Shown here: piece by piece, positions 1-64,000 of the stretch
How the letters are laid out: every line of letters starts with the position of its first letter
Numbering within the stretch: position 1 is the stretch's first letter
Virus record (IMG/VR): IMGVR_UViG_3300048672_001051
Span: 1-64,000 of that record
Reading direction: 5' to 3' (one strand)
Length of the DNA stretch: 64,000 bases
The notes under the pieces: model-generated
What the model saw: only the letters and a program-made list of their open reading frames with translations
Database searches by the model: none
Told to the model about the DNA's origin: nothing
Translations under genes and position numbers: made by a program

Positions 1-2
1 CT

Positions 3-660
3 GCAATTGCATATGTTGCCACTGCGAGTTTGCCGCTGACTGTTATTGCCCCTGCCGGTGCTAATTTCGTTGCGTTTAATTTGGCAACAGATACAGCAAC
101 AAGTTGGTCAAATATCCAGTTTGAGTTAGGCGCGGTTGCCACGGCATATGTGCCGTTTGGTGCAAGCTACAAAATCGACGGCGGCGCGATACAAGATCTG
201 CCGCCGGAAACGATTGGCACAGTCGTAGGCTTGCAATCTGCGTTAGATGCAAAGCTAAACGCCGCCGATGTTTTAACAGCAAGTGCAAAGCCATATGACA
301 GGCTGACAGCATCTAAAAATATGTTTGCCGACTCAAATGTCGTGATGGGTAGCTATCTAAATAACGTCGGCGCTATCCGGTTACTAACAGGTTGGACGCG
401 GTCGGGGATCATCCCCGTTGTGGCAGGCCAAACTTACACTCTGTCGGGGAGCAGAAACCGTATAGGTCTGGCGTGGTTTGCCGCATCAACCGATCTGACA
501 GCAATCTCTTATGTCGCCACTGCGGGCTTACCACTCACTGTCACAGCACCGGCGGGGGCTAATTTTGTTGCGTTTAATTTGGCAACAGATACAGCAACGG
601 CGTGGTCAAATGTCCAGCTTGAGCTTGGGGCGGTTGCAACGGCGTATACGCCCTACGTTG
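3..660 (+). repeat. Intragenic tandem domain duplication, period 498 nt (166 aa)
   Basis: About 3-160 matches about 501-660; the 32-mer gttgcgtttaatttggcaacagatacagcaac is identical at 69-100 and 567-598. Confidence 0.9.
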
Positions 661-2141
661 CGCCAACATACCGCATTGACGGCAGCTACGTTGACAACAT
701 CCCATCGCCAACAGTATCGGCGTTGGGCACATTTACTGGCGGCGCAACTACTCAAACTATCAAAGGCGTGCAGGGTGCGGACACTATTGTGCATACAGTC
801 GTCATCAACAAAGCGCCTACACATGATGTGTCACGGGTTTTTAACTGGCTATCGACTGCATTAAATGGCCTGACACTACATTCGATGGGTGATGATGCTG
901 CGGCGTATCGTCTTAATGAGACGACCATTGGGGCAAATCACGGTTACAACCGCAGTTGCTTGACCGCAGCGGCACACGGTAAAACCTTTATTGATGTGGG
1001 CAGTGTGTGGGTCGATGGCGCAAGTAAGCAGTGGGTACTGGCAGTTATTGATAGCACCGGAGCACTGAGCTTTACCGCTCGCACCGACAACACTGGCATC
1101 GTTGCAACGTCGGGCACTTTGACGCATGTCAGCGGCGCGACAAATACGGCATCTGTGAGTTGGACGGCAGTGAGTCAGGAGCAGTGGTACCCAATGCTCA
1201 AAAACCATGTTGTCAACGTCACTGCTGATAGTCGTCCGATTGATCCAGCAAGTACAACACCGGTGCAATTTGAGCGCCTAACGATTGCGCAGTCATACGA
1301 GTTGATGACCAAAACATCTATCGTCGAGTGGCTAATCGCACGCACAAAAACCAATGTTGATTTGACTGAGTATGCGGCCGCACCAAACGTCAGTGTCAGT
1401 ATGACTCATGTGTTTGATAAATATGGCAACTGCACGATTGCAACTGACATTTTAGCACTTGATACCGTCCCATTAAGCGCATCCGCTGCCGCCATTTTAT
1501 TTAGCATGACGGCGCGGCTGACTCCAAACTTGGATGGCAATGTGTACTACTACATGCCAAATGCGCTATCACTAACTCACGAGTCTGTCGTGTACGACTT
1601 TGCAAACAAGGCTGATGTCAGCACGTTTGCGCCGTCAACTAGACTTGATATGACACCGGATCGGGTTGCATCGGGCAAAACCATCAATCGTGTTGTGCAA
1701 CTAACAAACAACTGGGGCTACGCATCTGGGTTTTTGCCGATCCTGTCCGCCAGTCCCGCGAATCGACCAACGCTTGCAGCGCGTAAGTCGCTACAGCTCA
1801 ACAACAGCGGGGCAAAGATTTATTTTAGTGCTGTTGATAGTGCGTCGATCACAACGATGGCAGCGGGTGACTACTACAGCGCCGTCTGCTACCGCAACTA
1901 CTTCCGGCGGCCAGCCGCTCGCACTGACAGTTACGCTGTTTGCAGTCGCCAAGGTGATTTCCACTTTATGGATTGGCACATCGCAACAACTGACCGTGTA
2001 CCGCTGCCGCCGGAGCTACAGGGACGGGCTTTTACAGTGTTTGACAAGTCGGACTCTGTGACTGTGTTGAGTCAGATTGCTACATCTTCGGTTGCATGCA
2101 AGATAGCCGACGCAGTTTATACAATTCTAAAATTTATATAA
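3..2141 (+). CDS. Fibre/receptor-binding protein with tandem beta-rich (carbohydrate-binding-like) repeats, 5'-truncated
   Basis: Frame is open from the window edge (AIAYVATASLPLTV...), so the TTG at 30 is not the real start. Duplicated unit TAPAGANFVAFNL...QLELGAVATAY is typical of phage fibre proteins. GC is visibly higher than in the rest of the window. Confidence 0.65.
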   Translation, partial: AIAYVATASLPLTVIAPAGANFVAFNLATDTATSWSNIQFELGAVATAYVPFGASYKIDGGAIQDLPPETIGTVVGLQSALDAKLNAADVLTASAKPYDRLTASKNMFADSNVVMGSYLNNVGAIRLLTGWTRSGIIPVVAGQTYTLSGSRNRIGLAWFAASTDLTAISYVATAGLPLTVTAPAGANFVAFNLATDTATAWSNVQLELGAVATAYTPYVAPTYRIDGSYVDNIPSPTVSALGTFTGGATTQTIKGVQGADTIVHTVVINKAPTHDVSRVFNWLSTALNGLTLHSMGDDAAAYRLNETTIGANHGYNRSCLTAAAHGKTFIDVGSVWVDGASKQWVLAVIDSTGALSFTARTDNTGIVATSGTLTHVSGATNTASVSWTAVSQEQWYPMLKNHVVNVTADSRPIDPASTTPVQFERLTIAQSYELMTKTSIVEWLIARTKTNVDLTEYAAAPNVSVSMTHVFDKYGNCTIATDILALDTVPLSASAAAILFSMTARLTPNLDGNVYYYMPNALSLTHESVVYDFANKADVSTFAPSTRLDMTPDRVASGKTINRVVQLTNNWGYASGFLPILSASPANRPTLAARKSLQLNNSGAKIYFSAVDSASITTMAAGDYYSAVCYRNYFRRPAARTDSYAVCSRQGDFHFMDWHIATTDRVPLPPELQGRAFTVFDKSDSVTVLSQIATSSVACKIADAVYTILKFI

Positions 2142-2158
2142 TATGTTATGGACTTACT

Positions 2159-4000
2159 ATGCAAATAACAATGACAGCGGCTGATGATAAATTTATATTC
2201 TTATCAAATGATATAAAATTAGCGCCAGCCGATATATTAACAATAGATGCTGATGAGATATCATTAGGCGTCTTAGCAACAATAAGAGACAACTACTTAC
2301 TAAAAAATCTAACTTTAAGTTTGGACGACTACAGTATAGTGTTGACAAGAATCATAGAAGAATCTTCAGGTGTTAATGGGTACTTCGATAAACCTAATGG
2401 AGTTCCGCAACTAGATAACACTAAACTTATAAGATCACAATACCTACCTAGCTATATTGACGATATTATCGAATTTGACAGTATTCTAGATTTTCCGATC
2501 AGTGGTGACTTAGATAAAATATATGTTGATTCTAACAGCCAATTAGCTTATAGGTATCAAGGTACTACATATTATCCGCTAGGGAAAGGTGGAAGTAGTG
2601 ATGATCTAGTAGAAGGTGCAACCAATTTATTCTACACTCAAGCCAGAAAAAATGACTTAGTACACAGTGTTAATGGCTCAAAAGGCAATGTTAATACTGC
2701 AACAGTCGCACAAGGTGCTAAAGCAGACACCGCAGTTCAACCAAATCAGCTAGCTACAATTGCAACAACAGGGAGTTACAGTAATCTTAATAATGTACCT
2801 GGCTATGTAAATCAACTAGGCCTACTTAGTATGGCGCCTAATAAGGTTCTAGAGACTAATAGTAGTAATAATTTAGTACTTACAGATAAGATTGCGCATT
2901 ATGTAACACAAAGTTATACTACTGCTAGTCCTTATACAAACGGACTTGTAGCTATCTCTCCCGATAATACAACACTTGCAAACAGTAGCTTGTTATTCAC
3001 ACTGAATGGCACTGGAGGTTTTGGAATAGCTTTAAACAGCCTTGTAGGCAACCAGAGAGGCTATAATGCTATAGATCTTCAACTCGGGAGGCTTGACGCC
3101 ACTCAAGTTGCTTCTGGCTCGTACAGCATAGCTATAGGCGCTACCAATAAAGCTTCTGCTGGGTATGCAACAGCAATAGGTTACGGCAACACTGTTACTG
3201 TTACTGAAGGTTACGCATTCGGCTATCAGAATATTGTTAGTGGAACCCAAGCTATTGCTGTTGGACGCTCTTCAACAGCATCCGGCTCCGGTAGCGCAGC
3301 ATTTGGCAACGGCGCTAGAGCAACAGGCGTAAATTCAGTAGCAGTAGGTGGCTCCACATCTTCGGGCACAAGTAGTGTAAGCCTCGGGGGCGGGACAGCT
3401 TCTGGCCAAGGGGCGCTAGTTTGCGGTAATGTTTCAACAACTGCCAGCGGAATCTATGCTATAGGCCTCGGATTTCAAGCTATTGCTAGCGGCAAATATA
3501 GCTTTGCAGTAGGCTACAATTGTAGGGCTACTGGCGACTATTCAGTAGCCTTAGGCTACGCAGCAGACGCAAGAAATATTCGCAATTATGTAGTATTTGG
3601 AAGCGGAACAAGTTGGAACCAACGGGGCAACGTAAGTTTGTCTGTATTTATACCTGCAGGCACAGCCGGAAGATCCATCACAATGTTGACAACTGGCGTA
3701 AATAACGGCTCAGCTGGTGATGAATTAACTGTCTCCAGTGTACTGGCAGCTACAGGTACAGCAATTATGACTGACGATGTAGATGTAAAATGGTGGACAT
3801 TCAAATTTTGTGCTAAGCCTAGTTCATTTATAACAACACCGAGCATAATTGCCGAAGGTTCAACAAACAACACAAACACTTCGAGCTGGGGTTTAGACAT
3901 CTCAATTGCAGGATCAACTTTGAGATTTAGCGCAATAACTGGAACAACCCAGGCGCGAATTACAGCAAATTTAAACATAACAGACATGATAGCACTTTAA
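2159..4000 (+). CDS. Fibre protein with YadA-head (Hep/Hag)-like repeats
   Basis: Start moved to ATG 2159 (ggact upstream). Fibre motifs NGVPQLD..QYLPSYIDD and DDLVEGATNLFYTQAR, then many A-S-G-x-x-[SA]-x-A-[IVL]-G repeats (aa about 320-475). Confidence 0.75.
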   Translation: MQITMTAADDKFIFLSNDIKLAPADILTIDADEISLGVLATIRDNYLLKNLTLSLDDYSIVLTRIIEESSGVNGYFDKPNGVPQLDNTKLIRSQYLPSYIDDIIEFDSILDFPISGDLDKIYVDSNSQLAYRYQGTTYYPLGKGGSSDDLVEGATNLFYTQARKNDLVHSVNGSKGNVNTATVAQGAKADTAVQPNQLATIATTGSYSNLNNVPGYVNQLGLLSMAPNKVLETNSSNNLVLTDKIAHYVTQSYTTASPYTNGLVAISPDNTTLANSSLLFTLNGTGGFGIALNSLVGNQRGYNAIDLQLGRLDATQVASGSYSIAIGATNKASAGYATAIGYGNTVTVTEGYAFGYQNIVSGTQAIAVGRSSTASGSGSAAFGNGARATGVNSVAVGGSTSSGTSSVSLGGGTASGQGALVCGNVSTTASGIYAIGLGFQAIASGKYSFAVGYNCRATGDYSVALGYAADARNIRNYVVFGSGTSWNQRGNVSLSVFIPAGTAGRSITMLTTGVNNGSAGDELTVSSVLAATGTAIMTDDVDVKWWTFKFCAKPSSFITTPSIIAEGSTNNTNTSSWGLDISIAGSTLRFSAITGTTQARITANLNITDMIAL

Positions 4001-4002
4001 AA

Positions 4003-4479
4003 ATGAGTAAATACAATCTAGGTAACACTTCAAAATCAAGACTAACTGGCGTTCATCCCGACATTGCAAAAGTCGTTAACCGCGCTATACAGATAACAAC
4101 ACAAGACTTTATGGTTCTAGAAGGAGTCCGTAGTAAAGAGCAGTGCTACATTAATTGGGGCAAAGGACGTTCAGCTGCAACTTTAATCGAAGCTGGAGTG
4201 CCACATAAATATGCACAACCAAATATGTCTAAAGTGACTTGGTTGAGAAATCCGCTAAGCTCTAAGCATTGTCTACAGAAAGATGGCTACGGTCATGCTG
4301 TGGACTTAGTACCATATCCAGTAGACTGGAATACTCTTTCAAAGTTTGACGCGATAGGTAAAGCTATGATGACTGCAGCGAAAGAATTAAATGTCAGCAT
4401 TCGTTGGGGTGCTGATTGGGATAGAGACGGTAAATTAAGAGAACGTGGTGAGTCAGACAGCCCACACTTCGAAATATAA
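4003..4479 (+). CDS. Endolysin, M15 family Zn peptidase (L-Ala-D-Glu peptidase-like)
   Basis: S..RLTGVHPD, EGVRSKEQ, SKH...GHAVD (H-x-D Zn ligands), IRWGADW, DSPHFE. Confidence 0.9.
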   Translation: MSKYNLGNTSKSRLTGVHPDIAKVVNRAIQITTQDFMVLEGVRSKEQCYINWGKGRSAATLIEAGVPHKYAQPNMSKVTWLRNPLSSKHCLQKDGYGHAVDLVPYPVDWNTLSKFDAIGKAMMTAAKELNVSIRWGADWDRDGKLRERGESDSPHFEI

Positions 4480-4492
4480 GCATATCACTGAT

Positions 4493-4966
4493 ATGGTTTC
4501 TAGTTATATACTAGAAACCTATCCGTTTCATAAAGAACCGCATACATACTCTAATGGCTTGATTGTCTTAGGGTATGGCCACAGAATGTCCAAAGAAGAG
4601 CCTTATAAGCGTTTAACTAAAAATAAAGCTAAGGAGTTGTTTTATAAAGATAAAATTAAAATCGAGACTTATTTAAATAAGCGAAAACTATATACCTTAA
4701 CCCAAGAAGAATTTGACGTATTGTTCCATTTTATATATGATCACGGTGTGAACGTTACAAACTCATCTCGATTTGCACACTTCCTTTTAACTAAAAACAC
4801 GGAAGAGGCTTGTAAAGAAATTTTACGGTGGAAATCATATAGAGGCTTATATGATAAAAATCTAGCAGATAGAAGAGATTATGATTACAATATATTAAAA
4901 TTTAAACAATACGAAATAGGTATAACAAATGAATCCAAAAGTAGAAGAATTACTTTTAATGGCTAA
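4493..4966 (+). CDS. GH24 (phage lysozyme)-like protein, catalytic residues apparently lost
   Basis: LGYGH, LTQEEFDVLFHFIYDHG, ACKEILRW and LADRR match the GH24 scaffold, but the E/D/T triad positions read Y/Y/V. Start moved to ATG 4493. Confidence 0.7.
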   Translation: MVSSYILETYPFHKEPHTYSNGLIVLGYGHRMSKEEPYKRLTKNKAKELFYKDKIKIETYLNKRKLYTLTQEEFDVLFHFIYDHGVNVTNSSRFAHFLLTKNTEEACKEILRWKSYRGLYDKNLADRRDYDYNILKFKQYEIGITNESKSRRITFNG

Positions 4967-7052
4967 AAATCTTGGCCTTCAAAAAACAACAGAAGATGAG
5001 TCTAAAACTATCGCTGTAGTTACCGAACAACTTCCATCTGTCTACGAGACACCCACTTTAGGTTTAAACCTAAACACAACTTTCACTACAGATCATATAT
5101 TAACTTCTGTGAAAGTCCCCGCATATAAAAATTTAAATCTTACGGCCGATCAAACAGCCACTACACGAGCTCGTGTAGGTAGACTGACCACAGGTGCCAG
5201 CGCTGCAGTTCCGCTGGCTTGTAGGGGCAGTACATGCCCATTTAAAGCTACTTGCCTAGATGGTGACACTCTAGTTATGACTCCAGGCAAAAATGAATTT
5301 GTAAAAATAAAAAATCTAAAGAAAAACTCTCAAGTGTATTCATACAACGCTGAGACAGGTACGCTAGAGAAAGATAGGGTAGTTGCTATTTTAAGCCAAG
5401 GCATTAAAGAAGTATTTAAAATAACAACAGAGACAGGTAAAATATTAATTTGTACTGAAGACCATCCAATCTTGACAACAAATATAAATAATCAACCAAT
5501 TTTTCTTAAGTTGTGTACAGGCCTAACTGTAGGCTCAGCTATTTACGTCACAGACTATGATACAGATTTAATTGAGTTGAACGACTTTGGAGATCTTTTT
5601 GAAGATAAAATTAAAAGCATTTCATATGAAGGTTTAAAAGATGTTTATGATATTAGTGTTAATATAAATAATACATTTATTGCCAACGGCATAGCCGTCC
5701 ATAATTGCCAACCGACAGATGAGCAAGTACTTGTTGCAGATAAAGGTTATAAGAATATCCAAGACTTAGATCCTACAACAGATAAAGTTGTGACGATGAC
5801 TGAAAAGACTGGTGTTATAAATTATACAGGTAAGGAATTCACACTTCACCAGAGAAGTTACTCAGACACAATTTACACAATTAGTAATGGTATTAATTCT
5901 TACAAGTGTACTAAAGATCATATCTGCTATGCGACATTTAACAAAACTTCTATTAAAAAGCACTTAGTATATTTAATGAGAGTTGGCGACAAGTTTAGAG
6001 TTGGTGTCACAACATTAATGCAAGAGATGCCTAAGAATGGGCGTAGAGTAGGCCCTAGATACGCATTCGGATTGAGAGTTCGTGTAAACATGGAGAAAGC
6101 TGATTGTGCATGGATACTAGGTATTTATGACACAAGAGTTGAAGCTTTGTTAGACGAGGAATACTATTCAATTAAACTTAAAGCACCTAAGTCTTTATTT
6201 ATTGCTGATGATGCTGCGAGACATACCTCGTGGAACGGTAAAAGTAAGCGGGTAACTCAACAACAACTTGACGCCCAATTTAATAAGCTGAACGGTTCAG
6301 TTGAATTTTATGCTAACTTTTTAAAATCTAAAAACTTAGACATAGACTACCCATTCGTAACTCGAAATGGTGGTGCAGTAATACAGATAGGCCTGCCTAT
6401 GCACGTCCGCGCATGCAATTTGATTGACGGCTACATGGACATTGTTAGCGTAGATAGTGGTGTGCAAAGTACACAAAAATTACCATTAAAAGTAACTAGC
6501 AAAGATTTTTATCACGGTTCTGTATACTCTCTAGACGTAGCTGAAGACCATAATTATTTCACTACTGGCGGAATCTTAACTAAGAATTGCCCTTACTATG
6601 AAATTAATGCGCATCAAATAGGCGAAGACTGTTTAGTTGAAGCACAATTAATAGAATTTTATACTGCTAAATTTATAGAAGAATTTGCCATAGATCCAAA
6701 CTCAATAACTGAAGTACATCTAATATCTAGATTAGTAGAAATAACTATATACGAAATTAGAATGACTCAGTACTTAAAACTTAACGACCAAGATTTGATG
6801 GCTGATTTTGTCACAGGTACAGACCTTAACGGTGGCGCTATAACAAACAAAGGGGCGTCCATCGCGTTAGATGTCCAGGAAAAACTTTCTCGTCAGAAAA
6901 TGAAAATACTAGAGTCTTTGAATGGTACTAGAGAACGCAAGACTAAAATATTACTAGAAACTAAATCAACAGAGCGTGATAGTAGCTTGTCAGACTTAAG
7001 AAATAAACTAGACAGATTAGCGCAAGAAATTAATGCAAAGGTAGTTAACTAA
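4929..7052 (+). CDS. Cys-cluster protein (about 262 aa after splicing) interrupted by two tandem inteins; possibly packaging-related
   Basis: Exteins ...ACRGSTCPFKAT and CPYYEINAHQIGEDC... flank two complete HINT domains. C-terminal extein looks helical/coiled-coil. Confidence 0.8.
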   Translation: MNPKVEELLLMAKNLGLQKTTEDESKTIAVVTEQLPSVYETPTLGLNLNTTFTTDHILTSVKVPAYKNLNLTADQTATTRARVGRLTTGASAAVPLACRGSTCPFKATCLDGDTLVMTPGKNEFVKIKNLKKNSQVYSYNAETGTLEKDRVVAILSQGIKEVFKITTETGKILICTEDHPILTTNINNQPIFLKLCTGLTVGSAIYVTDYDTDLIELNDFGDLFEDKIKSISYEGLKDVYDISVNINNTFIANGIAVHNCQPTDEQVLVADKGYKNIQDLDPTTDKVVTMTEKTGVINYTGKEFTLHQRSYSDTIYTISNGINSYKCTKDHICYATFNKTSIKKHLVYLMRVGDKFRVGVTTLMQEMPKNGRRVGPRYAFGLRVRVNMEKADCAWILGIYDTRVEALLDEEYYSIKLKAPKSLFIADDAARHTSWNGKSKRVTQQQLDAQFNKLNGSVEFYANFLKSKNLDIDYPFVTRNGGAVIQIGLPMHVRACNLIDGYMDIVSVDSGVQSTQKLPLKVTSKDFYHGSVYSLDVAEDHNYFTTGGILTKNCPYYEINAHQIGEDCLVEAQLIEFYTAKFIEEFAIDPNSITEVHLISRLVEITIYEIRMTQYLKLNDQDLMADFVTGTDLNGGAITNKGASIALDVQEKLSRQKMKILESLNGTRERKTKILLETKSTERDSSLSDLRNKLDRLAQEINAKVVN
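5253..5705 (+). mobile_element. Mini-intein 1 (151 aa)
   Basis: Block A CLDGDTLV, block B CTEDHPIL, block F VYDISV, block G FIANGIAVHN followed by Cys; no endonuclease domain. Confidence 0.93.
5706..6587 (+). mobile_element. Intein 2 (294 aa) with a central GIY-YIG-like domain
   Basis: CQPTDEQVLV...KNIQDL, block B CTKDH, block F VYSLDV, end HNYFTTGGILTKN followed by Cys. Insert VYLMRVGDKFRVGVT...R...EALLDE. Confidence 0.88.
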
Positions 7053-7054
7053 TT

Positions 7055-7609
7055 ATGTTTATGAACCCAGTTGTGAGCCAAGAAGACCGCAAACTAATAG
7101 GGCACTTAGTTAAGAAGAAAAAACAGAGTGGTAAATACACACACGTTTACTACAATAAAAAAGATTCTAATAACAACTTAAAATATGTAACTGGTGAATT
7201 CTACTCTGCTAAGAATAAAGCACATATGACATATAGGTCATCTTACGAACTGAAGTTCTTACAAACATTAGAAAGTAATGATGACGTTGAAAGATATGCG
7301 TCTGAGTGCTTTACACTACCATATATAAATATTAGTGGTGTAAGAAAAACATATATACCAGACCTGTTAGTTGTATATAAGTCGGGTAAAATTGATATTT
7401 GTGAAATTAAGCCTAAGGCTATGCTAGTTAACGGTGACGTTCAAAGAAAAGCTGCAGCCTGTAGGCAGTTTATAATCTCTAATTTTAAAGGTATTGACTG
7501 CCAGTATAAATTTGTCACAGAAGATGACTTATTTATAAACAGTACGGATTATTCAAAGTTTTTAAAAAGTATAAAAGTAGGTAAAGAATACCATGGCAAC
7601 CAATCGTGA
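7055..7609 (+). CDS. TnsA-like PD-(D/E)xK endonuclease / head-completion nuclease (T4 gp4-like)
   Basis: YRSSYE, YASE.FTLPY, TYIPDLLV, EIKP motifs. Confidence 0.8.
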   Translation: MFMNPVVSQEDRKLIGHLVKKKKQSGKYTHVYYNKKDSNNNLKYVTGEFYSAKNKAHMTYRSSYELKFLQTLESNDDVERYASECFTLPYINISGVRKTYIPDLLVVYKSGKIDICEIKPKAMLVNGDVQRKAAACRQFIISNFKGIDCQYKFVTEDDLFINSTDYSKFLKSIKVGKEYHGNQS

Positions 7610-8984
7610 TCGAATAATATCTTTAGATATCGAGACGACTGGACTACAACCAACAGACCATATATGGTCTGTTGGTATTGCTACTCAAGCGACTCGTAAG
7701 AAAGATAGAGAGATATTTTTAAGTGGTATAACACAATCTAAGAGTAAATCAAAAGCTATAGATGACCTGTTTAACTTACACTCAAACTCTTTTGGACTAT
7801 CTCAACTTGAAAGCGGAGCTTTTGAAGCTTTTGGTAAAGCTGCTGAATCATCAAAGACAGCTAGTTTTAACAGTGCTATTAAAGACTTAAGCGACATGGC
7901 TGCACAAGCAGATGTAATGCTAATCCAAAACGTTAATTTTGAAGATAGGTTTTTAAGTAGCCAAATAACTCCAAAAGCTAAACAAATGCTTACAGATAAA
8001 CTTTATTTTGATACACCAAGTAGCCGTCGGAGATTATTCCAAGAGAGTGCTAGTGTTGAAAATGCTAGAGCTTTGACTATGGCTTCAGGGGAGACTCTTC
8101 GTCAAAGTTTAAAAGATGGCTCCGATGTAGACTCTTACATAGTTAAGCATTCACAGGCTAGCCAAGAACTAATGAGCACTATTAGCCAAACAATTACTGA
8201 CGCTAAGTCCGCTGGAAAAATTGCGGTAGTAGATTTGCTAGATATTACTAGAAGTACTTACGCCGTAGCTGCAGAGAAGGGTTTGGTAAATCCTCAGCAT
8301 ATTGGCATGCTTTCCAATATGGATTTTATAACTAGAGGTTTATTAGGCAGGCCTGAGACGCACAGAGCACTAATGGATGGTCAAGATCAGATACATGCTT
8401 ATAACATATTTAAGGATGGCTATGACGAGCTACTTAAAACTGGTAAATTTACACCAGAACTTCAAAAATTAGCTGATAGTGTAGACTCCGGTTTTCATGA
8501 AATAAACTATAACTTTTTAAAGAGTGTTCGAAGCCACATTGAAGATATTGGCGCTAAGGATAAGCCGACAAATGTTAAAGACGCTGTAACTAAAGTGCTT
8601 GGGCGTACAGATCAAATAGACGAAGGCCTAAATGGTTTTGGTCGTGAATCATACGCTACTAGTCTGTTTGGCAAAGATAAGCCCGAGGCTTTAGCACAAG
8701 TTAACGCTGATTTAAAGTTAATCCAAAATGGCGAACATCAAGCTGTAATTGACCAGCACGCTTATGCTGCAGCGGCGGCTAAAAAAGAAAGTAAACTTAC
8801 AACAAAAGGTAAGATAGGCTTAGGAGTAGCCGCTGTTGTTGGGTTAGGAATTGTTTCCACGCTAGGCGATACGAGTAGAAGAGAGCAAAAACATAATACT
8901 TATAATGAGTTATATGATGAACAATATGTCGGTACAGCTTTAGCAGACTGGCAGGATAGAAATAAAAGTCACAGGATGTCTTAA
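7593..8984 (+). CDS. DEDDh (DnaQ-like) 3'-5' exonuclease-domain protein with a C-terminal hydrophobic helix
   Basis: ExoI LDIETTGL, ExoII-like QNVNFE, ExoIII HRALMD; C-terminal IGLGVAAVVGLGIVSTLG. Confidence 0.75.
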   Translation: MATNRDRIISLDIETTGLQPTDHIWSVGIATQATRKKDREIFLSGITQSKSKSKAIDDLFNLHSNSFGLSQLESGAFEAFGKAAESSKTASFNSAIKDLSDMAAQADVMLIQNVNFEDRFLSSQITPKAKQMLTDKLYFDTPSSRRRLFQESASVENARALTMASGETLRQSLKDGSDVDSYIVKHSQASQELMSTISQTITDAKSAGKIAVVDLLDITRSTYAVAAEKGLVNPQHIGMLSNMDFITRGLLGRPETHRALMDGQDQIHAYNIFKDGYDELLKTGKFTPELQKLADSVDSGFHEINYNFLKSVRSHIEDIGAKDKPTNVKDAVTKVLGRTDQIDEGLNGFGRESYATSLFGKDKPEALAQVNADLKLIQNGEHQAVIDQHAYAAAAAKKESKLTTKGKIGLGVAAVVGLGIVSTLGDTSRREQKHNTYNELYDEQYVGTALADWQDRNKSHRMS

Positions 8985-9746
8985 ATGAGTAACAGAGCTA
9001 AATTAGACGAATTACTTACGCTTAACCCAGATCTTAAATTTGACTCTAAACGTTTTGATACTTTAAAAGATAAAGATCAGAAAAAATTATTAAAAATGTT
9101 ATCCAGCGATGCCTCTAAAGGTAATGGTACTTATAAATTTACCGCAGGTGTTAATACAAACTTTGATTCAAAAGGTACAGCTGGCGTTTTAAACAAAGCA
9201 AAAGCTATGGTTAACCACACTATAGGGCCAAGTGCCGTAGAGGCCTACGCAAACTCTTTTGGATTTATGACCTCAGGTCAGCGTGCAATGAGTGCAAACT
9301 CATCAATGCTTGGTAAATTGTCCTACAAAGCAATACCTGCCTTTGGTGCATTTACAGCGCTATCTGGCGCTGTAGACGGTGAAGATCCGTTCGAGTATGT
9401 GGGTGAACAGATGGCCTTTGGTGGTGCTACGCAGGGTTATAGACTCGGCAGCACACTTGGAACTAGTACGATGGGTCGATTCGGTGCAGGCTTAGTTGGA
9501 GGAGCATTTATAGGCGCTGCTGTTTACGGAGGTTTTGCTGCGGCAAAAGACTTATCAAGTAACACTTCAAGTATAGCTAAAGCTGCCAAAAAAATGTACA
9601 CAAAAGAATTAAGTGTCGCATCATTTGACAATGATAAAACCTTAACAATGAGGCAAGCCGCATTAAGTAAGTTGAGTAATAGCGCGATAAACGACAGAGG
9701 ACTACTTTTAGGTAACGAAGCAATGATACTGCGAGGTTCATTATAA
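8985..9746 (+). CDS. Gly/Ala-rich hydrophobic protein, putative virion/ejected protein
   Basis: Glycine-zipper-like segments FGAGLVGGAFIGAAVYGGFAAA and AIPAFGAFTALSGAV; coupled to terL by TAATG. Confidence 0.5.
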   Translation: MSNRAKLDELLTLNPDLKFDSKRFDTLKDKDQKKLLKMLSSDASKGNGTYKFTAGVNTNFDSKGTAGVLNKAKAMVNHTIGPSAVEAYANSFGFMTSGQRAMSANSSMLGKLSYKAIPAFGAFTALSGAVDGEDPFEYVGEQMAFGGATQGYRLGSTLGTSTMGRFGAGLVGGAFIGAAVYGGFAAAKDLSSNTSSIAKAAKKMYTKELSVASFDNDKTLTMRQAALSKLSNSAINDRGLLLGNEAMILRGSL

Positions 9747-11941
9747 TGGCAGCAATTGATCTATTTGAGATGAGTTGGAAAGACTATTTAGAAATTAAAG
9801 GTTTTAATAAACAAAAAGAAGAAACGATGGCAGAGACGTGTAGGAAATGCCGAGAAGATCAACTTAAAAAACATAAAAAAATTACTATAAAATGTACTGG
9901 CGAGCGTACGATAGAGCATGAATTTACTCAGAAGTATGGTGAAAAAACAGCGAAGGCTGTATTAGCTCATTTGCAAGACGACCCGACAGAGATGCTGCAA
10001 GCGTCGTCTGCATACAATCCTTACGATTTTATGCGCGCAAATATTACAGACCCTAAATTGTTTAACCCACGCTGGTACCAAGAGAAAGCTGTACTTTGCT
10101 CTGCGACTAAAAAAGTTTTACGGATGGGTCGTCGCTGTATAGCAAAAGATGAACTTGTACTGATGGCCGATTACAGTTATAAAAAAATTCAAGATATAGA
10201 GCCTGGCGATTATGTAATAAGTAATAAGTATGACAAAGCTACTACACAAATAGTTACACATAAATACAATAACGGTGTTCAGCCGGTGTATGAAGTGCTC
10301 ACAGAGAAAAATCATAAAGTAAGATTAACCGAAGACCATGAAATTTTAACTAAACGAGGCTGGGTGACAATAGCTCAAGGCTTATCTAATGTTGACTATA
10401 TAAGTACTCTAGCCTCAAAAGAGTCTACAGATTATGAGTATTTACGAGTAAAGAGTATAACTCCGATAGGTCTTCAAGAAGTCTACGATATTACAGTTCC
10501 AGGTACTAATAACTTCACTGTAGAAGGACTGACGGTACACAATTGCGGTAAGACATACTCTATGGTTGTTGGTATGTTGCACAACTTACTAACAAAGCCT
10601 GGGTACACAGTACTAATAGCTGCACCGCAAATAACTATGATTGACGAGATAGTTAGCGCTTGCGAAGAAATCTGTAGGCAGCTTAAGACAGAGTATCCTA
10701 TAGTTAGAAATTCTTCTAGCCCTATTATAGAAATTGAGTTTAATAATGGCTCTATAATAAAAGGTGTTACAACAGCCAACGACGCAAAATCTGCTCGTGG
10801 TAAAAGCGCCGATTTGATTTGGCTAGAAGAAGCTGACTTTATTGAAAAGAAGGCCTTAAACTCTATTCTAGGGGTTTTGGCAGATAGGTCAGACATCGAA
10901 CTTTGGGTCTCTTCAACACCAATTGGTGAAAGAAATCTTTACAGTCTAGCTCAAAGACCAGATATAAGAGAATTTCACTATCCAACTTTTGTTGTTCCCC
11001 ACTACGAGTCTGAAAACTTAGACGAGTTTTTCCGTGGAGCAATGACACAGTCTGGTTATGTACAAGAAGTGATGGCTGAGTATGGTGTAGACGTTGATAG
11101 TGTTTTCCAGATCATGTTTATTGAGGAGAGTACTGAACTAGAGCGAGATCCTTACTATTCAGTAGAGAGTGTGTTAGCTAACAGACAGGATTTTATAGTC
11201 TTTATAGGTGTAGATTGGAACCATGATAAAGTTGGTACAAGAATTGTTGTAACAGCTTACTCACGTTCAAGAAATATTTTATTTATTGTTAAGAAAGAGA
11301 AAGTGTCATCAGTTGGTTGGACACAAGCATTAGCTGTGGAGTCTATAGTTAATTTAAACAGATTGTTTGCAGCTGATCATATATATGTAGATGAAGGTTT
11401 TGGTATAGGCCAAGTTACAGAGCTTAGAAAAAAAGGTGTAGAAGCCTATGGTAAAGTTGCAAACGATCATCCAGATTTAAAATTAGAGCAGACTGTATCA
11501 GTGCAATTTGGATCTAGTATAAAAATACATGATCCTATAACTGGTGAAGTTTACAGCAAGCGTGTTAAACAATACATGGTTGAGAATTTATCAAACACGC
11601 TAGAGAAGAAATCTTTATACTTCTCAAGTGTTGAAGATAATGATATAATCATGCAAATGAAGAACTATCTTATAAAAAATGTTTCTGTTAACGGAGCCAA
11701 GTCTTATAGTTTTAGAGATAAGCAAATAGCTGATCACGACTTAGATGCATTTATGTTGACTATCTACGCGTTTAATGTAGAATACGGGGATTATATAAGA
11801 CCACAAAGTCTAGAGTATGCGGCAGGATTTGGCAAAGAATTGCTAGAGCCTGCGCTGAAAATGGATAGTCTTTACGACGCAATTGGTGTATATGTCTCCC
11901 GTACATCAAAATCAAAATTTAAACCAAAACGTAAATGGTAG
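9746..11941 (+). CDS. terL: Terminase large subunit, intein-containing
   Basis: PRWYQ adenine-binding motif, Walker A RMGRR/CGKT split by an intein, Walker B LIWLEEAD, motif III SSTP, nuclease FIGVDWN / YVDEG / DHDLDA. Confidence 0.93.
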   Translation: MAAIDLFEMSWKDYLEIKGFNKQKEETMAETCRKCREDQLKKHKKITIKCTGERTIEHEFTQKYGEKTAKAVLAHLQDDPTEMLQASSAYNPYDFMRANITDPKLFNPRWYQEKAVLCSATKKVLRMGRRCIAKDELVLMADYSYKKIQDIEPGDYVISNKYDKATTQIVTHKYNNGVQPVYEVLTEKNHKVRLTEDHEILTKRGWVTIAQGLSNVDYISTLASKESTDYEYLRVKSITPIGLQEVYDITVPGTNNFTVEGLTVHNCGKTYSMVVGMLHNLLTKPGYTVLIAAPQITMIDEIVSACEEICRQLKTEYPIVRNSSSPIIEIEFNNGSIIKGVTTANDAKSARGKSADLIWLEEADFIEKKALNSILGVLADRSDIELWVSSTPIGERNLYSLAQRPDIREFHYPTFVVPHYESENLDEFFRGAMTQSGYVQEVMAEYGVDVDSVFQIMFIEESTELERDPYYSVESVLANRQDFIVFIGVDWNHDKVGTRIVVTAYSRSRNILFIVKKEKVSSVGWTQALAVESIVNLNRLFAADHIYVDEGFGIGQVTELRKKGVEAYGKVANDHPDLKLEQTVSVQFGSSIKIHDPITGEVYSKRVKQYMVENLSNTLEKKSLYFSSVEDNDIIMQMKNYLIKNVSVNGAKSYSFRDKQIADHDLDAFMLTIYAFNVEYGDYIRPQSLEYAAGFGKELLEPALKMDSLYDAIGVYVSRTSKSKFKPKRKW
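10136..10543 (+). mobile_element. Mini-intein (136 aa) in the TerL Walker A motif
   Basis: CIAKDELV...LTEDHEIL...VYDITV...FTVEGLTVHN followed by CGKT. Confidence 0.93.
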
Positions 11942-11948
11942 CATTAAA

Positions 11949-12383
11949 ATGCCTATAAATGTAATTGATAACATAGATGCAACACATAAAACGTACACAA
12001 ATAATGGTGTTGGTTTATGTTACTTTGATCCACACTCTGAGTCACTACGAGAGTTGTCAGACAATAGCTTAAATATAGCACCTTTTGAAGAGAATGTTAG
12101 ACGTTATTATCTAACAGTAGATACTGATGGCGCTATACCAAGCACTGCAACCCTACACTTCTCTAGTGATGTATACTCACTGGTTGTTAAACACAAAGTG
12201 AAAACATTGAGCGATAGTTTGAGCACAACTTCCGAGTTTACCTCAATACTAGATTCTAACTACACCACAGTATTCTTTGGACAGCACACTACTGACATAA
12301 TTCCAATAGATGTCTATATACAGTCAACTGTGAATGTTAAGTACGGTGGTTCACTATATATTAATATTGATGTGGAGTTTTAA
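11949..12383 (+). CDS. Hypothetical protein (beta-rich, probably structural)
   Basis: ATG 11949 follows the terL stop, avoiding the overlap of the 11883 start. Confidence 0.55.
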   Translation: MPINVIDNIDATHKTYTNNGVGLCYFDPHSESLRELSDNSLNIAPFEENVRRYYLTVDTDGAIPSTATLHFSSDVYSLVVKHKVKTLSDSLSTTSEFTSILDSNYTTVFFGQHTTDIIPIDVYIQSTVNVKYGGSLYINIDVEF

Positions 12384-12385
12384 TA

Positions 12386-12652
12386 TTGACAAACACTATT
12401 ACAGATGAGTCTTTACAGTTATTGTTAATAGACTCTAAGAATGCATCAGAAGCTCTCAAAGCTAAGTTAGCTACTGTTGTAGTGCCTGTTAGTTCAAAGA
12501 CTTTGCCAGACGTTATAAAAGCCATCTCCGAACTCTTCGGAGATGGCTTTATTGACAACCAAGGAAATTCTCAAATTTCCTATGATATGTATTTAGCCTG
12601 CGTAAAATATTTAAGAACAATAGGCGCCCTAAAAGGTGAGGAGTATGTATGA
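12386..12652 (+). CDS. Hypothetical protein
   Basis: TTG start with ggag upstream; ATGA overlap with the next gene. Confidence 0.55.
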   Translation: MTNTITDESLQLLLIDSKNASEALKAKLATVVVPVSSKTLPDVIKAISELFGDGFIDNQGNSQISYDMYLACVKYLRTIGALKGEEYV

Positions 12653-13209
12653 CTAACACATCAGCAGCGATGTTTACAGATCAAGCTGAAGTTATAAGAA
12701 TGCAAAAACAACGTGCAGAGCTGTACACTAGAATATACCAGTATGCTGCTGAGGATTTTACAAGTATAGCTGATTTTCAACAATTTTATAGTTTATCGGC
12801 TGTGTGGATGCAATCTCTTGAAACTCAATTGCAAACACTTATGCAAATAATCTCTGTACACGTTCACGATGTCCCGCCGCACTCACACCCGATTGAACCA
12901 CATACACATATTAGCTCAGCGCCAGGTTCGCCCACTAGTCCAAATATTGGTGGTGTAATCACGATGCCTACTGGTTTAGTTACTAACTTAAGTACAAACA
13001 CGTCTCAGATAGTCTGGCGGCCATTAGCTAAACCTACATTTATTAATACAACTTTAGCTATACCAAATATCGAAGGTAATAAGATAGTAGTAGGTGTTGG
13101 TGCTGAGGGTGATGTATTTCCAGAGCAGCGTAGGCTACGTGTAGCTCCAATATTACTTAAACCTACATTGCCGCCAATAATTAGCAGCGCTTTAAAAGGA
13201 TCTTTATGA
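12649..13209 (+). CDS. Hypothetical virion protein with a triple HxH motif
   Basis: Strong SD (aggtgaggag); helical N-terminus, then HVH..HSH..HTHISSAPGSPTSP. Confidence 0.55.
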   Translation: MTNTSAAMFTDQAEVIRMQKQRAELYTRIYQYAAEDFTSIADFQQFYSLSAVWMQSLETQLQTLMQIISVHVHDVPPHSHPIEPHTHISSAPGSPTSPNIGGVITMPTGLVTNLSTNTSQIVWRPLAKPTFINTTLAIPNIEGNKIVVGVGAEGDVFPEQRRLRVAPILLKPTLPPIISSALKGSL

Positions 13210-15080
13210 TTATAATCGAACCAATTGTAGAAAATACGTCGTCTGGTGAGGCGTTGCAACAACTACAACTTATAGTTAATACATTTACTGACGCCATAGA
13301 AAAAAATAATTGCAACTTAAAATTAGTTATAGGTTTTCACCAACAACTAGATGATGCCATACGAGATGTTGAAGATTTAAATGTAGCTTTGCAACCTGAT
13401 ATTAAAGGTACACTAAAAGCTACGCCGACCTACACTTACTACACGGTAGACCCTAGCAGGTTTATTGATGATGTCATAACAATAAACGACTCTTCTAAGT
13501 ATTTAAAGCAAAAGTGCATTGATTGTAAATTAAGGTTCCCTACTGTGAAATTTGACAACAGACTTAAATTTTCATTTGATAAACTTTTTGAAATAAACAT
13601 AGCCTACTCTAAAATTTTTACAGATTTCCAAAAGCCTAATATCTGTCACTTAGCTTATGCTATGGAGTCTAGTTGCATACCAGATTTAATAAAATTAATA
13701 GCACTACTTTTAAATGCATATATAGCAATACTAGCTTTTAAAAAGCTATCAGGTTTTACTTTAACTGCTTTCATAAAAGGACTTATACTTAGCCTTCTAG
13801 GTAAAATAATTGGAAGCATATCTGTCTCAGTAAACTTTTCAAATACAGGCTTACCTTGCGTGCTTGCTGCTATTGAGAATATTGCGTCAGCTATTCCAAG
13901 CCCTGATAATTTAAGATCACAGATTAGTGCAAACATAAGAGATGAAACTGGATTTTATGCAGACAAGCAAATTGGCAATAATACAGAACTTTTAAGACAA
14001 CTAAATAGTGGTGAAATAGCTCAAGAAGAGTATGATAAAATTATAACTGACTACCAACAGTCGGAAGTTATTGAGAAAAATTACTACAGTAATTTGCAAG
14101 AGTCTGTAGGCACTGGATTAAATAAATCTACTAGTTTTTTAAAAAGCATTGAAGGTAGCGTAAGTGATGTTGAAAATGGTATCTCAGATATATTTAAGTT
14201 TGCAAACGATGTTGTTACAGAAGCTCAAGCAGAATTAAATTCTTTTATTGAATCTATATTTGGAATAATAACTTATTTTGAATGTGAAATCAGCCGAACT
14301 ACTGCAGACTTTACAGTTATTTTAGAACTTGCAACAAAAATAACTAATTTAATAAATGCAATAAGTGCAATAGTTGTTGTTCTAGCTAAAAAACAACTAG
14401 GTGGTAAGCTGTGTAAAGAGACTAGCCTAAATTCTAAATATTCAAATGACACAACAGTTAATTTTACAGCAGAAGATATTAAAGATATTGTACAAGAGTA
14501 TACAGGTGTTATAAGTAAGTTAGAAGATGCAGACGGTATTAGTGTACTAATATACGAGCAGCCAATTAGGCAAATTCTTCCAAAGTTAGATTTATTTAGT
14601 TGTAATTTAGAGGAGTTTACTAAAGGCCATGAGTTAGATAATATTGTAGATGCAGTTGTTAAAGATCTAATTGAATCTGGAGGTAACTCTTCACTTAATC
14701 TTGATAATAATGTTGACGGAGACACCTACACACAGCCAGATAAGCAGTACATACGTAAATTCGACATACCAGGATATACTCCAAGTACTACAGACAGTGA
14801 AGAAGATTATGCAGATGCTGTTAAACAGCAAGCAGAAGAAACCTACTCAAATTATATAACAGAGGTTCGCGAGCTACTTGACTTTATTTACAATAACCCA
14901 TTAAACTCTGTCCAAGACGACTACACAGATAAAGAAGAAGTTACGGCCGAGTCTGATGACATAGTTAATATGTTTAATAACTTGAAAAGTAATAAAGTGA
15001 CTGAGAACTTATCTAATCAACAAAAAGAGTGCCGGGACATTGATGATGTTCTAGCCATGCTTAAAAATTTTACATTCTAA
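13206..15080 (+). CDS. Hypothetical protein with hydrophobic helices and an acidic C-terminus
   Basis: 624-aa ORF coupled by ATGA; LIKLIALLLNAYIAILAF and FIKGLILSLLGKIIG segments; scattered Cys. Confidence 0.6.
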   Translation: MIIIEPIVENTSSGEALQQLQLIVNTFTDAIEKNNCNLKLVIGFHQQLDDAIRDVEDLNVALQPDIKGTLKATPTYTYYTVDPSRFIDDVITINDSSKYLKQKCIDCKLRFPTVKFDNRLKFSFDKLFEINIAYSKIFTDFQKPNICHLAYAMESSCIPDLIKLIALLLNAYIAILAFKKLSGFTLTAFIKGLILSLLGKIIGSISVSVNFSNTGLPCVLAAIENIASAIPSPDNLRSQISANIRDETGFYADKQIGNNTELLRQLNSGEIAQEEYDKIITDYQQSEVIEKNYYSNLQESVGTGLNKSTSFLKSIEGSVSDVENGISDIFKFANDVVTEAQAELNSFIESIFGIITYFECEISRTTADFTVILELATKITNLINAISAIVVVLAKKQLGGKLCKETSLNSKYSNDTTVNFTAEDIKDIVQEYTGVISKLEDADGISVLIYEQPIRQILPKLDLFSCNLEEFTKGHELDNIVDAVVKDLIESGGNSSLNLDNNVDGDTYTQPDKQYIRKFDIPGYTPSTTDSEEDYADAVKQQAEETYSNYITEVRELLDFIYNNPLNSVQDDYTDKEEVTAESDDIVNMFNNLKSNKVTENLSNQQKECRDIDDVLAMLKNFTF

Positions 15081-15093
15081 GGTCTGCTCTTTA

Positions 15094-16713
15094 ATGATTT
15101 TAACAACGAACATAAATAAAACTAATAAAATACAGGATGCCGAAGGTCGGCTATTTAAACTCAAGAGTGGTGAAACACCGATACTGAGTAAACAAGCAAG
15201 AGCAGCCTACAATCAAGAACTATATGGCTACCAACGCTATTTCGAATACGACTTAGCGGAATCCTATAAAATAATGGACACTGAGTCTTTAGTGGCATCC
15301 GCTTTTAAGAAAAAAATAACCCTCATATTAAAAGAGGGTTTTACTTTTAAAAGTAAGATACCTGCAAATGTTACCTATATTAATAAGCGATTATCAGAGA
15401 TTGAATATGTTACCGGTAAAAAGTTTTCAGATATACTATATGATATTGTGCAAGATATGGTTGTTAATCATAATTGTTTTCTACTACAACACCGTTCAAT
15501 AAATTCTTCTACCGGATTGACTAGAGACGCTAGGCAACCACTGGCAGCATTGTATAGACTGATACTTACACAGGTAAGCCCTGTTCGTAACAAGTATAAA
15601 GAAACAATTGCATATAAATACAACATAAGTGATGTCGACTACTACGACGTAGCAGCTAAAGATATGTACCATATTCACTTGTGTAAAAAACCTGGGCTGA
15701 GTATCGGAACGCCGCCACTTGAAGCTGTTCGTGATGATATCTTATCTTTGCGCCAAATTGAAGAGTCGTTAGAGCGTCTCATATATAAGATGGCATCCCC
15801 AATAATACATTGTAAAGTTGGTAGTGACACCAAGCCTGCTGGTAGAATGGCAGACAACACTCCAGAGATAGATTATTATAATCGCCTATTATCTAATATG
15901 GATGAGAACGGTGGTATAACTACTTCCAACCGTGTAGAACTTAAGCTGATAGGTGCTGAGTCACAAGCTCTTAGAATGAGCGAGTATTTAACACACTATA
16001 AAAACAGAGTTTTAAGTGGCCTAAATATATCAGAAGTAGACTTAGGTGTTGGCAGCTCTACTACCGGAGGCGCTGCAGATTTAATCTCTCAAGCTTTAAA
16101 AGAAGATGTAGAGATGTATCAGAAAACTATTGCCAACTTTTTTACAGAGAAATTCTTTAACGATCTTTTATTGGAGTCAAGACGTTATTCTGGACAGACA
16201 ATAATACCTGACGATGAATATGTTAATTTCATGTTCAACACACCAAGTACTGATGTTCGCATCCGAGAAGAATCTCATCTGGCAAATATGGTTAGAAATA
16301 ACTTATTAACTGTAGAGAAGTTTGAGGAGGTTACTGGATATGACGCGCCAGACTATGCGCAAGAGCTATTGAAATTGCCACTACTTAAACTAAGTGAACC
16401 ATCGACTACAAATCAGTCTTTATCAAATACAGCGGAGCCTCAGAATCAGCATACTGCGCCTGAGACAAAAACTATTAAAGATAGTATTAACACATTATTA
16501 GACTCACCTAAAAATTCTGTGACCTTAAGTGATTTTTATTATCTAATTCAAGACGAGTTGACAGGTGTATTAGAAAAAGATACTATACATGAAATTGTAA
16601 CTGAAGCTTACGCTTATTTTAATAAATTTTCGACAAGTGATATTTCAAAAAACACTTTAGCTGAGAATATTACAAAACATATACTAGACCTAGTATTTAA
16701 CAGTATAAAATAG
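15094..16713 (+). CDS. Portal protein
   Basis: Size and position between terL and protease; GTPPLEAVRDDILSLRQIEE, PIIHCKVG, RVLSGL portal-like core. Confidence 0.8.
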   Translation: MILTTNINKTNKIQDAEGRLFKLKSGETPILSKQARAAYNQELYGYQRYFEYDLAESYKIMDTESLVASAFKKKITLILKEGFTFKSKIPANVTYINKRLSEIEYVTGKKFSDILYDIVQDMVVNHNCFLLQHRSINSSTGLTRDARQPLAALYRLILTQVSPVRNKYKETIAYKYNISDVDYYDVAAKDMYHIHLCKKPGLSIGTPPLEAVRDDILSLRQIEESLERLIYKMASPIIHCKVGSDTKPAGRMADNTPEIDYYNRLLSNMDENGGITTSNRVELKLIGAESQALRMSEYLTHYKNRVLSGLNISEVDLGVGSSTTGGAADLISQALKEDVEMYQKTIANFFTEKFFNDLLLESRRYSGQTIIPDDEYVNFMFNTPSTDVRIREESHLANMVRNNLLTVEKFEEVTGYDAPDYAQELLKLPLLKLSEPSTTNQSLSNTAEPQNQHTAPETKTIKDSINTLLDSPKNSVTLSDFYYLIQDELTGVLEKDTIHEIVTEAYAYFNKFSTSDISKNTLAENITKHILDLVFNSIK

Positions 16714-16722
16714 GACTTATAA

Positions 16723-18501
16723 ATGTATATTAATTCTAGAATTCAACTTAACGCTAGAATTCGAACCGACCCCTCCGTTACCTATGTCCCAATAGAAGAT
16801 TCTTCTCAGATTAGTGCAGTGCGCTTAGAAATAAAAGCGACACATGCTGGAAAAGTTAACGGTAATTATATTTTTTACACACCACGATCTATGCAGGTCG
16901 GTGTAAAAACTCTTGTCAACCCTTTTAGAAAACATTTGCAAAAGCTTCACAACGGTGAAGCTATAGGTGTCGTTACTGGCGCAAATTATGAAGAGTACAA
17001 AGATTTACCAGACGATTTTAAATTAATTGTCAATAAACTTAATCAAGCTTCTACTAAAGAAGAACTGTTAACGTCTGTTAAGGAGTTAACAAAGCATCCA
17101 ACTTTTAAATCGAAAGATTATAAAGGTGTAGGCTATCTTAAAGTAGAAGCGGAATTGTACGACAGTAAGACTATAAGTAATCTTAGAAAAGGTGATAAAG
17201 GTACTGTATCTATTGGCGGTAAGTCTAGCAGTGCATACTGTTCGGTTTGCGGAACAAGTGAGCGGCCTTGTGATTCACACACACCAGGTGAGACTTACAG
17301 AGACGAATTATGTTTTCACATATATGACAATATGTTGTTAGACCATATAGGGTTTGTTCCGAATCCTGCTGACAATGACACATACAGCGCTATCATTGAA
17401 GATAGTTTTAACGATAATGATATTCTGATAAAAGAATATATAATAAAAGATTCACAAGGTATACCTATGAATAAACTAACACTAGATATGTTAAAAGAAA
17501 AAGCTGCGGATATTCCAAGTTTAATTTCAACGTATTTTACAGATCCAGCGCAGCAAGAGATTGCTCAGCAAATTTACGACAGTTCTCTTAAAAATTCTCG
17601 AGCTTCGTCTTACGTCTTTGGCGCTGAAAAAATTCTAAATACTAAAAGTATTGTAGGCGCTTATTTAGCAAGTAAACTTGCAGAAGAATTGGAAGATGAC
17701 ACTGACAAACAAGTTATTGCAAGTCAAGTTAAAACTACACTAGACAAACTGTTAACAGAGGGTGAAACTTTAGATGATTGCCTAACTAGATTGCTAGTAC
17801 TACCTACCGAAGAACCAGCTGTAGTTGAGCCTGAAACGATTGATGCACCTATCGAGCCAGAAGTTGTGGTAGCCCCTGAAGTTGTAGCAACAGTCGAACA
17901 AGAAGCTGCGCCAATTCAAGATGATTCTAGTAAGATAACAATTGATGCTTGGGAGTTGATTAGTGCTAAAATTACTGATACTATAGTCTCACGTATTGAA
18001 GACTTGCTTAATGTTAAAAATGAAGTTAAGATAGAAGACCAAAAAGGTTTACTATTCCAACAACTTGATAACTTACGTAGTGAAGTTCAAAGTTCTGACG
18101 AACTAGTTCGTCAGTTGACAAGTGATTATGCTTCATCTATAATCCAGCAAATTCTTATTTTAAAGAATAAGCTAAATGACACTGAGTACAAAAACCGCTT
18201 ATCAAAAAGAGCTATAGATGTGCTTAAAGCAAATTTAGAAGACGCTTTAGAAGAAACTAATATTGAACCAAGTCAGTCTACGACTGGACAACAAACATTA
18301 ATAACAGCTACAATTGAAGATTCTTTAAACAATCAAGCATCTCCTCAAACTGTAGAACCTCCGGCTTCAATTACAAATACTTTTGATATTAAAGACGAAT
18401 TGCAAGTACGTGACTGGTTTACTGCCAAGACCAAAGAAAAAGGTTTAAGCGCTGCAGTGGCTGAATTCAACAAATTAAAAAACACTAAAACTAAAGGATA
18501 A
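16723..18501 (+). CDS. Prohead protease fused to a scaffold domain
   Basis: ATHAG, VSIGG..CSVCG..C.H, IGFVPNPAD (HK97/herpes-type maturation protease pattern); acidic, coiled-coil C-terminal half. Confidence 0.8.
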   Translation: MYINSRIQLNARIRTDPSVTYVPIEDSSQISAVRLEIKATHAGKVNGNYIFYTPRSMQVGVKTLVNPFRKHLQKLHNGEAIGVVTGANYEEYKDLPDDFKLIVNKLNQASTKEELLTSVKELTKHPTFKSKDYKGVGYLKVEAELYDSKTISNLRKGDKGTVSIGGKSSSAYCSVCGTSERPCDSHTPGETYRDELCFHIYDNMLLDHIGFVPNPADNDTYSAIIEDSFNDNDILIKEYIIKDSQGIPMNKLTLDMLKEKAADIPSLISTYFTDPAQQEIAQQIYDSSLKNSRASSYVFGAEKILNTKSIVGAYLASKLAEELEDDTDKQVIASQVKTTLDKLLTEGETLDDCLTRLLVLPTEEPAVVEPETIDAPIEPEVVVAPEVVATVEQEAAPIQDDSSKITIDAWELISAKITDTIVSRIEDLLNVKNEVKIEDQKGLLFQQLDNLRSEVQSSDELVRQLTSDYASSIIQQILILKNKLNDTEYKNRLSKRAIDVLKANLEDALEETNIEPSQSTTGQQTLITATIEDSLNNQASPQTVEPPASITNTFDIKDELQVRDWFTAKTKEKGLSAAVAEFNKLKNTKTKG

Positions 18502-18506
18502 TATAT

Positions 18507-19433
18507 ATGATACCATATAACCTAGCTCATAACCCAGGTATGCGCGAGAACTTTTACATCACCCCTGACAATAAGCTTGGAAAAGGTGATGACAGCCTAG
18601 GCCGGTTTCTAGTAGCATCATACTTGCCACTACAACGTTTCGATGATACTAAATCAGAATATGTTGTTATTTCATCTAACAAACCTGTAGCTTTTGCTAA
18701 CGGAGTTCTTGTACCAGCTGGTTACCGTCTAGAAGCTGCTGCTTATGCAAACGCCCTAGTAACTTCAGTTGCTGCTGCTGATGCTCAAGCAACTATCCGT
18801 TACACCGCTCTTGATGTTCAAGCCGGTATTCTAAACGCTAAAGGTGTTGCTGTTACTGCAAATGAACCAGTTGTTAAATCATTCTTCACTGGCACAACCC
18901 AAGATATTTTTGTATCGTACTTTGTCGGTATCATCAACTATAACGGCTTCCGTCGTGCTGGTGGTGATGGCACTAACCCTGCTCACTACCGCCAATATAA
19001 CTTCAGCGCCCAAGGCAGTGTCTCTTACAGTATGGACTATCACTACGAGTTCCCGTTGGTAAAAGATGATGCTACTCATGCAACTGCACCGTTAGTTGGC
19101 GTAGCTGCATTTATTGGTACTAACGTTAAAGCAGGTATGTTTGTAACTTATGACAAGCACTCAAACTTTATTGTTACCGATGTTGACTATAGTTATGGCA
19201 CTGTTGCTAAAGAGGCTGTTGTTGGCCAAATTAGTAAAGTATTTGTAGTTAAAGATATTAATACTGGTTCTGTAACTGCACCAATCAACCAACTTGACCG
19301 TGTAATAACTCCTGCTAACTTGTCTGGTAAAGTTCTTGACGAACTGCCTGGCGCTGGCAATGACGGCATCACACAAAAAGTTAGCTATGCAAACGCGTAC
19401 GGCTTGGTTCAGTTCGGAAACCAGACTCGCTAA
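18507..19433 (+). CDS. Head structural / decoration protein
   Basis: Between protease and capsid genes; codon usage like the capsid gene (gct/ggt/cgt/aac rich), suggesting high expression. Confidence 0.6.
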   Translation: MIPYNLAHNPGMRENFYITPDNKLGKGDDSLGRFLVASYLPLQRFDDTKSEYVVISSNKPVAFANGVLVPAGYRLEAAAYANALVTSVAAADAQATIRYTALDVQAGILNAKGVAVTANEPVVKSFFTGTTQDIFVSYFVGIINYNGFRRAGGDGTNPAHYRQYNFSAQGSVSYSMDYHYEFPLVKDDATHATAPLVGVAAFIGTNVKAGMFVTYDKHSNFIVTDVDYSYGTVAKEAVVGQISKVFVVKDINTGSVTAPINQLDRVITPANLSGKVLDELPGAGNDGITQKVSYANAYGLVQFGNQTR

Positions 19434-19440
19434 TTTACAG

Positions 19441-19469
19441 AGAGAGTCTATTTAAACAATAGACTTTCT
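19441..19469 (+). promoter_or_regulatory. Intergenic stem-loop upstream of the major capsid RBS
   Basis: agagagtctatt-taaac-aatagactttct: 12-bp stem with one G-U pair, no U-tract. Confidence 0.55.
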
Positions 19470-19494
19470 ACTATACTCTAAGGACTATTTAAAT

Positions 19495-20727
19495 ATGTTT
19501 AAACACAAAAATCTTACCGAAACAGAAAAAGAACTGTTGCCGCAAATTAAAAATATTACGCATGCTATGCGAAACGCTGGATATGACTCAGAAGGTAATT
19601 ATATTACCATTTCTGACGCTTTGAACGTACCTAATGCTGGTACTATTTTTAAGCGTGCTGTAACTGAAGTTATTCAAACAAGCATTCAGCCTAAACTAAT
19701 TGGGACTTCATTGCTGCGAGTTATCCGTAACTACACTAATGACAGCCAAATTATCATCCGTACTCTTGGTTCTATCGGTTCGATGGATTTTGAGATTCCA
19801 GAGGAAGGTGAATACCCAGAAGTTACTGCTGGCCGTGGACAACACTCAACAATTCGTTCTGACTTCCGTAAATACGGTGTCAAAATTAAAGTTAGTGAAG
19901 AAAGCATTAAGCAGTCTCAGTGGGACATCGTACAGATGTATATCATGGAAGCAATGAATGCGCTAGCACGTCATAAAGATAAGTTGATCTTCAACTTGAT
20001 CGAAGCTCAAGGTAAAGTTATTTTTGATAACTTGAATCCTGCTAGTGCTGAAATTGGCCGTACAGGCGGTCGCAACATCACTGGTGCTGGCAACGGCTCT
20101 ATGACTTTTGAAGATTTGATCGACATGTATTCATACATGGTTCTTCGCGGTTACCGTCCAAATGTGCTTTTAGTACACCCAATGCATTGGGCAATGTTTG
20201 CTAAAGATCCAATCATACGTGAATCTGGTGTAATGCAAGCTGATGTAAGTCAGTGGTTGAATAGCCAAGTTAACCCGTACAATGCATATGATCGTATCTC
20301 TGCTTGGAATGATGTGCAAACAGCGGCTGACGGCTCTCGTCGTGAACTAACCGCTGAAGAGCAGAATCTGTTGACTACTAGTCGAGGACCTGATCTATCT
20401 GGCGCTCGTGGTACACCTCTAGCTGGCTTGACTATCATGACCAGTGAAAACGTACCTTACGACTCAGTTACCAAAACTGCATCTGTATTGATGTTGGACA
20501 CTGAAAATACTGGCGTACTTGCTGTAGCTGAAGACCTAATGATTGACGAGTGGGATGAAAAAACCAACGATATCAAAGTTATCAAACTACGTGAAAAATA
20601 CGCACTTGCAACACTAGCTGGTGGTGAAGCCATCGCTATCGCTCGTAACGTATCTCTGGAACCTAACGAAATGTTCGTTAACCCACAAGTACATGTTGAC
20701 AACGTTCAACCTATTGTTCGTAAGTAA
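19495..20727 (+). CDS. Major capsid protein (HK97 fold)
   Basis: EIPEEGEYPE, KYGVKIKVSEESIKQSQWD, ALARHKD, PNVLLVHPMHW, KLREKYA; strongly biased codons; followed by a terminator. Confidence 0.9.
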   Translation: MFKHKNLTETEKELLPQIKNITHAMRNAGYDSEGNYITISDALNVPNAGTIFKRAVTEVIQTSIQPKLIGTSLLRVIRNYTNDSQIIIRTLGSIGSMDFEIPEEGEYPEVTAGRGQHSTIRSDFRKYGVKIKVSEESIKQSQWDIVQMYIMEAMNALARHKDKLIFNLIEAQGKVIFDNLNPASAEIGRTGGRNITGAGNGSMTFEDLIDMYSYMVLRGYRPNVLLVHPMHWAMFAKDPIIRESGVMQADVSQWLNSQVNPYNAYDRISAWNDVQTAADGSRRELTAEEQNLLTTSRGPDLSGARGTPLAGLTIMTSENVPYDSVTKTASVLMLDTENTGVLAVAEDLMIDEWDEKTNDIKVIKLREKYALATLAGGEAIAIARNVSLEPNEMFVNPQVHVDNVQPIVRK

Positions 20728-20734
20728 CAGCTTT

Positions 20735-20764
20735 GGAGGGTAGCGGAAGCTACCCTCCTTTTTT
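20735..20764 (+). terminator. Rho-independent terminator
   Basis: ggagggtagc-ggaa-gctaccctcc followed by tttttt. Confidence 0.92.
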
Positions 20765-20788
20765 ATTTATAAAAAGGAAATATAATAT

Positions 20789-21157
20789 ATGAAAACTACA
20801 CTAACATTACAATCAGGCTCATTCTATTTCACAGGTTACGTATCATTGGTACGTGGTCGTGCAGTAACTGTAGACCTAGGTGATTTACCTATCGCAGAGT
20901 TGCAAGCCCTTAAGCGTAGTATTAAGTCTGGAGTTATAAAGAGTTCAGAAGATATTGGTGACTACTCTAAAGTAGAAGCCACAGTAGCTGAAGAAACTTT
21001 AGAAGTTTCAGAACCAGAACCAGTTATTGCTGTAGAGCCTGTAGTAGTTGAAGCAACTACTCCAGAGCCAGTAGATGACACTCCAAAGCGTAAAACAACT
21101 CGCAAACCAATAGCCAGCAAGTCTGACTCCGCCGATCCAGAAACTTCTGACGAATAA
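20789..21157 (+). CDS. Small head-associated protein with a Glu/Pro-rich tail
   Basis: SD aagga; compact about 55-aa N-domain, then a low-complexity EPV-rich tail and basic KRKTTRKP. Confidence 0.65.
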   Translation: MKTTLTLQSGSFYFTGYVSLVRGRAVTVDLGDLPIAELQALKRSIKSGVIKSSEDIGDYSKVEATVAEETLEVSEPEPVIAVEPVVVEATTPEPVDDTPKRKTTRKPIASKSDSADPETSDE

Positions 21158-21161
21158 CGCT

Positions 21162-21195
21162 AAAGGCAGAGAATAATTCTCTGCCTTTTATTTTT
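21162..21195 (+). terminator. Rho-independent terminator
   Basis: aaaggcagagaa-taa-ttctctgccttt followed by tattttt. Confidence 0.8.
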
Positions 21196-21205
21196 GGAGT
21201 AACAG

Positions 21206-21370
21206 ATGCAACCTAAATTAATAACTGACATACCGTTAACAGAAGAAGACTTACTAGTAAACGCAGCAGTAAATATGTGTATTAATGTCGGAGGTATGCT
21301 ACTGCAGGTATACACAGCAACCGACAGGCCAATAGTCGATGAGTTAATACCTATAAACTTACCAGAATAA
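21206..21370 (+). CDS. Small hypothetical protein (54 aa), absent from the ORF track
   Basis: ggag SD then ATG; MQPKLITDIPLTEEDLLVNAAVNMCINVGGMLLQVYTATDRPIVDELIPINLPE; fills the gap before 21386. Confidence 0.6.
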   Translation: MQPKLITDIPLTEEDLLVNAAVNMCINVGGMLLQVYTATDRPIVDELIPINLPE

Positions 21371-21385
21371 AAAGAGATTAAAAAT

Positions 21386-22405
21386 ATGATTTTAAATATT
21401 GTAAACACGCAAGCCGAATTAGACGCTTTTCCTGTAACACAAGAGTTAGTGTTGAAGTCTGATCTTAAACCAGAAGATGCATTTTTAAAAAAATGTATTG
21501 TGCTGTATAGAGATAATAAAGAATTTGGATTATTCAATTTAGGTACAAAATATAATAATTCAATTGGGTACATTAAAGAAAATTTCTCGACAGTAGATTT
21601 AAATTTCAACTTAACGCAAGAGCTAGATGGCTCTTGGACTATCCATTGTAAACCAAGCGAGCCGCTACATCCGTCAAGTTATTATACACTATATATTTCA
21701 AAAAATTTATCTACAGAATTTATTGTTTTAGAAAAGACAGTTAGTAAAGGTCCGTCTAAACTTGATTTAACTTTAAATAAATACTCAAATACTTACGACA
21801 CTACTTATACTGTAAAAGTATTAACAACTCCGTTAATAAAAGATGGTAAAGCTATTGTAAAATTTGGACTTTATGACGTTGATTTAAATCTAATTAAAAC
21901 ATTTATTATAGACACAAAAAGTTCTATAAATACGTTTGAGTATGACGGACTTACATTTGAGACTTCAGAAATACCTTACGCGAAAGATGAGGAATTTACT
22001 CTGGTAACAGAGACTCAGAATAGATTAGCTGATAATTTAAAAGTGTCTATAAGAACTAATTTATATGATACAATCACAACTACTGAAAGCTCTAACCCAT
22101 CAACTAAAATAACCAATCAAGATATACTAGACTATTACAGTAGTGTACAAAATGTACCTAACACTGTTAGTAGCGTAGAACCTTTTTCCTACACATTACA
22201 ATATGTAGATTTTGATAAATTTGTAGTAACTTTTAATAATTTAGATGTCAGCACATTAGACTTATCCGACATAACATTCACTGTAGGTCCAGCGTTTAAT
22301 AATTATTTGTTAAAAACATACGACCTGTATGACGATACGCTAAATTATAACATAATTGCTGAAGTTGTTGATGACGATAAACTATTGATTACGGTGACAT
22401 TATGA
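21386..22405 (+). CDS. Virion structural protein with an Ig-like N-terminal domain
   Basis: FPVTQELVLKS...IHCKPSEPLHPSSYYTLYISKNL resembles a Big_5-type Ig-like pattern. Confidence 0.55.
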   Translation: MILNIVNTQAELDAFPVTQELVLKSDLKPEDAFLKKCIVLYRDNKEFGLFNLGTKYNNSIGYIKENFSTVDLNFNLTQELDGSWTIHCKPSEPLHPSSYYTLYISKNLSTEFIVLEKTVSKGPSKLDLTLNKYSNTYDTTYTVKVLTTPLIKDGKAIVKFGLYDVDLNLIKTFIIDTKSSINTFEYDGLTFETSEIPYAKDEEFTLVTETQNRLADNLKVSIRTNLYDTITTTESSNPSTKITNQDILDYYSSVQNVPNTVSSVEPFSYTLQYVDFDKFVVTFNNLDVSTLDLSDITFTVGPAFNNYLLKTYDLYDDTLNYNIIAEVVDDDKLLITVTL

Positions 22406-23505
22406 GTTTAAATTATGCAGGCTACTGGACAATTAATAATACTTCAACAGTAAAATCTGTAGATTATCTAACGTATGGTTATACAGACATAAGGTTTGGT
22501 AACGGCACTTTTTATATAGATAACTTAGAAATAACTGATAATATTGCCTACGTAACAAAACCATACGTCGACCCCACTCACAACTATGAGTCATTTGTAA
22601 ATATCTACTACGGATTAGACTTTGCGTTAGTATCCGCGGCAGATCTTGGCGCAGGGCCTGCGCCAATTCCAGGTGGAGACATACCACCACCAATTCCGGG
22701 AGAACCTACTAACTATTCGACATTGACTGAATACGCTGTTTTTGCAAACTCTACATATTTCGACTACTTTGGAACTGGTTATCCATTAACCACGCCAGAC
22801 CCTATAAATTTTATTGACAAATATATAGGCATAATGCATTACAATAGAGTTTCAAAGTATGTTAACACCGACTTGACAGCAAATGTTCTAGTATCTAGAG
22901 AACTTCCAGATTTGCCTGAAGACTGTTTTGAATGGCATCAACTTCAATCAAATTATACTGTACCGTTTAGTTTAAACTCTAAAGGCCCTTATGTTATCGC
23001 ATACAAATACGTAATAAACTACGCGCTATTGGTCGCTTGGTTTCAATCGAATGTAGTACCTGTAGCTGGGCTATTTGAAGACCTGTCTACAGCACCAGAT
23101 ACTTTGAGGGTAATCTATCACCTTCCATATATCTATAAGTTAAACACCAGAAAACAATTAACTATATTATATCCTAGCACCACAACAAACTTAAAAGTAT
23201 TGGATAAAGTAATATTTGATACTGGAATTAACTTTACAAAAACAATAAAAAAATATACCATAGAGTTTATTGAACTTCAGACTGACAACTTGTTATTAAC
23301 ATATAATACAATAGATGATTATAAGTTATTCGGACTGCCTTATTTACCTGAAGTTGAATATCTGACTGAACAATACAGCGGCCAATATGATAGTCTGAGC
23401 AGTAAAAAACTTATACGACTAGATATACCGCCCGCTGACCAAGGAGTCCTATTTAACAATAGGAACTACTACATATTAATAAAAGCTACAGATCTAATAG
23501 GCTAA
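22402..23505 (+). CDS. Hypothetical structural protein
   Basis: 367-aa ORF with ATGA overlap; Pro/Gly linker GAGPAPIPGGDIPPPIPG. Confidence 0.55.
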   Translation: MSLNYAGYWTINNTSTVKSVDYLTYGYTDIRFGNGTFYIDNLEITDNIAYVTKPYVDPTHNYESFVNIYYGLDFALVSAADLGAGPAPIPGGDIPPPIPGEPTNYSTLTEYAVFANSTYFDYFGTGYPLTTPDPINFIDKYIGIMHYNRVSKYVNTDLTANVLVSRELPDLPEDCFEWHQLQSNYTVPFSLNSKGPYVIAYKYVINYALLVAWFQSNVVPVAGLFEDLSTAPDTLRVIYHLPYIYKLNTRKQLTILYPSTTTNLKVLDKVIFDTGINFTKTIKKYTIEFIELQTDNLLLTYNTIDDYKLFGLPYLPEVEYLTEQYSGQYDSLSSKKLIRLDIPPADQGVLFNNRNYYILIKATDLIG

Positions 23506-23508
23506 AAA

Positions 23509-24012
23509 ATGATAAACTTACGGCTATCCAGCAACACTGTCAACGATGTTAAATACATCGGAGGACCTTTTATAACAACAGCCTCTGGCATTCTAGACCA
23601 AACTCAAGTTACAACTAATTACGTATTCGATCAGATTTTAAAATCTGAAAATCTAGCAGAGGCTGTAGATTACCGGTGCGTATATCTGGTTAACGACTAC
23701 GTAGCAAACAAGACAATATATAATCCTAAGATAAAAATAATTTCACAAGCTGCTGTGGCAGACTTCAGTATCGGCGTACTTACAAAAAATACGACTGCAG
23801 AAGCACTTACGGATGAAAATACCTTGCCAGCCTCAGTAACCTTTTACACTAAGGCTCAGATTGACAACGACTTTGAAGGTTATTTACCACTAGCAGATAC
23901 GCTGCTAGCTACTGAATATGTTGGTATATGGTTCCAACGGGCTGCAGTTAATGTTGGCGGGTCTGGTACAGTTATAGGTGATATTGTTTTTGAAATTAGC
24001 TACGACGCTTAA
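23509..24012 (+). CDS. Hypothetical virion protein
   Basis: DYRCVYLVN and GIWFQR motifs; in operon. Confidence 0.55.
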   Translation: MINLRLSSNTVNDVKYIGGPFITTASGILDQTQVTTNYVFDQILKSENLAEAVDYRCVYLVNDYVANKTIYNPKIKIISQAAVADFSIGVLTKNTTAEALTDENTLPASVTFYTKAQIDNDFEGYLPLADTLLATEYVGIWFQRAAVNVGGSGTVIGDIVFEISYDA

Positions 24013-24026
24013 ACGGAGCATGTTAT

Positions 24027-25214
24027 ATGGCTTTAGAATTTTATGTACCGTATGGATATGAATCTGAAATTGAAACTTTTAAAGCCAATGCTCAAAATTA
24101 CAGCATCGACTTTAAAATAAAAACTGCGCCAACTACAGCTGTCCTAGCACAAAATAGTTCTTACATTTTGTGGGACGTCCCGTTAGCTGCACTAGAATCA
24201 TCAGATAACTCAAGTATTGTAGTTGGCGGTCAATCTGTCTTTAGAAAACAGATACCGTTTATCAATAGCACAACACCCGCTACGCATGTCGGAAGAAACT
24301 CCAGTTATTATCAAAGACTATTTTCCGACTTAGTTTTGAGGACTACTACAGCTTCGACTTATCAAATTGCATGGAGATCTGGAATATACTTTAACGTATC
24401 ATTCGAGTCCTGTAATGTTGACAGTGGTGGTATTGCGACAATAACGTTTACTATAAACAGTTATTCCGATTTACTTAAAGCTCAAGTTAGTCAGTGGATA
24501 TCTGATAACACTACTACACCAACCTTAGATGACTTTTATAATTCACCTTGCTTATTTCTCTTCCCTGAGACAGTGAGCAGCAGCGCTACTAACGGTCTGT
24601 TAAATAATGGAAGCGCGACTTTAAATAAAACAAGGCCATATAATAATAGCTACACTACAACTTATGTTAAATTTGACGGTGCATACATACCAGTTACAGC
24701 GGTTGGTTATACTTCAACAGAGTTAACATTTATATTTGATACAGGCAATCCAAGTTTGAGTGGTAACCAGGATATTAAACTAGACGAGGCTATAAGGACT
24801 ATTACAGCGCTGACTCCAAAACCAACTGCGAGTGGACTTATAGGTTATGATTTAAATATGCTAACCTACTACGGTAAAGGTGCGATAGACATACAAAACA
24901 ATATTATACAAACTCTGTATAATATTCCTAAGTTAGTAAAGAAATCAGATACAACTTTTAATCCTTATACAACAAATATAAAGAATCTTGATAACTATAC
25001 GAATACAACAGCTTACGCGTTAACAGATTGCACTATGTACAATTACATAGAAGCTACTTTGGCAGTTGATGATTTCATGATATTTAATATAAGTATCGGC
25101 CGGCCGAAAACATTTTCAGGCAGCTCACAAGTTTTTTATAGTACACAACTATTATCTAACCCTGGCGCTGTTATCCAAGAGTCGGGCGTAGAACTTCGAT
25201 GGGCGGAGATTTAA
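24027..25214 (+). CDS. Hypothetical structural protein
   Basis: SD ggag; Thr/Ser/Asn-rich beta protein. Confidence 0.55.
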   Translation: MALEFYVPYGYESEIETFKANAQNYSIDFKIKTAPTTAVLAQNSSYILWDVPLAALESSDNSSIVVGGQSVFRKQIPFINSTTPATHVGRNSSYYQRLFSDLVLRTTTASTYQIAWRSGIYFNVSFESCNVDSGGIATITFTINSYSDLLKAQVSQWISDNTTTPTLDDFYNSPCLFLFPETVSSSATNGLLNNGSATLNKTRPYNNSYTTTYVKFDGAYIPVTAVGYTSTELTFIFDTGNPSLSGNQDIKLDEAIRTITALTPKPTASGLIGYDLNMLTYYGKGAIDIQNNIIQTLYNIPKLVKKSDTTFNPYTTNIKNLDNYTNTTAYALTDCTMYNYIEATLAVDDFMIFNISIGRPKTFSGSSQVFYSTQLLSNPGAVIQESGVELRWAEI

Positions 25215-25217
25215 TAG

Positions 25218-26213
25218 ATGACAGTAACTACAATTGTAGCAGCACAAAACAACTGGCTGACAGCCTATCCTAACGCTATAATTAGCGTAGGTGTGGGGAA
25301 AGAATCTTACCTTAGTAGTACAGTCCGCTATAGCTACAAATATGATAGCTATGAAACTGGTACTAATAAATTAAAGTATAAATTTAAGTATAATTCGCAG
25401 TACAGTCCAAACACTATTGTCTACAAATACAGATACTTAGCAAACATAGTCCCTGTTAATACAAAGCTAACTTACAGGTTTAACTATCGTAGTGATAGAT
25501 TAGTACCAGTTAAGTCTGAATACTTATTAACTTATGATGTAAATTTACCAGAAGAGTCAACTCATAAATTATTTTATAAGTGCAATTTTAAGACAGAAGG
25601 TACTAGTAAATTTAAAGTATCTACTAAATTTAAATATTTAGTAGAACCTGTATCGAAGAATACTCTAAGTTATAAATTTGCCTATAGTACTAATAAACCG
25701 TTTAATGCTAGGATTCTTCCATTTATAACAACTGACGATAACGGCCTTACTTATAATCTTAATTTAGAGATATATTCTACGAATAGTGTAGATTGGCGTC
25801 TGTATGTAACAAATCCTACGCGCTACACGCTTGTCGACACAGACTCAGATAACATACCTAACTATGTAGGAACTATTAACAGAGAAGTTGAGCAAATGTA
25901 TAATACTTATAGTGTACCTGAAGGTCTTAACTATCAAGCAACTAGAGAACTTTCAAATATAGCGTTAGACCAACCTATAGGTATTACTTTGATAGTTGAC
26001 GGTGACATAGCTCAGTACATGACATTTAATGTTGGAAGTATTAGTCATTTAAGTGGAGATGTTGTTGTGAACGATGGCGTAGTAATTTACTCATTGCAGG
26101 CGTTAGAGCGGACCGTTTATGAGAGTATTACAAGGCTAGATCTGCAATTTATTAATGACAATCAATGTTGCTTCAGCACAAAATATATAGGAGTGGTGTG
26201 TTCACCTTACTAA
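25218..26213 (+). CDS. Hypothetical protein with N-terminal Tyr/Lys repeats
   Basis: Repeated L-x-Y-K-F-x-Y-like units; C-terminal Cys cluster. Confidence 0.55.
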   Translation: MTVTTIVAAQNNWLTAYPNAIISVGVGKESYLSSTVRYSYKYDSYETGTNKLKYKFKYNSQYSPNTIVYKYRYLANIVPVNTKLTYRFNYRSDRLVPVKSEYLLTYDVNLPEESTHKLFYKCNFKTEGTSKFKVSTKFKYLVEPVSKNTLSYKFAYSTNKPFNARILPFITTDDNGLTYNLNLEIYSTNSVDWRLYVTNPTRYTLVDTDSDNIPNYVGTINREVEQMYNTYSVPEGLNYQATRELSNIALDQPIGITLIVDGDIAQYMTFNVGSISHLSGDVVVNDGVVIYSLQALERTVYESITRLDLQFINDNQCCFSTKYIGVVCSPY

Positions 26214-26864
26214 ATGAACAATAAATTAACAATAACGCTTAAAAGCTTGAGCAATTCTGAAACATATAAAATTGTGGCTAACACCATGTTGTCACCATAT
26301 TACATAACAGAGTACGACATATTACCAATCTTTTTAGAGGAAGACTCTTATAATAAATATTTAGAAGTTTTAAGAGATTTTATATTTAAAGCCTCAATAA
26401 AAACTGATGAAATTTTCTATAATAAATTAACGTATATTGATCCTAAAGAGTTGCTTTACTTAAAAAAACATTATACAGAATGTTTAGTTATAAACTCTTT
26501 TGCTAAGAAATTCGCAAAAGATGTTACGGCTGCAAGTAGTCGTAGTAAATCTTTCGGAGACTTTATGGTGTCTACTAGTGTTAAGAGCGATCCAACATTC
26601 TTAACAAGTTTGATAACAGATAGCCAATCGTGCATAGATGATGCTAAAAATATTATAAGTGCGACAGACGAGATGAGTTTAAATTCTGGATTAAGCCATG
26701 TTAAAGCTTCTGCAAGTCCTTTCAGAACAGATGCTTCAAGATTATGGGCACATAATGAATTACCATTTACGTCTAGACTAAACTACGCAAACGGGAAAGT
26801 TGTTTTTAATAACAAAATATATAAAGCAGGTTTAGAGGGTAGATTCTATGTACCAAACACCTGA
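26214..26864 (+). CDS. Putative neck / head-tail adaptor protein
   Basis: Position before the tail module; SRSKSFGDFMVS beta-hairpin typical of adaptors. Confidence 0.5.
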   Translation: MNNKLTITLKSLSNSETYKIVANTMLSPYYITEYDILPIFLEEDSYNKYLEVLRDFIFKASIKTDEIFYNKLTYIDPKELLYLKKHYTECLVINSFAKKFAKDVTAASSRSKSFGDFMVSTSVKSDPTFLTSLITDSQSCIDDAKNIISATDEMSLNSGLSHVKASASPFRTDASRLWAHNELPFTSRLNYANGKVVFNNKIYKAGLEGRFYVPNT

Positions 26865-27357
26865 GTTAATTATTGCAGATGAGATCTACGACTTAATATT
26901 CACAGATAAAGACTGTACACCACTCTTCATCCCATTTATTCACAGAAAAATGCGCAGGAACTACGATGGTGAGAAGGTGCTGTGTAAGTCTTGTAATACG
27001 TCTGTTAGTGGTGTAAAAGAAGGTAAGCTAGATTGTCCTTATTGTTTGGGCGTAGGGTACTTGTGGGACGAATCAATTCAGAAAGGATTTTTCTATAACC
27101 AAACTTTCTTGAAAGGTAAAAGAAACACTGGATCCCCATCACCTGTCGGTAAATCAGAGGTTTCTCTAGGCGCACTAGTTACAAGTAGAGATTTATTCGT
27201 AGACATCGAGGACTCTGTATACAGTTTACTGCTTGACAGGAATAAATATATAAAAGTACCATTACGCCGATTATATAAGTATAACGTATACTTTTCTAAT
27301 AGGTTAGCTAGTAATCAAACAGACTCAGAATTTAACGTAGCAGGGCTATCACAATAA
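26848..27357 (+). CDS. Putative head-closure / neck protein with a Zn-ribbon
   Basis: CKSC...CPYCLGVGYLW motif; position in the neck module. Confidence 0.5.
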   Translation: MYQTPELIIADEIYDLIFTDKDCTPLFIPFIHRKMRRNYDGEKVLCKSCNTSVSGVKEGKLDCPYCLGVGYLWDESIQKGFFYNQTFLKGKRNTGSPSPVGKSEVSLGALVTSRDLFVDIEDSVYSLLLDRNKYIKVPLRRLYKYNVYFSNRLASNQTDSEFNVAGLSQ

Positions 27358-27971
27358 TGCGAAGCGTATTTGCACCAAAAGAACAAGAAACTCAGGTATA
27401 CTCAAAATATGTTGACATTTACAAGTTTTTTGATATATTATACGAGCTACTTTCTAACATGGGAATATTAAAGACTAGTGTAGATCAAGACGGTACTCAC
27501 ATAACATTTATTAATGCATACCCTGACGATACGTATGAAAATCAGGACTACATTATTTACGAGATAGCTAACAGAAAAAAATTTGTACACAACACATCTA
27601 TGAACAATGGTAGTGTTACTCAGGTTAGGCCTGTTAAACTGGAAGAGCGTTATGATATAGAATCAGGTCAAGTCTTAACTGACTACGCGTACTGGTTTGA
27701 CAACATTATAAAGATTAGTGTTTGGTCAACTTCGTCGACAAAAACTCACAATTTAATTCAACTGTTAGAAGCAATTATTCTAAAGAGTACAGCACATCTA
27801 CGACAATATGTTGTAAGTATTGTTTATCAAGAACAAACCCCAACTGTTTTCATTGAAAACTATTTTAAGAAACGACTTTTTACAAAGAGTATACTTTTAA
27901 ATGTTTCTACAAAAGAGGTATTTACAATGACATCAGAAGAACTTCAGGCAATAACTCCTGAAAAATATTAA
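27357..27971 (+). CDS. Putative tail terminator / completion protein
   Basis: Immediately upstream of sheath; FDNIIKISVWS pattern. Confidence 0.5.
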   Translation: MRSVFAPKEQETQVYSKYVDIYKFFDILYELLSNMGILKTSVDQDGTHITFINAYPDDTYENQDYIIYEIANRKKFVHNTSMNNGSVTQVRPVKLEERYDIESGQVLTDYAYWFDNIIKISVWSTSSTKTHNLIQLLEAIILKSTAHLRQYVVSIVYQEQTPTVFIENYFKKRLFTKSILLNVSTKEVFTMTSEELQAITPEKY

Positions 27972-27991
27972 ATAAAGGAATAAAAATTTAT

Positions 27992-30010
27992 ATGGCAACT
28001 TATCCAGGTAATAAGATTGAAATCCTAGACGGGCAACTTCAACCAATCGCTACAATTCCTGAGGACACTGTACTAGTCATTGATCGAGCACTGTCAGGAC
28101 CAACTAACATTGTCTACTATGTAAGTGACTTAAAACAAGCCTCAATCATGTACGGTGCAGAATCACCTTTAATTCGTAAAGCTTCTCAAGCTTTTAATGC
28201 TGGTGCACGGAACGTGGCACTGTATCGCTATGGCGGTCAAGCTGCGCAAATTCTAAATCTGTTCGGTCAAGATACTAGCATCGAGACTACTGCGCAATCA
28301 GTTGTAGCTTCAGATAATCTTTATGTGTATATTGGCCCTGAGCCTAATAGCCCATCTGTAGATTGTATATTAGTTACTCGTGGTTCGAAACTGATCTACT
28401 CTGATACAGTATCAACACCCCTAACTTCTTCAGTTGTGACAGTGCAAGGTTTCTCTAAAACTGATAATAGCGTATATGTAGGTAGCTACTACACGCCAGT
28501 ACCTTTTAGTGAAGTTGCTGCAGAGGCTGGAACACTAACCAGTTTCACTGGAGTTATCGCCAGTAATACAGTAGCTCTTGGTGTCGGCTACGATGACACT
28601 AAAGTTTCTAGTTACAGTAAATTAGTTAAACTTAATGATGTACGTTTAGAGCCTACTGAGTACAGTATCGCTGGAACTACACTAACAGTGCCTAACGCAG
28701 TAGATGGTGATACTATAACATATAGCTATGTTACAAAGTACACATTTGCCGAAATTCTAGCTAAAGGTATCGAATACAGCGCCGGAACAGACTCGCTAGA
28801 TGCAGGATATCGTGAACAATACGAATTGCTAGATACCGCATTGCGTGACCTAGACTTAGTTTCTGCTAAAGCAATACTTGTAGGTGATCTTCATGGTGTT
28901 GCCAACGTCTTCACTGGGTTTGTAGTGCCACAAGTTGGCGGTGTCTACGCCGACCCAGACACTTATAACGCTTTGACATATTTGTCAATTTTAGAAGATG
29001 ACGACGGCGAGCTAGTCTATAAGTGGTCACCTGTTAAAAAAATCTATCGCGATGCTGTAGATCCTCAAGCAACCACTACTAACAGTAATGCCGCCGCTAT
29101 AAATGCTAATGGTGAGCCTATCGTTGTAGAGTCATATTCAGCTGTGGATTTCGTTCACCGCTTAGGCATGTGGGCTTACGAGCGAGCTGTAGACGGGTTG
29201 TTTCCAAATGTTATTGTAGGTGCTAAGGGTCCTGCTAACTTAAGTAAAGCTGCACTAAATACTTGGGTTGGTAAAGCGCCAGTTAAAGATCTTCAAGGTA
29301 ACATTATTGAGAATGGTACTGGTCTACTTGGCCACACCTTGGCAGTTGGTACTACACTATATGCTGGCGGTTATTACGCCACAGCTAATGGTTTTGTAGA
29401 TGGTGATGTCTTAGTAGACAGCGGCCAGTTCCCCGTAGACCTTGGTAAATACTTAAGTGTAGTACCATCACAAGTTACTTTGCTAACTACAGGTGTTCCA
29501 GTAATATCTGGTGCTGCGGCGTATGCTGGCTTGGTATCTACAGTAGCCCCAGGCGACTCTACAACTAACAAAGTACTGTCTAGTATTTACCTAGCTACAC
29601 CACTACGTAAGTCACAGCTAATGGCATTGCAAGATGCAGGTTATGTAGTATTTGAAGATAAACCTTTTAAAGGCGTTACAGTTGTTTCTGGCGAGTTAAT
29701 GACTCGTGAAAATTCTGACTACGACTATATCAGTACTTCAATAGCTATCGCTGAGACTGTTCGTGAATTGACAATTGTCACAGACCCGTTCATTGGCCGA
29801 GGTATTGACGATGTCTCTATGAGCGCGCTACATACAGCAGTGACATCAAAAATGTTGTTCTTGCAAAAACTTGGATATTTCCAAAGCTCGCAGATTCGTC
29901 TAGTGCAAACTGGACCGAACAATGTGACATTGTATTTCAAAATACGTGCTAAAGACGAGCTACGTGAAGTTCTATCACAGATTAAACTTACCCGCGATAA
30001 CTTAGCGTAA
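27992..30010 (+). CDS. Tail sheath protein
   Basis: N-terminal YPGNKIEILDG; C-terminal sheath domain (LQDAGYVVF, PFIGRG, ELREV); size and position. Confidence 0.88.
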   Translation: MATYPGNKIEILDGQLQPIATIPEDTVLVIDRALSGPTNIVYYVSDLKQASIMYGAESPLIRKASQAFNAGARNVALYRYGGQAAQILNLFGQDTSIETTAQSVVASDNLYVYIGPEPNSPSVDCILVTRGSKLIYSDTVSTPLTSSVVTVQGFSKTDNSVYVGSYYTPVPFSEVAAEAGTLTSFTGVIASNTVALGVGYDDTKVSSYSKLVKLNDVRLEPTEYSIAGTTLTVPNAVDGDTITYSYVTKYTFAEILAKGIEYSAGTDSLDAGYREQYELLDTALRDLDLVSAKAILVGDLHGVANVFTGFVVPQVGGVYADPDTYNALTYLSILEDDDGELVYKWSPVKKIYRDAVDPQATTTNSNAAAINANGEPIVVESYSAVDFVHRLGMWAYERAVDGLFPNVIVGAKGPANLSKAALNTWVGKAPVKDLQGNIIENGTGLLGHTLAVGTTLYAGGYYATANGFVDGDVLVDSGQFPVDLGKYLSVVPSQVTLLTTGVPVISGAAAYAGLVSTVAPGDSTTNKVLSSIYLATPLRKSQLMALQDAGYVVFEDKPFKGVTVVSGELMTRENSDYDYISTSIAIAETVRELTIVTDPFIGRGIDDVSMSALHTAVTSKMLFLQKLGYFQSSQIRLVQTGPNNVTLYFKIRAKDELREVLSQIKLTRDNLA

Positions 30011-30020
30011 GTTTAGACAC

Positions 30021-30046
30021 TGTCGGTGCCTACACAGGCACCGACA
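30021..30046 (+). promoter_or_regulatory. GC-rich intergenic hairpin between sheath and tube genes
   Basis: tgtcggtgcct-acac-aggcaccgaca: perfect 11-bp stem, no adjacent U-tract. Confidence 0.7.
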
Positions 30047-30070
30047 ATAATATTTAAAAAGGAAAATAAC

Positions 30071-30754
30071 ATGGCTTTACAACAATTCTCATCACTAGCT
30101 GGTGCTGATATCAAAGCTGTCTTTGGTAACTATGAGTTTGCAAACCTGCACATGATTAAGTACGGCATTAGCCGTGAAAAAGCTAAAATCTACACACTAG
30201 GTTCACCATCACCGCGCGCTACTGCTCGTGGCAAGCGAACTGTTGGTGGTGCGTTAGTATTCTCGCATTTGGACACTGACGGTCTAGTACGGTCTATGAC
30301 TAAACAAGGTTCTGACGCTAACTCAAATGTGTTTTTATCGAATAGTGAGCTAATTAATTCTGGCTACGGCACTGTTGACGGCAAGAGCAAAACGACCGAC
30401 GAAGCTCGCTCTAAAGCTTTACGCCAAGGTGGTACAATCGTGAGTAATGGACTTCTTGGTACTGCGACTGCTTTTGATCCATTTGCTGCAGACACAAAAA
30501 GTGTATTTAACGCAAATAACTTTGGACAGACTATTGCACCATACCTGGCTGACCAGTTACTACCATTTGACATAACCATTGTCGGTACGTCTGAATACAG
30601 CTCAGATTTATCACAGCGTTTAATTATTAAGAACGTTGAGATCACTAGTGAAGCTTCTGGCACATCAATTGACGACTTGGCGATTGAAAAACAAATGGCA
30701 TTTATAGCAGACACTGTTATAGATTGGAAACGTCTGTCAGAACTTCAAGCTTAA
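30071..30754 (+). CDS. Tail tube protein
   Basis: ATG 30071 with SD aagga; AGADIKAVF, ISREKAKIYTLG, RGKRTVGGALVF, LLPFDITI, GTSIDD; follows sheath. Confidence 0.78.
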   Translation: MALQQFSSLAGADIKAVFGNYEFANLHMIKYGISREKAKIYTLGSPSPRATARGKRTVGGALVFSHLDTDGLVRSMTKQGSDANSNVFLSNSELINSGYGTVDGKSKTTDEARSKALRQGGTIVSNGLLGTATAFDPFAADTKSVFNANNFGQTIAPYLADQLLPFDITIVGTSEYSSDLSQRLIIKNVEITSEASGTSIDDLAIEKQMAFIADTVIDWKRLSELQA

Positions 30755-30775
30755 ATAGTGAGTTAGGAGTTTACT

Positions 30776-31426
30776 GTGAGTAATACAAACACAACTCCGT
30801 CAATTTTTAAGAGCTTCTCTGGTACAGAAACTCGAGTAGTATTCGAGTTTCCTGCCAACTCTACTTCACAGAGTGTGTATATTGACATGCAAAGCATGAT
30901 AACAATTACACACTCTGTTAATAGAGCTAAAATTCCAGTGATACCTTTAGGTGAAACCACAATAACAGGTTTTGCATTAGGTACTAAAACTGTTGCAGGC
31001 ACTGGAGTTAGAGTAGTCTTAACTGACGACGAGCTATACAGGCATATGAATGTTTTTATAGCAGAAAAAGCAACAGCGGTAGAAAATGCTGTCAAAAATT
31101 TTGATCTTGGTCTCCGAGGAGTCCAGTCAATACCTTATAAAAATTATAATGATTTCATGCAAGACGACTTGTCTGAATTCAACATCCACCTAATAACCCT
31201 CCCCGAGCACGACGTAGCTCAAATCAGAATTCAGTCGATCCTCGGCGCAACTATAATAAATACTGGTAAGATTTTTTCAATTGACAATCTCATAACGGAA
31301 GAGACATTTTCGTATATGGCTAGAACTGTTAAAACTGAAGGAAATTTAGACGTACCTTCAAGAACAATAATAAGTTCAAATACAAACCTAACTGGTACTA
31401 ACTTACTAAACAAGTATAAAAGGTAA
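30776..31426 (+). CDS. Tail tube paralogue 2 (possible tube initiator)
   Basis: GTG with aggag; SFSGTE..SVNRAKIPVIPLG..GTKTVAG..FSIDN aligns with tube 1. Confidence 0.65.
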   Translation: MSNTNTTPSIFKSFSGTETRVVFEFPANSTSQSVYIDMQSMITITHSVNRAKIPVIPLGETTITGFALGTKTVAGTGVRVVLTDDELYRHMNVFIAEKATAVENAVKNFDLGLRGVQSIPYKNYNDFMQDDLSEFNIHLITLPEHDVAQIRIQSILGATIINTGKIFSIDNLITEETFSYMARTVKTEGNLDVPSRTIISSNTNLTGTNLLNKYKR

Positions 31427-31433
31427 ATATTAA

Positions 31434-32027
31434 ATGTATGAATACTACTACTCTTCATCGGATGTACAGGTTTACTTTTTTAGTAAAGACGGTACGCGAT
31501 TTATAAAGTATGATAAAGCTATAAGTATTGGTTATAACATAATGCAAACCTCTACACCTATATATGGACTACAGTCTAGTAAGGCGGCATACTTTAGTCG
31601 TGGCAACACGATATGCCAAGGTATGTTACTTAGCTCATTTGTAGACGAAGAATATCTAAAGATAATACTTAAATATATATTTAAAGAAGAGGCCGATCTT
31701 GCACCTAAGAAAGATGCTGTAAAAGAACAATTAACAGCTAATTTAAAAAAACTAGATAACAACACTTTTACATTGTTAGCAGAAGAATCTAAAACATGGA
31801 CTAATGAGGAAGACGGTGATAGAATTATCTCAATTGGGAATATATACGAAGAATTCGATATTAAATTATTCCTTAACAATGAGTCTGTCTACCGAACTTC
31901 AAGTACTAAAATAATAACTTTAGATAGTGTTAAAATAGTTTCAGATAGTTTAGATATAAGTTCTGGGTCAGACTCCCACCTTGCTCAAGGGCATAAATTT
32001 ATTTTTAAAGATGTAAAAAGAGGTTAA
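31434..32027 (+). CDS. Tail tube paralogue 3
   Basis: YYSSSDVQVYF..IGYNIMQTSTPIYG..RGNTICQG aligns with tube 1. Confidence 0.62.
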   Translation: MYEYYYSSSDVQVYFFSKDGTRFIKYDKAISIGYNIMQTSTPIYGLQSSKAAYFSRGNTICQGMLLSSFVDEEYLKIILKYIFKEEADLAPKKDAVKEQLTANLKKLDNNTFTLLAEESKTWTNEEDGDRIISIGNIYEEFDIKLFLNNESVYRTSSTKIITLDSVKIVSDSLDISSGSDSHLAQGHKFIFKDVKRG

Positions 32028-32029
32028 TT

Positions 32030-32518
32030 TTGACTGAACAAATTAGACGCAAACAGCCACCAGCTGCAGCAAAACCTGTACAAGAGCCTGAAGCACTTCC
32101 AGAACATATTCAACAACTGTTAGATGAAGAAAATTCTAAAGACGCTGAACTCCAAGATCTTGTAGACAAATTAAAAAGTTTTGATAAAGAGTCTCCTGAC
32201 CTTACTACACTCAAACACTGGGAGAGTAAATATGGTAAAGTGTATTTATCAAAAATACATGAAGATGAGCCTAAATTCTTCCTCTGGCGCTGCCTATTAA
32301 GACTTGAGTGGAAAGAACTTTTAGGTTTAAATGTTAATGATGATTACTTACGCCAAGAGTCTATTATTAAAAAATGCTTACTATATCCAAATCCATCGCA
32401 CGACTTTATTTACACAACAGGCGCAGGTACACTACCAACTCTTGAAAAACAGATCATGTATAAATCTGGATTTGTAAGTACTGATGAAGCTTTATCTCGT
32501 ATAAGTGTGATTGTCTAG
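32030..32518 (+). CDS. Putative tail assembly chaperone
   Basis: TTG with gagg; WESKYGKVY, FLWRCLLRLEW, CLLYP, AGTLPTL..QIM..SGF; follows the tube genes. Confidence 0.55.
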   Translation: MTEQIRRKQPPAAAKPVQEPEALPEHIQQLLDEENSKDAELQDLVDKLKSFDKESPDLTTLKHWESKYGKVYLSKIHEDEPKFFLWRCLLRLEWKELLGLNVNDDYLRQESIIKKCLLYPNPSHDFIYTTGAGTLPTLEKQIMYKSGFVSTDEALSRISVIV

Positions 32519-32519
32519 T

Positions 32520-33041
32520 ATGTTTAATAAATCCGAAAGTGTATTATTTGGTATCAACAGAGCAGTAATAGACTTAAATGGATTTTATGTAGTCTCAACT
32601 AATTGTGAAATATTTGAAAATCCTCGGTTAGTTGTAGACCTTTTAAGCCCACAAGAACTTAAACGCTACGTAAATCTATCTGAGTATTCTGTCACGGCGG
32701 AGTATGAGACTCAACAGACAATTGTGCAGGATAAACTTGTAAAAATATTCGAACACGATGGTAGTAAGTTAGACTTAAACTTAACTCCAGCCGGTGTTGT
32801 CGAATTAATAGCTGAAAGTATTGCAAATAAGTCTTGCGACTATTTAAGGCATGCCCAACGAAACTACGATTTAATTGCAGAAGAAACTTTCTTTGTAGAC
32901 CAAATGTGTGCCATAGTTTCGTACTACATGAATACAAGTTACGACATTGTAAAAACGTTACCTATTAATGAGATATTTACACGCTACGCTGTCTGCCAGA
33001 AAGCATTTCCTAACCAAGTACAACCTATAACAGAAGATTAA
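32520..33041 (+). CDS. Putative second tail assembly chaperone
   Basis: ATG right after the previous stop; PAGVVELIAESI resembles the AGTLPTL segment of the previous gene. Confidence 0.45.
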   Translation: MFNKSESVLFGINRAVIDLNGFYVVSTNCEIFENPRLVVDLLSPQELKRYVNLSEYSVTAEYETQQTIVQDKLVKIFEHDGSKLDLNLTPAGVVELIAESIANKSCDYLRHAQRNYDLIAEETFFVDQMCAIVSYYMNTSYDIVKTLPINEIFTRYAVCQKAFPNQVQPITED

Positions 33042-33043
33042 TA

Positions 33044-36000
33044 ATGGTTAATAAATACGATGGTAGTCAAATTGACTACGAAGCCTATATGGATTACAAA
33101 GGGCGTCAAAAAGACCCTGATCCATATTCAGTAACTTCTAGCGATATTTATCTTAAAAAGAAAAATGAACAAGAATCAGAGATAATGTCATCTCTGATTA
33201 TGGGTGCAGGTTATGCAGCCTCTGCGGCTGCAGCAGCCCACTATGTTAATAATAATCAAACAGCTCTGGAGTTACTAAATAAACTCCCAGGCAATGATAA
33301 CTTGGACAAAAGACTAAGGTTTAACAGAGCTGCTAATAACACTTTTGAAGGCATCGAACCAAATTTTAATGGTTCACTACGCCCTGTATCTAATATACTA
33401 CAGTCAACTCTTCTTAATCTAGAAGAGTTATCCCCCCTCCATATTTTAAAAACACTCCAACTCTCAAGCGCTGCAAGCTTATTTACAGCTAATGTTAATT
33501 TAGCCGAAGACGTACATATCAGTGGTGATGTAGTAAATAACTACAACGACTACGTACAAAAATTGCTAAAAGCACAAGGTAACCGTGAGCTGACCAGTAA
33601 TGACGCTAGGAATGGTTTTATTTTAAGAGACGGTAAGTTGTATGGAGTTACATCTAATGGTTTAATAGACTTGAACGATATTGCTTTAAATAAAGCTAGA
33701 ATAGTTCATACAACATTAGATATAGGTGGCAACAGATCTCCAAACAGGATATTTGAGAAGTACTCAAATATTTACGGAGCAGCGTTCGATAGAGAAGCTG
33801 CAGACAAAGCTAACCTAATGTTTGTTGGCGCTAGAGACACTGCAAGTTTACTTACAGATTGGACTAGAGCTTACGGTAGGTATGCTATGGAGATTGGCTA
33901 TAAAACTTTAGATAACCCTGTAGCCGGATTTGAAGAAATATTAAATATGACAGGCTTGGGTGATAGTAAATTTGTTAATAATAAATACTACCAAGCAATT
34001 AAGAATAAATTAAATATTAGTTTAGGTACTGGCGGCGCTTACGATTTAAGTACAAGAGAGTCTCTTAAAATAACTGCTAAGAACATAGCAGTAAAATCTG
34101 CAGCTTTGTATGTTGGTTATAATATTTTGAATAGCGGTCTGAGTGCCATTACTGGCGAGGAGAATCCATATCATCAAGGATTAATTTCTGGTCTTGCGGC
34201 ATCTTACGCTAATATGAGTGTTGGTTTTGCTAAGCTATGGTCCGACAACTTTCAAGATTATAAAAATTCTCAAGAAGCTGCGGCAGAAGGTTCTACTTCG
34301 CTACTAGCACTTGCAGGACTGCCACTTGCTGGCGCTATGCTAGGTGCTAACACGGCGTTTGCTCAACGTATGTACCATACTAAGAAACATGGCATGCTGA
34401 GCGCTGCGACGCATTTTGGAACTGAGCGTACATTTAAAAGTGATAAAATTTTTAGCATGCTAGGGCTAGCTAAAGAAGAAAAGATCCTTAATAGGTATGC
34501 TAAGATAGGCGCACTAGCTGGCGGGCTGTTAGCCTTACCATTCTTACCTGGAGCTTTGGTTGGTAAGTCATCAGATGAGCTTAAAGCTGAGTACAGTGGT
34601 GAGAAAGAAGTAGCTGTAAAAGCTAATAGATATTGGCTAGCTGGCGGTACTGCGTATGAAGGTGAGAATGTTAAATACTTTAAAAAACATATTATCGCTG
34701 AAACTATAGCTAATGCTAGAAATAAAACATATTACGAGTCAATGTCTCAGAAAAGAGCTATGGACCCAATTTTTAGTCCACTAGCTTATTTAAAAAATCC
34801 TTATGCGCGTGAAGAGGCTACAAAAGAATCTATGCCGTATCCTGTATGGGGTATGAACGTTACTTATGGGTCTTTCTTTGGCGAAGCTTTTCAAGGGACT
34901 TTAGGTCAAATAATAAAGCCAACTGTAATTAATCCAGAATTTTTAAAAAATTATGTGATTAGTAAAAAAGATATATTTAGCCTTGAAAATAGTTTAATTA
35001 AAAAAACTTTAAGTACTTCAGAGTCTGATAATGATAACCAAGTTTCCGATGGGTCGATAGCTAATGCGGCAGCTGAACAAGATAAGTTGAAACGAGGCGC
35101 TCGTAGCATATTTTCAAAGTTAGATGAAGATTATGTAACACAAACCTCCGAAAAATCTCCGGATAAGTCTATGATAAAGACTGGTGATATGCTGCGAAAA
35201 GAATCTGCAGAGATAGACCAAACTAAAATAGCTTCATCTGCTGCTTATGTAGCCGCAGCTGACTTTACAGGTCTCAAAGGTTTTACAAGCTCTATGATTC
35301 TTGGAAGTGCGGGTATAGATCCAACTGACTATAAAAAACAATTAGCAATGTCCGGCGATGCTAATAGCGCACAAAGCCAAATACAAGATTTAAATCTTGG
35401 AGATATGGCAGGGCTTGGTGAATTCCAAAGACGTATCGTTCCAACTTCTGCGGCATCGAAGAAAGAATATATCAACCCAATGAAAAATAATATGCCGTCT
35501 TGGCTGCCAAGCGATGAGTCTAAGTACTATTTAGACTTTAGTATAGGTAACCCTTACGACAAAATAGAAAATGGCGCAGTAAGGCTGCCTGGGCGTGGGT
35601 TTGCAGCCCTAAACCCTACTGTTAAAAACTTAGATCCTGAAAAATATCCACTAGTTTATCAATATAAAATACTAGCAGATGTCGCAGCAGGCAGTCCAGA
35701 ACAGATTGCAATGCGGAATTACTTATTATCTAATAAAGACCAACTATCTGAAACAGAGCAAAAGATATTTTTTACAAGTCTTGAGCAAACTGAAGCTCGT
35801 AAAGAGAAACGTAAATTTCATGAATATACTTCAAAATTTGAAAGAGCAAATTTTAGCGCTTTTCAAGATGTTCAGAGTAGTCTTTGGAATACTATTACGC
35901 ATAATTCTGAAAGTGTATTAGAGCCTTTAACACCTTTTAGACCAGCCGCTAAGTTCCTACATAAAAGAACGGCTATTGAGGACTATGTAAAGACTCAATT

Positions 36001-36979
36001 GCAAGGATCAGACGTGGGTATATGGACCAACCCGTATAGCCACTTTATAGAGCCTGCTATAAACAGGACTTATGGGTTATTACCTGGAGTACAAAAGCCG
36101 GCAGAAGCTTCTGAAAAAGAAGCTGTAGACGAATATTTTGATAAATTATCTTTACTTAGAGCTATAAAAATAGGTAACATTAATAGTGCTAAAAAAACTG
36201 TAATAGCATCTAACTACGCAGGTATTAGAGATAAAGAGTCTATGGATAAGCTGAGAGCAGCTTTACCAGAAAATCAAAGACTTTACTTAGAATCTTTTGC
36301 TAAAGAAAAAGATGTAGATAAAAGAAAACAAATAATAGCTATGCTGCCAACAGATATACGGCAGGCTTATGCGTCTATTTGGGCCAATATAGATATTGCA
36401 GACGCAGCTAAAGCAGCTGGCAGAGATCCTTTAAAAGCTATAGAAGATAACTATTATAAAGATACAGAAACTCTTAAAAAAACTCTAGGCATAACTTTAG
36501 ACAAAAACACTAAAGATAGAATTAAAAAATCTACCGAAACAATTACCGACCGTGGTGAAAAAGCGTCAGCTGTTAAGGAAAAAGAAGCTGAGGCAATACG
36601 TCTAGAGGCAGCGAGGCGTGAAGCACAGGCTTATGTAGACAAACAGACAGGCACTCCAAGTCAAAATTGGAAGGGCTGGGATCCACGCTTAACAACAGCC
36701 GATATAAAATTAAGAACACTAAGTATTGGCCGAGAAGACATTCACAAGTACGGTTACTGGAAATCTGATCTAGAGCGTAATGAGCGGTTAGTAGGTTTAG
36801 ACTCAGAGAGAGAAGTTATTAGAGACTTTGATAGAATAAAACAAGAGTTAAAATCGCAACAACAGCGTAAAGCTAGAATAACAACCGAATTGAATAAAAA
36901 CGGCTTCAATACATCTAAAATAGATATAGTGCCAGCGGCACAAAATACAGTCAGAATACAGGACAGAAGAACTAACTAA
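33044..36979 (+). CDS. Large virion protein with several hydrophobic segments (tape-measure-like or ejected protein)
   Basis: 1311 aa, follows the chaperones; Ala/Gly hydrophobic helices (LLALAGLPLAGAMLGA, IGALAGGLLALPFLPGALVG); charged helical C-terminus. Confidence 0.55.
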   Translation: MVNKYDGSQIDYEAYMDYKGRQKDPDPYSVTSSDIYLKKKNEQESEIMSSLIMGAGYAASAAAAAHYVNNNQTALELLNKLPGNDNLDKRLRFNRAANNTFEGIEPNFNGSLRPVSNILQSTLLNLEELSPLHILKTLQLSSAASLFTANVNLAEDVHISGDVVNNYNDYVQKLLKAQGNRELTSNDARNGFILRDGKLYGVTSNGLIDLNDIALNKARIVHTTLDIGGNRSPNRIFEKYSNIYGAAFDREAADKANLMFVGARDTASLLTDWTRAYGRYAMEIGYKTLDNPVAGFEEILNMTGLGDSKFVNNKYYQAIKNKLNISLGTGGAYDLSTRESLKITAKNIAVKSAALYVGYNILNSGLSAITGEENPYHQGLISGLAASYANMSVGFAKLWSDNFQDYKNSQEAAAEGSTSLLALAGLPLAGAMLGANTAFAQRMYHTKKHGMLSAATHFGTERTFKSDKIFSMLGLAKEEKILNRYAKIGALAGGLLALPFLPGALVGKSSDELKAEYSGEKEVAVKANRYWLAGGTAYEGENVKYFKKHIIAETIANARNKTYYESMSQKRAMDPIFSPLAYLKNPYAREEATKESMPYPVWGMNVTYGSFFGEAFQGTLGQIIKPTVINPEFLKNYVISKKDIFSLENSLIKKTLSTSESDNDNQVSDGSIANAAAEQDKLKRGARSIFSKLDEDYVTQTSEKSPDKSMIKTGDMLRKESAEIDQTKIASSAAYVAAADFTGLKGFTSSMILGSAGIDPTDYKKQLAMSGDANSAQSQIQDLNLGDMAGLGEFQRRIVPTSAASKKEYINPMKNNMPSWLPSDESKYYLDFSIGNPYDKIENGAVRLPGRGFAALNPTVKNLDPEKYPLVYQYKILADVAAGSPEQIAMRNYLLSNKDQLSETEQKIFFTSLEQTEARKEKRKFHEYTSKFERANFSAFQDVQSSLWNTITHNSESVLEPLTPFRPAAKFLHKRTAIEDYVKTQLQGSDVGIWTNPYSHFIEPAINRTYGLLPGVQKPAEASEKEAVDEYFDKLSLLRAIKIGNINSAKKTVIASNYAGIRDKESMDKLRAALPENQRLYLESFAKEKDVDKRKQIIAMLPTDIRQAYASIWANIDIADAAKAAGRDPLKAIEDNYYKDTETLKKTLGITLDKNTKDRIKKSTETITDRGEKASAVKEKEAEAIRLEAARREAQAYVDKQTGTPSQNWKGWDPRLTTADIKLRTLSIGREDIHKYGYWKSDLERNERLVGLDSEREVIRDFDRIKQELKSQQQRKARITTELNKNGFNTSKIDIVPAAQNTVRIQDRRTN

Positions 36980-36981
36980 AT

Positions 36982-39900
36982 ATGAAACTAGACAGAGAAT
37001 TATTACTTACAGCTATTGGTGGCTTAACAGGCGCAGCAGCTGTAGACAGCGAAGGTGACTTCTTTGCAGCCCCTGTAGGGGCTGCAATAGGAGCTACAGC
37101 TGCAAATTATCTTGACATCAAGACGATTGACCCTGGTCGCTTAATACAAAATAATCGCACATTGCAGTTAAGCCAAGATAAGCGACTAACCAGAGCTGAG
37201 CAGTTAAGAGAGTCTTTGACTGAATTGTATGGTGCTGGCGGAAATACTCCAGTGCATCAGTATGCTAGTCAAGTTTTAAGTAATTCTTCTGCAACTGAGT
37301 ATGACTTATCAGTAGCACTGACTCAGTTAAAGTCTACAGGCGAGTTAAGCATGCTAACAAATCCGCAAGTTAAAAGTGAGCGCCTAAGTGTTACAAAAGT
37401 TGCGCCAAATGCTAGTGATTCTGTTAAATTAGCCGCATTTGAAAACAAACTGAAAAGCCTTGGGTACACTGGAAAAAATTTAACAGATAAGCTTGCTTTA
37501 TTTGAACCGTTAATTTCAAATTCTAAAGGTTTAATTATAAACGGAGACTCTATAACTCTAGGCGAGCAAGGCACTATACGACTTACTGACAGTTTAGGCG
37601 GGAATATAACCAACGGTTCTTATTACGCCACACAAAGACTTAATCCTTTTGCTAAAGCTGCCGCAGACGGAATGAATGTTAAAAGTATGGCGGAAGCTGT
37701 AGGTATAAATTTAATTGATGCTGCTAATTCTGATGTTTTAAGAGAGACGCTTGAGAGAGGTTTTAAACAAGGTTTAAGGCCGGATGACATGCAAGCTATG
37801 CTAGCACAGAGTGACTTAGGCTTAAGTTCTAAAGTACAAAACTTTGCAGAAACTGCTTACCAATATAGTGAAGATGGTACTAGCGCCCTAGTTAAAAATA
37901 GTGCTACAGCAAGATCAGAATTGTCTGAAATAGGTATAAATAAAAGAATTTTAAACGAGAGTGATTATGGCGTAGCTTTAAACATAGATACACGTACCAA
38001 TGGCCTAAACACTAAAAATCCTTTTAAGAGACTAAACACTAACTCTCCAGATGGTGTTAGGATATCTGACTACCTGAAGACAAGAAACTATTTAACTGCG
38101 CAGAATGGTGGCTTTATACAAGAGGGTGTTAAGACTGATAAGTACACTGTAATGTCAACAGCAAAGCCTAAGCCTCTGGCTAACGCTATGGGTATGATTG
38201 AGCGTAATGCGTACACCACGGGGACTAGAGGCGATCTGCCGGGTATAAATAAAGCAAGCTTGCCTGCCGGTGTTAATGCAACAGCTGACAGTGAAGTTTT
38301 GACTGCTATGTCAAAACTTGGACTGATGCCTGAGGAGTTTAGAGGTTCAGTCCCACTTAAACGTATTACCGTCGATGCTGAGCAATTTAATGCAGTAGCA
38401 GACCGTTTAGGACTACCTGCAGATGTTAGGCTAGGAGATGGCTCTGCATTGGGCAGTAGAACGCTATTAAATCAGTTTGAACATAAAGAAACTCAGCGTT
38501 TTATCATACCTAAAAATTCAAAAGGTGAGTACGCAGTAAGCTCTGCTGTTCAGACGTTCATTGACAGCAAACTGTCAGAGGGTGTAGGTTTTACAGGTTT
38601 AATGACCATACCTAACTTAGATGAAAGATCTAAAGATTTAGAAAGAATTAAGAAACTGGAGGTTGGTTATACTCCAGAAGATATTGCTGTCTTAAAAACA
38701 AATGTTGAGAATTCTCAACAAGCTCGTAAAAAAGTTAAAGATTTATTTGTAAACGGCTTACCAAAAACAATTAGCGCAGAAGAATCTGAGTTTATAAAAA
38801 ATGCGCCAATAGCTATAGCTTTTGACCAAGAAAAATTTAACGCTACAGTTAGAAGCAGATTTAGTGGCCAAGGGACGATCACTCCAGATATACTGGACAC
38901 CTTAGAGCAACACTTACGAAAAGGTGTTGCTCTGCCAGACTTAGGACTGCAAGGAAAGGGTGCTAGAAAATTAAGACAAGCTATTGCAGAATATAAACAA
39001 GACTCCGATTTAACAAATTTAAAAAATTATCATAAATCGAAGATAATGTCTAATGTGGATTATAATGATGCTTCTGCAGTTTTAAAAGGAGCTGAGAATG
39101 GAACTCTGCCGCAAGTTACAACTGAACAGTTAGCGAAAGCTAAGCAGCAGGTGCAAAACTATTATGCTAGAATGCTTCAACTTACATCGCGTAAATCTGA
39201 TGTGCAGCATAAAGAATATTCAACTGGCATGTATAACAAACTCACAGCTATTATGGGTGAAGATGTTGTCGACACATCTAAGGTTATGGAATTATTCCAA
39301 GAGCATAACAGAGTTGCTGCGGTTCAGCCACTAGCTAATCACGAGGTTTTAGGTTTAGACGCTAAAGGCTCGCCTATAAAAGTATCGACTGAGTTTAATA
39401 AATGGAGATTCACTGGAGCTAGAGAAGTAACTGACGACTTCGGAGTTACAAGCCTAGAACTTAACTTAGAAGGCTATAGCCGAGTAGGGTCCCAAGCTAG
39501 GGTAAAATCTTTTGGGGTTAGTTCTAAACAAGCCGTAGGCATGCTCAACCAAGATATGTTTGACGTAGCTTATGCAGTGGCTGATCAATTAGAGCGTGGT
39601 CTAATTCCAGCAGAGGGCACGCTAGTTGATCCGCAAGCTTTGACTACTGATGAGAAATTAATACGTCTACTTAGCGGATTCCCCGTACCTCCTGACAAGA
39701 CAGATGGAGAGTTGTTAGGCGAGTCAATTTTAGACAGGACAACAAAGTACAATCTGATGGTCGGTAAAAATACAAGTATTATTGTAGATGCTAGTGATAC
39801 TCAAGCTTCACTTGTTAAGACACTACAAAATGATTTGAAAGCTGGTACCCTGACAACTGGCATAAACAAAGGTTTAAATGAAGCTGCTATTAGTAGTGTT

Positions 39901-42474
39901 GCTAGCCAGACATTTGATAGTAGTTCAGCTGCCAGATTAGTCTCAGCACTATCTCAAAATAAAGATGGGGCTGGCGTACTGCACTCTGCCTATTACGATG
40001 CAGCAAGAGTCGCTTATAATAGTGGTAAGTACAATACAACTGCCGGAGCTTCTTCAAGAATGTTAGACTTTTATACAAACATTGGATTTAGTCCGGTTGG
40101 TCATGCGAACGGTGAAGCTAGCTTAGCAGCATTTGGTCAAGCATATCATGAACATGTGGGTAAATATTTTAACGGGTCTGCTGGATTTAACTCAGTTGAT
40201 ATGTTTAATAACCCTGCGATACAGTCTTTTTTTAATGCAACTAATGAAACTTACCATTGGAGTAGTCTTGACAGTCGAGCTACCTACACATACGGTGCAA
40301 GATCAGGCGATAGAGGTATGTCTTGGAATGCTCAGAAAAATTTAATAAACTCTGGCTATGCACCAGAGGTGTTAGACTTATTTGGCACGCATGACGCAAA
40401 TGCTGTCTACGATTTAAAAGCTTTTAGCAACACTATGAAAAAATCTGACTCAACTATAAATAGTTTTATTGCAGATTTACCTCAAGGTAAATTTACAGAG
40501 CTAATGCAAGACTTACGCGCAGCTAAACATGAAGACTATGCAGATATTTTTACTAAACATGGCGCAAACCGCGAGCTTGTGCAAGGAGACTTTATAAGTT
40601 ACGCGCTACCCGCAAACGAGTTTGGAATTGAAACTTTACCACTTTATAAGCAGTCTACTTATCGAGTTGGAACGTATGTAACTCCAGAAGGTCAAGAGAT
40701 GCGTAAAAACTTATCTACGTTACCTTTACAAATAATTCGCGCTAGTGAAGCAGCAGCTAGAGACCCTAGCGAGCTTATGCGTGAGAGACATCTTAAAGTT
40801 TATCAAGACTTGCTGACAGAGTATACTTCGGAAATATCGAACACTATTCAAAATTCTAGCGGCAATATTCTTAAAGAGTCTACTAAACGTTATGTTGAAA
40901 ATTCTTCATACTCTATTGTTGCGCCAGCAGAAGGTCATATAAAAGACCTTGCAATTGAATATAACTTAACTGGCAAAGGTCTGCCAACAGTAGGTGTAAG
41001 TGAGGAAGGTGCTGTAGAGCGTTTAAGACTTTTTGGAGTAGACACTGAGCACAAAGATTTTAACCTTGAAAATCATATGGACGCAGATGGCAGATTGTTG
41101 GACGCAGATGGTAACAAAGTGTTTTCGATACAATCTAGAGAACCAGCTTTCTCGACAAACTCTACAAGACTAGTAAATTACACTGTCATACCAGATGCAG
41201 AAACTGCAACTAAAAATACTGTATTCCACAGTGCAGCTGACACTCATTATTCTAAATTAATGTTTGGAGACTTTGACTTTGACCACGTATTTGAATATTT
41301 TCCAAAAAGAAACTTAAGTGCAGAAGAGTACGCTAACATATTAGCTATAGGTGAGAATCAAGCTAAACTTAGTAGAAGTTCAATCGAGTTGGCTCAACAC
41401 TTAGGTGTTAAAGGGTCAGCAAAAGATATGAAAAGCTTATCAGACTTTTTAGACGAAGCGTCTAAGTCAGGGGCCACTGGTACAGAACTAAATACTGTTG
41501 CAGCAGAATTGTATGCTCAGCACTTAGAGGGTTCTGCTGTGAAAGCTGGTCAACGTAAATCGTTGACACCAACTATAACAAATTTTGCAAACTCTATATT
41601 TAAGTCTGTTGAAAAAGCATCAAGTCCTGGCACTCAATTGTTTAACGACCAAGCCACTTTAATGCACTATTTAGTCGAAAATATGATTAAGTCGCAGCAC
41701 ACTAAAACTGGTGCCCAAAATAACTCTGTAAGTGAAGTGGAGAAATTAGTAAGTGCTCGTGAGAAGTTTTTAAAAAATCCTTCTGCGTATGGTGCGCAAT
41801 ATACAGATGCATTAGATCAGCTTTTACATTCTTTCAGTGGTGATATGAATGACAGTTTAAAAGCACGGGTGACTTCAGCAGTAGATGGCATTAAGCAAGC
41901 GGAGATGATACATGCACCGAGTTTAGCTGGCAGTGTGCAACTACCAACAGATTTTGGTAGAGCAGTTGCAGCAACTGCTGGAGAGTTTAGCGACATAGTT
42001 GAAAAACTAGATGATTTTGTACATCACGCTAAAATTTTACCAGTAGACGAAGGCGCTGTAAATATTGCTAGAACTGCCAGTTTCGGGTATGATGAGATCA
42101 TGTCGAACATTAAAACAAATGTTGCTAATAATAAAGTAGTCTTGGCGTTAGCTGCCGCTGGTCTTGTAGGTACAAGTATAATTACTCAAAAGTCACCAGA
42201 CTTTAAGACTAACACTAAAGCAACAGCTAACCCGTCTTCAATGATGATGGCACCTTCTAAACAAACATATAAAGATAGGAAGGAGCAAGACACATTAAAC
42301 GGTTTCAACTACCAAACACAATCTAACTACTTAACTAATAAAGACTTTGTAAAACAAGCTGTTTCTGTTCAAGGGCAGTACACTAAAGCAAAATCTGAAT
42401 TAGATAATTCAATTAAGAGAAGTGTATTTGGTAATAATATATCTAACGTAAGAATAGAAAGTTACTATGAGTGA
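36982..42474 (+). CDS. Putative single-chain two-barrel (DPBB) RNA polymerase, probably virion-associated
   Basis: SREP (R1386) and FGDFDFDH (D1430-D1434) resemble the beta-prime RxP...DxDxD active site; LGDGS (D486) and VKSFGVSSK (K842/K849) resemble beta motifs; hydrophobic N- and C-termini. Confidence 0.65.
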   Translation: MKLDRELLLTAIGGLTGAAAVDSEGDFFAAPVGAAIGATAANYLDIKTIDPGRLIQNNRTLQLSQDKRLTRAEQLRESLTELYGAGGNTPVHQYASQVLSNSSATEYDLSVALTQLKSTGELSMLTNPQVKSERLSVTKVAPNASDSVKLAAFENKLKSLGYTGKNLTDKLALFEPLISNSKGLIINGDSITLGEQGTIRLTDSLGGNITNGSYYATQRLNPFAKAAADGMNVKSMAEAVGINLIDAANSDVLRETLERGFKQGLRPDDMQAMLAQSDLGLSSKVQNFAETAYQYSEDGTSALVKNSATARSELSEIGINKRILNESDYGVALNIDTRTNGLNTKNPFKRLNTNSPDGVRISDYLKTRNYLTAQNGGFIQEGVKTDKYTVMSTAKPKPLANAMGMIERNAYTTGTRGDLPGINKASLPAGVNATADSEVLTAMSKLGLMPEEFRGSVPLKRITVDAEQFNAVADRLGLPADVRLGDGSALGSRTLLNQFEHKETQRFIIPKNSKGEYAVSSAVQTFIDSKLSEGVGFTGLMTIPNLDERSKDLERIKKLEVGYTPEDIAVLKTNVENSQQARKKVKDLFVNGLPKTISAEESEFIKNAPIAIAFDQEKFNATVRSRFSGQGTITPDILDTLEQHLRKGVALPDLGLQGKGARKLRQAIAEYKQDSDLTNLKNYHKSKIMSNVDYNDASAVLKGAENGTLPQVTTEQLAKAKQQVQNYYARMLQLTSRKSDVQHKEYSTGMYNKLTAIMGEDVVDTSKVMELFQEHNRVAAVQPLANHEVLGLDAKGSPIKVSTEFNKWRFTGAREVTDDFGVTSLELNLEGYSRVGSQARVKSFGVSSKQAVGMLNQDMFDVAYAVADQLERGLIPAEGTLVDPQALTTDEKLIRLLSGFPVPPDKTDGELLGESILDRTTKYNLMVGKNTSIIVDASDTQASLVKTLQNDLKAGTLTTGINKGLNEAAISSVASQTFDSSSAARLVSALSQNKDGAGVLHSAYYDAARVAYNSGKYNTTAGASSRMLDFYTNIGFSPVGHANGEASLAAFGQAYHEHVGKYFNGSAGFNSVDMFNNPAIQSFFNATNETYHWSSLDSRATYTYGARSGDRGMSWNAQKNLINSGYAPEVLDLFGTHDANAVYDLKAFSNTMKKSDSTINSFIADLPQGKFTELMQDLRAAKHEDYADIFTKHGANRELVQGDFISYALPANEFGIETLPLYKQSTYRVGTYVTPEGQEMRKNLSTLPLQIIRASEAAARDPSELMRERHLKVYQDLLTEYTSEISNTIQNSSGNILKESTKRYVENSSYSIVAPAEGHIKDLAIEYNLTGKGLPTVGVSEEGAVERLRLFGVDTEHKDFNLENHMDADGRLLDADGNKVFSIQSREPAFSTNSTRLVNYTVIPDAETATKNTVFHSAADTHYSKLMFGDFDFDHVFEYFPKRNLSAEEYANILAIGENQAKLSRSSIELAQHLGVKGSAKDMKSLSDFLDEASKSGATGTELNTVAAELYAQHLEGSAVKAGQRKSLTPTITNFANSIFKSVEKASSPGTQLFNDQATLMHYLVENMIKSQHTKTGAQNNSVSEVEKLVSAREKFLKNPSAYGAQYTDALDQLLHSFSGDMNDSLKARVTSAVDGIKQAEMIHAPSLAGSVQLPTDFGRAVAATAGEFSDIVEKLDDFVHHAKILPVDEGAVNIARTASFGYDEIMSNIKTNVANNKVVLALAAAGLVGTSIITQKSPDFKTNTKATANPSSMMMAPSKQTYKDRKEQDTLNGFNYQTQSNYLTNKDFVKQAVSVQGQYTKAKSELDNSIKRSVFGNNISNVRIESYYE

Positions 42475-45400
42475 TACAATAAATACATCATATAGCCAAG
42501 AACCTGGTGAAATTTTAGAAATAAATGATATAAATTTGGAGGTTCTTCCGAGTGATATCGCTATGTATGCTGATAACGCAATATATGAAGACGTATTTAT
42601 TCGTTCAAATGGTGCGTTTGCATTTAGGTCAAAACATTCACACTCTAAAATAATTTTAACTCTCCCGATCCCGCTTATTGCGGGTTCGGGCAAGTACAGT
42701 GCACTAGAAAAAAGTGCGCACGATAATGGCATCCGTTTAATAAATGAATTAAATAGCTACCCTTTTTGTTTTGTTAAATCATCACGTATTAGCTCGTACA
42801 TCGGTACATCAATTGCCAGCGAATATTTAGTATTTGGTGTGGATGAACTTCGATTAGTTATGGACTTAAATGTGCCTAATATCTTGTTTGCTGAAATAAC
42901 ATTACTCTATCATGATCATACAAATTATACTTCAAGTTTTTTATTCAGAGAAGATTTTGACACAGAGTCTGAGAGTGGCGCTGCAGTGTCTAGACCTGCA
43001 GATTCGAAACTATTTGTGCAGTACATGGACGCGCTACAAAACTCTAATAAAGCGTTTAATTACAATCAATTTATATCTGAAGTTAAAACAACTGTAAAAA
43101 ATTACGGTGAAGAGTCGACTTTAGGTCTTGTTAACCTGCTGACACCGTACTTTTTCGATAAAGACGATCCAAGTCTTAAACTAGGCGATGGTGAAGTTTA
43201 TGAAGAATTTAGCCTGTCTTCTGCAAACCTTGCAGAGCATGTCTTATCTACATCAATACTGCAAACTGCCAACGGAGATGATGAGTCGGCTACAATACGG
43301 CCATCGACTAAAAAAGAAAATGGTTCAAAAATAGTTGCTGCATATCGTGGCGACGTGCAGTTATTTAGTAATATTAACGTAGTAAATGCAGTAATATGTT
43401 CTCGTAAAAATTCATTTGCAAAGCAGTTTATTGGCAGTCACCAACACCCATGCTTACAGTATATCGGGAGATATCCTGCAAGAGTTGAGATTAAAACAAT
43501 GTTTAACTCTATGAACTCTTATAAGATGAATGTTGAGTCTGTTACGGCAATGTTTAAAACACTGTTAAACAAGATTGACAGTAATAACATGACGTTCCCA
43601 GAAGCTAACGCATACAATCACATGAAAGTACGATCGCTGCCTACAAGTTTGCTGCTAATTGAAAATATCATGCCAGATCAATGCACCATAAGCGCATCAT
43701 CAGATAACAAAGATATAGATGTTATAGATTGTACTTTTATAGAAAGTTCTTTAAAAGAATTTATAGATCCAAAAGAAGTTAGTGTAAAAGACTTAATAAA
43801 AGTTGCATCCGGTGCAGATACTTATAAAATAATTGCTGAGTACATAAAAGTCCTAGCTAACGCTAAAGATTTTAATACTGCAACCCACTCGACTTTGGTA
43901 AGATCTTTGTATGTAATTTACGACTACTTGCGAGAAGAAAACTCTGCATCACAATATAAAGTTCAGTATAGTAAAGATTTGGATAGCACTGCACTAAATA
44001 ACTATAAAATGAAGTCGGACAAAGAGGCTCGAGCGATAGCGACGGGTAGAGCCCAATTAAGTTTAGTTGCAGATATAAAAGATCCTATAGCATCAGCTAA
44101 TAATATTAAAAATAGTTTACAATCTTTAAGTATTTATCTGATTCCGAAGCTAAACAACCGCAAAGTTTTAGCGACTAATGAGGCAACAAACCTTATGAAA
44201 GTCTCTGACGATTTCATTGTCACTGACAAATCTGGAGCAAAAGTCGACGCATCTCTTCGTGATATATATAGCTTTAATGGAACTGCTGAATCAGCTTTAG
44301 ATAGTTTTGCTCTAGACCTAGGTGCATTATATAATGTTGGTGATAGTGTAGCTAAACAAATGACTACGCTAGGAACATCAGATACAGTAGCTAAAAATTT
44401 GAATGCACAGTTTATATCGTCATTCACAGGTGAAAACTACAAAGATTTGTCTTTAGATTTATTGTATAGCGATGTAGAGAACCGCCGTAAATTAACACCG
44501 TTTTTCTTCTTAGTGTGCAGACCACATTTTAGTAGAGAAGAGATGTATACAGCATTTAAACTTTTAGACAATGAAACTATAAATCAAATACAAGATAAGA
44601 TAAATTTACAAGTAACTCGAGAGTATGGATTAAGTGCCGCAACAGATTTAGGTACTAAATTTCTAAAAATGGGTGAGTATAGTTATAAGCCAGGGTCTGA
44701 GACTCAGTTGAACGGCTCTGGAACTACTAAGTATTTTGCTAGCGCAGAAACTAATGATAAGTACGATGCTTTAATTACAAAGTATGCAGACATGTATGGC
44801 TTAGAACCATCTCTTGTGAAAGCGGTAATTGAAACAGAGTCTCATTTTAATCCAAACATAGTTTCACCATCTAATGCAAAAGGCTTGATGCAACTTATTG
44901 ACACAACTTTTGCAGCTCAAAAAGTTGGTAGTAATCCTTTTGACCCTGAGCAGAACATTAATGCTGGCTGCAAGTATTTAAGTGAAGTAATTAAGAAAGC
45001 TAATGGCAATGTTAAAAATGGTTTAAGTTTTTATCACAGCGGACCTGCGGCGGATTTAAATAACTTAGGCCCTGCTGGAAGAGCTTACGCGCCAACTGTG
45101 TTTGAAAATCAAAAGAAATATTCAAAGTCACTGACAAATTCGACAACACCTAATAGACTTAAGCCGGATCAAAATGTAGCTAATCCGTTCCTAGGTACAT
45201 CTAATGGATTTACAAGCAATACGCAACCAATTATCAACGCGTCGGCATACAGAGATGCGTCAGAATTTAAAGTTGATAGTGTAGTTGACGGAGATACATT
45301 TGATGCTACAAGGCAACTTGACGGTAAAAGTCTAAGAGTTAGAATAAAACTTTTAGATACGCCTGAATCTGTAGGTATCTTTAACGGCACTTCTTTGCAA

Positions 45401-48400
45401 GCTCAGTGGTATGGCGCAGAAGCTAAACAAAAGCTCCGCAGTTTATTACCAGTTGGAAGTATAGTTAAGATAACTGGACTTGAAACAGACACAACATATA
45501 GCGAGAGAACTCTCGGCGTAGTAATTCGTGCTGATAAGTTAGATGTAGCTTTAGAGATGATTAAGACTGGTCATGGCTTAACTACGTCTGGTGTAAACAC
45601 AGCTTATACTCAAGCGCAAGCTAAGGCTAAAGCAGACCAAGTTGGGATGTGGGCAGAGCCTGCTAGAGTAATGCCTCCAGCTCAATTTAGAGCAGCACGT
45701 AAAAAAGCCGCAGAAGAGAGTGGCAAGAAGGAACCAGAACCGATTGTGCGCGGCTCAGAAGAAACTAAAAAAGATAACTCCAACTTAAAGAATACTTATG
45801 CACCTTTGAAAAAATCTTCACCTGTCACAAGTCCATATGGTTGGAGAACTATATTTGGAAAACAGCAATTCCATTACGGAGTAGACTTTGGCGTACCTAT
45901 AGGTACTCAAGTAGTTTCTGCTGCTTCTGGTACCGTGTCTAGAGTTTTTTCACAAGCTAGTGGTGGAGGTCTAATTGTAGAAGTTGCGCACGATGCTAGA
46001 GGATTTGTTACGCAGTATATGCATCTGAGCAAGGCTCTTGTATCAGCAGGCCAACGAGTAAAAGCTGATGAAGTAATTGCATTGTCTGGCAATAGTGGTG
46101 GACGAAGCACTGGGGCTCATTTACACTATGGTGTATCTTATAATAAAACGCGCATAAACCCATTTATGACCGTAACACTTTCAACGATACCTACAGACAC
46201 TCCACTAATAGCGGGAGATTACATCCACCCTGACGCCACTAAGAGTGCTGGACAGCGTGGCGGTGAGACTGATGGTGGTGCTGGCTTGAACTTGTACTTA
46301 GCAGGTGGCTCGAAAGAAGCTGATGTTAACGTGTTTTATGAGTTGCAAAAAAGTGAGTTTGGAGAATTGTACTCTGTATACAATGAAAAACTAATGCTTG
46401 AGAAACATTTAGAGCAGTTATTGTATAATTATAACTACACAATGGACACAGCATTTCCAGTAATAAAAGCTTATATAACTGTTGGTAATGAAAATGATGA
46501 GCTTATAGAAGGATCCACAATCCCAACTAGTCAGTATTTTGAAGTGAACGGACTTCAAAATTTTAAGATGCAATGTAACGACGATAACAACCCTGTTGAC
46601 GTTGCTATGTTTACATTAGCTAACCCATCTTTTTTACAAACAACAGGTGCAGTCGGTTTAACAAAGCAGTACGAAATTGACACAAGCCAACCGGGAACTG
46701 AGTATAATTTAAGCTTTATTGAAAATAAAATTAGATTACGGCCAGGCATGAAGTTTCACATAAGAGCTGGCTATGGTAATAACCCTAACAACTTAAAACC
46801 AATATTCAATGGAATGATTACAGATATTTCATCACCTATGAGTATGACTTTAAATATTGTCGCTGAAAGTTTTTCAAGAGAGTTGTTGTATACTGAAATG
46901 TCTTCTGATCAACCTAGAGACTTAACTGGAAACGATAACGGCTCAACCGGATATCTTTTAGGGCAGTCTATGTTGCAAGAAAGCATAACCCACTTTGGGA
47001 AGTCTTTTAGTGCACTTCGACGTATAACAAAAGTGTTAAACCCATTTAATGGAACGTCCACATATGACGGCGAAGTTCGAGATCCTGAAGCTAAAGCTAT
47101 GTTGGCGCCACTTAGCCCTACATCGTATATACCGCCAATGCTTACCATATTTAGTGGTTCTGGTTTTAGACAACGACGATTTACAAACTTGTACTCAGCT
47201 GACATAGAGAAAGTTCACGACGAGTTTGAAACTGGTATTATTAACAGCATCTCAAGGTCAATTGATTGGACTAGAAAAAGTAGTTATGGGTATTTTGTAT
47301 ATGGAACAACTCCGTGGCAAATTGTTAAGGAGATGGAACATAGACATCCAGGCACATTAGCCAAACCTCTATTGTATGAAGACCGGATGACAATGTTTTA
47401 CGGTACAAAAGAGCAATTATACGTGGCTAGAGATTTGAATCCTGCATATATGGCTCAGATTTCTTTAAAAACAACTTTACAAAAATTATCAGCATTAGCT
47501 CCAGAGGCGTCCGACGCTTTAGCGAAGAACATTGATTATGCGGAAGAACGTCCTAAGCGCTTAGAGCCAGCTACAGGCTTCCATATGCTCAGCACAAAGA
47601 CAAATATAATATCTAACGGTCTGGGTATATCTAATAAGTATAAAACGAGGATTAACAGTATATATAGCAAATCTGTCTCGGACTTTAAGAAAATTGATGG
47701 CGAGAATCCTGCAGAGGTAGTTCAAATAGATGACAACTTAAATCCTTGGGAAGTTCGTGATAAAACTATCGCTATGGGTGGTTGTAATAGCAGGTATATG
47801 GCTTGGCTGTATGGCACTCAAGAGTTAAAATCTGAGTGTGAAACAATGTATGGCGGTAAGATAGTACTAGTTGGCGACCCGACTATAAAAGCTGGCGACT
47901 ATGCTTTTATATACGATAACGACCGTAACATGGCAGGTATTATAAAAGTACGTGAATGCCAACACAATTTCAATATGGAGTCTGGGTTTACAACTGAGAT
48001 AGTTCCAGGACAGTATGTCGAGTGTGCAAATTTTGTTTGGTCTTTATTTTTCTTAAAGCTAGGCTTTATGTGTAAAATGACTTCAATTAAATTAGAGTTA
48101 TCTCAAGTAGATACTTTAACAACCGCGTCTATTGCACAAGAACTTGATTACTACTATAATTATATATACGAGAAAAATACGAGCATGTCTGATGCAGCTA
48201 TAGCTGCAATACCAGTAGCTGCCTACACAACATTAGGCACATTCTTAGCTTACTCCGCTATTTATACAAATGGTAAGAGCAACTTTGTAAAAGCTATGCT
48301 GATAAATGGTGCAGATTTAGCAACTAGCGTGGCTAAGAAAGGCTATGCAAAACTAGCCACTGTTCAGTTTAAAAACGGATTTTCACTTGGAAAATATTTA

Positions 48401-48931
48401 GCAGGTGGTTCTAGTACAGCTGTAAAGCAAACAAAGATACTTGCCCGCATGTACCAGCAAGTTAATGGTGTTGGTAAGATAACAAAAACAGCAATTAAAA
48501 TAGCTGGTTATAAGTTATATGTGCCATTTAAGATACTTACTAATCCAGCACTACTAAGAGTTAGCACACGGCTACTAGGCTTAGCTGCCACCGGCTTGCG
48601 TGGCTTATTAGTAGTTGCAGCGTCTAACCCGATAGGCGCACTGATAACAATTATAGGTGAATTCTTATTACAAATTGTAACATCAACGATAGAGAAAAAT
48701 ATGCTGACACGGCAACCACTAATCTTCTTCCCAATAAGTTGTATGGGTAAACCATACGTGGGCGGTATGACTGGCGTTGTAGACAATACATATTTTGAAG
48801 GCTTAATGCTCAATATCAAGAGAAACTTAGTGCCTATTGAGAAGATGTTACAAGATACTCAAATACGGACACAGGGTACGCTGGAAAGTGATATTGCTGG
48901 ATATTTTAGGGATTTTTTAAAAAGTGATTAA
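42467..48931 (+). CDS. Baseplate hub / tail-associated lysin with SLT transglycosylase, thermonuclease and M23 peptidase domains
   Basis: IETES..GLMQL (SLT, about 44760-45120); VVDGDT..RIKLLDTPE (SNase, about 45270-45690); HYGVD..HLH (M23, about 45820-46165); hub-like LRPGMKFHIRAGYG and GDPTIKAGD. Confidence 0.85.
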   Translation: MSDTINTSYSQEPGEILEINDINLEVLPSDIAMYADNAIYEDVFIRSNGAFAFRSKHSHSKIILTLPIPLIAGSGKYSALEKSAHDNGIRLINELNSYPFCFVKSSRISSYIGTSIASEYLVFGVDELRLVMDLNVPNILFAEITLLYHDHTNYTSSFLFREDFDTESESGAAVSRPADSKLFVQYMDALQNSNKAFNYNQFISEVKTTVKNYGEESTLGLVNLLTPYFFDKDDPSLKLGDGEVYEEFSLSSANLAEHVLSTSILQTANGDDESATIRPSTKKENGSKIVAAYRGDVQLFSNINVVNAVICSRKNSFAKQFIGSHQHPCLQYIGRYPARVEIKTMFNSMNSYKMNVESVTAMFKTLLNKIDSNNMTFPEANAYNHMKVRSLPTSLLLIENIMPDQCTISASSDNKDIDVIDCTFIESSLKEFIDPKEVSVKDLIKVASGADTYKIIAEYIKVLANAKDFNTATHSTLVRSLYVIYDYLREENSASQYKVQYSKDLDSTALNNYKMKSDKEARAIATGRAQLSLVADIKDPIASANNIKNSLQSLSIYLIPKLNNRKVLATNEATNLMKVSDDFIVTDKSGAKVDASLRDIYSFNGTAESALDSFALDLGALYNVGDSVAKQMTTLGTSDTVAKNLNAQFISSFTGENYKDLSLDLLYSDVENRRKLTPFFFLVCRPHFSREEMYTAFKLLDNETINQIQDKINLQVTREYGLSAATDLGTKFLKMGEYSYKPGSETQLNGSGTTKYFASAETNDKYDALITKYADMYGLEPSLVKAVIETESHFNPNIVSPSNAKGLMQLIDTTFAAQKVGSNPFDPEQNINAGCKYLSEVIKKANGNVKNGLSFYHSGPAADLNNLGPAGRAYAPTVFENQKKYSKSLTNSTTPNRLKPDQNVANPFLGTSNGFTSNTQPIINASAYRDASEFKVDSVVDGDTFDATRQLDGKSLRVRIKLLDTPESVGIFNGTSLQAQWYGAEAKQKLRSLLPVGSIVKITGLETDTTYSERTLGVVIRADKLDVALEMIKTGHGLTTSGVNTAYTQAQAKAKADQVGMWAEPARVMPPAQFRAARKKAAEESGKKEPEPIVRGSEETKKDNSNLKNTYAPLKKSSPVTSPYGWRTIFGKQQFHYGVDFGVPIGTQVVSAASGTVSRVFSQASGGGLIVEVAHDARGFVTQYMHLSKALVSAGQRVKADEVIALSGNSGGRSTGAHLHYGVSYNKTRINPFMTVTLSTIPTDTPLIAGDYIHPDATKSAGQRGGETDGGAGLNLYLAGGSKEADVNVFYELQKSEFGELYSVYNEKLMLEKHLEQLLYNYNYTMDTAFPVIKAYITVGNENDELIEGSTIPTSQYFEVNGLQNFKMQCNDDNNPVDVAMFTLANPSFLQTTGAVGLTKQYEIDTSQPGTEYNLSFIENKIRLRPGMKFHIRAGYGNNPNNLKPIFNGMITDISSPMSMTLNIVAESFSRELLYTEMSSDQPRDLTGNDNGSTGYLLGQSMLQESITHFGKSFSALRRITKVLNPFNGTSTYDGEVRDPEAKAMLAPLSPTSYIPPMLTIFSGSGFRQRRFTNLYSADIEKVHDEFETGIINSISRSIDWTRKSSYGYFVYGTTPWQIVKEMEHRHPGTLAKPLLYEDRMTMFYGTKEQLYVARDLNPAYMAQISLKTTLQKLSALAPEASDALAKNIDYAEERPKRLEPATGFHMLSTKTNIISNGLGISNKYKTRINSIYSKSVSDFKKIDGENPAEVVQIDDNLNPWEVRDKTIAMGGCNSRYMAWLYGTQELKSECETMYGGKIVLVGDPTIKAGDYAFIYDNDRNMAGIIKVRECQHNFNMESGFTTEIVPGQYVECANFVWSLFFLKLGFMCKMTSIKLELSQVDTLTTASIAQELDYYYNYIYEKNTSMSDAAIAAIPVAAYTTLGTFLAYSAIYTNGKSNFVKAMLINGADLATSVAKKGYAKLATVQFKNGFSLGKYLAGGSSTAVKQTKILARMYQQVNGVGKITKTAIKIAGYKLYVPFKILTNPALLRVSTRLLGLAATGLRGLLVVAASNPIGALITIIGEFLLQIVTSTIEKNMLTRQPLIFFPISCMGKPYVGGMTGVVDNTYFEGLMLNIKRNLVPIEKMLQDTQIRTQGTLESDIAGYFRDFLKSD

Positions 48932-49625
48932 GACATATAATACGTATATTCCAAAAAATAATACACCGTTAGATATACTGGCAAGAGACTTGCGTCGACA
49001 GCAGTTGTACAAAAGCATAGGTATTATTGAAACAGTAGCACCTATGGGTAACGTCGTATACGCCGTTATAAGGCGCGAATCTTTTAACTCAGAGCGAGGC
49101 GATGACGACTTGTCGCCGCCTCTGTACAATAACCCTATGAATCGTCCAGAAAATACGCTAAGCTTATTAGAGTTGCTACTACCAATTAAAAATATTGATT
49201 TGAGCATTTCTCAAATTAATCCAGATAATTTAATAGGTTATAAAGTTGAAGTAGTTGAAAATGAGTCAACTATTATTGAAGTTAACCTTATCCCTGTAAG
49301 TGTTAATTCTCCCGTTAAACTTGAGCTTACAATTCAAGATAGAATCAAAGCGTCTAACCTATATAAAGAAGACCCGTTGCGTCAATATTTTGGCAGGTTA
49401 GGTATGCAAGACTCTGAGATTGATGAGTATTTAAAAATTCCTTATAATGAGACAGCAGGTAAAGTTGTATTATTTGAAGGGGAGTCTTACTGGCATAAAG
49501 ATACTAGTAAGCTTAGAGACAGCGAAAAACAATATACGTTAGCTAGTATTTTAACAAACCTTAAAGGCCTTCCAATGAAGTCGAAAGATTGTCACAGGCC
49601 CGTAAGACTTTTTGGAGCATTATAA
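48924..49625 (+). CDS. Hypothetical baseplate-region protein
   Basis: GTG start overlapping the hub stop; in operon. Confidence 0.5.
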   Translation: MIKTYNTYIPKNNTPLDILARDLRRQQLYKSIGIIETVAPMGNVVYAVIRRESFNSERGDDDLSPPLYNNPMNRPENTLSLLELLLPIKNIDLSISQINPDNLIGYKVEVVENESTIIEVNLIPVSVNSPVKLELTIQDRIKASNLYKEDPLRQYFGRLGMQDSEIDEYLKIPYNETAGKVVLFEGESYWHKDTSKLRDSEKQYTLASILTNLKGLPMKSKDCHRPVRLFGAL

Positions 49626-49628
49626 CAA

Positions 49629-49940
49629 ATGAAAGTAATAAAAGAATCTGCGGATTCCTCAGCATTTTTAATGCTAGACGGTCCAGATGTAATAATGGCA
49701 TCTGGACCAAATTCAATCAGTGTGACTAGGGACGCTGGCAACTTTATAAACGGTCCATTGTCGATAGGTTCTGGGCTAGACTCAATTAAAATTGGAGGTA
49801 TATTTAGGCTAAATCCTCTTATGGCTACAGGCTTACCTTCAACAATGATAACACCAATACCAACATTAATAATTGATATACCATTAAAAGGCTTAGCATC
49901 GTTTAGCGCTGTAGCAGGCCTAGTGAGCAGCTTAATATGA
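49629..49940 (+). CDS. Small baseplate-region protein (possibly spike-related)
   Basis: Beta-strand-rich N-half, LPSTMITPIP; just upstream of the gp25-like gene. Confidence 0.45.
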   Translation: MKVIKESADSSAFLMLDGPDVIMASGPNSISVTRDAGNFINGPLSIGSGLDSIKIGGIFRLNPLMATGLPSTMITPIPTLIIDIPLKGLASFSAVAGLVSSLI

Positions 49941-50329
49941 ACTTATCTGAAATAGTTACAACTAGTATAAGCTTTGATTTAGACTGGACTTTTGATAACC
50001 AAGATATTCTGATCTTGACCGATCAGTCTGAAATTATAATTCAAGGTATAAAAGATAGGCTAAGTACTGACTATGGTGATTATGAATTAAATAGAAAGTA
50101 CGGGTTTAACAGTCAAGCTTATATTGGGAGACCGGTAGATGAACGCACTGCTGAAGATTTAGCTGCTGCTATGTCAAATGTACTGACATTTGACAAATTT
50201 TTATCAAAAACATCTTTTAGAATTTTATGGATTCTAGACAAACATTTAATAGTTTTTAGACTGATACTAACTGACGAATCAGCTATAACATTTACATATA
50301 ATTCCACCGAAGGTTTAACTTTTGAGTAA
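49937..50329 (+). CDS. Baseplate wedge / sheath initiator (gp25-like)
   Basis: IIQGIKDRLSTDYGDYELNRKYG...YIG pattern; 130 aa; precedes the J-like gene. Confidence 0.72.
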   Translation: MNLSEIVTTSISFDLDWTFDNQDILILTDQSEIIIQGIKDRLSTDYGDYELNRKYGFNSQAYIGRPVDERTAEDLAAAMSNVLTFDKFLSKTSFRILWILDKHLIVFRLILTDESAITFTYNSTEGLTFE

Positions 50330-51521
50330 TTTAACATTTCAAATATCAAAAAGTGAAATTCTTAGAAAAATTTCTAATAATTTAGGCGTAACTGATATAA
50401 CTAAATCGTCACAATTGTCTAACTTAGCCGATGGGTTATTAGATATAACACAAACAGCATTTGATCAGATTTCAGAAACGTTTCAAAATAATTTTATTGA
50501 AACTTGTGATGAACAAACACTGGACAAAATAGGATTAGAGGCAGGCCTTCCACGCTACATAAAGTCTAGACTACGCATATCACAATCTGACAGTGCTATA
50601 GAGCTGACTATAGACCCTGAAGATGTTCTCATAGAAGATAGCTTCACACTATTAAAGACAGGTGAATTGTTGACAGTTAATTCTAATGTAGTTATACGAA
50701 TAACATCTGACATAATAGTCACAACAGATAAGGTTGAAAAAACTAGAGTAATAATCGGTGGAATTATAAGTTCATATAATGAGTTGTCGCCAATTAGTTT
50801 GACTGCCGGTACTTCATTAAGCTTTACTCCAAATGTAACTATAAGACCTAACCTTGTAAAATATAATATAAATTTTTTAAAAAGTATTACAAGTACAGTT
50901 ATAGAAGAGTCCTACGAGGACTATAGAGCTAGGCTATTAGCATACTCGGCATCTCCAAAGTATGGTACAGAACTTGCAATAGATACATTAGTGGCTAATT
51001 ACCCATATGTTGATAGATATTACATAGACACATCTACATATCCAGTGAATATATATCTATTAAATCAGCAAATGTATTACACATCTAATAGCGATTACTT
51101 AATAAATAACTACGCAATAGCTGCGTTGTCTGACGAATTGAATATGATTGCAGCTCACAACAGTGTTTATAAAGTTTTAAAAGCTAAAAAAGTAAATCTT
51201 AAAATTATGATAGAGACGGAAGATATTAATCTTCAAGCTAAATTTATAGGCACGTCTTTTATAGACTTTTTATATCAATATAGAACTTTAGGGGAGACGT
51301 TATACATTGATGAGTTTTTAATAGAAGAGTATTTATCAAAGTACTACGATAGTAAACCGACATATAGTTTTCAAGTTTTTTACAGCTTTTCAGGCTTTTT
51401 AGTGACCACTGACGTAGCGGAAATTAGCCCAGAGTCTTACCCTTATATAGAAGAAGTCTATCATAGCAGTAACGAGATAGCTGGAATTATAGGCGATATA
51501 ACTACAAATGGAATTAACTAA
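50322..51521 (+). CDS. Baseplate J-like protein
   Basis: LDKIGLEAGLPR and EESYEDYRARL...GTELAI motifs. Confidence 0.78.
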   Translation: MSNLTFQISKSEILRKISNNLGVTDITKSSQLSNLADGLLDITQTAFDQISETFQNNFIETCDEQTLDKIGLEAGLPRYIKSRLRISQSDSAIELTIDPEDVLIEDSFTLLKTGELLTVNSNVVIRITSDIIVTTDKVEKTRVIIGGIISSYNELSPISLTAGTSLSFTPNVTIRPNLVKYNINFLKSITSTVIEESYEDYRARLLAYSASPKYGTELAIDTLVANYPYVDRYYIDTSTYPVNIYLLNQQMYYTSNSDYLINNYAIAALSDELNMIAAHNSVYKVLKAKKVNLKIMIETEDINLQAKFIGTSFIDFLYQYRTLGETLYIDEFLIEEYLSKYYDSKPTYSFQVFYSFSGFLVTTDVAEISPESYPYIEEVYHSSNEIAGIIGDITTNGIN

Positions 51522-53251
51522 TGACATTATTTAAAATTGATTATAATGAAACATTATCACAGTATTGGCTTTACTCAATCGTAGGCGGGTTTGAATCCGC
51601 CGTATTTAACTTCGGATCTTTCGATATCTCCCACGCAATTTTATATACAAGTTTGGGTGACAATACTGTTAATCTTCGATTTAATTCACTAAGTGATTTG
51701 ACATTAGCTATAAATAACATACCAGAAGCTTATAAGTTAGTTTTATTTTTTTATGGTGATGGGGAATCGACTGATGTAGACTTTAATATTAAGTCTACAA
51801 ATACGCTGACACAAACTGTTAGAAAATGGAGCATAGCTTACAATACAGAGTTAGCTGGACACTCGGAAGAGAATTTTGACATCAGCTATGCTAATTATTT
51901 TATGTCAAAGAAATCTGTAGCGTATAGGGAGTATTATTCAAATCATAATAAAATATTTGAACCTATTTTTAACTTACTTAAAGATAAGACTTCATTAGCT
52001 GACGATTTTCAAAAAGCTGCAACTATAGGTTTATACTACAGGCCAGACAACTTATTAGTAAATAATTTAACAAAGCAGCTACCAGTAAATTTTGAAGGGT
52101 TAACGTACACTGGGAATGTATCGTTTACAGAAGCTTCAATAGATTTAGACGACATAGACACAGATCCGTTGCTATACTATTCAAAATTAAAACTCTTGTA
52201 CATTATGCCAGAGTATAGTGGTGTAGACTATGTTTTAAGATTTAGTGTGGTCTACAAAAATAAGCCGAGTCAAATTGATGTGAAAGTTACTGATAGAAGC
52301 TTACTTAAATTGCCACATTTTATTGACAAACTTGTGCGTGTAGACTTATTATATGATCCTTTGAATACAATGCAAACTACCCCACAACTTCGAGTTGGGA
52401 ACCATGTATTCACAAGCTCTTTTTTAACAAACCCTCACCACGATAAATCTAAAAAAAATCTCTACACAATCTCTTACGAAAGCCCGTTTTTAAAAATACT
52501 GGATTACAATTATAGTCCGGTGAGTACATTTGAAGTTACTGGGTTGCCTACTACAAGTCTTGGACCAATACTTGGTGGTGGACTCGATGGCGAGGGCGCT
52601 ATAGTGCCAGGTCTTGGAGGTGCTAGTAATCAAATTATATTTTTTGTAGACGACAACTCAAATATATACGCTAGTGTAGCTAAGACATTGTATGCTACAA
52701 AACTGAATAAGCCTTTGTGTGACTATAAAAATACTTACACAACTGTGTCTGACGACATAATAGATATTGTCAACACAGAAGGAGCTGAGTATTTAGTTAG
52801 CATAGACTTACAGAAATACTCTTCAAACTATTCTGAGTCAGAATATATACTAAAGATTGGGTCCAACTACTACAACAGCGTAACCGATGAATTTCAAGAA
52901 ACTGTCGTTACAAATAAACTAGAGCCCTCTAGCCTTAGCAGGCTTGAGTTTGAAATAACAAGTACAAAAAATCCTACACAAATTATTTTAACAAATTCAG
53001 ACAAATCTGTAGTTAAAGAAGCTTATGTAGAGACTCCTGAGCTTGCATTCAGAGCTGTTGGCACGCTAAATAGGTACTATGGCTATGCTGAAGATAAATT
53101 TATATTCTCCGATAGTGATGGTGTAGCGCACACGTTAGGTGATCAGTCATATGGCACTAACAATATACTAATAAATAATGAACCTCGTAGTGTCGGTAAA
53201 TATAGCAATTTTGGCGGACCACAATACCTTACAAATCCAGGAAACTTTTAA
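51521..53251 (+). CDS. Hypothetical baseplate/tail protein
   Basis: 576 aa, TAATG coupling; no recognised motif. Confidence 0.55.
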   Translation: MTLFKIDYNETLSQYWLYSIVGGFESAVFNFGSFDISHAILYTSLGDNTVNLRFNSLSDLTLAINNIPEAYKLVLFFYGDGESTDVDFNIKSTNTLTQTVRKWSIAYNTELAGHSEENFDISYANYFMSKKSVAYREYYSNHNKIFEPIFNLLKDKTSLADDFQKAATIGLYYRPDNLLVNNLTKQLPVNFEGLTYTGNVSFTEASIDLDDIDTDPLLYYSKLKLLYIMPEYSGVDYVLRFSVVYKNKPSQIDVKVTDRSLLKLPHFIDKLVRVDLLYDPLNTMQTTPQLRVGNHVFTSSFLTNPHHDKSKKNLYTISYESPFLKILDYNYSPVSTFEVTGLPTTSLGPILGGGLDGEGAIVPGLGGASNQIIFFVDDNSNIYASVAKTLYATKLNKPLCDYKNTYTTVSDDIIDIVNTEGAEYLVSIDLQKYSSNYSESEYILKIGSNYYNSVTDEFQETVVTNKLEPSSLSRLEFEITSTKNPTQIILTNSDKSVVKEAYVETPELAFRAVGTLNRYYGYAEDKFIFSDSDGVAHTLGDQSYGTNNILINNEPRSVGKYSNFGGPQYLTNPGNF

Positions 53252-53859
53252 TGCACTTAACTAATGTAAAATTAAAAGAGAAAATTTTTAATAAACAAAA
53301 TTATATAACATACATAGGCGTGCCAATATTCAATGTGAATGACCCTGAAGTGTACCTTTCAAAAACAGATAATATCTTAATGATTGGTGAGGAGTCTATA
53401 GACATAGACTCCAAAAGTGTTTTAGACGTTATAAATATTTTAAGCGATACGTTTGATATACAACTACAAGATACTTCGGACAGCATAGAATATTACTACC
53501 AAAATGTACCTGCACGTTGTATGTGCGATTTCCAAAGTAAATTAACTATAAAATATAAGCCTACAGAATCTGTATTACGGTATAACACTATTGAGGAGTA
53601 TACAACCGATTATGGCAGTCAATATAGCCTCACAGAGTTAGTGCATGTTGTTAATGGGTTGCCTATGAATATAGAAATAACTCCAAATATGTATTTAGAG
53701 AACTTGACAACATCTTCAAATGTGTTTGCAGTATATACTGCAAACACATTAAGTATAGGTTTAGTTGCCGACTATATTGCAAACACACCGAACCAATTAT
53801 TTTTACCATTCTACAATTTAAGTAGGTTTGGCCCAGGGCCTGGGCCAATATTCGAGTGA
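53251..53859 (+). CDS. Hypothetical protein
   Basis: TAATG coupling; in operon. Confidence 0.55.
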   Translation: MHLTNVKLKEKIFNKQNYITYIGVPIFNVNDPEVYLSKTDNILMIGEESIDIDSKSVLDVINILSDTFDIQLQDTSDSIEYYYQNVPARCMCDFQSKLTIKYKPTESVLRYNTIEEYTTDYGSQYSLTELVHVVNGLPMNIEITPNMYLENLTTSSNVFAVYTANTLSIGLVADYIANTPNQLFLPFYNLSRFGPGPGPIFE

Positions 53860-53868
53860 TTATATAAT

Positions 53869-54903
53869 ATGCATTTAACTTACAAATTAAGCGTAACCGC
53901 TAACGTAAACATGGACTATGATTTAGACATACCCTACACAGACACTAACGATTTAAATGTCTTGAAAACTCCGCAAGGATTCTATATAACAACTGGCAAC
54001 AAGTTAAACTATAATATAGCTGATGAGGTTAATATTGTAGAGAGGCCTAATAGTGTACTAGTAGAGCGTGAAGGTTCTTACACAACATCAAAAGCTAATC
54101 TAGTGCCGAGTATAGCAACAGTCTCTGAGAATATTTTAGGATATTCTCAGAGTTTAATAAAGTTACCAAAATTGCAAGAAAATATTTTTCAGAATATTTA
54201 CCCAAATCGTAAGTTTATACTATATGACAGCTCTTTAAACGAAATTACTGGAAATCTAGATACTAACTATAGTACAATATCTGCTAATGTTCAAAATGTG
54301 TACGCATACTACGAGACACTAACAGGCACTATAGTGCCAGCAAATAACTATAAGTCTATTTCAGCGGACGATATAAAAGCTGCTGTTAATGGGTTTAATA
54401 ACATATCTGTTGTCAGCCCATCGAGATCTTTGAGAAAACTTAACGATTACTCTGTACGTATTATCAACTCTCCAAGACCTGTCAATGTACAGTCTAACTA
54501 TAATTTTATTGTAAATAATTATCTTACAAATAAATTTACAGTTACACCTAACAGAGAATTTCAATTTATGCTAACAATTGATGCTCTGTCAAATCTAAAT
54601 TCTTTTCAGCATGATGAAAATCAAGAGTATATTGTGTACTCTATCGACGATACTTCAACTCCACTATATTATGTTGTATACGACAGTAATCTAGATTTGG
54701 GTGAGTTTGATACACTTTTGAAGTCTGCGCCTGAATACAAAGAAGCTTACGCAATTCTTCCAAAATACCTAACATTAACTTTGACAAATTCTTATGGTGA
54801 GTATACAAATCTCTTGTTGCTAAACGAAGACTTTACAACTTATTTAAAAGGTGATGACACTTTTTACAACTCAATTAAAACAACCTACGAAATACCAATA
54901 TGA
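53869..54903 (+). CDS. Hypothetical protein
   Basis: 344-aa Asn/Tyr-rich ORF; ATGA overlap with the next gene. Confidence 0.55.
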   Translation: MHLTYKLSVTANVNMDYDLDIPYTDTNDLNVLKTPQGFYITTGNKLNYNIADEVNIVERPNSVLVEREGSYTTSKANLVPSIATVSENILGYSQSLIKLPKLQENIFQNIYPNRKFILYDSSLNEITGNLDTNYSTISANVQNVYAYYETLTGTIVPANNYKSISADDIKAAVNGFNNISVVSPSRSLRKLNDYSVRIINSPRPVNVQSNYNFIVNNYLTNKFTVTPNREFQFMLTIDALSNLNSFQHDENQEYIVYSIDDTSTPLYYVVYDSNLDLGEFDTLLKSAPEYKEAYAILPKYLTLTLTNSYGEYTNLLLLNEDFTTYLKGDDTFYNSIKTTYEIPI

Positions 54904-57900
54904 GTAATATTTTTAACCACACAGCGCAACCAATAAATTCTACAACGTCGCCAACAGAGGCGTTGGCGTTAGAGGTGTCAGAAGCTTTTGATAGTGTATC
55001 AACTATAATTAGTAAAGAAGGTTCAGTAATTACAGATTATAAAGATATTATTGGCAATATCTTTTTAGACCAACTACAAAAACATGGCGCTTATAGCACA
55101 ACAACTCAAAATTTTCCAGTAATTGCTAACTCTAAAGACTTTGAACTGAACGCTGTACCGGATGGTGTTGTGCTTACAGTAACATATACAGAGTCTGGTA
55201 ATGATACTGTCTTGACAAGGATTAATGCTAGCGCAGACTTTAGTGATACAATGCAGTATAAACTGTACGGTAAAGTGATAAGCACAAATCTATCTGAGCA
55301 GACAGGTGTAATAACCATAGACTACTCAGGGTATGCTTTCAATTTAAACGGTGTCAAAGTTTTAAGCAATTGCCTTAAAAATACCGATAACTCATTCCAC
55401 AGAAGTCCAGAAGAGACTGGGACCGGAACTTATAGAGTTATTTTTGACACAGATATTGAAAACAATTTAGGCGACCATTTAGTAAATACAAACAATCCTT
55501 TATTTTTCTTCACAACTGAAAACTATACTTACTACAACATTATACCGGTAACTAACTTTACAATTGACGGTGCAACAGTAAACTTCACAAGTGCTGATTA
55601 CAGTCCAACTATTAATTCAAAAGTTGTAGTTGTCGTAAACAATACAACTATTTTTGAATTAGTTAATCACTTGTATGCAGAGTTTGTTAATCACGATCAT
55701 AGTAATGACAAGTTAAGTAAAGGGCTTACAACAACAGACCTTTTAGATAGGCATAAAGATACCGCAGTTATTGGGTATGGTGATGGGTTAGTACCAAACT
55801 ACCAGTTCCCGCAATACCTTAACAGAGAAGGTTATAATTCTGATTTAGACAGTGTTTATGAAAATGCTTTCCTAGGCACTTTGTTTCTCGGCAGCATCAT
55901 CAGCGAGACAGACCAACTATATAAGAGCCTAGGTAAAAATTCTTATGAATTAGTATTTGGAGACCCAGACATTGGGCCTAAGATTTTTTATAATTATTTA
56001 AATAACGGTCTAACTATAGAAGCTACTGCAGGCTACAACGGTCTGACAATAGAAACTGATGAGCTAAATCCACAATTAAAATTAAACTCTAGTGAGTTCA
56101 CATCTAAGAGTGGTGAGAGTCTGAGTGTAAAACCGGCTGCGGGCTTATTTAAGATCGAAGATGTAGACGTGAGCACAAAGTCTAAACTTGCAGTATCATT
56201 GATTGACGTGTTAGAGGCTATCCAAATAAACTCTGGAGTGGTTGAAGACCGACTAGACTTTGGTAATATTCGCCTAGAAGTCTTGAACGGAAATTTAACT
56301 ATAGGTTTAATAGACAATTTAATTGATAGTGTACTTACACTTGCAAATAAAACTCACATAGTATCCGGAACTTTTGATAATCTGAAATTTACCGATAATA
56401 GTGAGTTGGGGCTAGATTCTGAAAATTATTTAGGAATTGTTGATGATAGACTTGCAATTGTAAATAATCGTGCAGTTCTATTTGTAGGAAGCTCAGGAGA
56501 TTCTGGCTATGAGTTAAGAAAAAGCTCTACAGCTATGCCTAGCTTTAAATTATACAACTCATCAAAAGTCAAAGAGGCGTCGACACTTGCAGATGAAAAT
56601 ACGTATATTGAAATACCTAAAGACCAGAAATTATATCTAATAGCTAATACAACAGAATCTCATACTGTTGGTGGGGTAACTTACGAGTTTAATAATGATG
56701 CTGCTAGCAACAATGTAAATGATTTGCAAGACTGGTTTAAAGCTTCTGTAGTTTTAGGTGATTTAGAACTAGACGCTAGCACTGAAGATTCTAAGAAAGG
56801 TTTAAAGATTGGCTCTACAACTATTAGCGTTATAGGTGATAATTTAGATTGCCCTGCAGGTTTAACATTAATAGAGTCTGATTCTGCTGTTAATATTGTC
56901 CAACCTATGTCTGGACCATCTTGTACTAATTTAAAGTACCAAGACTTAGCTACAGGCTCATTAACTGTTAACGGCTTACTACTAGCGCAAGAGTCGCTGC
57001 ACGTAGCTTCTGACTTAACAGTTGGCGGCAGCGTAAGTTTAGTTGATGTTGAAGTTGCAGATACTCTAAAAACTGCTAGCCTTGTTGTTGAAGGTGGTGC
57101 AGAAATCCTTACGAGTTTAGTAGTCAACGGTACTGTAAATATTAAAAATAAAGCTTTATTTGAAAATGATTTGACAGTTAACGCTAACCTGAAAGCAAGT
57201 GCAATAGAGACAACTGGCAGTGTCAGCATAGGCGCTAAATTATTCGTAGAGGACGCTTTATACATTAGAGGTGACTCTATAATAGACGGCACTCTGCAGA
57301 TAAATGCTGGTATAACGACTGCTGGTGAGCTTCGAGGCGCTTCTATAGTTTCTGACACTTTAGATGTGCAAACCGGACGTGTTAGTCGAACACTTGAGGT
57401 TTTAGGTGGCGCGACAATTGGAGGTGCTCTTACTGCTAAGTCCAATGCAGTTGTTGGTGGTAGCTTAACCGTAGCTGGAGATATTGCAACAACAAAAGAT
57501 CTTACATGTGAAGACTTGTTTACTATCGGCTCAATAAGTGCAAGAGGCGGTTTAAGTGTTAATGGCATTGCGTCTCTGGTAGGTAACAATATAACAATAG
57601 GTACTGATACGAGCTACACCACACTTAGCGGTAAAGTTCAATTTAACACAGCAAACTTGTCGTTCAACGGCGAAACAAAATTTTTAAACACTGTTAATAT
57701 ACTTGGAGATACTAAGACTTTAGGATTGTTTGAAAACTCTGGTGGTATAGTTACGCAATCTTCGATAACAGCGACAGGTAACATATCAACAGAAGGTTCG
57801 CTATATGTCAACACTGGAGTGACAACAACTACAGCTACGATCAACGACAGCTTAGTTGTAAACGGCAACACTACTATGCAAGCTATGACATTACAAACGG

Positions 57901-58439
57901 GTACGGTTGAGACTTTAGTCGCCACTAACTTGAAAGTATTTAATAGCTTAGCTATGGATCAAGGGACGACACTAACAGCTGGAGATTTTAGATGTTTATC
58001 TGTAAACCAACAAGATCAAACTCAAGTATCTTATTTTGCTGGTAATCTCGACTTAGCTAAAAACTTAGGAGTGGCTCAAAAAGTAGTTGTAGGTGTTAGT
58101 GTAGATATAGGCGACGGTTTAAGTTTAAAAGCTGGTTCTATAACTGGCGACAGCCTGGCAATAACCGCAGAAACAATGACAGTTGACAATATAACTGGCA
58201 GTAAGAATATTAACACACCAAGCTCACTGTTTGTGTCAGGTATTAACTCAGCTATTAACTTGGGGTCTCAGATTTCAAATAAAAAGTTCACTGAATTTGA
58301 TAATACAGTTACAAACGGCGTAGCAATTTTTAACGAACCTGTTATTGTCGACGAGCTTTTGTTCTCAAAACTAACTTACATAGGCGCGTTAAGTGACGGG
58401 TCTTTAGACATCGTGGCAAAAAGAGCTAGATACGCATAA
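54900..58439 (+). CDS. Long tail-fibre/spike-like protein with beta-helix-type repeats
   Basis: Many 6-residue L-x-V-x-G-x repeats in the C-terminal 500 aa; HDHS and FPQYLNREG motifs. Confidence 0.6.
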   Translation: MSNIFNHTAQPINSTTSPTEALALEVSEAFDSVSTIISKEGSVITDYKDIIGNIFLDQLQKHGAYSTTTQNFPVIANSKDFELNAVPDGVVLTVTYTESGNDTVLTRINASADFSDTMQYKLYGKVISTNLSEQTGVITIDYSGYAFNLNGVKVLSNCLKNTDNSFHRSPEETGTGTYRVIFDTDIENNLGDHLVNTNNPLFFFTTENYTYYNIIPVTNFTIDGATVNFTSADYSPTINSKVVVVVNNTTIFELVNHLYAEFVNHDHSNDKLSKGLTTTDLLDRHKDTAVIGYGDGLVPNYQFPQYLNREGYNSDLDSVYENAFLGTLFLGSIISETDQLYKSLGKNSYELVFGDPDIGPKIFYNYLNNGLTIEATAGYNGLTIETDELNPQLKLNSSEFTSKSGESLSVKPAAGLFKIEDVDVSTKSKLAVSLIDVLEAIQINSGVVEDRLDFGNIRLEVLNGNLTIGLIDNLIDSVLTLANKTHIVSGTFDNLKFTDNSELGLDSENYLGIVDDRLAIVNNRAVLFVGSSGDSGYELRKSSTAMPSFKLYNSSKVKEASTLADENTYIEIPKDQKLYLIANTTESHTVGGVTYEFNNDAASNNVNDLQDWFKASVVLGDLELDASTEDSKKGLKIGSTTISVIGDNLDCPAGLTLIESDSAVNIVQPMSGPSCTNLKYQDLATGSLTVNGLLLAQESLHVASDLTVGGSVSLVDVEVADTLKTASLVVEGGAEILTSLVVNGTVNIKNKALFENDLTVNANLKASAIETTGSVSIGAKLFVEDALYIRGDSIIDGTLQINAGITTAGELRGASIVSDTLDVQTGRVSRTLEVLGGATIGGALTAKSNAVVGGSLTVAGDIATTKDLTCEDLFTIGSISARGGLSVNGIASLVGNNITIGTDTSYTTLSGKVQFNTANLSFNGETKFLNTVNILGDTKTLGLFENSGGIVTQSSITATGNISTEGSLYVNTGVTTTTATINDSLVVNGNTTMQAMTLQTGTVETLVATNLKVFNSLAMDQGTTLTAGDFRCLSVNQQDQTQVSYFAGNLDLAKNLGVAQKVVVGVSVDIGDGLSLKAGSITGDSLAITAETMTVDNITGSKNINTPSSLFVSGINSAINLGSQISNKKFTEFDNTVTNGVAIFNEPVIVDELLFSKLTYIGALSDGSLDIVAKRARYA

Positions 58440-59728
58440 TGATAATCCAATATAACCTTCCAATTAAAAATACAGTTATCACTACTAAGGTGCGGCCAGC
58501 AATGGCCCGCGCCGAAGCGGATTTTTACTTAAATAAGAATTCAGAATGGCTTCTAGCAGACTGTGAACTTGTATCAAATAACTTAAATGCAACGCCATAT
58601 ATTTTCAGTAAAAAAACTTTTAAAAATAAAACTGTTGTGCAAACAAATACAACAGCACTACTACTAAGTAACATAGTTATCGAAGGTATACCATACTACT
58701 ATAAACTAGTTGCCACTGGAAATTACGACTTAAACTTTGTAAAAAGTGCTACAAACTGCTATGATATAGTTGAATTTGAAGGACAGTTTTATAGTAATTC
58801 CAAAATATTTTATAGATTCTCAAGTGACTCAGTCGTATATACTGACTATGTAATAAATCCGCAGGAGTGTAGTATAACTTATACTGCAAAATTTATAACA
58901 ATAGAAGCCCCTTATACAAATTGTAATGTAAAATTACCTGAAACTATTTTCGAACCTTTGGTAATTAGCGAATACTGCGTATCTTTACCGAACTTCTACC
59001 TTACTGACACAACAACTAATAAATTGCTAAGATTTATAAGAGAGGAATCAATTCACGATTTTTACGAAGTAGTGGGTAACTCAGGTATGGACTATCAAGC
59101 GTGTAAAAAAATATTTCAGTCAGGCTTCTATAAATACAGTGCCTGCCTAAACAGACTTATTAACGAAGGTGGTGGTACTATATATAGCTCTGGTGTAGAC
59201 CAATATATATACTATACAGCACTAACTACAAGTCATGATTACATATTTGATGATGAACTGTTAATAAAATTTACACCAACTGGACTTGAAGTTAACCCGA
59301 ATAATTTTGATTTAAAAATACGACTAAAAGTAGATATAAATAAAGTAGACATCACAATAAACAATCACAAGCCTTTAAATAGAGTCTATAATTACAAGTC
59401 AAGTAACATAGTAAACAGATTGGTAAATACTGGTGTTGGAGTCAATACAGGCTTAAAAACAGTACGTGACTTAAATCTTGAGCGACATCCAAATAGATAT
59501 AATTATATCGACAATCTGTATATAACTACAAACGACGTAGTGTTAAATGAAAGTCTTAGATATAAGTACGCAACCTATAAACAACAAGTATCACACCACG
59601 TTATAGACGATATAGGTAAAGACTCTGCAGACGGTCCTCCAGTTTATCCGAGCAACAATGGATACACTAGAATAGCCTCAGAGCGATATAATGTATACAG
59701 AGAGATAAACTACAATGGGCAGTACTAA
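58439..59728 (+). CDS. Hypothetical protein
   Basis: TAATG coupling; 429 aa. Confidence 0.55.
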   Translation: MIIQYNLPIKNTVITTKVRPAMARAEADFYLNKNSEWLLADCELVSNNLNATPYIFSKKTFKNKTVVQTNTTALLLSNIVIEGIPYYYKLVATGNYDLNFVKSATNCYDIVEFEGQFYSNSKIFYRFSSDSVVYTDYVINPQECSITYTAKFITIEAPYTNCNVKLPETIFEPLVISEYCVSLPNFYLTDTTTNKLLRFIREESIHDFYEVVGNSGMDYQACKKIFQSGFYKYSACLNRLINEGGGTIYSSGVDQYIYYTALTTSHDYIFDDELLIKFTPTGLEVNPNNFDLKIRLKVDINKVDITINNHKPLNRVYNYKSSNIVNRLVNTGVGVNTGLKTVRDLNLERHPNRYNYIDNLYITTNDVVLNESLRYKYATYKQQVSHHVIDDIGKDSADGPPVYPSNNGYTRIASERYNVYREINYNGQY

Positions 59729-60857
59729 AATTGCAGAGTACTTAGAAAACTACAGAGACTATATAATTGCAAAGACAACTCTACTAGAGTATATAGATGA
59801 GTCTAGTTCAGCGGGCGATCTTGCCGTGATATATAAGCACGCAGATAATTTGTTAGAAGAGTTGTTGGCTAGTTCAAATTATGTTACGGAGTTTACTTAC
59901 CAATCGCTTTTAGGTCTCAAAGAGATTTATGAGAATTTGGAATCTAAGATAAGTTATATAGAAAACAGCTTAAGTAATTTCTTAAATATAAACACTAGTG
60001 AATATTCTTTAAACCGTATAAATGGATTTAAAAATTTATTAGGTAGTGGTATAAAATATTATAATAAATTATTTAAAGGTTACTCGCTACAGCAAGGTAG
60101 CTCAAACTATAAGATAAATCCAGTGACAGTTAAGAGTAGCGGAAACATACGCATAGAAACATACATACTTCCAAAATCTACAGTAGCCGTAGGCTATGAT
60201 CTAACAACAAATCACACATCAACTTCATTCCAAGAAATATCTTTTGTAAACAAACGTAATGAAGTTTTAAGTAAAAGTGAACTTATGTCAGACGTAATTC
60301 CAGCTAACACTGATAAGATAGTAGTGTTGTCAGTTGATCATAACGATTTTGTTAATTTTACAAAATTAACTATCCTCGAGAACAACTACAGTCGTGATGC
60401 AATTATTGTCCAGCCTGCTGTAACATTGCCAGTTGGTAATTTATTACGGTTACACGTCGAAGGATCGACACCAATAGGTTGCTATGCTACGGCTATACTA
60501 GATATTCAACTTGTAGGCGATGACGGCGTAGTGCTAGCTGCAGGCTCAGCAAACATAGGGTTACTTGGCGATGGGTTAACATTAATCTCAGGGCTTGAGT
60601 CTAGAGACACAAAACATGGTGTTATTAGGAATTTAAATAAAGATAGCATCACAAAATTAGACACAGCTGATAACAAGTATTGTTTGACACAAAGTTATGC
60701 TGAAGGTGCTCTAAAGTACCTTGGAAATAATTGTATAGAGCTTCCTAAAATAAAAGCAAAGTATGTTAAAGTCACTACAACATTGATACTTAATAGTTTA
60801 AGTGCAAATAAAACACCGGTAATAAAAAGTTTAATAGGTTACATAACTGATGAATAA
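59715..60857 (+). CDS. Hypothetical structural protein
   Basis: Helical N-terminus, beta-rich C-terminus ending TPVIKSL. Confidence 0.55.
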   Translation: MGSTKIAEYLENYRDYIIAKTTLLEYIDESSSAGDLAVIYKHADNLLEELLASSNYVTEFTYQSLLGLKEIYENLESKISYIENSLSNFLNINTSEYSLNRINGFKNLLGSGIKYYNKLFKGYSLQQGSSNYKINPVTVKSSGNIRIETYILPKSTVAVGYDLTTNHTSTSFQEISFVNKRNEVLSKSELMSDVIPANTDKIVVLSVDHNDFVNFTKLTILENNYSRDAIIVQPAVTLPVGNLLRLHVEGSTPIGCYATAILDIQLVGDDGVVLAAGSANIGLLGDGLTLISGLESRDTKHGVIRNLNKDSITKLDTADNKYCLTQSYAEGALKYLGNNCIELPKIKAKYVKVTTTLILNSLSANKTPVIKSLIGYITDE

Positions 60858-62787
60858 AAAAATAACTAACGCAGCCGTTGAAAATCTGACTAAAAAAATA
60901 AATCTATCTTTGGAAGATCTGGCTAAAACTAATATTGACTTTATAAAAAGTCTACCAGTAGAACTAAATAAACTGGCTATCATAACAGATAAGCTTGCAA
61001 ATATGACTTTAATAGGTGGGCAGTGTTACTACAACTACAGCCTAGACAAGAGCTCGACAATTAGCAGCTACAACATAGACTATAGAAATAATTTAACTTT
61101 AAGCTTACAACCAACTAATGAAAAAAGGATAACACTTAAAGAAAATATTAGTAGAGTCTTGTCCACAAAAAGATATATACTAACAGACTCTGATGAAGAA
61201 TTAAGATCATTTAATGATTTAGTAGTTAGAGATATCCCAGTAATTTTTAAAACTACAGAAAATACTTATAAGTATATATTTGAACTTAAAAATGACTCGC
61301 GTAACGAGTTTAATAAAATTTCGGTAAAGCTTTCTAAAGACACAGAGTCTTATCCAACAATTTCAGAAATATACTATATAAACGAAAATAAAGATAAGAT
61401 ACAGGTGAAGATGATAAACTATGGAGCTTTTATAGTAGATTTAGACACGGTTAGGGAGAAAGACAATACCTATAATTTGGTATTAGAGGACATAACTTCA
61501 GATAATATTTATATAGTGTTAGAGGACAATAAGAAAAACTTAGGCCTGGACAGTATAAAAATATATCACACGAAGTATGATAGTGTTGGAGGTTTTGTTT
61601 GTAAATTTCCTTCGCAAACAAAACCTATATTGAAAGTTGGTTTAGATTATAGCGGAGCATTAGAGGGTGTTAAAACTTACGTATCAAATGATAACAAAAA
61701 TTGGTATCCAATACTTGTGAGTAACAGCTACTCAATTAGCACTATTCCAAAAGTTGTAAGTTTTAATACAATAGAAGTTTCAAGTATTACGACAAATACA
61801 GACGTAAAAGATTTATACTTGAAAGTGGAGTTGAGTCCAGTAGAGATTCCTAGCACAAAAGCTAAAACTTTAAATAAGGGTACTTACAATACAGGTAACT
61901 TTGCTGTGCAAGTCACAGACTACTCAAGCTACTCTGTATACAGTACAGTTGACAGTTATTATTATGGCCGATTAAGTGAAACCACAACAAATAATTTAAC
62001 ATGGTTTTTTGATGCAGGCGTTAACTACGTAAAAATAGATAATATTTATTACGTAAAAGGATTTGAAGACAGTGTTTATAGTAAAACCCTAAAATCACAA
62101 ATTGATCAGAAAAGAGTTATCAGTAGTTGCCAACCTAAAAGAGTAACATCTAAAGTAGTTGATGTTGACACTATAGACATAACTACCGCAGATTTATATG
62201 GATTCTCTATAGTATCAGTCGAAGAGACACCTATACAGCAAAATTCAAATATAGTTATACCTCTAAAGGAAGAAATTCCTAAAGGTAAGTATTACATAGT
62301 TCAGGGTACTACTAAAATAGAGTGTGACCTGAGACTCGGATATATAACTAGTGCTATAGCCGTACTATTTAAAGTATCTGATAATAAAAAAGTTTGGCTA
62401 GAAGACAGCTTAAGTAATGTAGTAAAAGTTTTGACACCAGATGAATTCGGTTTTGTTAGCCTTTTAACTGAAGATATGTTTGTATTAAGTTACGATGTAG
62501 ATAAGTACTGGCCAGCGCTAGAGCAAACTAAACCTTACACCCTGTTAGATAGTAATTTAAAAACTAACTCACAAAATAAAGTTTTGCAATATAAAGTAAT
62601 TAAAACTTCCATATACAATGAAAAACATATTAGCAACTTAAATAAAAATTATTTAAGTATTAAATATTTAAAAAATTGGAAAGAAACTTTTAAAGTTGTT
62701 GATGAAACCCTACCTGTAGGTATTAAACAATTTAAATTAAAAGATTGTGGAGTAATAAAAGGAAGTTTGGAGATAATAAATGATTGA
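60850..62787 (+). CDS. Hypothetical structural protein
   Basis: 645 aa; YVSNDNKNWY beta-sandwich-type motif. Confidence 0.55.
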   Translation: MNKKITNAAVENLTKKINLSLEDLAKTNIDFIKSLPVELNKLAIITDKLANMTLIGGQCYYNYSLDKSSTISSYNIDYRNNLTLSLQPTNEKRITLKENISRVLSTKRYILTDSDEELRSFNDLVVRDIPVIFKTTENTYKYIFELKNDSRNEFNKISVKLSKDTESYPTISEIYYINENKDKIQVKMINYGAFIVDLDTVREKDNTYNLVLEDITSDNIYIVLEDNKKNLGLDSIKIYHTKYDSVGGFVCKFPSQTKPILKVGLDYSGALEGVKTYVSNDNKNWYPILVSNSYSISTIPKVVSFNTIEVSSITTNTDVKDLYLKVELSPVEIPSTKAKTLNKGTYNTGNFAVQVTDYSSYSVYSTVDSYYYGRLSETTTNNLTWFFDAGVNYVKIDNIYYVKGFEDSVYSKTLKSQIDQKRVISSCQPKRVTSKVVDVDTIDITTADLYGFSIVSVEETPIQQNSNIVIPLKEEIPKGKYYIVQGTTKIECDLRLGYITSAIAVLFKVSDNKKVWLEDSLSNVVKVLTPDEFGFVSLLTEDMFVLSYDVDKYWPALEQTKPYTLLDSNLKTNSQNKVLQYKVIKTSIYNEKHISNLNKNYLSIKYLKNWKETFKVVDETLPVGIKQFKLKDCGVIKGSLEIIND

Positions 62788-63358
62788 AGTTCAATTTGTA
62801 GATGGATTAACAGAGTTTTATAATTACGAAACTAAAACAATTCAAATAGAAATACCAGACACCTCTGAGGTTTATTTATTTGAAGTTAATTTAGATGAAT
62901 CAGAAATTGATCCAACAACATTAACATTTATAAACAACACAAACATAGATTTGAGCGAATTGACATTAAGTTTAAATAATAAAAAGTTAGTGTTACAGTC
63001 TTCGACAAGTATAGCTGGTGTTAAGTTATTGATAAGTTATACTTATCTTAATCGAACACCAGATTTTCTATACAGTGTAGACTACATAGAGGGTATTTTA
63101 TATTTTTCAAAAGAACAGACAAAAAGTATAGATATAAAATACACAACTGACCAATTATTACTTGAAGGCAAGTCTGCAGAGCAATTGAAAGAAGGTTCTG
63201 ATTACAACTTTGTTAATAACATAGTAGATATAAAAAACTATGATAATTCAAATATTAGTTTTGTATATGATAACAAACTAAATATATCTAAAAAAATTAG
63301 TCCAATTCTTTCAGATGTAAAATTAAATATAATACTAAAGGATGACTTAAGCCTATGA
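62780..63358 (+). CDS. Hypothetical structural protein
   Basis: YSVDYIEGILYF motif; overlapping start/stop. Confidence 0.55.
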   Translation: MIEVQFVDGLTEFYNYETKTIQIEIPDTSEVYLFEVNLDESEIDPTTLTFINNTNIDLSELTLSLNNKKLVLQSSTSIAGVKLLISYTYLNRTPDFLYSVDYIEGILYFSKEQTKSIDIKYTTDQLLLEGKSAEQLKEGSDYNFVNNIVDIKNYDNSNISFVYDNKLNISKKISPILSDVKLNIILKDDLSL

Positions 63359-64000
63359 GTAATTTACATGCCGAAACACTTTTTAAAAAAATAGTGTTAG
63401 ATGAAGATTTAAGTAGCACTGAATCGCTTTACATCAAAGCGATTCAGGCTTCACAAAATCACACAACAAGCATAACTGAACTTAAAAAATTTCTTTCACA
63501 AAAGCAGACAGATTTAAAAAATAAGATTAACAAACTTGACATAAATTTAAGAGCTAGTTTGTTAAGTAGTAAAAAATTCATTAATGAAGCATACGCATTA
63601 AATTTGCCATTAACTTCAAATTTATTTATAAATGAAGTTGTGGTTTTAAATGGAGTTCTAACTCCAAGCTTAGAGTTAAGCACTACAGAAAAAATTGATA
63701 TGGATTTTAAAAACTTCAATAGTGAATATGGTACTAAGTTTAAAATATCAAACAATAATATAGTTATTTCTAAGAATCAATCTGAACAATTTCAACAACT
63801 AAGTATTAATATCCCAAAAGATATTTATAGTGGATTTTTTTGTATCAAGTTTGAAACAGATCAATTACTAAGTATTCTTGATAAAAATAATGCTGAAATA
63901 GTTTCTAAAACATTTACGAATATTCTTAAAATACCGTTTGATAAAGATACTATTAAACTAAAATTAAGATTTTTTGATAACAATCAAAGAGTAATTAAAA
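63355..64000 (+). CDS. Hypothetical protein, 3'-truncated, absent from the ORF track
   Basis: ATGA overlap; frame MSNLHAETLFKKIVLDED... stays open to the window end. Confidence 0.7.
   Translation, partial: MSNLHAETLFKKIVLDEDLSSTESLYIKAIQASQNHTTSITELKKFLSQKQTDLKNKINKLDINLRASLLSSKKFINEAYALNLPLTSNLFINEVVVLNGVLTPSLELSTTEKIDMDFKNFNSEYGTKFKISNNNIVISKNQSEQFQQLSINIPKDIYSGFFCIKFETDQLLSILDKNNAEIVSKTFTNILKIPFDKDTIKLKLRFFDNNQRVIK

What the first reader, a model, noticed from the sequence alone, without database searches (positions are those of the whole stretch)
5950..6360. Intein 2 carries a GIY-YIG-like domain instead of LAGLIDADG and ends in Lys-Asn
Seen: between blocks B and F lies HLVYLMRVGDKFRVGVT...GLRVRVNMEKADCAWILGIYDTRVEALLDEEYY, with no LAGLIDADG motifs; the penultimate residue is K, not H. 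Known: GIY-YIG/T5orf172 nucleases show VY-x-[YF][KR]IG-x-T, a conserved Arg and a helix Glu; most intein endonucleases are LAGLIDADG. Inference: an atypical homing nuclease that could mobilise both tandem inteins as one unit, with the mini-intein hitch-hiking.
Basis: partly seen in the sequence, partly recalled or inferred. Interest (0 to 1): 0.6.

Follow-up and report, generated by a model that had tools for sequence, protein, structure and literature searches.

The report
Intein with GIY-YIG-like homing nuclease domain
The second of two back-to-back inteins in a jumbo-phage gene carries, where inteins normally hold a LAGLIDADG nuclease, a conserved domain predicted to have the GIY-YIG nuclease fold; it belongs to a large, unannotated intein family (also in Bacillus phage SPO1), and the accessible intein literature does not list this nuclease type in-frame in inteins.

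Summary
ORF 4929..7052 (707 aa) holds a mini-intein (5253-5705) followed with no spacer by a 294-aa intein (5706-6587) that ends Lys-Asn|Cys.

Between blocks B and F lies a ~150-aa insert (5958-6401) that matches no Pfam, PHROG or PDB sequence. Three independent lines place it in the GIY-YIG fold:
- An AlphaFold model (pLDDT 85-93) has GIY-YIG nucleases as its six best matches among 48,161 PDB representatives, though Z is only 4.0-5.1.
- BFVD ranks 4-50 are mostly GIY-YIG homing endonucleases.
- hhalign against GIY-YIG/UvrC profiles gives P = 1e-4 to 2e-5, against at least 0.1 for controls.

T5orf172 membership is not supported. The family has 1,821 clusters at 50% identity, mostly inteins in UvrD helicases and DNA methylases. 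Tyr89, Arg98, Gly100, Arg126, Trp136 and Glu151 are conserved in 95-99% of domains.

Orthologues carry 0, 1, 2 or 3 inteins. Against a sister phage, intein 2 alone shows low synonymous divergence, with a sharp edge at 5706, and that phage's nuclease core has decayed. Intein 2 therefore looks like an independently mobile homing element. The idea that both inteins move as one unit is not supported. A non-His penultimate residue occurs in about 30% of the family.

The parts
4929..7052 (+). Host gene (707-aa precursor). Function is unknown. It sits in a conserved neighbourhood: lysozyme, host gene, TnsA-like nuclease, then three genes further on the large terminase. It has a four-Cys motif around the intein sites.
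   Evidence: synteny in L040-L046
4929..5252 (+). N-extein (108 aa), ends ...Cys-Pro-Phe-Lys-Ala-Thr
   Evidence: Junction fixed by the intein-less orthologue P0162
5253..5705 (+). Intein 1: 151-aa mini-intein, Cys1 ... His-Asn, no nuclease domain
   Evidence: Pfam Intein_splicing E 1.7e-15, full length
5706..6587 (+). Intein 2: 294-aa class-1 HINT intein. It begins Cys-Gln-Pro directly after intein 1's Asn and ends Lys-Asn; the +1 residue is Cys 6588-6590.
   Evidence: AF2 pLDDT 92.6; Foldseek PDB hits are inteins/HINT
5706..5957 (+). Intein 2 HINT N-part (blocks A and B; Thr69-x-x-His72)
5958..6179 (+). GIY-YIG-like core (intein residues 85-158): strand, strand, extra hairpin, helix, strand, helix. 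Key codons are Tyr89 5970-5972, Arg98 5997-5999, Gly100 6003-6005, Arg126 6081-6083, Glu130 6093-6095, Trp136 6111-6113 and Glu151 6156-6158.
6180..6257 (+). Linker (residues 159-184). Its sequence is conserved within the lineage of this host gene but is modelled with low confidence. It may contact DNA (inference).
   Evidence: pLDDT about 55 at residues 171-180
6258..6401 (+). Two-helix extension (residues 185-208) and the return to HINT, with invariant Leu206 and Pro216. Candidate DNA-binding module (inference).
6402..6587 (+). Intein 2 HINT C-part (blocks F and G), ending Thr-Lys-Asn
6588..7049 (+). C-extein (154 aa), begins Cys-Pro-Tyr-Tyr
6630..6632 (+). Cys codon of a second intein site (Gly-Glu-Asp|Cys-Leu-Val-Glu). 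It is empty here but holds a same-family intein in P0008 and P0011.

Best explanation
Intein 2 is a self-splicing class-1 intein. Its endonuclease slot, between blocks B and F, holds a ~150-aa GIY-YIG-superfamily nuclease domain instead of LAGLIDADG or HNH. The core is strand-strand-helix-strand-helix with an extra hairpin. Tyr89 corresponds to the GIY tyrosine. Arg98-Val-Gly100 replaces YIG. Arg126 and Glu130 lie on the first helix. Glu151 aligns with the metal-binding Glu of UvrC. A short two-helix extension, and perhaps the HINT body, would bind DNA. The most likely mechanism is homing. During co-infection the intein protein cuts alleles of the host gene that lack intein 2 near the Thr|Cys junction, and break repair from the occupied allele copies intein 2 in. 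Shown here: the sequence, the predicted fold, residue conservation, distribution over several host proteins and sites, orthologues with 0 to 3 inteins, a locally low synonymous divergence confined to intein 2, and decay of the nuclease core in a sister phage. Inferred: nuclease activity, the target site, and that the element still homes.
For: The whole intein is homologous end to end, insert included, to inteins in the SPO1 gp34.33 helicase, the Vibrio phage RYC helicase and S. suis prophage methylases. The models are confident: pLDDT 92.6 for the intein and 85.5 for the insert alone. An unbiased structural search of 48,161 PDB representatives puts six GIY-YIG nucleases at ranks 1-6: PD-T4-3 at Z 5.1, rmsd 2.6 over 68 residues, then Slx1 twice, I-TevI, HIGLE and UvrC. 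EF2693, T4 EndoII and Eco29kI appear lower down. In BFVD, ranks 1-3 are intein-bearing relatives and ranks 4-50 are mostly GIY-YIG homing endonucleases. hhalign of the insert profile gives P=1.2e-4 over 63 columns against 12 GIY-YIG domains, and P=2.4e-5 (probability 75%) against 6 UvrC domains. These alignments pair VY(LM) with G(V)Y, RVG with YVG, and Glu151 with the catalytic Glu. The reversed control gives 0.17 and 30 column shuffles give at least 0.1. Key residues are 93-99% conserved over 190 domains. Between the window and P0006, the insert core has dN 0.15 with saturated dS, so it is as constrained as the best-conserved extein part. The insert is the most conserved segment of the whole precursor against distant orthologues: 58-65% identity, against 32-38% for the exteins. 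For mobility, the family sits in UvrD helicases, N6/N4 methylases and this gene at two sites. Orthologues have 0 (P0162), 1 (P0011), 2 or 3 (P0008) inteins. Against L045, third-codon identity is 156/196 in intein 2 and 83/151 in intein 1 (Fisher p=1.3e-6). dS is 0.13-0.54 in intein 2, against 0.8 to saturated in the flanks, with a sharp edge at 5706. The L045 nuclease core is decayed: dN 0.48, in-frame deletions of 21 and 102 nt, and Arg126 lost. That is as expected late in a homing cycle.
Against: No experiment supports any of this, and the structures are predictions. The structural scores are low. Z is 4.0-5.1, and the tool warns that Z under 8 can reflect a common arrangement. Foldseek against PDB is not significant (best GIY-YIG hit E=2). 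The Pfam GIY-YIG and T5orf172 models do not detect the domain. The second signature tyrosine (YIG) is replaced by Arg. The canonical Arg position does not align in sequence, because Arg126 lies after an inserted hairpin. The conserved Asn was not located. The domain is short and lacks the NUMOD or zinc-finger DNA-binding modules of known GIY-YIG homing enzymes. The window/L045 identity map has another high-identity patch at 4750-5049 that holds no intein, so ordinary phage mosaicism could contribute to the signal.
Confidence: 0.7

Rival explanations
1. The insert has a GIY-YIG-like shape but is no longer, or never was, a nuclease. It would be a structural or DNA-binding filler retained because splicing needs an in-frame, folded spacer.
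For: Structural scores are weak. The YIG tyrosine is missing. No Pfam model matches. A sister phage tolerates a decayed and shortened core.
Against: Polar residues at GIY-YIG catalytic positions are 93-99% conserved over 190 diverged copies. dN is low on the core. The insert is more conserved than the splicing domain and the exteins. A mere spacer would drift, as it does in L045.
Confidence: 0.12
2. One reading: the nuclease mobilises both tandem inteins as one cassette, with the mini-intein hitch-hiking.
For: All seven orthologues with intein 2 at this site also carry the mini-intein, with zero spacer (P0001, P0006-P0010, P0097). No allele with only one of the two was found.
Against: Between the window and L045, the low-divergence tract starts exactly at intein 2's first codon. 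The 60-nt bin 5649-5708 has 46/60 identical bases and bin 5709-5768 has 56/60. Intein 1 has third-position identity 0.55, like the exteins. Against distant orthologues intein 1 is 38-41% identical, like the exteins at 32-38%, while intein 2 is 52-58%. Co-occurrence is explained equally well by an old, fixed mini-intein in this clade.
Confidence: 0.12
3. The domain is a member of the T5orf172 (Mug113) branch.
For: The short motif aromatic-Arg-Val-Gly-x-Thr resembles the Lys-Ile-Gly-x-Thr of T5orf172, and hhalign pairs these 9 columns. A Mug113 protein appears at rank 12 in BFVD.
Against: PF10544 finds a true T5orf172 gene elsewhere in this genome (155306-155503) but not the insert. It also misses the insert in five other records that carry such inteins. 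hhalign gives P=0.069, whereas classical UvrC-type profiles give 2e-5. The control also shows that my small profiles cannot link T5orf172 to GIY-YIG at all (P=0.27), so this test is weak.
Confidence: 0.06

Closest known systems
Bacillus phage SPO1 gp34.33 helicase intein (also in CampHawk, Goe2 and SP82G)
   Same: Homologous over the full 294 residues at about 29% identity, including the insert. It has the same CQP start and the same motifs: VYLM, RVG, R...E, W, E.
   Different: It sits in a UvrD-type helicase, stands alone rather than in tandem, and ends His-Asn|Ser. The record annotates it only as 'intein', with no nuclease type.
GIY-YIG homing endonucleases (I-TevI, Seg proteins) and UvrC/Slx1 nuclease domains
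   Same: Predicted core topology. They are the top structural neighbours. The profile alignment covers the GIY tyrosine, the Gly of YIG and the catalytic Glu.
   Different: The known ones are free-standing, intron-encoded, or lie between split-intein halves. This one is fused in-frame inside a HINT domain. YIG is replaced by RVG. There is an extra hairpin before the first helix. There are no NUMOD or zinc-finger DNA-binding modules. The Pfam model does not match.
Canonical LAGLIDADG or HNH inteins (PI-SceI type; phage HNH inteins)
   Same: Same architecture: a nuclease domain inserted between blocks B and F of a class-1 intein. The expected life cycle is the same: homing, fixation, then nuclease decay.
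   Different: The nuclease superfamily differs. There are no LAGLIDADG or HNH motifs or Pfam hits.
Fractured genes with split inteins and free-standing GIY-YIG genes (Dassa et al. 2009, PMC2677866)
   Same: An association of an intein with a GIY-YIG-type homing nuclease in phage-like DNA.
   Different: There the nuclease is a separate gene between split-intein halves. That paper states that GIY-YIG was not known inside inteins. Here it is in-frame in a contiguous intein.

Membership tests
Class-1 intein (HINT) | N-terminal Cys/Ser, C-terminal Asn, and a +1 Cys/Ser/Thr | tested here: met
   Cys 5706-5708, Asn 6585-6587, Cys 6588-6590. The junction is confirmed by the intein-less orthologue P0162.
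Class-1 intein (HINT) | Block B Thr-x-x-His and a HINT fold | tested here: met
   Thr69 and His72 are nearly invariant. The AF2 model hits inteins and BIL/Hedgehog HINT domains, with TM by target up to 0.77.
Class-1 intein (HINT) | Penultimate His in block G | tested here: not met
   The residue is Lys293. Within the family the counts are 120 HN, 20 CN, 10 GN, 8 KN, 4 SN, 4 RN, 2 AN and 3 others, out of 171. Inteins without this His are known to splice (own knowledge: Chen, Benner and Perler 2000).
Class-1 intein (HINT) | Pfam Intein_splicing (PF14890) above its cut-off | tested here: not met
   Intein 2 alone scores E 0.048 and 13.9 bits against a cut-off of 35.8. Intein 1 passes.
Class-1 intein (HINT) | Protein splicing actually occurs | not testable with these tools
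   This needs expression of the precursor.
GIY-YIG nuclease superfamily | Three-stranded sheet with flanking helices (strand-strand-helix-strand-helix core) | tested here: met
   The predicted strands are 86-93, 96-103 and 134-141, and the helices are 122-129 and 144-157. GIY-YIG nucleases take ranks 1-6 of 48,161 and dominate BFVD ranks 4-50. The scores are low and this rests on a prediction only.
GIY-YIG nuclease superfamily | Tyr of the GIY motif on strand 1 | tested here: met
   Tyr89 is 98% conserved and aligns with the G-V-Y of UvrC.
GIY-YIG nuclease superfamily | Tyr of the YIG motif on strand 2 | tested here: not met
   The position holds Arg98 (98% conserved). The following Gly100 is kept.
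GIY-YIG nuclease superfamily | Catalytic Arg on the first helix | tested here: inconclusive
   Arg126 (95%) lies on the first helix of the model. hhalign does not pair it with the UvrC Arg, because a hairpin is inserted before the helix.
GIY-YIG nuclease superfamily | Metal-binding Glu on the helix after strand 3 | tested here: met
   Glu151 is 99% conserved and aligns with the UvrC catalytic Glu.
GIY-YIG nuclease superfamily | Conserved Asn after the Glu helix | not tested
   No model coordinates were available for a residue-level superposition.
GIY-YIG nuclease superfamily | Pfam PF01541 match | tested here: not met
   No hit on the insert.
T5orf172 (PF10544) | Pfam model or profile similarity | tested here: not met
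   No hit. hhalign gives P=0.069 over 9 columns.
LAGLIDADG / HNH intein endonucleases | Signature motifs or Pfam models | tested here: not met
   Nothing in Pfam at E<=1. The structural neighbours are not of these folds.

The most novel reading that the evidence does not exclude
These inteins represent an unrecognised, abundant class of contiguous inteins, with at least 1,800 clusters in phages, bacteria and archaea. Their in-frame homing enzyme would be a GIY-YIG-superfamily nuclease. Because that nuclease recognises mainly one flank, it can invade alleles already occupied by another intein. This would stack inteins with zero spacer, as seen here, in P0097 and in the helicase P0024.
Probability: 0.4. 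Interest if true: 0.75.

Novelty: new variant of a known kind. Interest (0 to 1): 0.62.

Why it matters
Reviews and a 2025 survey of intein nucleases list LAGLIDADG and HNH as the in-frame nuclease types. GIY-YIG appears there only as a free-standing gene between split inteins (PMC2677866, PMC7765530, bioRxiv 10.1101/2025.01.02.630785). An in-frame GIY-YIG-type domain in a family of about 1,800 clusters would add a nuclease class to intein biology. It would give unannotated helicase and methylase inteins a name. It would also supply compact, naturally protein-fused GIY-YIG nucleases for engineering. The model phage SPO1 carries a member, so homing can be tested in Bacillus subtilis. The zero-spacer tandem inteins raise two testable questions: the order of splicing when one Cys serves as both +1 and Cys1, and target recognition of already occupied alleles.

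Tried and rejected
- blastn of the gene against 50,697 phage records found no match.
- Sequence searches of the intein and of the insert profile against PDB found nothing.
- Pfam and PHROGs on the insert gave only noise. Tox-URI2 at E 0.05 lay on a different stretch, and Thioesterase scored E 0.06.
- Foldseek of the insert model against PDB found nothing below E 0.7. The whole-intein model found only HINT folds.
- The ESM Atlas shape search returned only other intein-bearing helicases and methylases, which shows family size but not fold identity.
- The T5orf172 profile comparison was not significant, and the control shows the test has little power.
- The exteins were searched separately by reference. 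I did not build or search the joined extein sequence. Pfam and PHROGs found nothing. The viral-contig scan with the C-extein found nothing. The Atlas feature search with the intein-less orthologue gave only weak leads (YonG, Terminase_4 at 0.80-0.83), which I do not rely on.
I repeated it with A1.
- Reads: only one run holds the stretch, and it is probably the source assembly, kept as contigs. A single contig covers 4400-7700 with no joints, so nothing can be said about intein-less alleles in that population or about expression.
- The short hits in the big search (154-345 aa) looked like free-standing versions, but they are fragments of intein-bearing genes.
Full report
**1. What is there**

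The window is the first 64 kb of a 229,656-bp virus record estimated to be 98% complete, so it is a jumbo phage. ORF 4929..7052 (+) encodes 707 aa and has four parts:
- N-extein, 4929-5252.
- Intein 1, 5253-5705: a 151-aa mini-intein ending His-Asn. Pfam Intein_splicing matches at E 1.7e-15.
- Intein 2, 5706-6587: 294 aa. It begins Cys-Gln-Pro immediately after intein 1's Asn and ends Thr-Lys-Asn.
- C-extein, from Cys 6588.

An intein-less orthologue, P0162 (264 aa), lies in the same gene neighbourhood. It reads ...Cys-Pro-Phe-Arg-Thr-Lys|Cys-Pro-Tyr-Phe..., which fixes the junction.

No LAGLIDADG or HNH signature exists.

**2. The insert belongs to a large intein family**

tblastn shows that the whole of intein 2, insert included, is homologous to other phage inteins at about 29% identity over 100% of its length. 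These are the inteins in the SPO1 gp34.33 UvrD-type helicase and its relatives, the Vibrio phage RYC helicase, and the adenine methylases of Streptococcus suis prophages. Klebsiella phage KP13-16 has a helicase with one LAGLIDADG intein and one intein of this family.

IMG/VR gave 35 loci. GTDB genomes gave 22 loci, from Planctomycetota, Solibacteraceae, Levyibacteriota, a cyanobacterium, a Nanobdellota archaeon and S. suis.

A profile of the insert alone (A3, 24 sequences) matched 1,821 clusters at 50% identity (E<=1e-3), of which 1,574 had E<=1e-10. Almost all hits lie inside long proteins. Those I scanned are UvrD helicases and N6/N4 methylases. Of the 160 proteins I hold, 33 carry two or three such inteins. 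The short hits are fragments, not free-standing genes.

No Pfam, PHROG or PDB sequence model covers the insert.

**3. Fold**

AlphaFold2 with the 24-sequence alignment gave pLDDT 92.6 for the whole intein and 85.5 for the insert alone. The HINT part matches solved inteins.

The insert's secondary structure runs as follows:
- strand 86-93
- strand 96-103
- a small extra hairpin, 105-121
- helix 122-129
- strand 134-141
- helix 144-157
- a low-confidence linker
- helices 185-195 and 199-208

Foldseek against PDB gave nothing significant. The best GIY-YIG hit was UvrC at E=2.

The Foldseek-independent search of 48,161 PDB representatives placed GIY-YIG nucleases at ranks 1 to 6:
- PD-T4-3: Z 5.1, rmsd 2.6 over 68 residues
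- Slx1: Z 4.6 and 4.5
- I-TevI: Z 4.4, rmsd 2.8 over 65 residues
- At-HIGLE: Z 4.3
- UvrC: Z 4.0

Three more GIY-YIG proteins appear further down that list. The Z values are low, and the tool warns that Z below 8 can be a common arrangement. The argument therefore rests on all six top ranks being GIY-YIG nucleases, not on the scores.

In BFVD, ranks 1-3 are family members and ranks 4-50 are overwhelmingly GIY-YIG homing endonucleases, at E 0.01-0.16.

**4. Profile test**

I then ran hhalign in the Python box, with these results:
- Insert vs 12 GIY-YIG domains: P=1.2e-4 over 63 columns.
- Insert vs 6 UvrC domains: P=2.4e-5, probability 75%.
- Reversed target: P=0.17.
- 30 column shuffles: P at least 0.1.

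The alignment pairs V-Y(89) with G-V-Y, R(98)-V-G(100) with Y-V-G, and Glu151 with the catalytic Glu. The canonical Arg is not paired. Arg126 sits on the first helix, but after the inserted hairpin.

Against T5orf172, P=0.069 over 9 columns. The control GIY-YIG vs T5orf172 comparison also failed (P=0.27), so that test has little power. Pfam PF10544 finds a genuine T5orf172 gene elsewhere in this genome but not the insert.

My conclusion is that GIY-YIG superfamily membership is supported. Specific T5orf172 membership is not.

**5. Is the domain functional?**

Conservation over 190 domain copies is very high:

| Residue | Conserved |
|---|---|
| Tyr89 | 98% |
| Met91 | 98% |
| Arg98 | 98% |
| Gly100 | 98% |
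| Arg126 | 95% |
| Glu130 | 93% |
| Trp136 | 98% |
| Glu151 | 99% |
| Leu206 | 96% |
| Pro216 | 99% |

The window's copy has all of them. Against distant orthologues of the host gene, the insert is the most conserved segment of the precursor, at 58-65% identity. The HINT parts are 43-58% identical, intein 1 is 38-41%, and the exteins are 32-38%. Against P0006, the core has dN 0.15 with saturated dS.

**6. Mobility**

Orthologues of the host gene carry different numbers of inteins:
- 0 inteins: P0162.
- 1 intein: P0011, at a second site that corresponds to Cys 6630-6632 here.
- 2 inteins: the window, P0006, P0007, P0009, P0010 and P0097.
- 3 inteins: P0008, which has the tandem pair plus the second site.

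The closest relative, L045 (P0007), is about 77% identical in DNA over 8 kb. Intein 2 outside its core is 89-92% identical. Other measures for this pair:
- Third-codon identity is 156/196 in intein 2 and 83/151 in intein 1 (Fisher p=1.3e-6).
- dS is 0.13-0.54 in intein 2, against 0.78 in the N-extein, 2.3 in intein 1 and saturated in the C-extein.
- The edge lies at the first codon of intein 2: 46/60 identical bases in the bin before it and 56/60 in the bin after it.
- The tract fades about 100 nt into the C-extein.

This is the pattern expected if intein 2 alone was exchanged after the phages diverged. One caveat is that another high-identity patch, at 4750-5049, has no intein.

In L045 the nuclease core is decayed. 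It has dN 0.48, close to the neutral level for that tract, in-frame deletions of 21 and 102 nt, and Arg126 lost. Its HINT parts are 96-97% identical in protein to the window's. This fits the homing cycle, in which the nuclease decays after fixation.

**7. The tandem arrangement and Lys-Asn**

Intein 1 diverges like the exteins, so the hitch-hiking unit idea is not supported by the data at hand. It is not excluded either, because no allele with only one of the two inteins was found.

Zero-spacer tandems recur. A UvrD helicase, P0024, has two inteins of this family joined ...Thr-His-Asn|Cys-His-Pro.... One inference is that the nuclease reads mainly one flank, so an occupied allele remains a target.

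Of 171 complete C-termini in the family, 120 end HN. The rest end CN (20), GN (10), KN (8), SN (4), RN (4), AN (2), and NN, QN and LN (1 each). At this particular site the orthologues have K, K, K, R, R, A and N. A non-His penultimate residue is therefore a common family trait.

**8. Literature**

Dassa et al. 2009 state that GIY-YIG and Vsr-like nucleases were not known inside inteins (PMC2677866). A 2020 review and a 2025 survey list LAGLIDADG and HNH as in-frame types. They add antisense LAGLIDADG, Vsr-like and EndoVII-like variants, and mention GIY-YIG only through the split-intein case. Phrase searches for an intein-borne GIY-YIG found nothing.

Subscription literature was not searchable, so prior description cannot be excluded.

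**9. Verdict**

This is a real feature. The best reading is a homing intein with an in-frame, divergent GIY-YIG-type nuclease, in a large and unannotated family. Activity, target and splicing remain untested.

Noticed in passing
window 9746-11941 (+), intein about 10133-10543: The large terminase (731 aa) carries a mini-intein in its Walker A loop: ...Gly-Arg-Arg|Cys-Ile-Ala...His-Asn|Cys-Gly-Lys-Thr. The L045 relative's terminase also has an intein.
   Followed up: partly
window 5705|5706: There is zero spacer between the two inteins. Cys 5706-5708 must act both as the +1 nucleophile of intein 1 and as Cys1 of intein 2. The same arrangement occurs in P0006-P0010 and P0097. It also occurs between two inteins of the nuclease-bearing family in the helicase P0024.
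   Followed up: partly
window 7055-7609 (+): The next gene matches Tn7 TnsA-like endonuclease N-terminal domain (E 5.5e-9) and a PHROG labelled head closure. It follows the host gene in every orthologous locus seen.
   Followed up: no
window 4750-5049: A second patch of unusually high DNA identity to L045 (0.92-0.93 against a background of about 0.77) spans the end of the lysozyme gene and the start of the host gene. It has no intein and may be a recombination tract.
   Followed up: no
window 5220-5252 and 6588-6632: Both intein sites fall on Cys residues of a four-Cys motif (C-x4-C-x5-C-x13-C in the spliced product). The host protein has no Pfam or PHROG family. It lies four genes upstream of the large terminase, so a packaging role is possible but unproven.
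   Followed up: partly
L040:3001-6114 (P0008): This orthologue has three inteins: the tandem pair plus a second nuclease-bearing intein 14 residues downstream. Two nuclease-bearing inteins of one family sit in one small gene.
   Followed up: partly
P0153 (159 aa, metagenome protein): The nuclease-like domain follows a DHH-type motif with no recognisable HINT N-part. It may be a fragment or a non-intein fusion.
   Followed up: no
own genome G000:C1:155306-155503 (-) and 146462-146665 (-), outside the window: There is a genuine T5orf172 gene (28 bits), and a weak further intein-like match (E 1e-3) in an 848-aa frame.
   Followed up: no

Follow-up and report, generated by a model that had tools for sequence, protein, structure and literature searches.

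Can two complete inteins occupy a single insertion site with no extein residue between them, and if so, how might both be removed around one shared cysteine? The question is raised by an open reading frame of 707 aa, uninterrupted by stop codons, in a window of 64,000 nucleotides (positions 1 to 64,000 of the IMG/VR record IMGVR_UViG_3300048672_001051, a 229.7-kb jumbo phage contig related to Acinetobacter phage ME3 and Bacillus phage 0305phi8-36). With splice junctions marked by a slash, the ORF reads CPFKAT/C..VHN/CQP..TKN/CPYY. An earlier note, made from the sequence alone, described two back-to-back inteins here and proposed that Cys1 of the second doubles as the +1 nucleophile of the first, so that the two reactions compete for one residue and may be ordered or act as a two-step gate on maturation. 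We find that the observation of a zero-spacer pair holds, with every junction exactly where the note placed it and 151 + 294 = 445 of the 707 residues to be excised. The interpretation is only partly supported, as the sharing of the cysteine follows directly from the sequence but there is no evidence for harmful competition, obligatory order or a regulatory gate. The features of the locus are collected in Table 1.

Table 1. Features of the tandem-intein gene, in window coordinates; dN/dS values are for the comparison with L006, a syntenic relative.
Position (nt)	Strand	Residues (aa)	Feature	Observations
4929-7052	+	1-707	Precursor gene; host protein (262 aa after splicing) a putative small terminase subunit	Orthologues ME3 gp9 and 0305phi8-36 gp112
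4929-5252	+	1-108	N-extein	Ends CRGSTCPFKAT; holds Cys1 (aa 98) and Cys2 (aa 103) of the four-Cys motif
5253-5705	+	109-259	Intein 1, class-1 mini-intein of 151 aa without an endonuclease domain	Thr108/Cys109 junction at 5253; C109, TEDH 176-179, VHN 257-259; dN/dS 0.027
5703-5708	+	259-260	Intein-intein junction, Asn259/Cys260, no extein codon between	5705/5706, CAT AAT/TGC CAA CCG
5706-5960	+	260-344	Intein 2, N-terminal HINT lobe	Starts CQP; block B TKDH 328-331; dN/dS 0.046
5961-6410	+	about 345-494	Intein 2, central domain of unidentified family, where inteins carry their homing endonuclease	Confidently predicted (AF2) b-b-a-b-a plus helices; 7- and 34-aa deletions in L006; dN/dS 0.43
6411-6587	+	495-553	Intein 2, C-terminal HINT lobe	Block F DHNYF; ends TKN, with Lys552 where most family members have the penultimate His; Asn553/Cys554 junction at 6587/6588; dN/dS 0.030
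6588-7049	+	554-707	C-extein	Cys554 is Cys3 of the motif and the +1 of intein 2; Cys568 is Cys4

The first step is to establish that each insert is an intein. Intein 1 matches the Pfam Intein_splicing model over positions 6-155 of 155 (E 6.7e-17), and has the block A, B, F and G features, the terminal Asn and the +1 Cys expected of a class-1 intein. Intein 2 alone is weak against Pfam (Hint E 0.018, Intein_splicing E 0.048). However, an HMM of the mini-intein aligns to both its N lobe (E 1.2e-21) and its C lobe (E 8.8e-08), and a family profile hits solved inteins by sequence, for example Mja KlbA (E 1.2e-07). In addition, its AF2 model (pLDDT 93.7) matches intein, bacterial intein-like (BIL) and Hedgehog HINT structures over both ends in Foldseek searches, with TM 0.6-0.8 on the target. 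Among 162 family copies, Cys1 is present in 161, the block-B Thr in 160, the block-B His in 161 and the terminal Asn in 162. Although the top Foldseek hit is a BIL domain, the insert does not fit the BIL class, as it sits at an invariant Cys, the +1 residue is C or S in 84 of 85 copies, and exact empty alleles exist. The penultimate His, common but not obligatory in inteins, is found in 126 of 162 family members but not in intein 2. In some inteins its absence slows Asn cyclisation, although 32 of the 36 family members without it have the block-F His, as this one does.

Intein 2 belongs to a family of over 1,000 proteins that includes the annotated intein of the SPO1 helicase. The family, CQPPG...THN, also interrupts UvrD-type helicases (for example SPO1 gp34.33) and methylases. 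Its conserved central domain, about 150 aa, is presumably a homing nuclease, although its nuclease nature is assumed. The invariant residues are Y89, G100, R126 and E151 in intein numbering. We found no Pfam, PHROG or PDB sequence match for the domain, no Pfam hit to it in 42 family members, and no match in sequence comparisons to the known intein endonuclease families (LAGLIDADG, HNH, GIY-YIG, Vsr-like). A GIY-YIG identity was suggested by the motif VYLM..G.KFRVG, the conserved R and E, and the b-b-a-b-a topology. However, Pfam gave only Tox-URI2 at E 0.045-0.11, and hhalign comparison with T4 I-TevI and SegG gave a probability below 2%, and this identity was dropped.

The second step is to ask whether the spacer is truly zero. 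The earlier note predicted that intein-free homologues should read straight across the insert, and the homologue P0042 (P numbers denote the proteins of our sample) reads CPFRTK-CPYF as expected. 0305phi8-36 gp112 also lacks intein 1. About 25 homologues, including ME3 gp9 and P0007-P0031, carry only intein 1 at this site and end ..VHN/CPY, while seven carry only an intein-2 type there and begin /CQPPG or /CHPPG. No homologue keeps part of the insert as extein. The zero-spacer tandem itself occurs in seven protein clusters, P0001-P0006 and P0043, from Logan, JGI and ENA assemblies. The same junction occurs in syntenic contigs from at least three other samples (L006, L007 and L008 are syntenic), and P0003 is identical in two samples.

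The tandem appears to be old. The tandem intein-2 copies form one clade (SH-aLRT 97), and all intein-1 carriers fall in one extein clade (support 98) with the tandems as a basal grade. The intein-1 tree has the same broad shape, and the intein-1, intein-2 and extein trees broadly agree, although the placements of P0005 and P0006 differ between trees with weak support. Exteins, intein 1 and the intein-2 lobes are about equally diverged among the tandems, at 35-47% identity, which fits co-inheritance. However, vertical inheritance is not cleanly separated from repeated re-invasion of intein-1 alleles, and synonymous divergence between the window and L006 is lower in intein 2 (0.43-0.59) than in intein 1 (2.3). 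Both splicing domains are under strong purifying selection, with dN/dS as low in these lobes as in the extein, while the central domain decays in L006. Asn259, Cys260 and both TxxH blocks are kept in all seven lineages.

The insertion point lies directly before the third cysteine of a Cys-x4-Cys-x5-Cys-x~13-Cys motif. The four Cys are invariant in 74-75 of 75 spliced exteins, and in this family inteins sit before each of the four. The host protein is probably a small terminase subunit, but this assignment rests on weak fold matches: a BFVD fold search returned many small-terminase models at E 9e-3 to 0.5 and TM 0.44-0.63 over about 100 columns, while Foldseek against the PDB gave no match below E 0.8, and Pfam and PHROGs gave nothing significant. 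The orthologues lie 4-5 genes upstream of the TerL gene, and TerL is found four genes downstream in the window, ME3 and 0305phi8-36, a synteny that supports the assignment. A tblastn search of phages with the N-extein gave no match.

The note considered zero-spacer tandems rare. Full-text literature searches for tandem, adjacent, nested or neighbouring inteins, including PMC4760082, PMC10710043 and the actinobacteriophage intein preprint, found no description of a zero-spacer pair. However, the arrangement arose at least twice within our sample of 188 proteins, as a second, independent zero-spacer tandem occurs in a UvrD-like helicase (P0054). A search of IMG/VR with the DNA pattern for THNC[QH]PPG gave two chance matches in GC-rich non-intein frames, and a protein search restricted to the junction region (aa 205-345) returned only the close relatives already known.

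Taken together, we are fairly confident that this is a real, old and stably inherited stack of two autonomous class-1 inteins, most simply read as two selfish elements on one hot spot. In this view, intein 1 is a mini-intein that the host lineage has carried vertically, both inteins target the same site in different homologues, and in the ancestor of this clade intein 2 landed exactly at the junction between intein 1 and the C-extein. The anatomy of the two inserts, the exact junctions, the alleles and the double role of Cys260 by position are seen in the sequences, whereas splicing itself, and with it the course of maturation, is inferred, from the purifying selection on the lobes and from the presumably essential host protein. 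Cys260 is both Cys1 of intein 2 and the only possible +1 nucleophile of intein 1 while intein 2 is still in place. Maturation would need two complete splicing reactions, and either order would give CPFKAT-CPYY. If intein 1 left first, Cys260 would act as its +1 nucleophile, the N-extein thioester on Cys260 would already be the activated first intermediate of intein 2, and the product would be an ordinary intein-2 precursor, like the seven homologues with only that type. If intein 2 left first, it would ligate intein 1 to Cys554 and recreate the ordinary single-intein precursor, with the native +1 as in ME3. With no linker, the last strand of intein 1 and the first strand of intein 2 are contiguous, and both domains may therefore not be able to fold at once. 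Only after both excisions would Cys3 and Cys4 be brought next to Cys1 and Cys2, so that the presumed metal site and the function of the protein would depend on both events.

An alternative that we consider unlikely, although it is not excluded, is that the tandem has evolved into one coupled device. Intein 1 would fire first and hand the N-extein thioester to Cys260, and intein 2 would pass it on to Cys554 without re-forming a peptide bond, its C-terminal step slowed so that it waits. This would give a two-step, possibly redox- or metal-sensitive, gate on terminase maturation. The one comparative hint of such tuning is that the downstream intein lacks the penultimate His and has the block-F His in 8 of 8 tandem copies, seven in this clade and the second intein of P0054. 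By contrast, 28 of 154 other copies lack the His, and 43 of 43 non-tandem copies in the same host family have HN, as does the upstream copy in P0054 (naive Fisher p 3e-6). The tandem has also persisted over deep divergence, and the +1 residues are ligands of the four-Cys motif. However, the 8 copies represent only two independent origins, so the correlation is weak (roughly p 0.03 if counted by origin). Both single-intein alleles exist and evidently work, so no coupling is needed, and intein 2 was lost again in most of the clade, which argues against an indispensable regulatory role. In an extension that is likewise unlikely, the two HINT domains, with no linker, would have to share a fused active-site region, the N-extein acyl group would be relayed as a thioester from Cys109 to Cys260 to Cys554, and the downstream intein would be tuned to wait by the exchange of the penultimate His for a block-F His, an exchange that arose independently in the helicase tandem. 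The pair would then move as one homing unit at the DNA level, with the endonuclease-less mini-intein hitch-hiking on the nuclease of its neighbor.

It is very unlikely that the pair is a composite intein that uses only Cys109 and Asn553/Cys554 and leaves as one 445-aa piece, with one inner catalytic set vestigial. HINT geometry, in which both termini of an intein meet in its own pocket, implies that without a linker the two active sites must touch. However, Asn259, Cys260, the HN of intein 1 and the TxxH of intein 2 are kept in all seven lineages despite about 60% sequence change, the lobes are under strong constraint, and each HINT domain has a complete predicted fold of its own.

An assembly chimera of co-occurring intein-1 and intein-2 alleles, both of which exist at this codon, can be all but dismissed, as the same junction is found in seven clusters at 35-97% identity, from different samples and assemblers, on contigs of up to 229 kb with conserved gene order, and the tandem intein-2 copies form their own clade, distinct from those that sit alone at Cys3.

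Intein chemistry is defined by the residues at the two splice junctions, and here one junction lies between two inteins. A natural example kept over deep divergence would show that the chemistry tolerates a single cysteine serving as first nucleophile of one intein and +1 nucleophile of the other. It offers a system for asking whether neighboring inteins splice in a fixed order, whether a thioester can be passed directly from one to the next, and whether two HINT domains can fold with no linker. The family also shows how mobile elements pile up on one hot spot, with all four cysteines of the motif serving as landing sites, and suggests how a mini-intein without its own nuclease could spread alongside a neighbor that has one. 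For protein engineering, a natural orthogonal pair that works back to back would be useful.

Proteins with several inteins at nearby sites are already known, for example haloarchaeal MCM sites a and d (PMC10643990), M. smegmatis DnaB i1/i2 (PMC6195587) and T. kodakarensis MCM. In these cases two inteins, often one mini-intein and one with an endonuclease, sit in one conserved host protein and cluster at functionally critical residues, and in the MCM case the double state arises mainly by invasion of alleles that already carry one intein. However, extein residues separate those inteins and each has its own -1 and +1 residues, whereas here the -1 of intein 2 is the terminal Asn of intein 1 and the +1 of intein 1 is Cys1 of intein 2. 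The single mini-intein of ME3 gp9 (deposited as RNA (guanine-N1-)-methyltransferase) is orthologous to intein 1 and lies at the identical site of the orthologous host protein, CAFKQT/CLTGD..FIVHN/CPYW, but there is no second intein and the extein Cys serves as +1. The inteins of the UvrD-type helicases of Bacillus phage SPO1 (gp34.33) and CampHawk, annotated as such in GenBank, are of the same family as intein 2, 28-30% identical over all 294 aa, central domain included; family members start CQP, CHP or CSP and most end THN. The helicase intein differs in host protein and site (motif VGDxxQ/SIYxF), stands alone, and has the penultimate His. Engineered tandem or consecutive split-intein schemes for three-piece ligation (for example PMC12707363) likewise need two splicing reactions to make one product, but they are artificial, work in trans with orthogonal pairs, and place an extein segment between the two inteins.

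The ORF carrying the two inteins is uninterrupted and reads ..CRGSTCPFKAT / CLDGD..GIAVHN / CQPTDEQ..GGILTKN / CPYYEINAHQIGEDCLVE.., where the slashes mark the three splice boundaries. The earlier note had reported two inteins fused end to end at these positions, and that observation held, with its coordinates and residue numbers exact. The two inteins account for 151 + 294 = 445 residues between the exteins.

Locations of the features discussed, in the window unless another contig is named
Feature	Location	Strand	Description
Lysozyme gene	4445-4966		Upstream gene
Overlap of lysozyme and precursor genes	4929-4966		38 nt; the same overlap is seen in the contigs L006 and L007, both syntenic with the window
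Precursor ORF	4929-7052	+	707 aa
N-extein/intein 1 boundary	nt 5252/5253		
Intein 1	aa 109-259		Mini-intein
Intein 1/intein 2 boundary	nt 5705/5706		
Intein 2	aa 260-553		
Central domain of intein 2	5961-6410		
Intein 2/C-extein boundary	nt 6587/6588		
Four-site intein hot spot of the host family	around 5217-5252 and 6588-6641		
Region compared with L006, the closest relative	5660-6710		
TnsA-like endonuclease N-terminal domain protein	7055-7609	+	Called head completion protein in Acinetobacter phage ME3
DEDD/RNase T-type exonuclease	7593-8984	+	
Large terminase gene (TerL)	9746-11941	+	731 aa; Pfam Terminase_3/6N
Intein in TerL	about 10136-10543		Mini-intein
ME3 gp9 gene	L001:3176-4471		L001 is the Acinetobacter phage ME3 sequence
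P0054, UvrD-like helicase	L012:434-4060		Logan SRR29748438; intein-intein junction aa 537/538

Intein 1 matches the Pfam model Intein_splicing over its whole length (E 6.7e-17). It has Cys1, TEDH in block B and VHN at its end, and it lacks an endonuclease domain.

Intein 2 is only weakly matched by Pfam on its own, and we therefore examined it further. A search of 1.84 billion representative proteins identified 1,073 relatives at E <= 1e-3, most of which match over all 294 residues inside larger proteins. In 85 full-length matches the first residue is Cys in 84, the last is Asn in 85, and the following residue is Cys or Ser in 84. In 162 aligned copies the block-B Thr and His are present in 160 and 161, respectively. 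An HMM of the mini-intein aligns to the first ~85 and last ~55 residues of intein 2. An AlphaFold2 model built on 42 relatives has a mean pLDDT of 93.7, and Foldseek matches this model to solved inteins, BIL and Hedgehog HINT domains across both ends with target TM-scores of 0.6-0.8. A sequence profile of the family also hits solved inteins. In GenBank phages the family includes the annotated intein of the SPO1 gp34.33 / CampHawk UvrD-type helicase and inserts in Streptococcus phage methylases. Intein 2 is therefore a real intein of a large, partly annotated family.

At the position where inteins carry their homing endonuclease, intein 2 has a domain of ~150 aa with no sequence match in Pfam, PHROG or the PDB. 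A GIY-YIG identity was considered for this domain, but failed when tested. The domain is the best-conserved part of the whole precursor among the deep tandem lineages (57-64% identity against 35-47%), and it is probably an undescribed intein-borne nuclease family shared with the SPO1 helicase intein.

The insertion site is occupied in different ways in the relatives. The intein-free homologue P0042 (264 aa) reads ..CKGSSCPFRTK-CPYFQSGIHETGEDCLVE.., and gp112 of Bacillus phage 0305phi8-36 is also intein-free. Acinetobacter phage ME3 gp9 has only the mini-intein at the same codon, CAFKQT/CLTGD..FIVHN/CPYW, as do about 25 metagenomic homologues. The ME3 gene was deposited as an 'RNA (guanine-N1-)-methyltransferase', a name for which we found no support; it is the orthologue of this host protein with one unannotated mini-intein. 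Seven other homologues have only an intein-2-type element at this codon. The boundaries of each intein are thus fixed independently of the other, and the junction VHN/CQP contains no extein residue.

The arrangement is not an artefact. The identical architecture is found in the homologues P0002 (84% identical), P0003 (70%), P0004, P0005, P0006 and P0043 (26-50% identical to one another in each part), which come from Logan, JGI and ENA assemblies. P0002 and P0003 lie on contigs syntenic with the window, the shared gene order being tail-fibre-like gene, M15 peptidase, lysozyme, this gene, TnsA-like nuclease, exonuclease and then TerL. In addition, P0003 occurs identically in two samples.

To examine the history of the pair we removed the inteins computationally and aligned 75 exteins. 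All intein-1 carriers fall in one clade of 35 (support 98), in which the tandem carriers form a basal grade and the intein-1-only proteins, plus the intein-free P0042, are nested. P0042 is the only intein-free member of this close clade, and its position among intein-1 carriers implies a precise loss of the intein. The seven tandem intein-2 copies form one clade (support 97), and its nearest relatives are intein-2 copies that sit before the fourth Cys in the same host clade. The intein-1 tree has the same broad shape as the extein tree. Among the deep tandem lineages, exteins, intein 1 and the intein-2 lobes are about equally diverged, mostly at 35-47% identity; for example, the distance between P0004 and P0043 is about the same in the intein-2 tree and the extein tree.

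In the simplest history, the ancestor of the clade carried intein 1, an intein-2 copy landed once at the junction between intein 1 and the C-extein, and the pair was then inherited together, with intein 2 later lost precisely in several branches (P0065, P0007 and the large intein-1-only group). However, re-invasion is not excluded. Between the window and L006, synonymous divergence is lower in intein 2 (0.43-0.59) than in intein 1 (2.3) or the N-extein (0.78), and DNA identity rises from about 0.80 to about 0.90 over the intein-2 lobes and the start of the C-extein. This may mean a more recent exchange of intein 2 between these phages.

Both splicing domains appear to be maintained. Between the window and L006, dN/dS is 0.027 for intein 1 and 0.046 and 0.030 for the two lobes of intein 2. 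For the central domain of intein 2 it is 0.43, and in L006 that domain has also lost 7 and 34 residues together with the conserved Arg and Glu. This is the classic pattern of endonuclease decay with the splicing function retained, although both the splicing and the nuclease activity are inferred here from sequence. Asn259, Cys260, both TxxH blocks and both terminal Asn residues are kept in all seven lineages, which argues against a vestigial inner junction.

The spliced host protein has four cysteines, C-x4-C-x5-C-x~13-C, that are invariant in 74-75 of 75 family members, and inteins sit immediately before every one of them in the family. Another, large intein type is found before Cys1 in the homologue P0076, and 13 intein-2 copies lie before Cys2. 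Before Cys3, intein 1 occurs alone in 25 proteins, plus P0065 (which also has intein 2 at Cys4), intein 2 occurs alone in 7, and the tandem in 7. A further 23 intein-2 copies lie before Cys4. P0004 carries three inteins: the tandem, then 14 extein residues, then a further intein 2.

An AF2 model of P0042 (pLDDT 80.6) finds nothing in the PDB. Against predicted viral structures it matches its own family and then a long series of small-terminase models, although these matches are weak (E 9e-3 to 0.5, TM 0.44-0.63 over ~100 columns). TerL lies four genes downstream here and four to five genes downstream in ME3 and 0305phi8-36, and the TnsA-like protein and the exonuclease lie between the two probable terminase genes. 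Given this context, a small terminase subunit is the best guess for the host protein, at moderate confidence. That the four-Cys motif binds a metal is an inference. The large terminase carries its own mini-intein inside the Walker A loop, MGRR/CIAKDE..LTVHN/CGKT, and the TerL of L006 has it too. Both probable packaging subunits of this phage would therefore need protein splicing.

Whereas the architecture, its recurrence and the conservation of the junction residues are shown by our analysis, splicing itself and the way in which the two reactions proceed are inferred from standard class-1 intein chemistry (an N-S acyl shift at Cys1, transthioesterification to the +1 Cys, Asn cyclisation and an S-N shift). 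If intein 2 acts first, it would join Asn259 to Cys554, and the product would be the ME3-type single-intein precursor. If intein 1 acts first, Cys260 would be its +1 nucleophile, and after cyclisation of Asn259 the N-extein would sit as a thioester on Cys260. That is exactly the first intermediate of intein 2, and a direct relay to Cys554 is therefore chemically possible. The earlier note had proposed that the two reactions compete for Cys260 and may be ordered or gated, and this interpretation is only partly supported. In this scheme the reactions would conflict only transiently. While Cys260 holds the Asn259 acyl group it could not attack the thioester of intein 1, and premature cyclisation of Asn259 would give dead-end cleavage.

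One comparative signal fits tuning of the downstream intein. All seven tandem intein-2 copies end in K/N/A/R-Asn instead of His-Asn, while all 43 non-tandem copies in the same host family have His-Asn. The only other zero-spacer tandem that we found is in P0054, where two sister intein-2 copies sit back to back in the motif VGDxxQ/SIYxF of the helicase (VGDASQ/C..THN/CHPPG..TQN/CLFEF). This second tandem is independent of the first; the upstream copy ends in THN and the downstream copy in TQN, which again lacks the penultimate His. All eight downstream copies have the block-F His. However, these represent only two independent origins, and the correlation is a lead and not a result.

We found no paper describing a natural pair of inteins with no extein residue between them, and to our knowledge none has otherwise been described, although absence from the literature searched is not proof. 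In contrast, several inteins in one protein are common, and neighbouring inteins are known to interact at the homing level (PMC10643990) and to splice at different rates (PMC6195587). The pair described here differs from these cases in that no extein residue separates the two inteins.

Follow-up and report, generated by a model that had tools for sequence, protein, structure and literature searches.

A predicted two-barrel RNA polymerase in the tape-measure slot of a contractile-tailed jumbo phage

The window analyzed here is a stretch of 64,000 nucleotides that represents the structural (late) arm of a 229.6-kb jumbo myophage. It is syntenic with Acinetobacter phage ME3 and, more distantly, with Bacillus phage 0305phi8-36. 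An original prediction, made from the sequence alone, had drawn attention to four proteins with Gly/Ala-rich hydrophobic helices, i.e. an exonuclease, a Gly-rich protein, a 1311-aa protein and an RNA polymerase (RNAP) candidate, and had proposed that they form an ejected, membrane-associated apparatus. The first two of these are encoded in a head-completion/terminase cluster:

7055-7609 (+), head-completion nuclease, just upstream of the exonuclease
7593-8984 (+), 463-aa DEDD-type 3'-5' exonuclease (aa 1-~265), followed by a linker, a Lys-preceded Gly/Ala hydrophobic helix and a conserved polar C-terminal tail
8805-8870 (+), the hydrophobic Gly/Ala helix of the exonuclease (aa 405-426), followed by the conserved tail (aa 427-463; 8871-8981)
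8985-9746 (+), 253-aa Gly-rich protein, immediately upstream of the large terminase, with a Gly-zipper-like hydrophobic segment (aa 164-187; 9474-9545)
9746-11941 (+), large terminase subunit interrupted by an intein

The head-completion nuclease is 47% identical to the ME3 'head completion protein' gp010 and matches Pfam Tn7_TnsA-like_N (E 5.5e-9), while the terminase is recognized by Pfam Terminase_3, Terminase_6N and Intein_splicing as well as by phrog_2. The exonuclease, an ortholog of ME3 gp011, matches phrog_192 and scores 24.5 bits against Pfam RNase_T, just above the cut-off of 24. This assignment is supported by the residues D12, E14, N113, E117, H257 and D262, which are invariant in four orthologs. 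Its hydrophobic helix (KD19 1.78, KD17 2.22) contains the invariant residues K405, G417 and L418 and is followed by an invariant tail motif, YD.QY.G...RN, although the corresponding segment in ME3 gp011 is weaker. The Gly-rich protein is 36% identical to the C-terminal 200 aa of ME3 gp012, which its depositors labeled 'putative membrane protein', and an adjacent pair of orthologs is seen in L011, another of the sequences compared.

The other two proteins are encoded 23 kb away, in the tail module:

27992-30010 (+), tail sheath
32030-33041 (+), two small overlapping genes (32030-32518 and 32511-33041) at the position of the two-gene tail chaperonin
33044-36979 (+), 1311-aa conserved protein, inferred to be a virion protein, with three Gly/Ala hydrophobic segments at aa 47-63 (33182-33232), 416-437 (34289-34354) and 488-507 (34505-34564; conserved PFLPG core)
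36982-42474 (+), 1830-aa predicted single-chain two-barrel RNAP fusion protein
42467-48931 (+), 2154-aa baseplate hub protein with SLT, staphylococcal-nuclease and M23 peptidase domains and C-terminal hydrophobic segments (aa 1910-1928 and 2046-2074)

The sheath (phrog_16991, E 1.4e-64; 38.7% identity to the ME3 sheath) shows that the tail is contractile. The two small genes are assigned by synteny with ME3 gp033/gp034 and 0305phi8-36 ORF143/144 (PMC2147016), and the same pair is found in three divergent metagenomic contigs, L007, L009 and L010. The hub protein is recognized by Pfam SLT, SNase and Peptidase_M23 and by phrog_8809, and is equivalent to ME3 gp037 and to the gp27-like hub of 0305phi8-36, gp147. 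Two adjacent giant genes lie between the chaperones and the hub, where a tape-measure gene is expected. The order chaperones, ~1300-aa protein, RNAP protein, hub is seen in the window, ME3, L007 and L010, and with an extra 423-aa gene in L009. In 0305phi8-36, the same slot holds gp145 and the 'hypothetical tape measure' gp146, both of which are virion proteins by mass spectrometry (PMC2147016).

The 1311-aa protein is homologous to gp145 and shares 38-41% identity with ME3 gp035 and with its counterparts in L007, L009 and L010. It belongs to a family of more than 239 clusters, many of which carry inteins, and its conserved C-terminal 800 aa look globular, but it has no relatives in Pfam, PHROGs or the PDB. 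In agreement with the original prediction, no canonical tape measure is evident: no tape-measure protein (TMP) family matches the 1311-aa or the 1830-aa protein, or 42 N-terminal parts of the latter family, and TMP PHROGs match only the M23 domain of the hub protein.

The observation underlying the prediction holds, as all four open reading frames exist as described and carry Gly/Ala-rich hydrophobic segments, at aa 408-426 of the exonuclease, aa 164-187 of the Gly-rich protein, the three positions given above in the 1311-aa protein, and aa 7-45 and 1716-1735 of the 1830-aa protein. The two Lys-preceded peptides singled out in the prediction lie at aa 405 of the exonuclease (nt 8805) and at aa 1716 of the 1830-aa protein (nt 42127). 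These segments are more than chance: under a strict definition (17-aa window, KD >= 1.3, at least 7 Gly/Ala, no charged residue), 12 of the 302 open reading frames of the genome carry one, compared to 2.5 in shuffled proteins, with the C-terminal segment of the 1830-aa protein narrowly missing this filter. They are also conserved in position, in ME3 gp012, gp035 and gp036, more weakly in gp011, and in essentially all 70 full-length members of the 1830-aa family. Most, however, are only moderately hydrophobic, and the set is not exclusive, since the hub protein and a 624-aa protein (13206-15080) have similar or stronger segments. That they are true transmembrane anchors is not supported, given that most fall below classical thresholds and that the ME3 depositors, who used TMHMM, labeled only gp012 a membrane protein.

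The interpretation built on this observation is only partly supported. In the full model, the four proteins are ejected together and form one membrane-anchored 'ejectosome' that couples DNA entry, end processing and transcription. Several findings speak in its favor: all four proteins carry conserved segments, the exonuclease and the RNAP protein share the proposed layout of enzyme, Lys, hydrophobic helix and conserved tail, all four genes are present in ME3, and in 0305phi8-36, three small Gly/Ala-rich proteins encoded just upstream of the terminase (gp113, gp114 and gp116) are virion proteins by mass spectrometry. Yet the two pairs belong to different modules, and nothing links them beyond a similar kind of hydrophobic segment. 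Co-occurrence of the four genes, which had been suggested as a check, proved uninformative, because the whole arm is syntenic. Likewise, we found no significant homology between the exonuclease or the Gly-rich protein and gp113-116, and the only motif-level resemblance is to gp115, the one protein of this group that was not found in virions. The analogy to T7 or crAss-like phages is not supported either. The T7 ejectosome proteins gp14, gp15 and gp16 are capsid-internal core proteins, whereas the giant genes described here are tail-slot genes without homology to them, and N4 gp50 is a T7-like (right-hand) RNAP rather than a two-barrel enzyme; the similarity is therefore one of concept, i.e. 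of virion proteins ejected before the DNA, some with enzymatic cargo, that act at the envelope. A four-protein complex thus remains unproven, and we regard it as unlikely. The exonuclease and the Gly-rich protein are better described as a separate conserved pair that may be head-internal or packaging proteins, although nothing shows that they are in virions.

By contrast, the proposed RNAP is supported as an RNA-polymerase-like enzyme. Its family comprises 78 representative clusters, of which 67 are 1450-2450 aa long and the rest are shorter entries, probably fragments; in full-length members, the conserved domain lies at the C-terminal end. ME3 gp036 is an ortholog (hmmsearch E 1e-235). The following parts can be distinguished:

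37000-37116 (+), N-terminal Gly-zipper-like segment (aa 7-45)
39334-39540 (+), predicted DPBB-B barrel (aa 785-853), with K842 and K849
40879-41301 (+), predicted DPBB-A barrel (aa ~1300-1440), with the R1386-E-P1388 motif and the metal-binding D1430/D1432/D1434 (41269-41283)
41479-41619 (+), long helix (aa 1500-1546) at the place of the bridge helix, followed by a conserved VEN..KS.H helix (aa ~1552-1575), a trigger-loop candidate
42127-42186 (+), C-terminal Lys-preceded Gly/Ala hydrophobic helix (aa 1716-1735), followed by a polar tail (aa 1736-1830; 42187-42471) that ends in a conserved FG......R motif

K842 and K849 (K113 and K120 of the alignment, forming a K-x6-K motif) are invariant in 50 sequences, and R1386, P1388 and the three aspartates in alignments of 47 and of 50 sequences, these divergent homologs being of 17-48% identity. 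The DxDxD motif is conserved in ME3 gp036 as GDHDQD. Further downstream, R1525, K1526 and T1533 are nearly invariant and E1566 and K1570 invariant. The N-terminal segment is present at aa ~25-50 in 59 of 70 family members at KD19 >= 1.0, with G13, G17 and G37 invariant or nearly so, although the Pfam Gly-zipper hits are not significant (E 1.5-2.9). The C-terminal helix follows the family consensus N...NK..L..G.AAL.G.ALL.Q..P.F, with N1717 invariant, and is present about 110 aa from the end in all 70 members. Its KD19 ranges from 0.8 to 1.6, and only 3 of 70 members reach the classical 1.6.

Searches against Pfam, PHROGs and PDB profiles returned no sequence-level match to any RNAP family. Fold comparisons used two confident AlphaFold models, with pLDDT values of 77.6 (model 1) and 83.6 (model 2). 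A Foldseek search against the PDB gave 138 hits at E <= 1e-3, and all 48 rows displayed from ranks 1-50 are beta-prime, Rpo1 or AR9 RNAP chains. In independent VIA-align searches, the top 16 hits are all two-barrel RNAPs, with Z values for the two models of 10.8/12.2 for QDE-1, 9.8/9.9 for RDR2, 9.3/10.0 for Mtb beta-prime, 8.8-9.9 for the AR9 and phiKZ nvRNAPs, 8.0/10.8 for P74-26 gp62, 8.0/7.4 for crAss phi14:2 gp66 and 6.1-6.4 for P23-45 gp96. TM-scores are nevertheless low (~0.2), and the Z values are middling for a model of 800-1000 residues. DPBB-B corresponds to strands 55-124 of model 2, and QDE-1, P74-26 gp62, RDR2, crAss gp66 and P23-45 gp96 all align from model residue ~102-105 onward. 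For DPBB-A, both DPBB domains and beta-prime chains match, the former to residues 256-416 of model 1 and 574-741 of model 2 (aa ~1303-1470 of the protein). The long helix and the helix that follows it correspond to residues 771-817 and 823-842 of model 2, and beta-prime and Rpb1 alignments run through this region to model residue ~960; their naming as bridge helix and trigger loop is, however, an inference.

Given its position, the 1830-aa protein could alternatively be essentially a tape-measure or tail-lumen structural protein, whose RNAP-like fold is a catalytically irrelevant relic or belongs to a different two-barrel enzyme, such as a PolD-like DNA polymerase or an RNA-dependent polymerase. 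The best fold match, QDE-1, indeed has both RNA- and DNA-templated activity (PMC9508822), and the C-terminal layout of hydrophobic helix, polar tail and FGD-type motif resembles that of gp146. We consider this very unlikely, because the three aspartates, the two lysines and the R-E-P motif are strictly invariant across 50 sequences of ~20% identity, which indicates selection on catalysis. Moreover, almost the whole length of the protein carries conserved globular-type motifs, no TMP family matches, and PolD does not appear among the 50 rows listed by either VIA-align search. The resemblance to the 2537-aa gp146 is at motif level only (shuffle z -0.5): gp146 has no DxDxD and no significant similarity to the 1830-aa protein, so that the equivalence of the slot is positional only.

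It also appears possible, though improbable, that the protein is an RNAP but not a virion component, being simply encoded in the late operon or serving as the non-virion polymerase, with its hydrophobic segments anchoring it to the membrane or to a replication compartment during infection. The predicted clamp-bearing globular enzyme seems bulky for a tail lumen, and its packaging is inferred without proteomic evidence from ME3 or this phage. On the other hand, the gene is embedded between the tail chaperones and the hub in every context seen, a position reserved for tail-lumen proteins, both proteins of this slot in 0305phi8-36 are virion proteins, and a late-made polymerase is of little use unless it is packaged. 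The genome encodes two further DxDGD proteins near the opposite, early-looking arm. While these offer other candidates for a non-virion polymerase, they could also be the real RNAPs of this phage, which weighs against our reading.

The closest precedent is gp96 of P23-45/P74-26, a tape-measure-fused virion RNAP (Chaban et al. 2024, PMC10770324; PDB 8H2M/8H2N). It too is a single-chain two-barrel RNAP encoded in the tape-measure slot, shows no detectable sequence similarity to other RNAPs apart from the DxDxD motif, carries hydrophobic or membrane segments in the same polypeptide and comes from a genome that appears to hold further RNAP-like genes; the paralogous nvRNAP-type protein is P74-26 gp62. 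However, gp96 belongs to a siphovirus with an 800-nm non-contractile tail, and its RNAP forms the N-terminal ~1100 of 5002 residues, followed by a long TMP with a metallopeptidase. Here, the RNAP fills most of the protein (about aa 450-1700), and the M23, SLT and nuclease domains sit on the separate hub protein. Furthermore, the tail-travelling gp96 is clamp-less and flat, whereas our model has a clamp-like connector matching beta-prime clamps. Activity and virion presence are proven for gp96, but inferred for the protein described here. [quoted passage not shown] Its phage is a podovirus, its gene belongs to a block of large cargo proteins and not to a tape-measure slot, and there is no sequence similarity. 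Lastly, the QDE-1/RDR2/YonO clade (Pfam PF05183) provides the best structural matches (QDE-1 over 352 aa) and the same domain order of DPBB-B, connector, DPBB-A and long helix. PF05183 does not match this protein or anything else in the genome, and the member of this clade in 0305phi8-36, gp99, is a stand-alone gene in the early (right) arm, not a tail-slot gene.

Taken together, we consider it more likely than not that the second gene of the slot encodes a single-chain two-barrel RNAP that is carried in the virion, in which a clamp-like connector lies between the two barrels and bridge-helix-like and trigger-like helices follow, bracketed by the N-terminal Gly-zipper segment and the C-terminal hydrophobic helix with its conserved tail. 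The first gene would encode a conserved virion protein of unknown activity that always accompanies it. The reading frames, the motifs and their conservation, the predicted fold, the gene order and the homology to gp145 are established by our analysis, whereas catalytic activity, presence in the virion, ejection and the role of the hydrophobic segments are inferences from them and from precedent. A virion-borne, ejected transcription enzyme in a contractile-tailed phage is a reasonable reading. Most likely, the protein is assembled into the virion through the tail or tape-measure pathway and expelled ahead of the DNA upon sheath contraction, with its conserved Gly/Ala segments serving either to pack it in the tail lumen or to hold it at the inner membrane after ejection. 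It would then transcribe the first phage genes independently of the host polymerase, as shown for the TMP-fused vRNAP gp96 of P23-45.

The 229,656-bp IMG/VR record whose bases 1-64000 form the window is estimated to be 98% complete, and almost all long ORFs of the window lie on the + strand. Its gene order matches the left arm of the cultured Acinetobacter phage vB_AbaM_ME3 (Metrivirus, 234.9 kb) gene for gene and, more distantly, that of Bacillus phage 0305phi8-36. In addition, the first 2 kb stand out with 51% G+C, against 33-42% through most of the window; here, ORF 30-2141 has no family match, while the next ORF (2096-4000) carries YadA_head repeats (E 1.9e-20), which suggests a fibre or adhesin-like protein. 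The order shared with ME3 is:

lysozymes
4929-7052, an intein-bearing 707-aa protein (Intein_splicing plus a Hint module)
7055-7609, head-completion nuclease
7593-8984, exonuclease
8985-9746, Gly-rich protein
9746-11941, intein-bearing large terminase
portal and major capsid protein
27992-30010, tail sheath
two tube paralogues
32030-33041, two small genes at the chaperonin position
33044-36979, the 1311-aa protein
the 1830-aa protein, an RNA polymerase (RNAP) candidate
42467-48931, a 2154-aa hub with SLT, SNase and M23 domains

The original prediction had assigned Gly/Ala hydrophobic anchors to four of these proteins, the exonuclease, the Gly-rich protein, the 1311-aa protein and the RNAP candidate, and this observation proved correct: the four ORFs and the two Lys-preceded hydrophobic peptides it had singled out are exactly where it placed them, and each protein has one or more Gly/Ala-rich, uncharged hydrophobic stretches. 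With a strict definition, 12 of the 302 ORFs in the genome have such a stretch, against 2.5 in shuffled controls, and five of the twelve are in the window. The stretches are conserved in position in ME3 gp012, gp035 and gp036, and in the exonuclease family, where K405, G417, L418 and a C-terminal YD.QY.G...RN tail are invariant, although the ME3 helix is weaker. They are likewise conserved in the 1311-aa family, with a PFLPG core, and in all 70 full-length members of the 1830-aa family, which have one segment at aa ~25-50 and another ~110 residues from the end. Their hydrophobicity is modest, however: only 3 of 70 C-terminal segments reach the Kyte-Doolittle threshold of 1.6, and the ME3 depositors, who ran TMHMM, labelled only gp012 a membrane protein. 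They are therefore better described as conserved glycine-zipper-like segments than as classical membrane anchors. On hydropathy, a 624-aa protein between the terminase and the portal (13206-15080) is a better membrane-protein candidate than any of the four; it has the most hydrophobic segments in the window (KD up to 2.0, several in a row at aa 160-211 and 375-393), which are conserved in ME3 gp018, and no family match. The hub protein, too, ends with two or three hydrophobic segments (aa 1910-1928 and 2046-2074).

In Pfam and PHROG scans of the four proteins, only the exonuclease domain was found. The RNAP candidate could nevertheless be traced through its relatives. A BLAST comparison with ME3 gp036 showed that the DFDFD of the window protein aligns with DHDQD and that an upstream S-R-E-P-A motif is shared. 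An exhaustive profile search then found 78 representative clusters, all without a name or annotated as ‘hypothetical protein’, of which 67 are 1450-2450 aa long, while the remaining eleven are shorter entries, probably fragments; in the full-length members, the conserved ~750-aa domain lies at the C-terminal end. In alignments of 47 and 50 members (17-56% identity), R1386 and P1388, D1430, D1432 and D1434, E1566 and K1570 are invariant, as are, further upstream, K842 and K849 in the 50 sequences. K1477 is invariant in the 47-member alignment and nearly so in the 50-member one.

AlphaFold2 with these alignments gave confident models for aa 1050-1830 (model 1; pLDDT 77.6, with residues 60-640 mostly above 90) and for aa 730-1700 (model 2; pLDDT 83.6, pTM 0.79). 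Foldseek against the PDB returned 138 hits at E <= 1e-3, of which the 48 examined among ranks 1-50 are all RNAP beta-prime or Rpo1 chains or the AR9 phage RNAP. A structural aligner that does not rely on Foldseek placed only two-barrel RNAPs in its top 16 with either model: QDE-1 with Z 10.8 and then 12.2 over 352 residues, maize RDR2 with 9.8 and 9.9, M. tuberculosis beta-prime with 9.3 and 10.0, the AR9 and phiKZ non-virion RNAPs with 8.8-9.9, P74-26 gp62 with 8.0 and 10.8, crAss-like phi14:2 gp66 with 8.0 and 7.4, and P23-45 gp96 with 6.1-6.4. In the viral structure library BFVD (model m4c67326aa420), the best hit is the ME3 orthologue (E 5.5e-26), followed by the UniProt entry A0A7R7G2L5 (E 2.8e-9), a ‘minor tail protein’ of the uncultured Siphoviridae sp. 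ctnpt50 (E 1.5e-6), an uncharacterised protein of Microcystis phage MaMV-DC (E 7.4e-6) and giant-virus RNAP subunits. RNAP domains linked to tail proteins may therefore be more widespread.

In these models, the Asp triad falls into a predicted DPBB-A barrel (aa ~1300-1440), which matches DPBB domains and beta-prime, Rpb1 and QDE-1 chains, whereas K842 and K849 fall into a second predicted barrel, DPBB-B (aa 785-853). With the longer model, the single-chain enzymes align from the latter through to the long helices after the Asp triad, which resembles the order DPBB-B, connector, DPBB-A, bridge helix described for this superfamily (PMC10770324; PMC7824862). DPBB-A is followed by a 47-residue helix (aa 1500-1546) and a conserved VEN..KS.H helix, a region spanned by the beta-prime alignments, albeit without an established residue-level equivalence to bridge helix and trigger loop. 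Since DPBB-B was found inside the 1830-aa protein itself, we dropped the idea that the 1311-aa protein is the missing beta-like subunit.

By contrast, no sequence profile links the family to known RNAPs: the protein has no Pfam hit up to E = 10, PF05183 (RdRP) is absent from the whole genome, and a profile of the family finds no RNAP among PDB sequences. The same was reported for the P23-45 enzymes, so this does not exclude membership in the superfamily. Profile searches against all ORFs of the genome, ME3 and 0305phi8-36 found only the orthologue ME3 gp036, and a search of IMG/VR with one of the family alignments returned no confirmed locus. We conclude, with high confidence as regards the fold, that the protein is a two-barrel RNAP-type enzyme.

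While 0305phi8-36 keeps its own YonO-like RNAP, gp99, in the other arm, the present genome encodes, outside the window, two ~1200-aa orphan proteins that are candidate non-virion RNAPs:

182811-186434 of the record, - strand (locus L004)
216781-220416 of the record, - strand (locus L005)

Both have the motif order [RK]-x-P, ~45 aa, DxDGD, AKAN.G and LVQE..KH, the same order as in the tail-slot RNAP. L004 has a homologue in ME3 that appears split around an annotated endonuclease, and a weak ESM Atlas lead to a PF05183 cluster (0.81); L005 has no phage-database match. Neither gave profile hits, and hhalign of the RNAP profile against the two single sequences gave no signal; homology to the tail-slot protein is not demonstrated. 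Also outside the window (213685-216257, and 63-192 kb), tandem CAAAAG hexamers (read on the - strand) cluster just downstream of the L005 gene, and the 11-mer GATATTTTAAA occurs 11 times and the overlapping TGATATTTTAA 10 times, all on the - strand, the strand of the genes there; this is a possible promoter element.

The position of the RNAP candidate is that of a tape measure protein (TMP). In 0305phi8-36, the two-gene chaperonin is followed by gp145 (a virion protein by mass spectrometry), gp146 (the ‘hypothetical tape measure’, assigned from its length and also a virion protein) and the gp27-like hub gp147. In the window, the same slot, between the chaperonin-position genes and the hub, holds two genes, the 1311-aa protein, which is a gp145 homologue, and the RNAP protein. 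The order is the same in ME3, where the two proteins are 1263 and 1603 aa long, and in the divergent metagenomic contigs L007 and L010, and contig L009 has it with one extra gene. As the original prediction had stated, no canonical tape measure is evident: no TMP family in Pfam or PHROGs matches either giant protein, or 42 N-terminal parts of the RNAP family, and both proteins carry dense conserved aromatic and proline motifs typical of globular domains. The putative tape measure gp146 (40624-48237 of the 0305phi8-36 locus L003) has no DxDxD and no significant similarity to the RNAP protein. Its C-terminal 160 aa do have the same layout as the C-terminus of the RNAP family, a Gly/Ala hydrophobic helix, a ~100-aa polar stretch and an FGD-type motif, but only at motif level, as a local alignment was not significant (z -0.5).

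The 1311-aa protein, with more than 239 clusters of homologues, gave no match against PDB sequences, either singly or as a profile, and only unnamed clusters in the ESM Atlas. Many of its homologues carry inteins (Intein_splicing, LAGLIDADG_3, Hint_2). In L009 (4314-8624), the insert lies at the equivalent of aa 791/792, just before the block conserved as far as 0305phi8-36 and other Bacillus phages. Since inteins usually sit in essential, highly conserved sites, this hints at an important and possibly enzymatic site.

The closest worked-out case is the TMP-fused virion RNAP gp96 of P23-45, which is proposed to work at the pore formed by the tape measure while the DNA enters (PMC10770324). By analogy and by gene position, we propose that the 1830-aa protein is built into the tail lumen or baseplate region through its conserved termini, is expelled on contraction, and then transcribes the leading genome end. 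While the conserved residues, the predicted fold and the gene order are shown, the RNA-synthesizing activity of the protein, its presence in the virion and each of these steps are inferred, and the evidence for a virion location is only indirect, from the proteins in this slot in 0305phi8-36. Two points argue for caution. First, the models have a clamp-like connector: residues ~100-250 of model 1 and 420-570 of model 2 align with beta-prime N-terminal clamp regions of AR9, phiKZ, bacterial and archaeal RNAPs and with the Spt4/5-bound clamp, whereas gp96 is clamp-less and flat, a shape thought to help its passage. Second, the hydrophobic segments are weak. We hold a virion and early-transcription role with moderate confidence.

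The original prediction went further and joined all four proteins in one ejectosome-like complex at the membrane; this interpretation is only partly supported, and we consider a single four-protein apparatus unlikely. Apart from the SLT domain of the hub, no PHROG or Pfam match to internal virion proteins was found, and the genes lie in the tail slot and the terminase cluster, not in a head-core block as expected for a T7-like ejectosome (gp14/gp15/gp16). The exonuclease has the complete motif set of a DEDD-type (DnaQ-like) 3'-5' exonuclease, with Exo I (DxE), Exo II and Exo III (HxAxxD) within an RNase_T fold: PF00929 scores 24.5 bits against a cut-off of 24, and D12, E14, N113, F116, E117, H257, A259 and D262 are invariant in 4 orthologues, with Glu rather than Asp as the Exo II acidic residue. 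The Gly-rich protein is conserved and adjacent to it in ME3 and in the locus L011. Both sit between the head-completion nuclease and the terminase, and a role in DNA maturation or packaging, or as head-internal proteins, is at least as likely as one in a tail-borne complex. Nothing in our analyses ties them to the tail pair, and the long-range co-occurrence of the exonuclease with the RNAP protein rests on ME3 and, indirectly, on a 59.7-kb near relative only. In 0305phi8-36, the small Gly/Ala-rich proteins upstream of the terminase (gp113, gp114, gp116) are virion proteins, but homology to them could not be shown: an HMM of the Gly-rich protein family had no hit to gp113-116 at E <= 1. A C-terminal motif, TMRQ, then ~16 aa, then LG.E.., is shared by the Gly-rich protein, ME3 gp012 and gp115 (10316-10795 of the 0305phi8-36 locus L006), but remains a tentative lead.

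A bolder scenario, which appears improbable but cannot be excluded, is that a widespread lineage of ME3-like contractile-tailed jumbo phages has replaced or merged its tape measure with an active virion RNAP. On sheath contraction, the polymerase would be expelled through the tube together with its 1311-aa partner, its two conserved Gly-zipper helices would lodge it in the inner membrane, and it would transcribe the entering genome end, with the head-proximal exonuclease and the Gly-rich protein delivered in the same shot. This would be the first tail-lumen transcription machine in a myovirus, and it would raise the question of how tail length is set without a canonical tape measure.

Virion-delivered RNAPs let phages start transcription without the host enzyme, and known cases are N4 gp50, the phiKZ/AR9 vRNAPs, crAss gp66 and the tape-measure-fused gp96 of the siphovirus P23-45 (PMC10770324). 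TMP-fused virion RNAPs, as well as virion two-barrel RNAPs in crAss-like and phiKZ-like phages, are already known. What differs here is the contractile tail, a different domain arrangement, a constant ~1300-aa partner, and lytic and nuclease domains carried on the hub instead; a nuclease on the hub has been noted for the BtI1 relative of 0305phi8-36 as well. Neither an RNAP in ME3 nor a tail-slot RNAP in a myovirus is reported in the ME3 genome announcement, in a comparative review of jumbo phages (PMC7824862), which lists YonO-like enzymes only for 0305phi8-36 and c-st, in the supplements of PMC10770324 that we examined, or in texts found by a full-text search. A two-barrel RNAP in the tape-measure slot of this lineage would pose the questions of how a clamp-bearing polymerase fits into or passes through a tail tube and what measures the tail in these phages. 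It would also extend the idea of a tail-fused RNAP from one thermophilic siphovirus group to myoviruses, and would give a function to a family of 78 ‘hypothetical’ giant proteins.

What the first reader, a model, noticed from the sequence alone, without database searches (positions are those of the whole stretch)
15094..20727. Recurrent I-x-D motif in portal, protease/scaffold and capsid: a possible Asp-specific maturation protease
Seen: I counted 11 I-x-D sites in the 592-aa protease/scaffold (PIEDS, HIYDN, IIEDS, IIKDS, QIYDS, PIQDD, KITDT, RIEDL, KIEDQ, TIEDS, DIKDE). PIEDS sits just before, and IIEDS/IIKDS just after, the protease domain. The portal has KIQDA (aa 13-15) and TIKDS after its C-terminal linker; the capsid has TISDA (D41, nt 19615) ending a plausible propeptide. 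Known: T4 gp21 cleaves after I/L-x-E and phiKZ gp175 after S/A/G-x-E. Inference: this enzyme cuts after Asp (I-x-D/S,A), a different specificity that could also flag head-internal cargo.
Basis: partly seen in the sequence, partly recalled or inferred. Interest (0 to 1): 0.7.

Follow-up and report, generated by a model that had tools for sequence, protein, structure and literature searches.

The report
Asp-type cleavage motif in phage head
A giant freshwater phage, and a large family of its relatives, carry a repeated Ile/Val-x-Asp-Ser motif at the domain boundaries of their head protease-scaffold, portal and capsid proteins, which most likely marks cuts made after aspartate by the head-maturation protease, whereas the motif-defined phage head proteases in the papers read here (T4, phiKZ, 201phi2-1, SPN3US) all cut after glutamate.

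Summary
All 11 I-x-D sites exist in the 592-aa protease/scaffold (expected 3.6). That protein ranks first of 273 genome ORFs for the motif, but single-genome statistics are only modest.

The decisive evidence is comparative.
- In 140 representatives (clustered at 50% identity) of a family of at least 1683 clusters, I-x-D is the most enriched gapped pair and D-S the most enriched adjacent pair.
- In their scaffold halves [IV]-x-D-[SA] occurs 3.9 times more often than expected. The same pattern with E, N, S or T at that position is not enriched.
They sit inside otherwise variable sequence.
- The sister Bacillus-phage clade (0305phi8-36, KLEB27-3, Edson, WH1) has Glu at the homologous capsid and N-terminal sites, and [LV]-x-E-[SA] repeats in its scaffold. 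P1 therefore switches in concert.

The N-terminal domain models as a T4 gp21/herpesvirus-protease fold with invariant H76 and S163.

Verdict: a predicted Asp-specific variant of a known maturation system, not biochemically proven. The motif alone cannot flag cargo proteins.

The parts
16723..18501 (+). Protease/scaffold fusion gene (592 aa), with 11 I-x-D and 19 [IVL]-x-D sites
   Evidence: ORF; motif counts; syntenic with 0305phi8-36 gp123 'protease/scaffold' and ME3 gp20; 65 close homologs and 1683 family clusters.
16801..17403 (+). Protease domain, residues 27-227. Candidate catalytic residues: H76 (nt 16948), S163 (nt 17209), D217 (nt 17371). Zn-like cluster: C173, C176, C183, H186.
   Evidence: AF2 model pLDDT 75. 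Best solved-structure matches are T4 gp21 5jbl (Z 8.9), VZV protease (Z 8.5) and HCMV protease (Z 6.3). BFVD matches are prohead proteases and XkdF. Invariance. Coordinates.
16798..16800 (+). D26 of PIED|S: predicted N-terminal autoprocessing site just before the protease domain
   Evidence: [IV]-x-D-[SA] present in 18/18 non-redundant homologs. The column holds Glu in all five E-type relatives.
17401..17403 (+). D227 of IIED|S: predicted cut at the C-terminal end of the protease domain
   Evidence: Present in 18/18 representatives; nearly invariant D. The last modelled strand ends at residue 227.
17449..17451 (+). D243 of IIKD|S: second site after the protease domain, 5 residues before the nested start
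   Evidence: Present in 12/18 representatives.
17467..18501 (+). Probable nested scaffold gene (M249 to G592, 344 aa), in frame within the fusion gene
   Evidence: The Met is conserved in all relatives. AAGG/GGAG lies 8-10 nt upstream in all 9 metagenome-type loci examined even where the encoded residues differ, and matches the SD of neighbouring genes. 0305phi8-36 has an annotated gp123* at the same place.
17920..17922 (+). D400 of PIQD|D, in a Pro/Glu/Val-rich linker
   Evidence: Present in 8/18 representatives.
18037..18039 (+). D439 of KIED|Q: predicted scaffold cleavage site
   Evidence: Present in 17/18 representatives. Motif conservation 0.88 against flank identity 0.24.
18319..18321 (+). 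D533 of TIED|S, in the C-terminal low-complexity linker
   Evidence: Present in 14/18 representatives.
18394..18396 (+). D558 of DIKD|E: last predicted site, 34 residues from the C-terminus
   Evidence: Invariant D in alignment A1; 17/18 representatives.
15094..16713 (+). Portal protein (539 aa). Predicted sites: KIQD15|A (nt 15136-15138) and TIKD463|S (nt 16480-16482).
   Evidence: Pfam/PHROG portal. D15 and D463 are nearly invariant in 10 relatives with flank identity 0.23-0.27, and rank top in the 'island conservation' test.
19495..20727 (+). Major capsid protein (410 aa). The predicted propeptide is residues 1-41 (nt 19495-19617), cut at TISD41|ALNVPNAG.
   Evidence: Phage_capsid_4. D41 is invariant in 33 diverse homologs and conserved as [IVL]-x-D-[AST]-[LIM] in about 120. 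The model places D41 between an N-terminal helix (9-26) and the N-arm helix (48-62). The homologous residue is Glu in 0305phi8-36, KLEB27-3, Edson, WH1 and MTATph1.
18507..19433 (+). 308-aa ORF in the position of the 0305phi8-36 head-decoration candidate; no I-x-D, so not a predicted substrate
   Evidence: Synteny with gp124; counts.
13206..15080 (+). Conserved Cys-rich 624-aa ORF upstream of the portal, 10 I-x-D sites; substrate status unclear
   Evidence: 10 vs 5.2 expected. The conserved [IVL]-x-D sites at D57, D559 and D614 have hydrophobic P1' residues, unlike the scaffold sites.

Best explanation
**What it is.** The window is the start of a 229.7-kb freshwater jumbo phage of the ME3 / 0305phi8-36 lineage. 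Gene 16723-18501 encodes a prohead serine protease of the herpesvirus-assemblin / T4 gp21 fold. Its candidate catalytic residues are H76, S163 and probably D217, and it carries a small Zn-like Cys3His insert. The protease is fused to a C-terminal scaffolding region. That region is probably also made on its own from a nested start at M249.

**How it most likely works (inferred).**
1. The fusion co-assembles inside the procapsid.
2. It then cuts after Asp in [I/V/(L)]-x-D|[S/A/N/E/Q]-(hydrophobic) motifs.
3. It frees itself at D26 and at D227/D243.
4. It chops the scaffold at D400, D439, D533 and D558 so the pieces can leave.
5. It removes a 41-residue propeptide from the capsid protein, so the mature capsid begins ALNVPNAG.
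6. It trims the portal at D15 and D463.

**Shown versus inferred.**
- Shown: gene identities, the fold, the motif's enrichment, its Asp specificity and positional conservation, and the concerted D/E difference between clades.
- Inferred: that the motif is cleaved, that the scissile bond follows Asp, and the catalytic triad.
For: 1. Family-wide, Asp-specific enrichment.
   - In 140 representatives (clustered at 50% identity), I-x-D is the top gapped pair (1195 vs 508) and D-S the top adjacent pair.
   - In their scaffold halves [IV]xD is 2.15x expected (135/140 above expectation) and [IV]xD[SA] is 3.9x. [IV]xE is 1.06x, [IV]xE[SA] 0.8x, and N/S/T at P1 0.6-1.1x.
   - The same signal appears in 18 closer representatives whose scaffold halves are 26% identical.
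2. Positional conservation inside variable sequence.
   - D26 18/18, D227 18/18, D439 17/18, D558 17/18, D533 14/18, D243 12/18.
   - Capsid D41 is invariant. Portal D15 and D463 are nearly invariant.
   - These sites top an 'island conservation' ranking over 14 proteins.
3. The sites sit at domain boundaries and termini, as in known systems.
4. Concerted switch. 0305phi8-36, KLEB27-3, Edson and WH1 have Glu at the homologous capsid site and at the N-terminal protease site. Their scaffolds are enriched in [IVL]xE[SA] (5-9 vs about 2) with 0-1 [IVL]xD[SA]. The window, ME3 and three metagenomic relatives show the reverse.
5. Fold: T4 gp21 Z 8.9 and VZV protease Z 8.5. H76 and S163 are invariant across the family.
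6. The P3-aliphatic / P1 / P1'-Ser layout matches T4 I/L-x-E. It also matches herpes [VLI]-x-A|S (own knowledge).
Against: - There is no experimental terminus for any member. The phage is known only from a metagenome.
- Single-genome statistics are modest.
- The D/E difference is essentially one phylogenetic split, not many independent switches.
- MTATph1 and two metagenomic relatives (L008, L010) have mixed D/E scaffold counts.
- Conserved [IVL]-x-D also occurs in plainly structural contexts: the terminase, portal D62 and D214, scaffold D147, D325 and D507. Conservation alone therefore does not mark a site.
- No Pfam or PDB sequence-profile link to known protease families was found.
- A protease-peptide co-fold gave no answer.
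Confidence: 0.7

Rival explanations
1. The [IV]-x-D-S motif is a short linear docking motif that is not cleaved. It might be a repeated contact between scaffold, portal and capsid inner surface, or an exosite for the protease.
For: The motif lies in disordered linkers and is repeated, as binding motifs often are. No cleavage data exist.
Against: The sites sit exactly at both ends of the protease domain and at the capsid propeptide/N-arm junction, where known phages cut. The strict Asp with a small P1' and an aliphatic P3 copies the layout of known clan sites. The concerted D/E change between clades is what a change in the S1 pocket predicts.
Confidence: 0.1
2. The enrichment is a compositional or secondary-structure by-product (helix N-cap, coiled-coil heptads) of helical scaffolding proteins.
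For: Scaffolds are helical, and I-x-x-x-I is also enriched. Genome-wide I.D is 1.28x expected.
Against: Other N-cap residues (S, T, N) at that position are not enriched (0.6-1.1x). Glu, the commoner coiled-coil residue, is at 1.06x. Several sites lie in Pro/Glu/Thr-rich non-helical linkers. The same motif is invariant in two non-scaffold proteins.
Confidence: 0.04
3. The motif is a processing signal, but either the scissile bond is not after Asp (for example after the P1' Ser) or the enzyme is a different phage or host protease.
For: Nothing here fixes the bond. Staphylococcal phage 80alpha uses a host protease, Prp.
Against: The protease gene is fused to the most motif-rich substrate and flanked by two motifs. 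The motif travels with this protease family over 1683 clusters from many environments. P3/P1 spacing equals that of the T4 and phiKZ-type enzymes, which cut after the acidic residue.
Confidence: 0.12

Closest known systems
T4 gp21 prohead protease (MEROPS S77) and its substrates gp22, gp23 and others
   Same: Best structural match to the modelled domain (5jbl, Z 8.9). It cuts many head proteins and chops the scaffold at a short motif with an aliphatic P3 and an acidic P1, I/L-x-E. The triad is His-Ser-Asp.
   Different: P1 is Asp, not Glu. The protease is fused to the scaffold instead of being a separate gene. It has a Cys3His insert. No detectable sequence-profile similarity. The portal is also a predicted substrate.
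phiKZ gp175 / SPN3US gp245 (MEROPS S80) giant-phage prohead proteases
   Same: Jumbo-phage head proteases that process the capsid, the portal and themselves at a 3-residue motif ending in an acidic residue; small P1' (Ser) preference.
   Different: Those cut after Glu with a small P3 (S/A/G-x-E, A-x-E). Here P3 is aliphatic and P1 is Asp. No extensive cargo processing is evident here.
P2 gpO protease-scaffold fusion
   Same: N-terminal serine protease domain plus C-terminal scaffold in one polypeptide. It cleaves the capsid protein N-terminus (31 aa), itself and presumably the portal. The 0305phi8-36 homolog was originally recognised with a gpO model.
   Different: gpO is about half the size. 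No repeated Asp motif is reported for it in the paper read here. No sequence match was obtained here.
0305phi8-36 gp123/gp123* (protease with nested scaffold) and the Bacillus phages KLEB27-3, Edson and WH1
   Same: Same gene order (portal, protease/scaffold, decoration candidate, capsid), homologous portal and capsid proteins, and a nested scaffold start.
   Different: Their repeated motif and their homologous capsid and N-terminal sites carry Glu, [LV]-x-E-[SA], not Asp.
Herpesvirus assemblin (MEROPS S21), UL26/UL26.5
   Same: Same fold (VZV Z 8.5, HCMV Z 6.3). Protease fused to scaffold with a nested scaffold gene. Sites have an aliphatic P3 and Ser at P1' ([VLI]-x-A|S, own knowledge).
   Different: P1 is Ala there and Asp here. 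The triad there is Ser-His-His. The host range is eukaryotic.

Membership tests
Clan SH prohead/assemblin serine proteases (S21, S77, S78, S80) | Herpesvirus-protease / T4 gp21 fold | tested here: met
   AF2 model (pLDDT 75). VIA-align top hits are T4 gp21 (Z 8.9), VZV protease (Z 8.5) and HCMV protease (Z 6.3), above unrelated rows. BFVD Foldseek hits to annotated prohead proteases reach E 1e-14. Foldseek against PDB was weak.
Clan SH prohead/assemblin serine proteases (S21, S77, S78, S80) | Conserved catalytic Ser and His (plus Asp or His) | tested here: inconclusive
   H76 and S163 are invariant and D217 is 93% conserved over 115 D- and E-type sequences. Spacing is compatible with the gp245 triad H77/S153/D178 once the 25-30 aa Cys insert is discounted. 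No residue-level superposition was available.
Clan SH prohead/assemblin serine proteases (S21, S77, S78, S80) | Match to the curated sequence models (Pfam Peptidase_S77/S78/S80, XkdF) | tested here: not met
   No Pfam protease family at E<=10 for any of 25 members or for the whole protein. hhalign against T4 gp21 gave probability 0.6%. PDB profile search found nothing relevant.
Clan SH prohead/assemblin serine proteases (S21, S77, S78, S80) | Gene lies between the portal and major capsid genes in the late operon | tested here: met
   Portal 15094-16713, this gene 16723-18501, capsid 19495-20727. The same order is seen in the 6 relatives whose locus reaches the capsid gene plus ME3, 0305phi8-36 and three other E-type phages; two short contigs end before it.
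Clan SH prohead/assemblin serine proteases (S21, S77, S78, S80) | Proteolytic activity on head proteins | not testable with these tools
   Needs virion mass spectrometry or a recombinant assay.
Protease-scaffold fusions with nested scaffold gene (P2 gpO, lambda C/Nu3, herpes UL26/UL26.5, 0305phi8-36 gp123/123*) | N-terminal protease domain followed by a C-terminal scaffolding region in one ORF | tested here: inconclusive
   The protease domain ends at about residue 227. The rest is 365 aa of linker-rich, poorly conserved sequence with a conserved C-terminal end. Its scaffold role is inferred from synteny with gp123 and was not tested.
Protease-scaffold fusions with nested scaffold gene (P2 gpO, lambda C/Nu3, herpes UL26/UL26.5, 0305phi8-36 gp123/123*) | In-frame internal translation start giving free scaffold | tested here: inconclusive
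   Conserved Met (M249, nt 17467) with an SD-like AAGG/GGAG 8-10 nt upstream in all 9 metagenome-type loci examined, kept despite amino-acid changes. There are no expression data.
T4-type [L/I]-x-E cleavage specificity | Aliphatic P3, any P2 | tested here: met
   P3 is I, V or L at every conserved site.
T4-type [L/I]-x-E cleavage specificity | Glu at P1 | tested here: not met
   P1 is Asp wherever a site exists. [IV]xE[SA] is at 0.8x expectation, against 3.9x for Asp.

The most novel reading that the evidence does not exclude
A very large, so far undescribed family of phage head proteases (at least 1683 clusters at 50% identity) is Asp-specific. This P1 preference is rare among proteases (own knowledge). 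Its sister clade is Glu-specific. If so, a few S1-pocket changes re-programmed a whole set of substrates at once. The switch could be adaptive, for example as an escape from host immune 'tripwires' that sense I/L-x-E-cutting prohead proteases (such a CBASS sensor is described in the preprint read).
Probability: 0.12. Interest if true: 0.8.

Novelty: new variant of a known kind. Interest (0 to 1): 0.6.

Why it matters
- **Scope of what is known.** Prohead proteases are essential and are the best-conserved link between tailed phages and herpesviruses. Their specificity is known for only a handful. In the papers read here, all motif-defined phage examples (T4, phiKZ, 201phi2-1, SPN3US) cut after Glu.
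- **What this adds.** It is a sequence-only but well-replicated prediction that a large environmental family, including the cultivable Acinetobacter phage ME3, uses Asp.
- **Immediately testable outputs.** It yields exact mature termini for the capsid, portal and scaffold fragments.
- **Natural experiment.** It supplies a D-type/E-type pair of clades for mapping the S1 pocket.
- **Annotation.** It improves annotation of propeptides, a nested scaffold gene and the true start of the protease gene in hundreds of metagenomic jumbo-phage genomes.
- **Host immunity.** It bears on how host defences that sense phage protease activity could be matched or evaded.

Tried and rejected
**Searches and predictions that led nowhere**
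- Megablast of the region against phage genomes found nothing.
- Peptide-pattern scan of IMG/VR found no relative.
- Pfam on the protease found no protease family, only sub-threshold DUF hits.
- PDB sequence-profile search gave only chance hits.
- hhalign of the family profile against T4 gp21 gave probability 0.6%.
- Foldseek against PDB was weak (E about 0.4 for herpes proteases). The relation rests on VIA-align and BFVD.
- Co-folding the protease domain with the capsid peptide 28-56 scored 0.02, 'no answer'. This is not evidence either way.

**Literature**
- The primary proteomics papers on 0305phi8-36, phiKZ and 201phi2-1 are not held.
- No paper was found on MTATph1, KLEB27-3 or WH1.
- No paper linking a prohead protease to cleavage after Asp was found.

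**Ideas rejected**
- Simple conservation of [IVL]-x-D as a site marker: rejected, because the terminase and structural cores also have conserved ones.
- Motif-only cargo prediction: rejected (26 vs 20.5 expected).
- Helix N-cap or coiled-coil by-product: rejected.
- Co-variation of protease residues with D/E preference gave only P54, L136 and G137 against G/A, R and E/P. With five E-type sequences from one clade this is too confounded to interpret.

Full report
**Context.** The window is the first 64 kb of a single 229,656-bp contig assembled from a freshwater metagenome. Weaker relatives occur in freshwater and wastewater runs.

The genes around the finding form a classical head module.
- A large terminase that contains an intein, then three small ORFs.
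- A conserved 624-aa ORF at 13206-15080.
- The portal at 15094-16713 (Pfam Phage_portal; PHROG portal, E 7.5e-30).
- A 592-aa ORF at 16723-18501.
- A 308-aa ORF at 18507-19433.
- The major capsid protein at 19495-20727 (Phage_capsid_4).

The nearest cultured relative is Acinetobacter jumbo phage vB_AbaM_ME3, at 36-37% identity. More distant are Bacillus phage 0305phi8-36 and its kin. In 0305phi8-36 the syntenic gene is annotated 'protease/scaffold', with a nested scaffold gene gp123*.

Against 2000 shuffles per protein:

| Protein | Observed | Expected | p |
|---|---|---|---|
| Protease/scaffold | 11 | 3.6 | 0.0015 |
| Portal | 7 | 2.5 | 0.009 |
| Upstream 624-aa ORF | 10 | 5.2 | 0.026 |
| Capsid | 2 | 1.9 | not significant |

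- Head-module ORFs together have 30 vs 14.2. The rest of the window has 97 vs 78. After correcting for that 1.24x background, p=0.005.
- Among 273 ORFs of the whole genome, the protease/scaffold ranks first for I.D, [IV].D[SA] and [IVL].D[SANQE], and the portal ranks fifth for I.D.
- With a motif chosen by eye and 273 ORFs, this alone would be suggestive, not compelling.

**Replication in relatives.**
- Among the 65 closest homologs, I-x-D stays 2.5-4 times over-represented at 35% identity. In other sub-clades V-x-D or L-x-D takes its place.
- In the scaffold halves of 18 non-redundant homologs (median pairwise identity 26%), an unbiased scan of all residue pairs puts D-S first among adjacent pairs (88 vs 33). 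It puts I-x-D (68 vs 27) and V-x-D (76 vs 36) first among gapped pairs.
- A profile of the protease domain found 1683 clusters at E<=1e-3 in a 1.84-billion-protein library.
- In 140 full-length representatives of these, clustered at 50% identity:
  - I-x-D is again the most enriched gapped pair (1195 vs 508) and D-S the most enriched adjacent pair;
  - [IVL]-x-D is the single top pair in 77 of 140 proteins.
- Restricted to their C-terminal parts:

| Pattern | Observed vs expected |
|---|---|
| [IV]xD | 2.15x (135 of 140 above expectation) |
| [IV]xD[SA] | 3.9x |
| [IV]xE | 1.06x |
| [IV]xE[SA] | 0.8x |
| N, S or T in place of D | 0.6-1.1x |

The signal is therefore real, family-wide and specific to Asp. 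It is not a helix-capping or coiled-coil by-product.

**Where the sites are.** In the 18 representatives an [IV(L)]-x-D-[S/A/N/E/Q] motif is found at the following positions.

| Site | Representatives with the motif | Location |
|---|---|---|
| D26 | 18/18 | just before the first strand of the protease domain |
| D227 | 18/18 | end of the last strand |
| D243 | 12/18 | just after the protease domain |
| D400 | 8/18 | scaffold linker |
| D439 | 17/18 | scaffold |
| D533 | 14/18 | scaffold linker |
| D558 | 17/18 | scaffold linker |

- Wherever a site exists, P1 is Asp. P1' is mostly Ser and P2' is often Leu/Ile/Val.
- D400, D533 and D558 lie in Pro/Glu/Thr-rich, otherwise unalignable linkers.
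- Three conserved L-x-D sites (D147, D325, D507) have different P1' residues and look structural.
- In the capsid protein D41 is invariant in 33 diverse homologs. The motif [IVL]-x-D-[AST]-[LIM] holds in about 120.
- The capsid model puts D41 between an N-terminal helix (9-26) and the N-arm helix (48-62).
- In the portal, D15 and D463 (just after a conserved P-x-NQH) are nearly invariant while their flanks are 23-27% identical.
- I ranked all [IVL]-x-D sites of 14 proteins by motif conservation minus flank conservation. Portal D463 and D15, scaffold D507, D439 and D227, and capsid D178 and D41 came out on top. Terminase sites came far lower.

**A natural specificity switch.** The Bacillus phages have Glu at the homologous capsid position.

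| Phage | Capsid site |
|---|---|
| KLEB27-3 | KVTVTE\|ALTTADANILIP |
| Edson, WH1 | FVSVTE\|ALTT |
| 0305phi8-36 | EVNLRE\|FMATPS |
| Moorella phage MTATph1 | WVTVRE\|ALST |
| This window | YITISD\|ALNVPNAG |
| ME3 | KFSIQD\|ALSTPN |

- The protease/scaffold proteins of the four Bacillus phages carry 5-9 [IVL]xE[SA] (expected 1.3-2.6) and 0-1 [IVL]xD[SA].
- The window, ME3 and three metagenomic relatives carry 5-8 [IVL]xD[SA] (expected about 1.3) and 0-3 with Glu.
- The N-terminal site column is Asp in 90% of 110 D-type sequences and Glu in all five E-type ones.
- The portal N-terminal site of 0305phi8-36 aligns as VLEE.
- A residue that changes in concert in three different proteins, and in repeated linker motifs, is what one expects if one enzyme reads it. 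This is the strongest argument for 'cleavage site' over 'structural motif'.
- Caveats: it is essentially one phylogenetic split. MTATph1, L008 and L010 have mixed scaffold counts.

**The enzyme.**
- Residues 27-227 model with pLDDT 75.
- The best solved-structure matches are T4 gp21 (5jbl, Z 8.9) and varicella-zoster protease (Z 8.5), followed by HCMV and KSHV proteases.
- Predicted viral structures annotated as prohead protease or XkdF match with probability 1.0.
- H76 and S163 are invariant and D217 (P-A-D) is 93% conserved across D- and E-type sequences. The T4/SPN3US triad is His-Ser-Asp.
- C173, C176, C183 and H186 form a conserved Zn-like insert between Ser and Asp.
- No sequence model of any known protease family matches. 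I therefore claim membership at fold level only.
- A conserved Met (M249, nt 17467) lies five residues after the D243 site. It is preceded in all nine metagenome-type loci examined by AAGG/GGAG at -8 to -10, even where the encoded residues differ. This matches the SD of neighbouring genes and suggests a nested scaffold gene like gp123*.
- The public gene call for this ORF starts at V33 (P0001, 560 aa). That call would delete the conserved D26 site. All homologs support the ATG at 16723.

**Mechanism proposed (inferred).**
1. The fusion enters the procapsid through its scaffold part.
2. It releases itself at D26 and at D227/D243.
3. It fragments the scaffold at D400, D439, D533 and D558 into pieces of about 25-160 residues.
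4. It removes the 41-residue capsid propeptide.
5. It trims 15 N-terminal and 76 C-terminal residues from the portal.

This copies what P2 gpO does: it cleaves the capsid N-terminus, itself and presumably the portal. It also copies T4 gp21, which chops the scaffold and removes propeptides at I/L-x-E.

**What is not supported.** The motif cannot by itself flag cargo. [IV].D[SA][ILVMF] occurs 26 times in the genome against 20.5 expected, and [IV].D[SA] 70 against 68.9. The 624-aa upstream ORF has conserved [IVL]-x-D sites, but with hydrophobic P1' residues. Its status is open.

**Novelty.**
- In the literature I could read, every phage prohead protease with a defined motif cuts after Glu: T4, phiKZ, 201phi2-1 and SPN3US.
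- Two full-text searches linking prohead proteases to Asp found nothing.
An earlier report for the E-type clade cannot be excluded.
- I rate this a new variant of a known kind. It has strong comparative support and no biochemical proof.

Noticed in passing
window 17467-18501: Probable nested, in-frame scaffold gene starting at conserved M249. An SD-like AAGG/GGAG lies 8-10 nt upstream and is conserved in 9 loci despite amino-acid changes. It is analogous to 0305phi8-36 gp123*.
   Followed up: partly
window 17239-17280 (C173, C176, C183, H186 of the protease domain): A C-x2-C-x6-C-x2-H cluster is inserted between the candidate catalytic Ser and Asp. It is about 99% conserved across D- and E-type family members and looks like a zinc knuckle. 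No such insert came up in the material read here on T4 gp21 or the herpesvirus proteases.
   Followed up: partly
window 16723-16821: The public gene call for this ORF (P0001, 560 aa) starts at V33. This omits 32 residues that include the conserved PIED|S site. Homolog N-termini support the ATG at 16723.
   Followed up: yes
L013, L014, L015, L002 (Bacillus phages KLEB27-3, Edson, WH1, 0305phi8-36): The sister clade uses [LV]-x-E-[SA] at homologous capsid, protease N-terminal and scaffold positions. This predicts T4-like Glu specificity there.
   Followed up: partly
window 13206-15080: A 624-aa ORF conserved throughout the group (ME3_18 homolog), with 8 invariant Cys and a long hydrophobic stretch (about residues 160-215). 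It matches no family. It is mildly I-x-D-rich (10 vs 5.2), and its conserved D57, D559 and D614 motifs have hydrophobic P1' residues.
   Followed up: partly
window 9746-11941 and 4929-7052: The large terminase carries an intein (Intein_splicing, residues about 147-266). The 707-aa helicase-like ORF carries Intein_splicing plus a second Hint hit. Relatives have inteins at the same genes.
   Followed up: partly
window 1-2141: The first 2 kb have 51% G+C against about 35% for the rest of the window. ORF 30-2141 (703 aa) matches no PHROG or Pfam family.
   Followed up: no
window 2096-4000 and 7055-7609: A 634-aa ORF has YadA-head repeats and a PHROG 'peptidase' hit (fibre-like). A 184-aa TnsA-like endonuclease ORF follows the intein-bearing gene.
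   Followed up: no
window 42467-48931: A 2154-aa ORF has transglycosylase and M23-type peptidase segments. It is probably a tape-measure or lytic tail protein. It is not enriched in I-x-D (7 vs 7.3).
   Followed up: no
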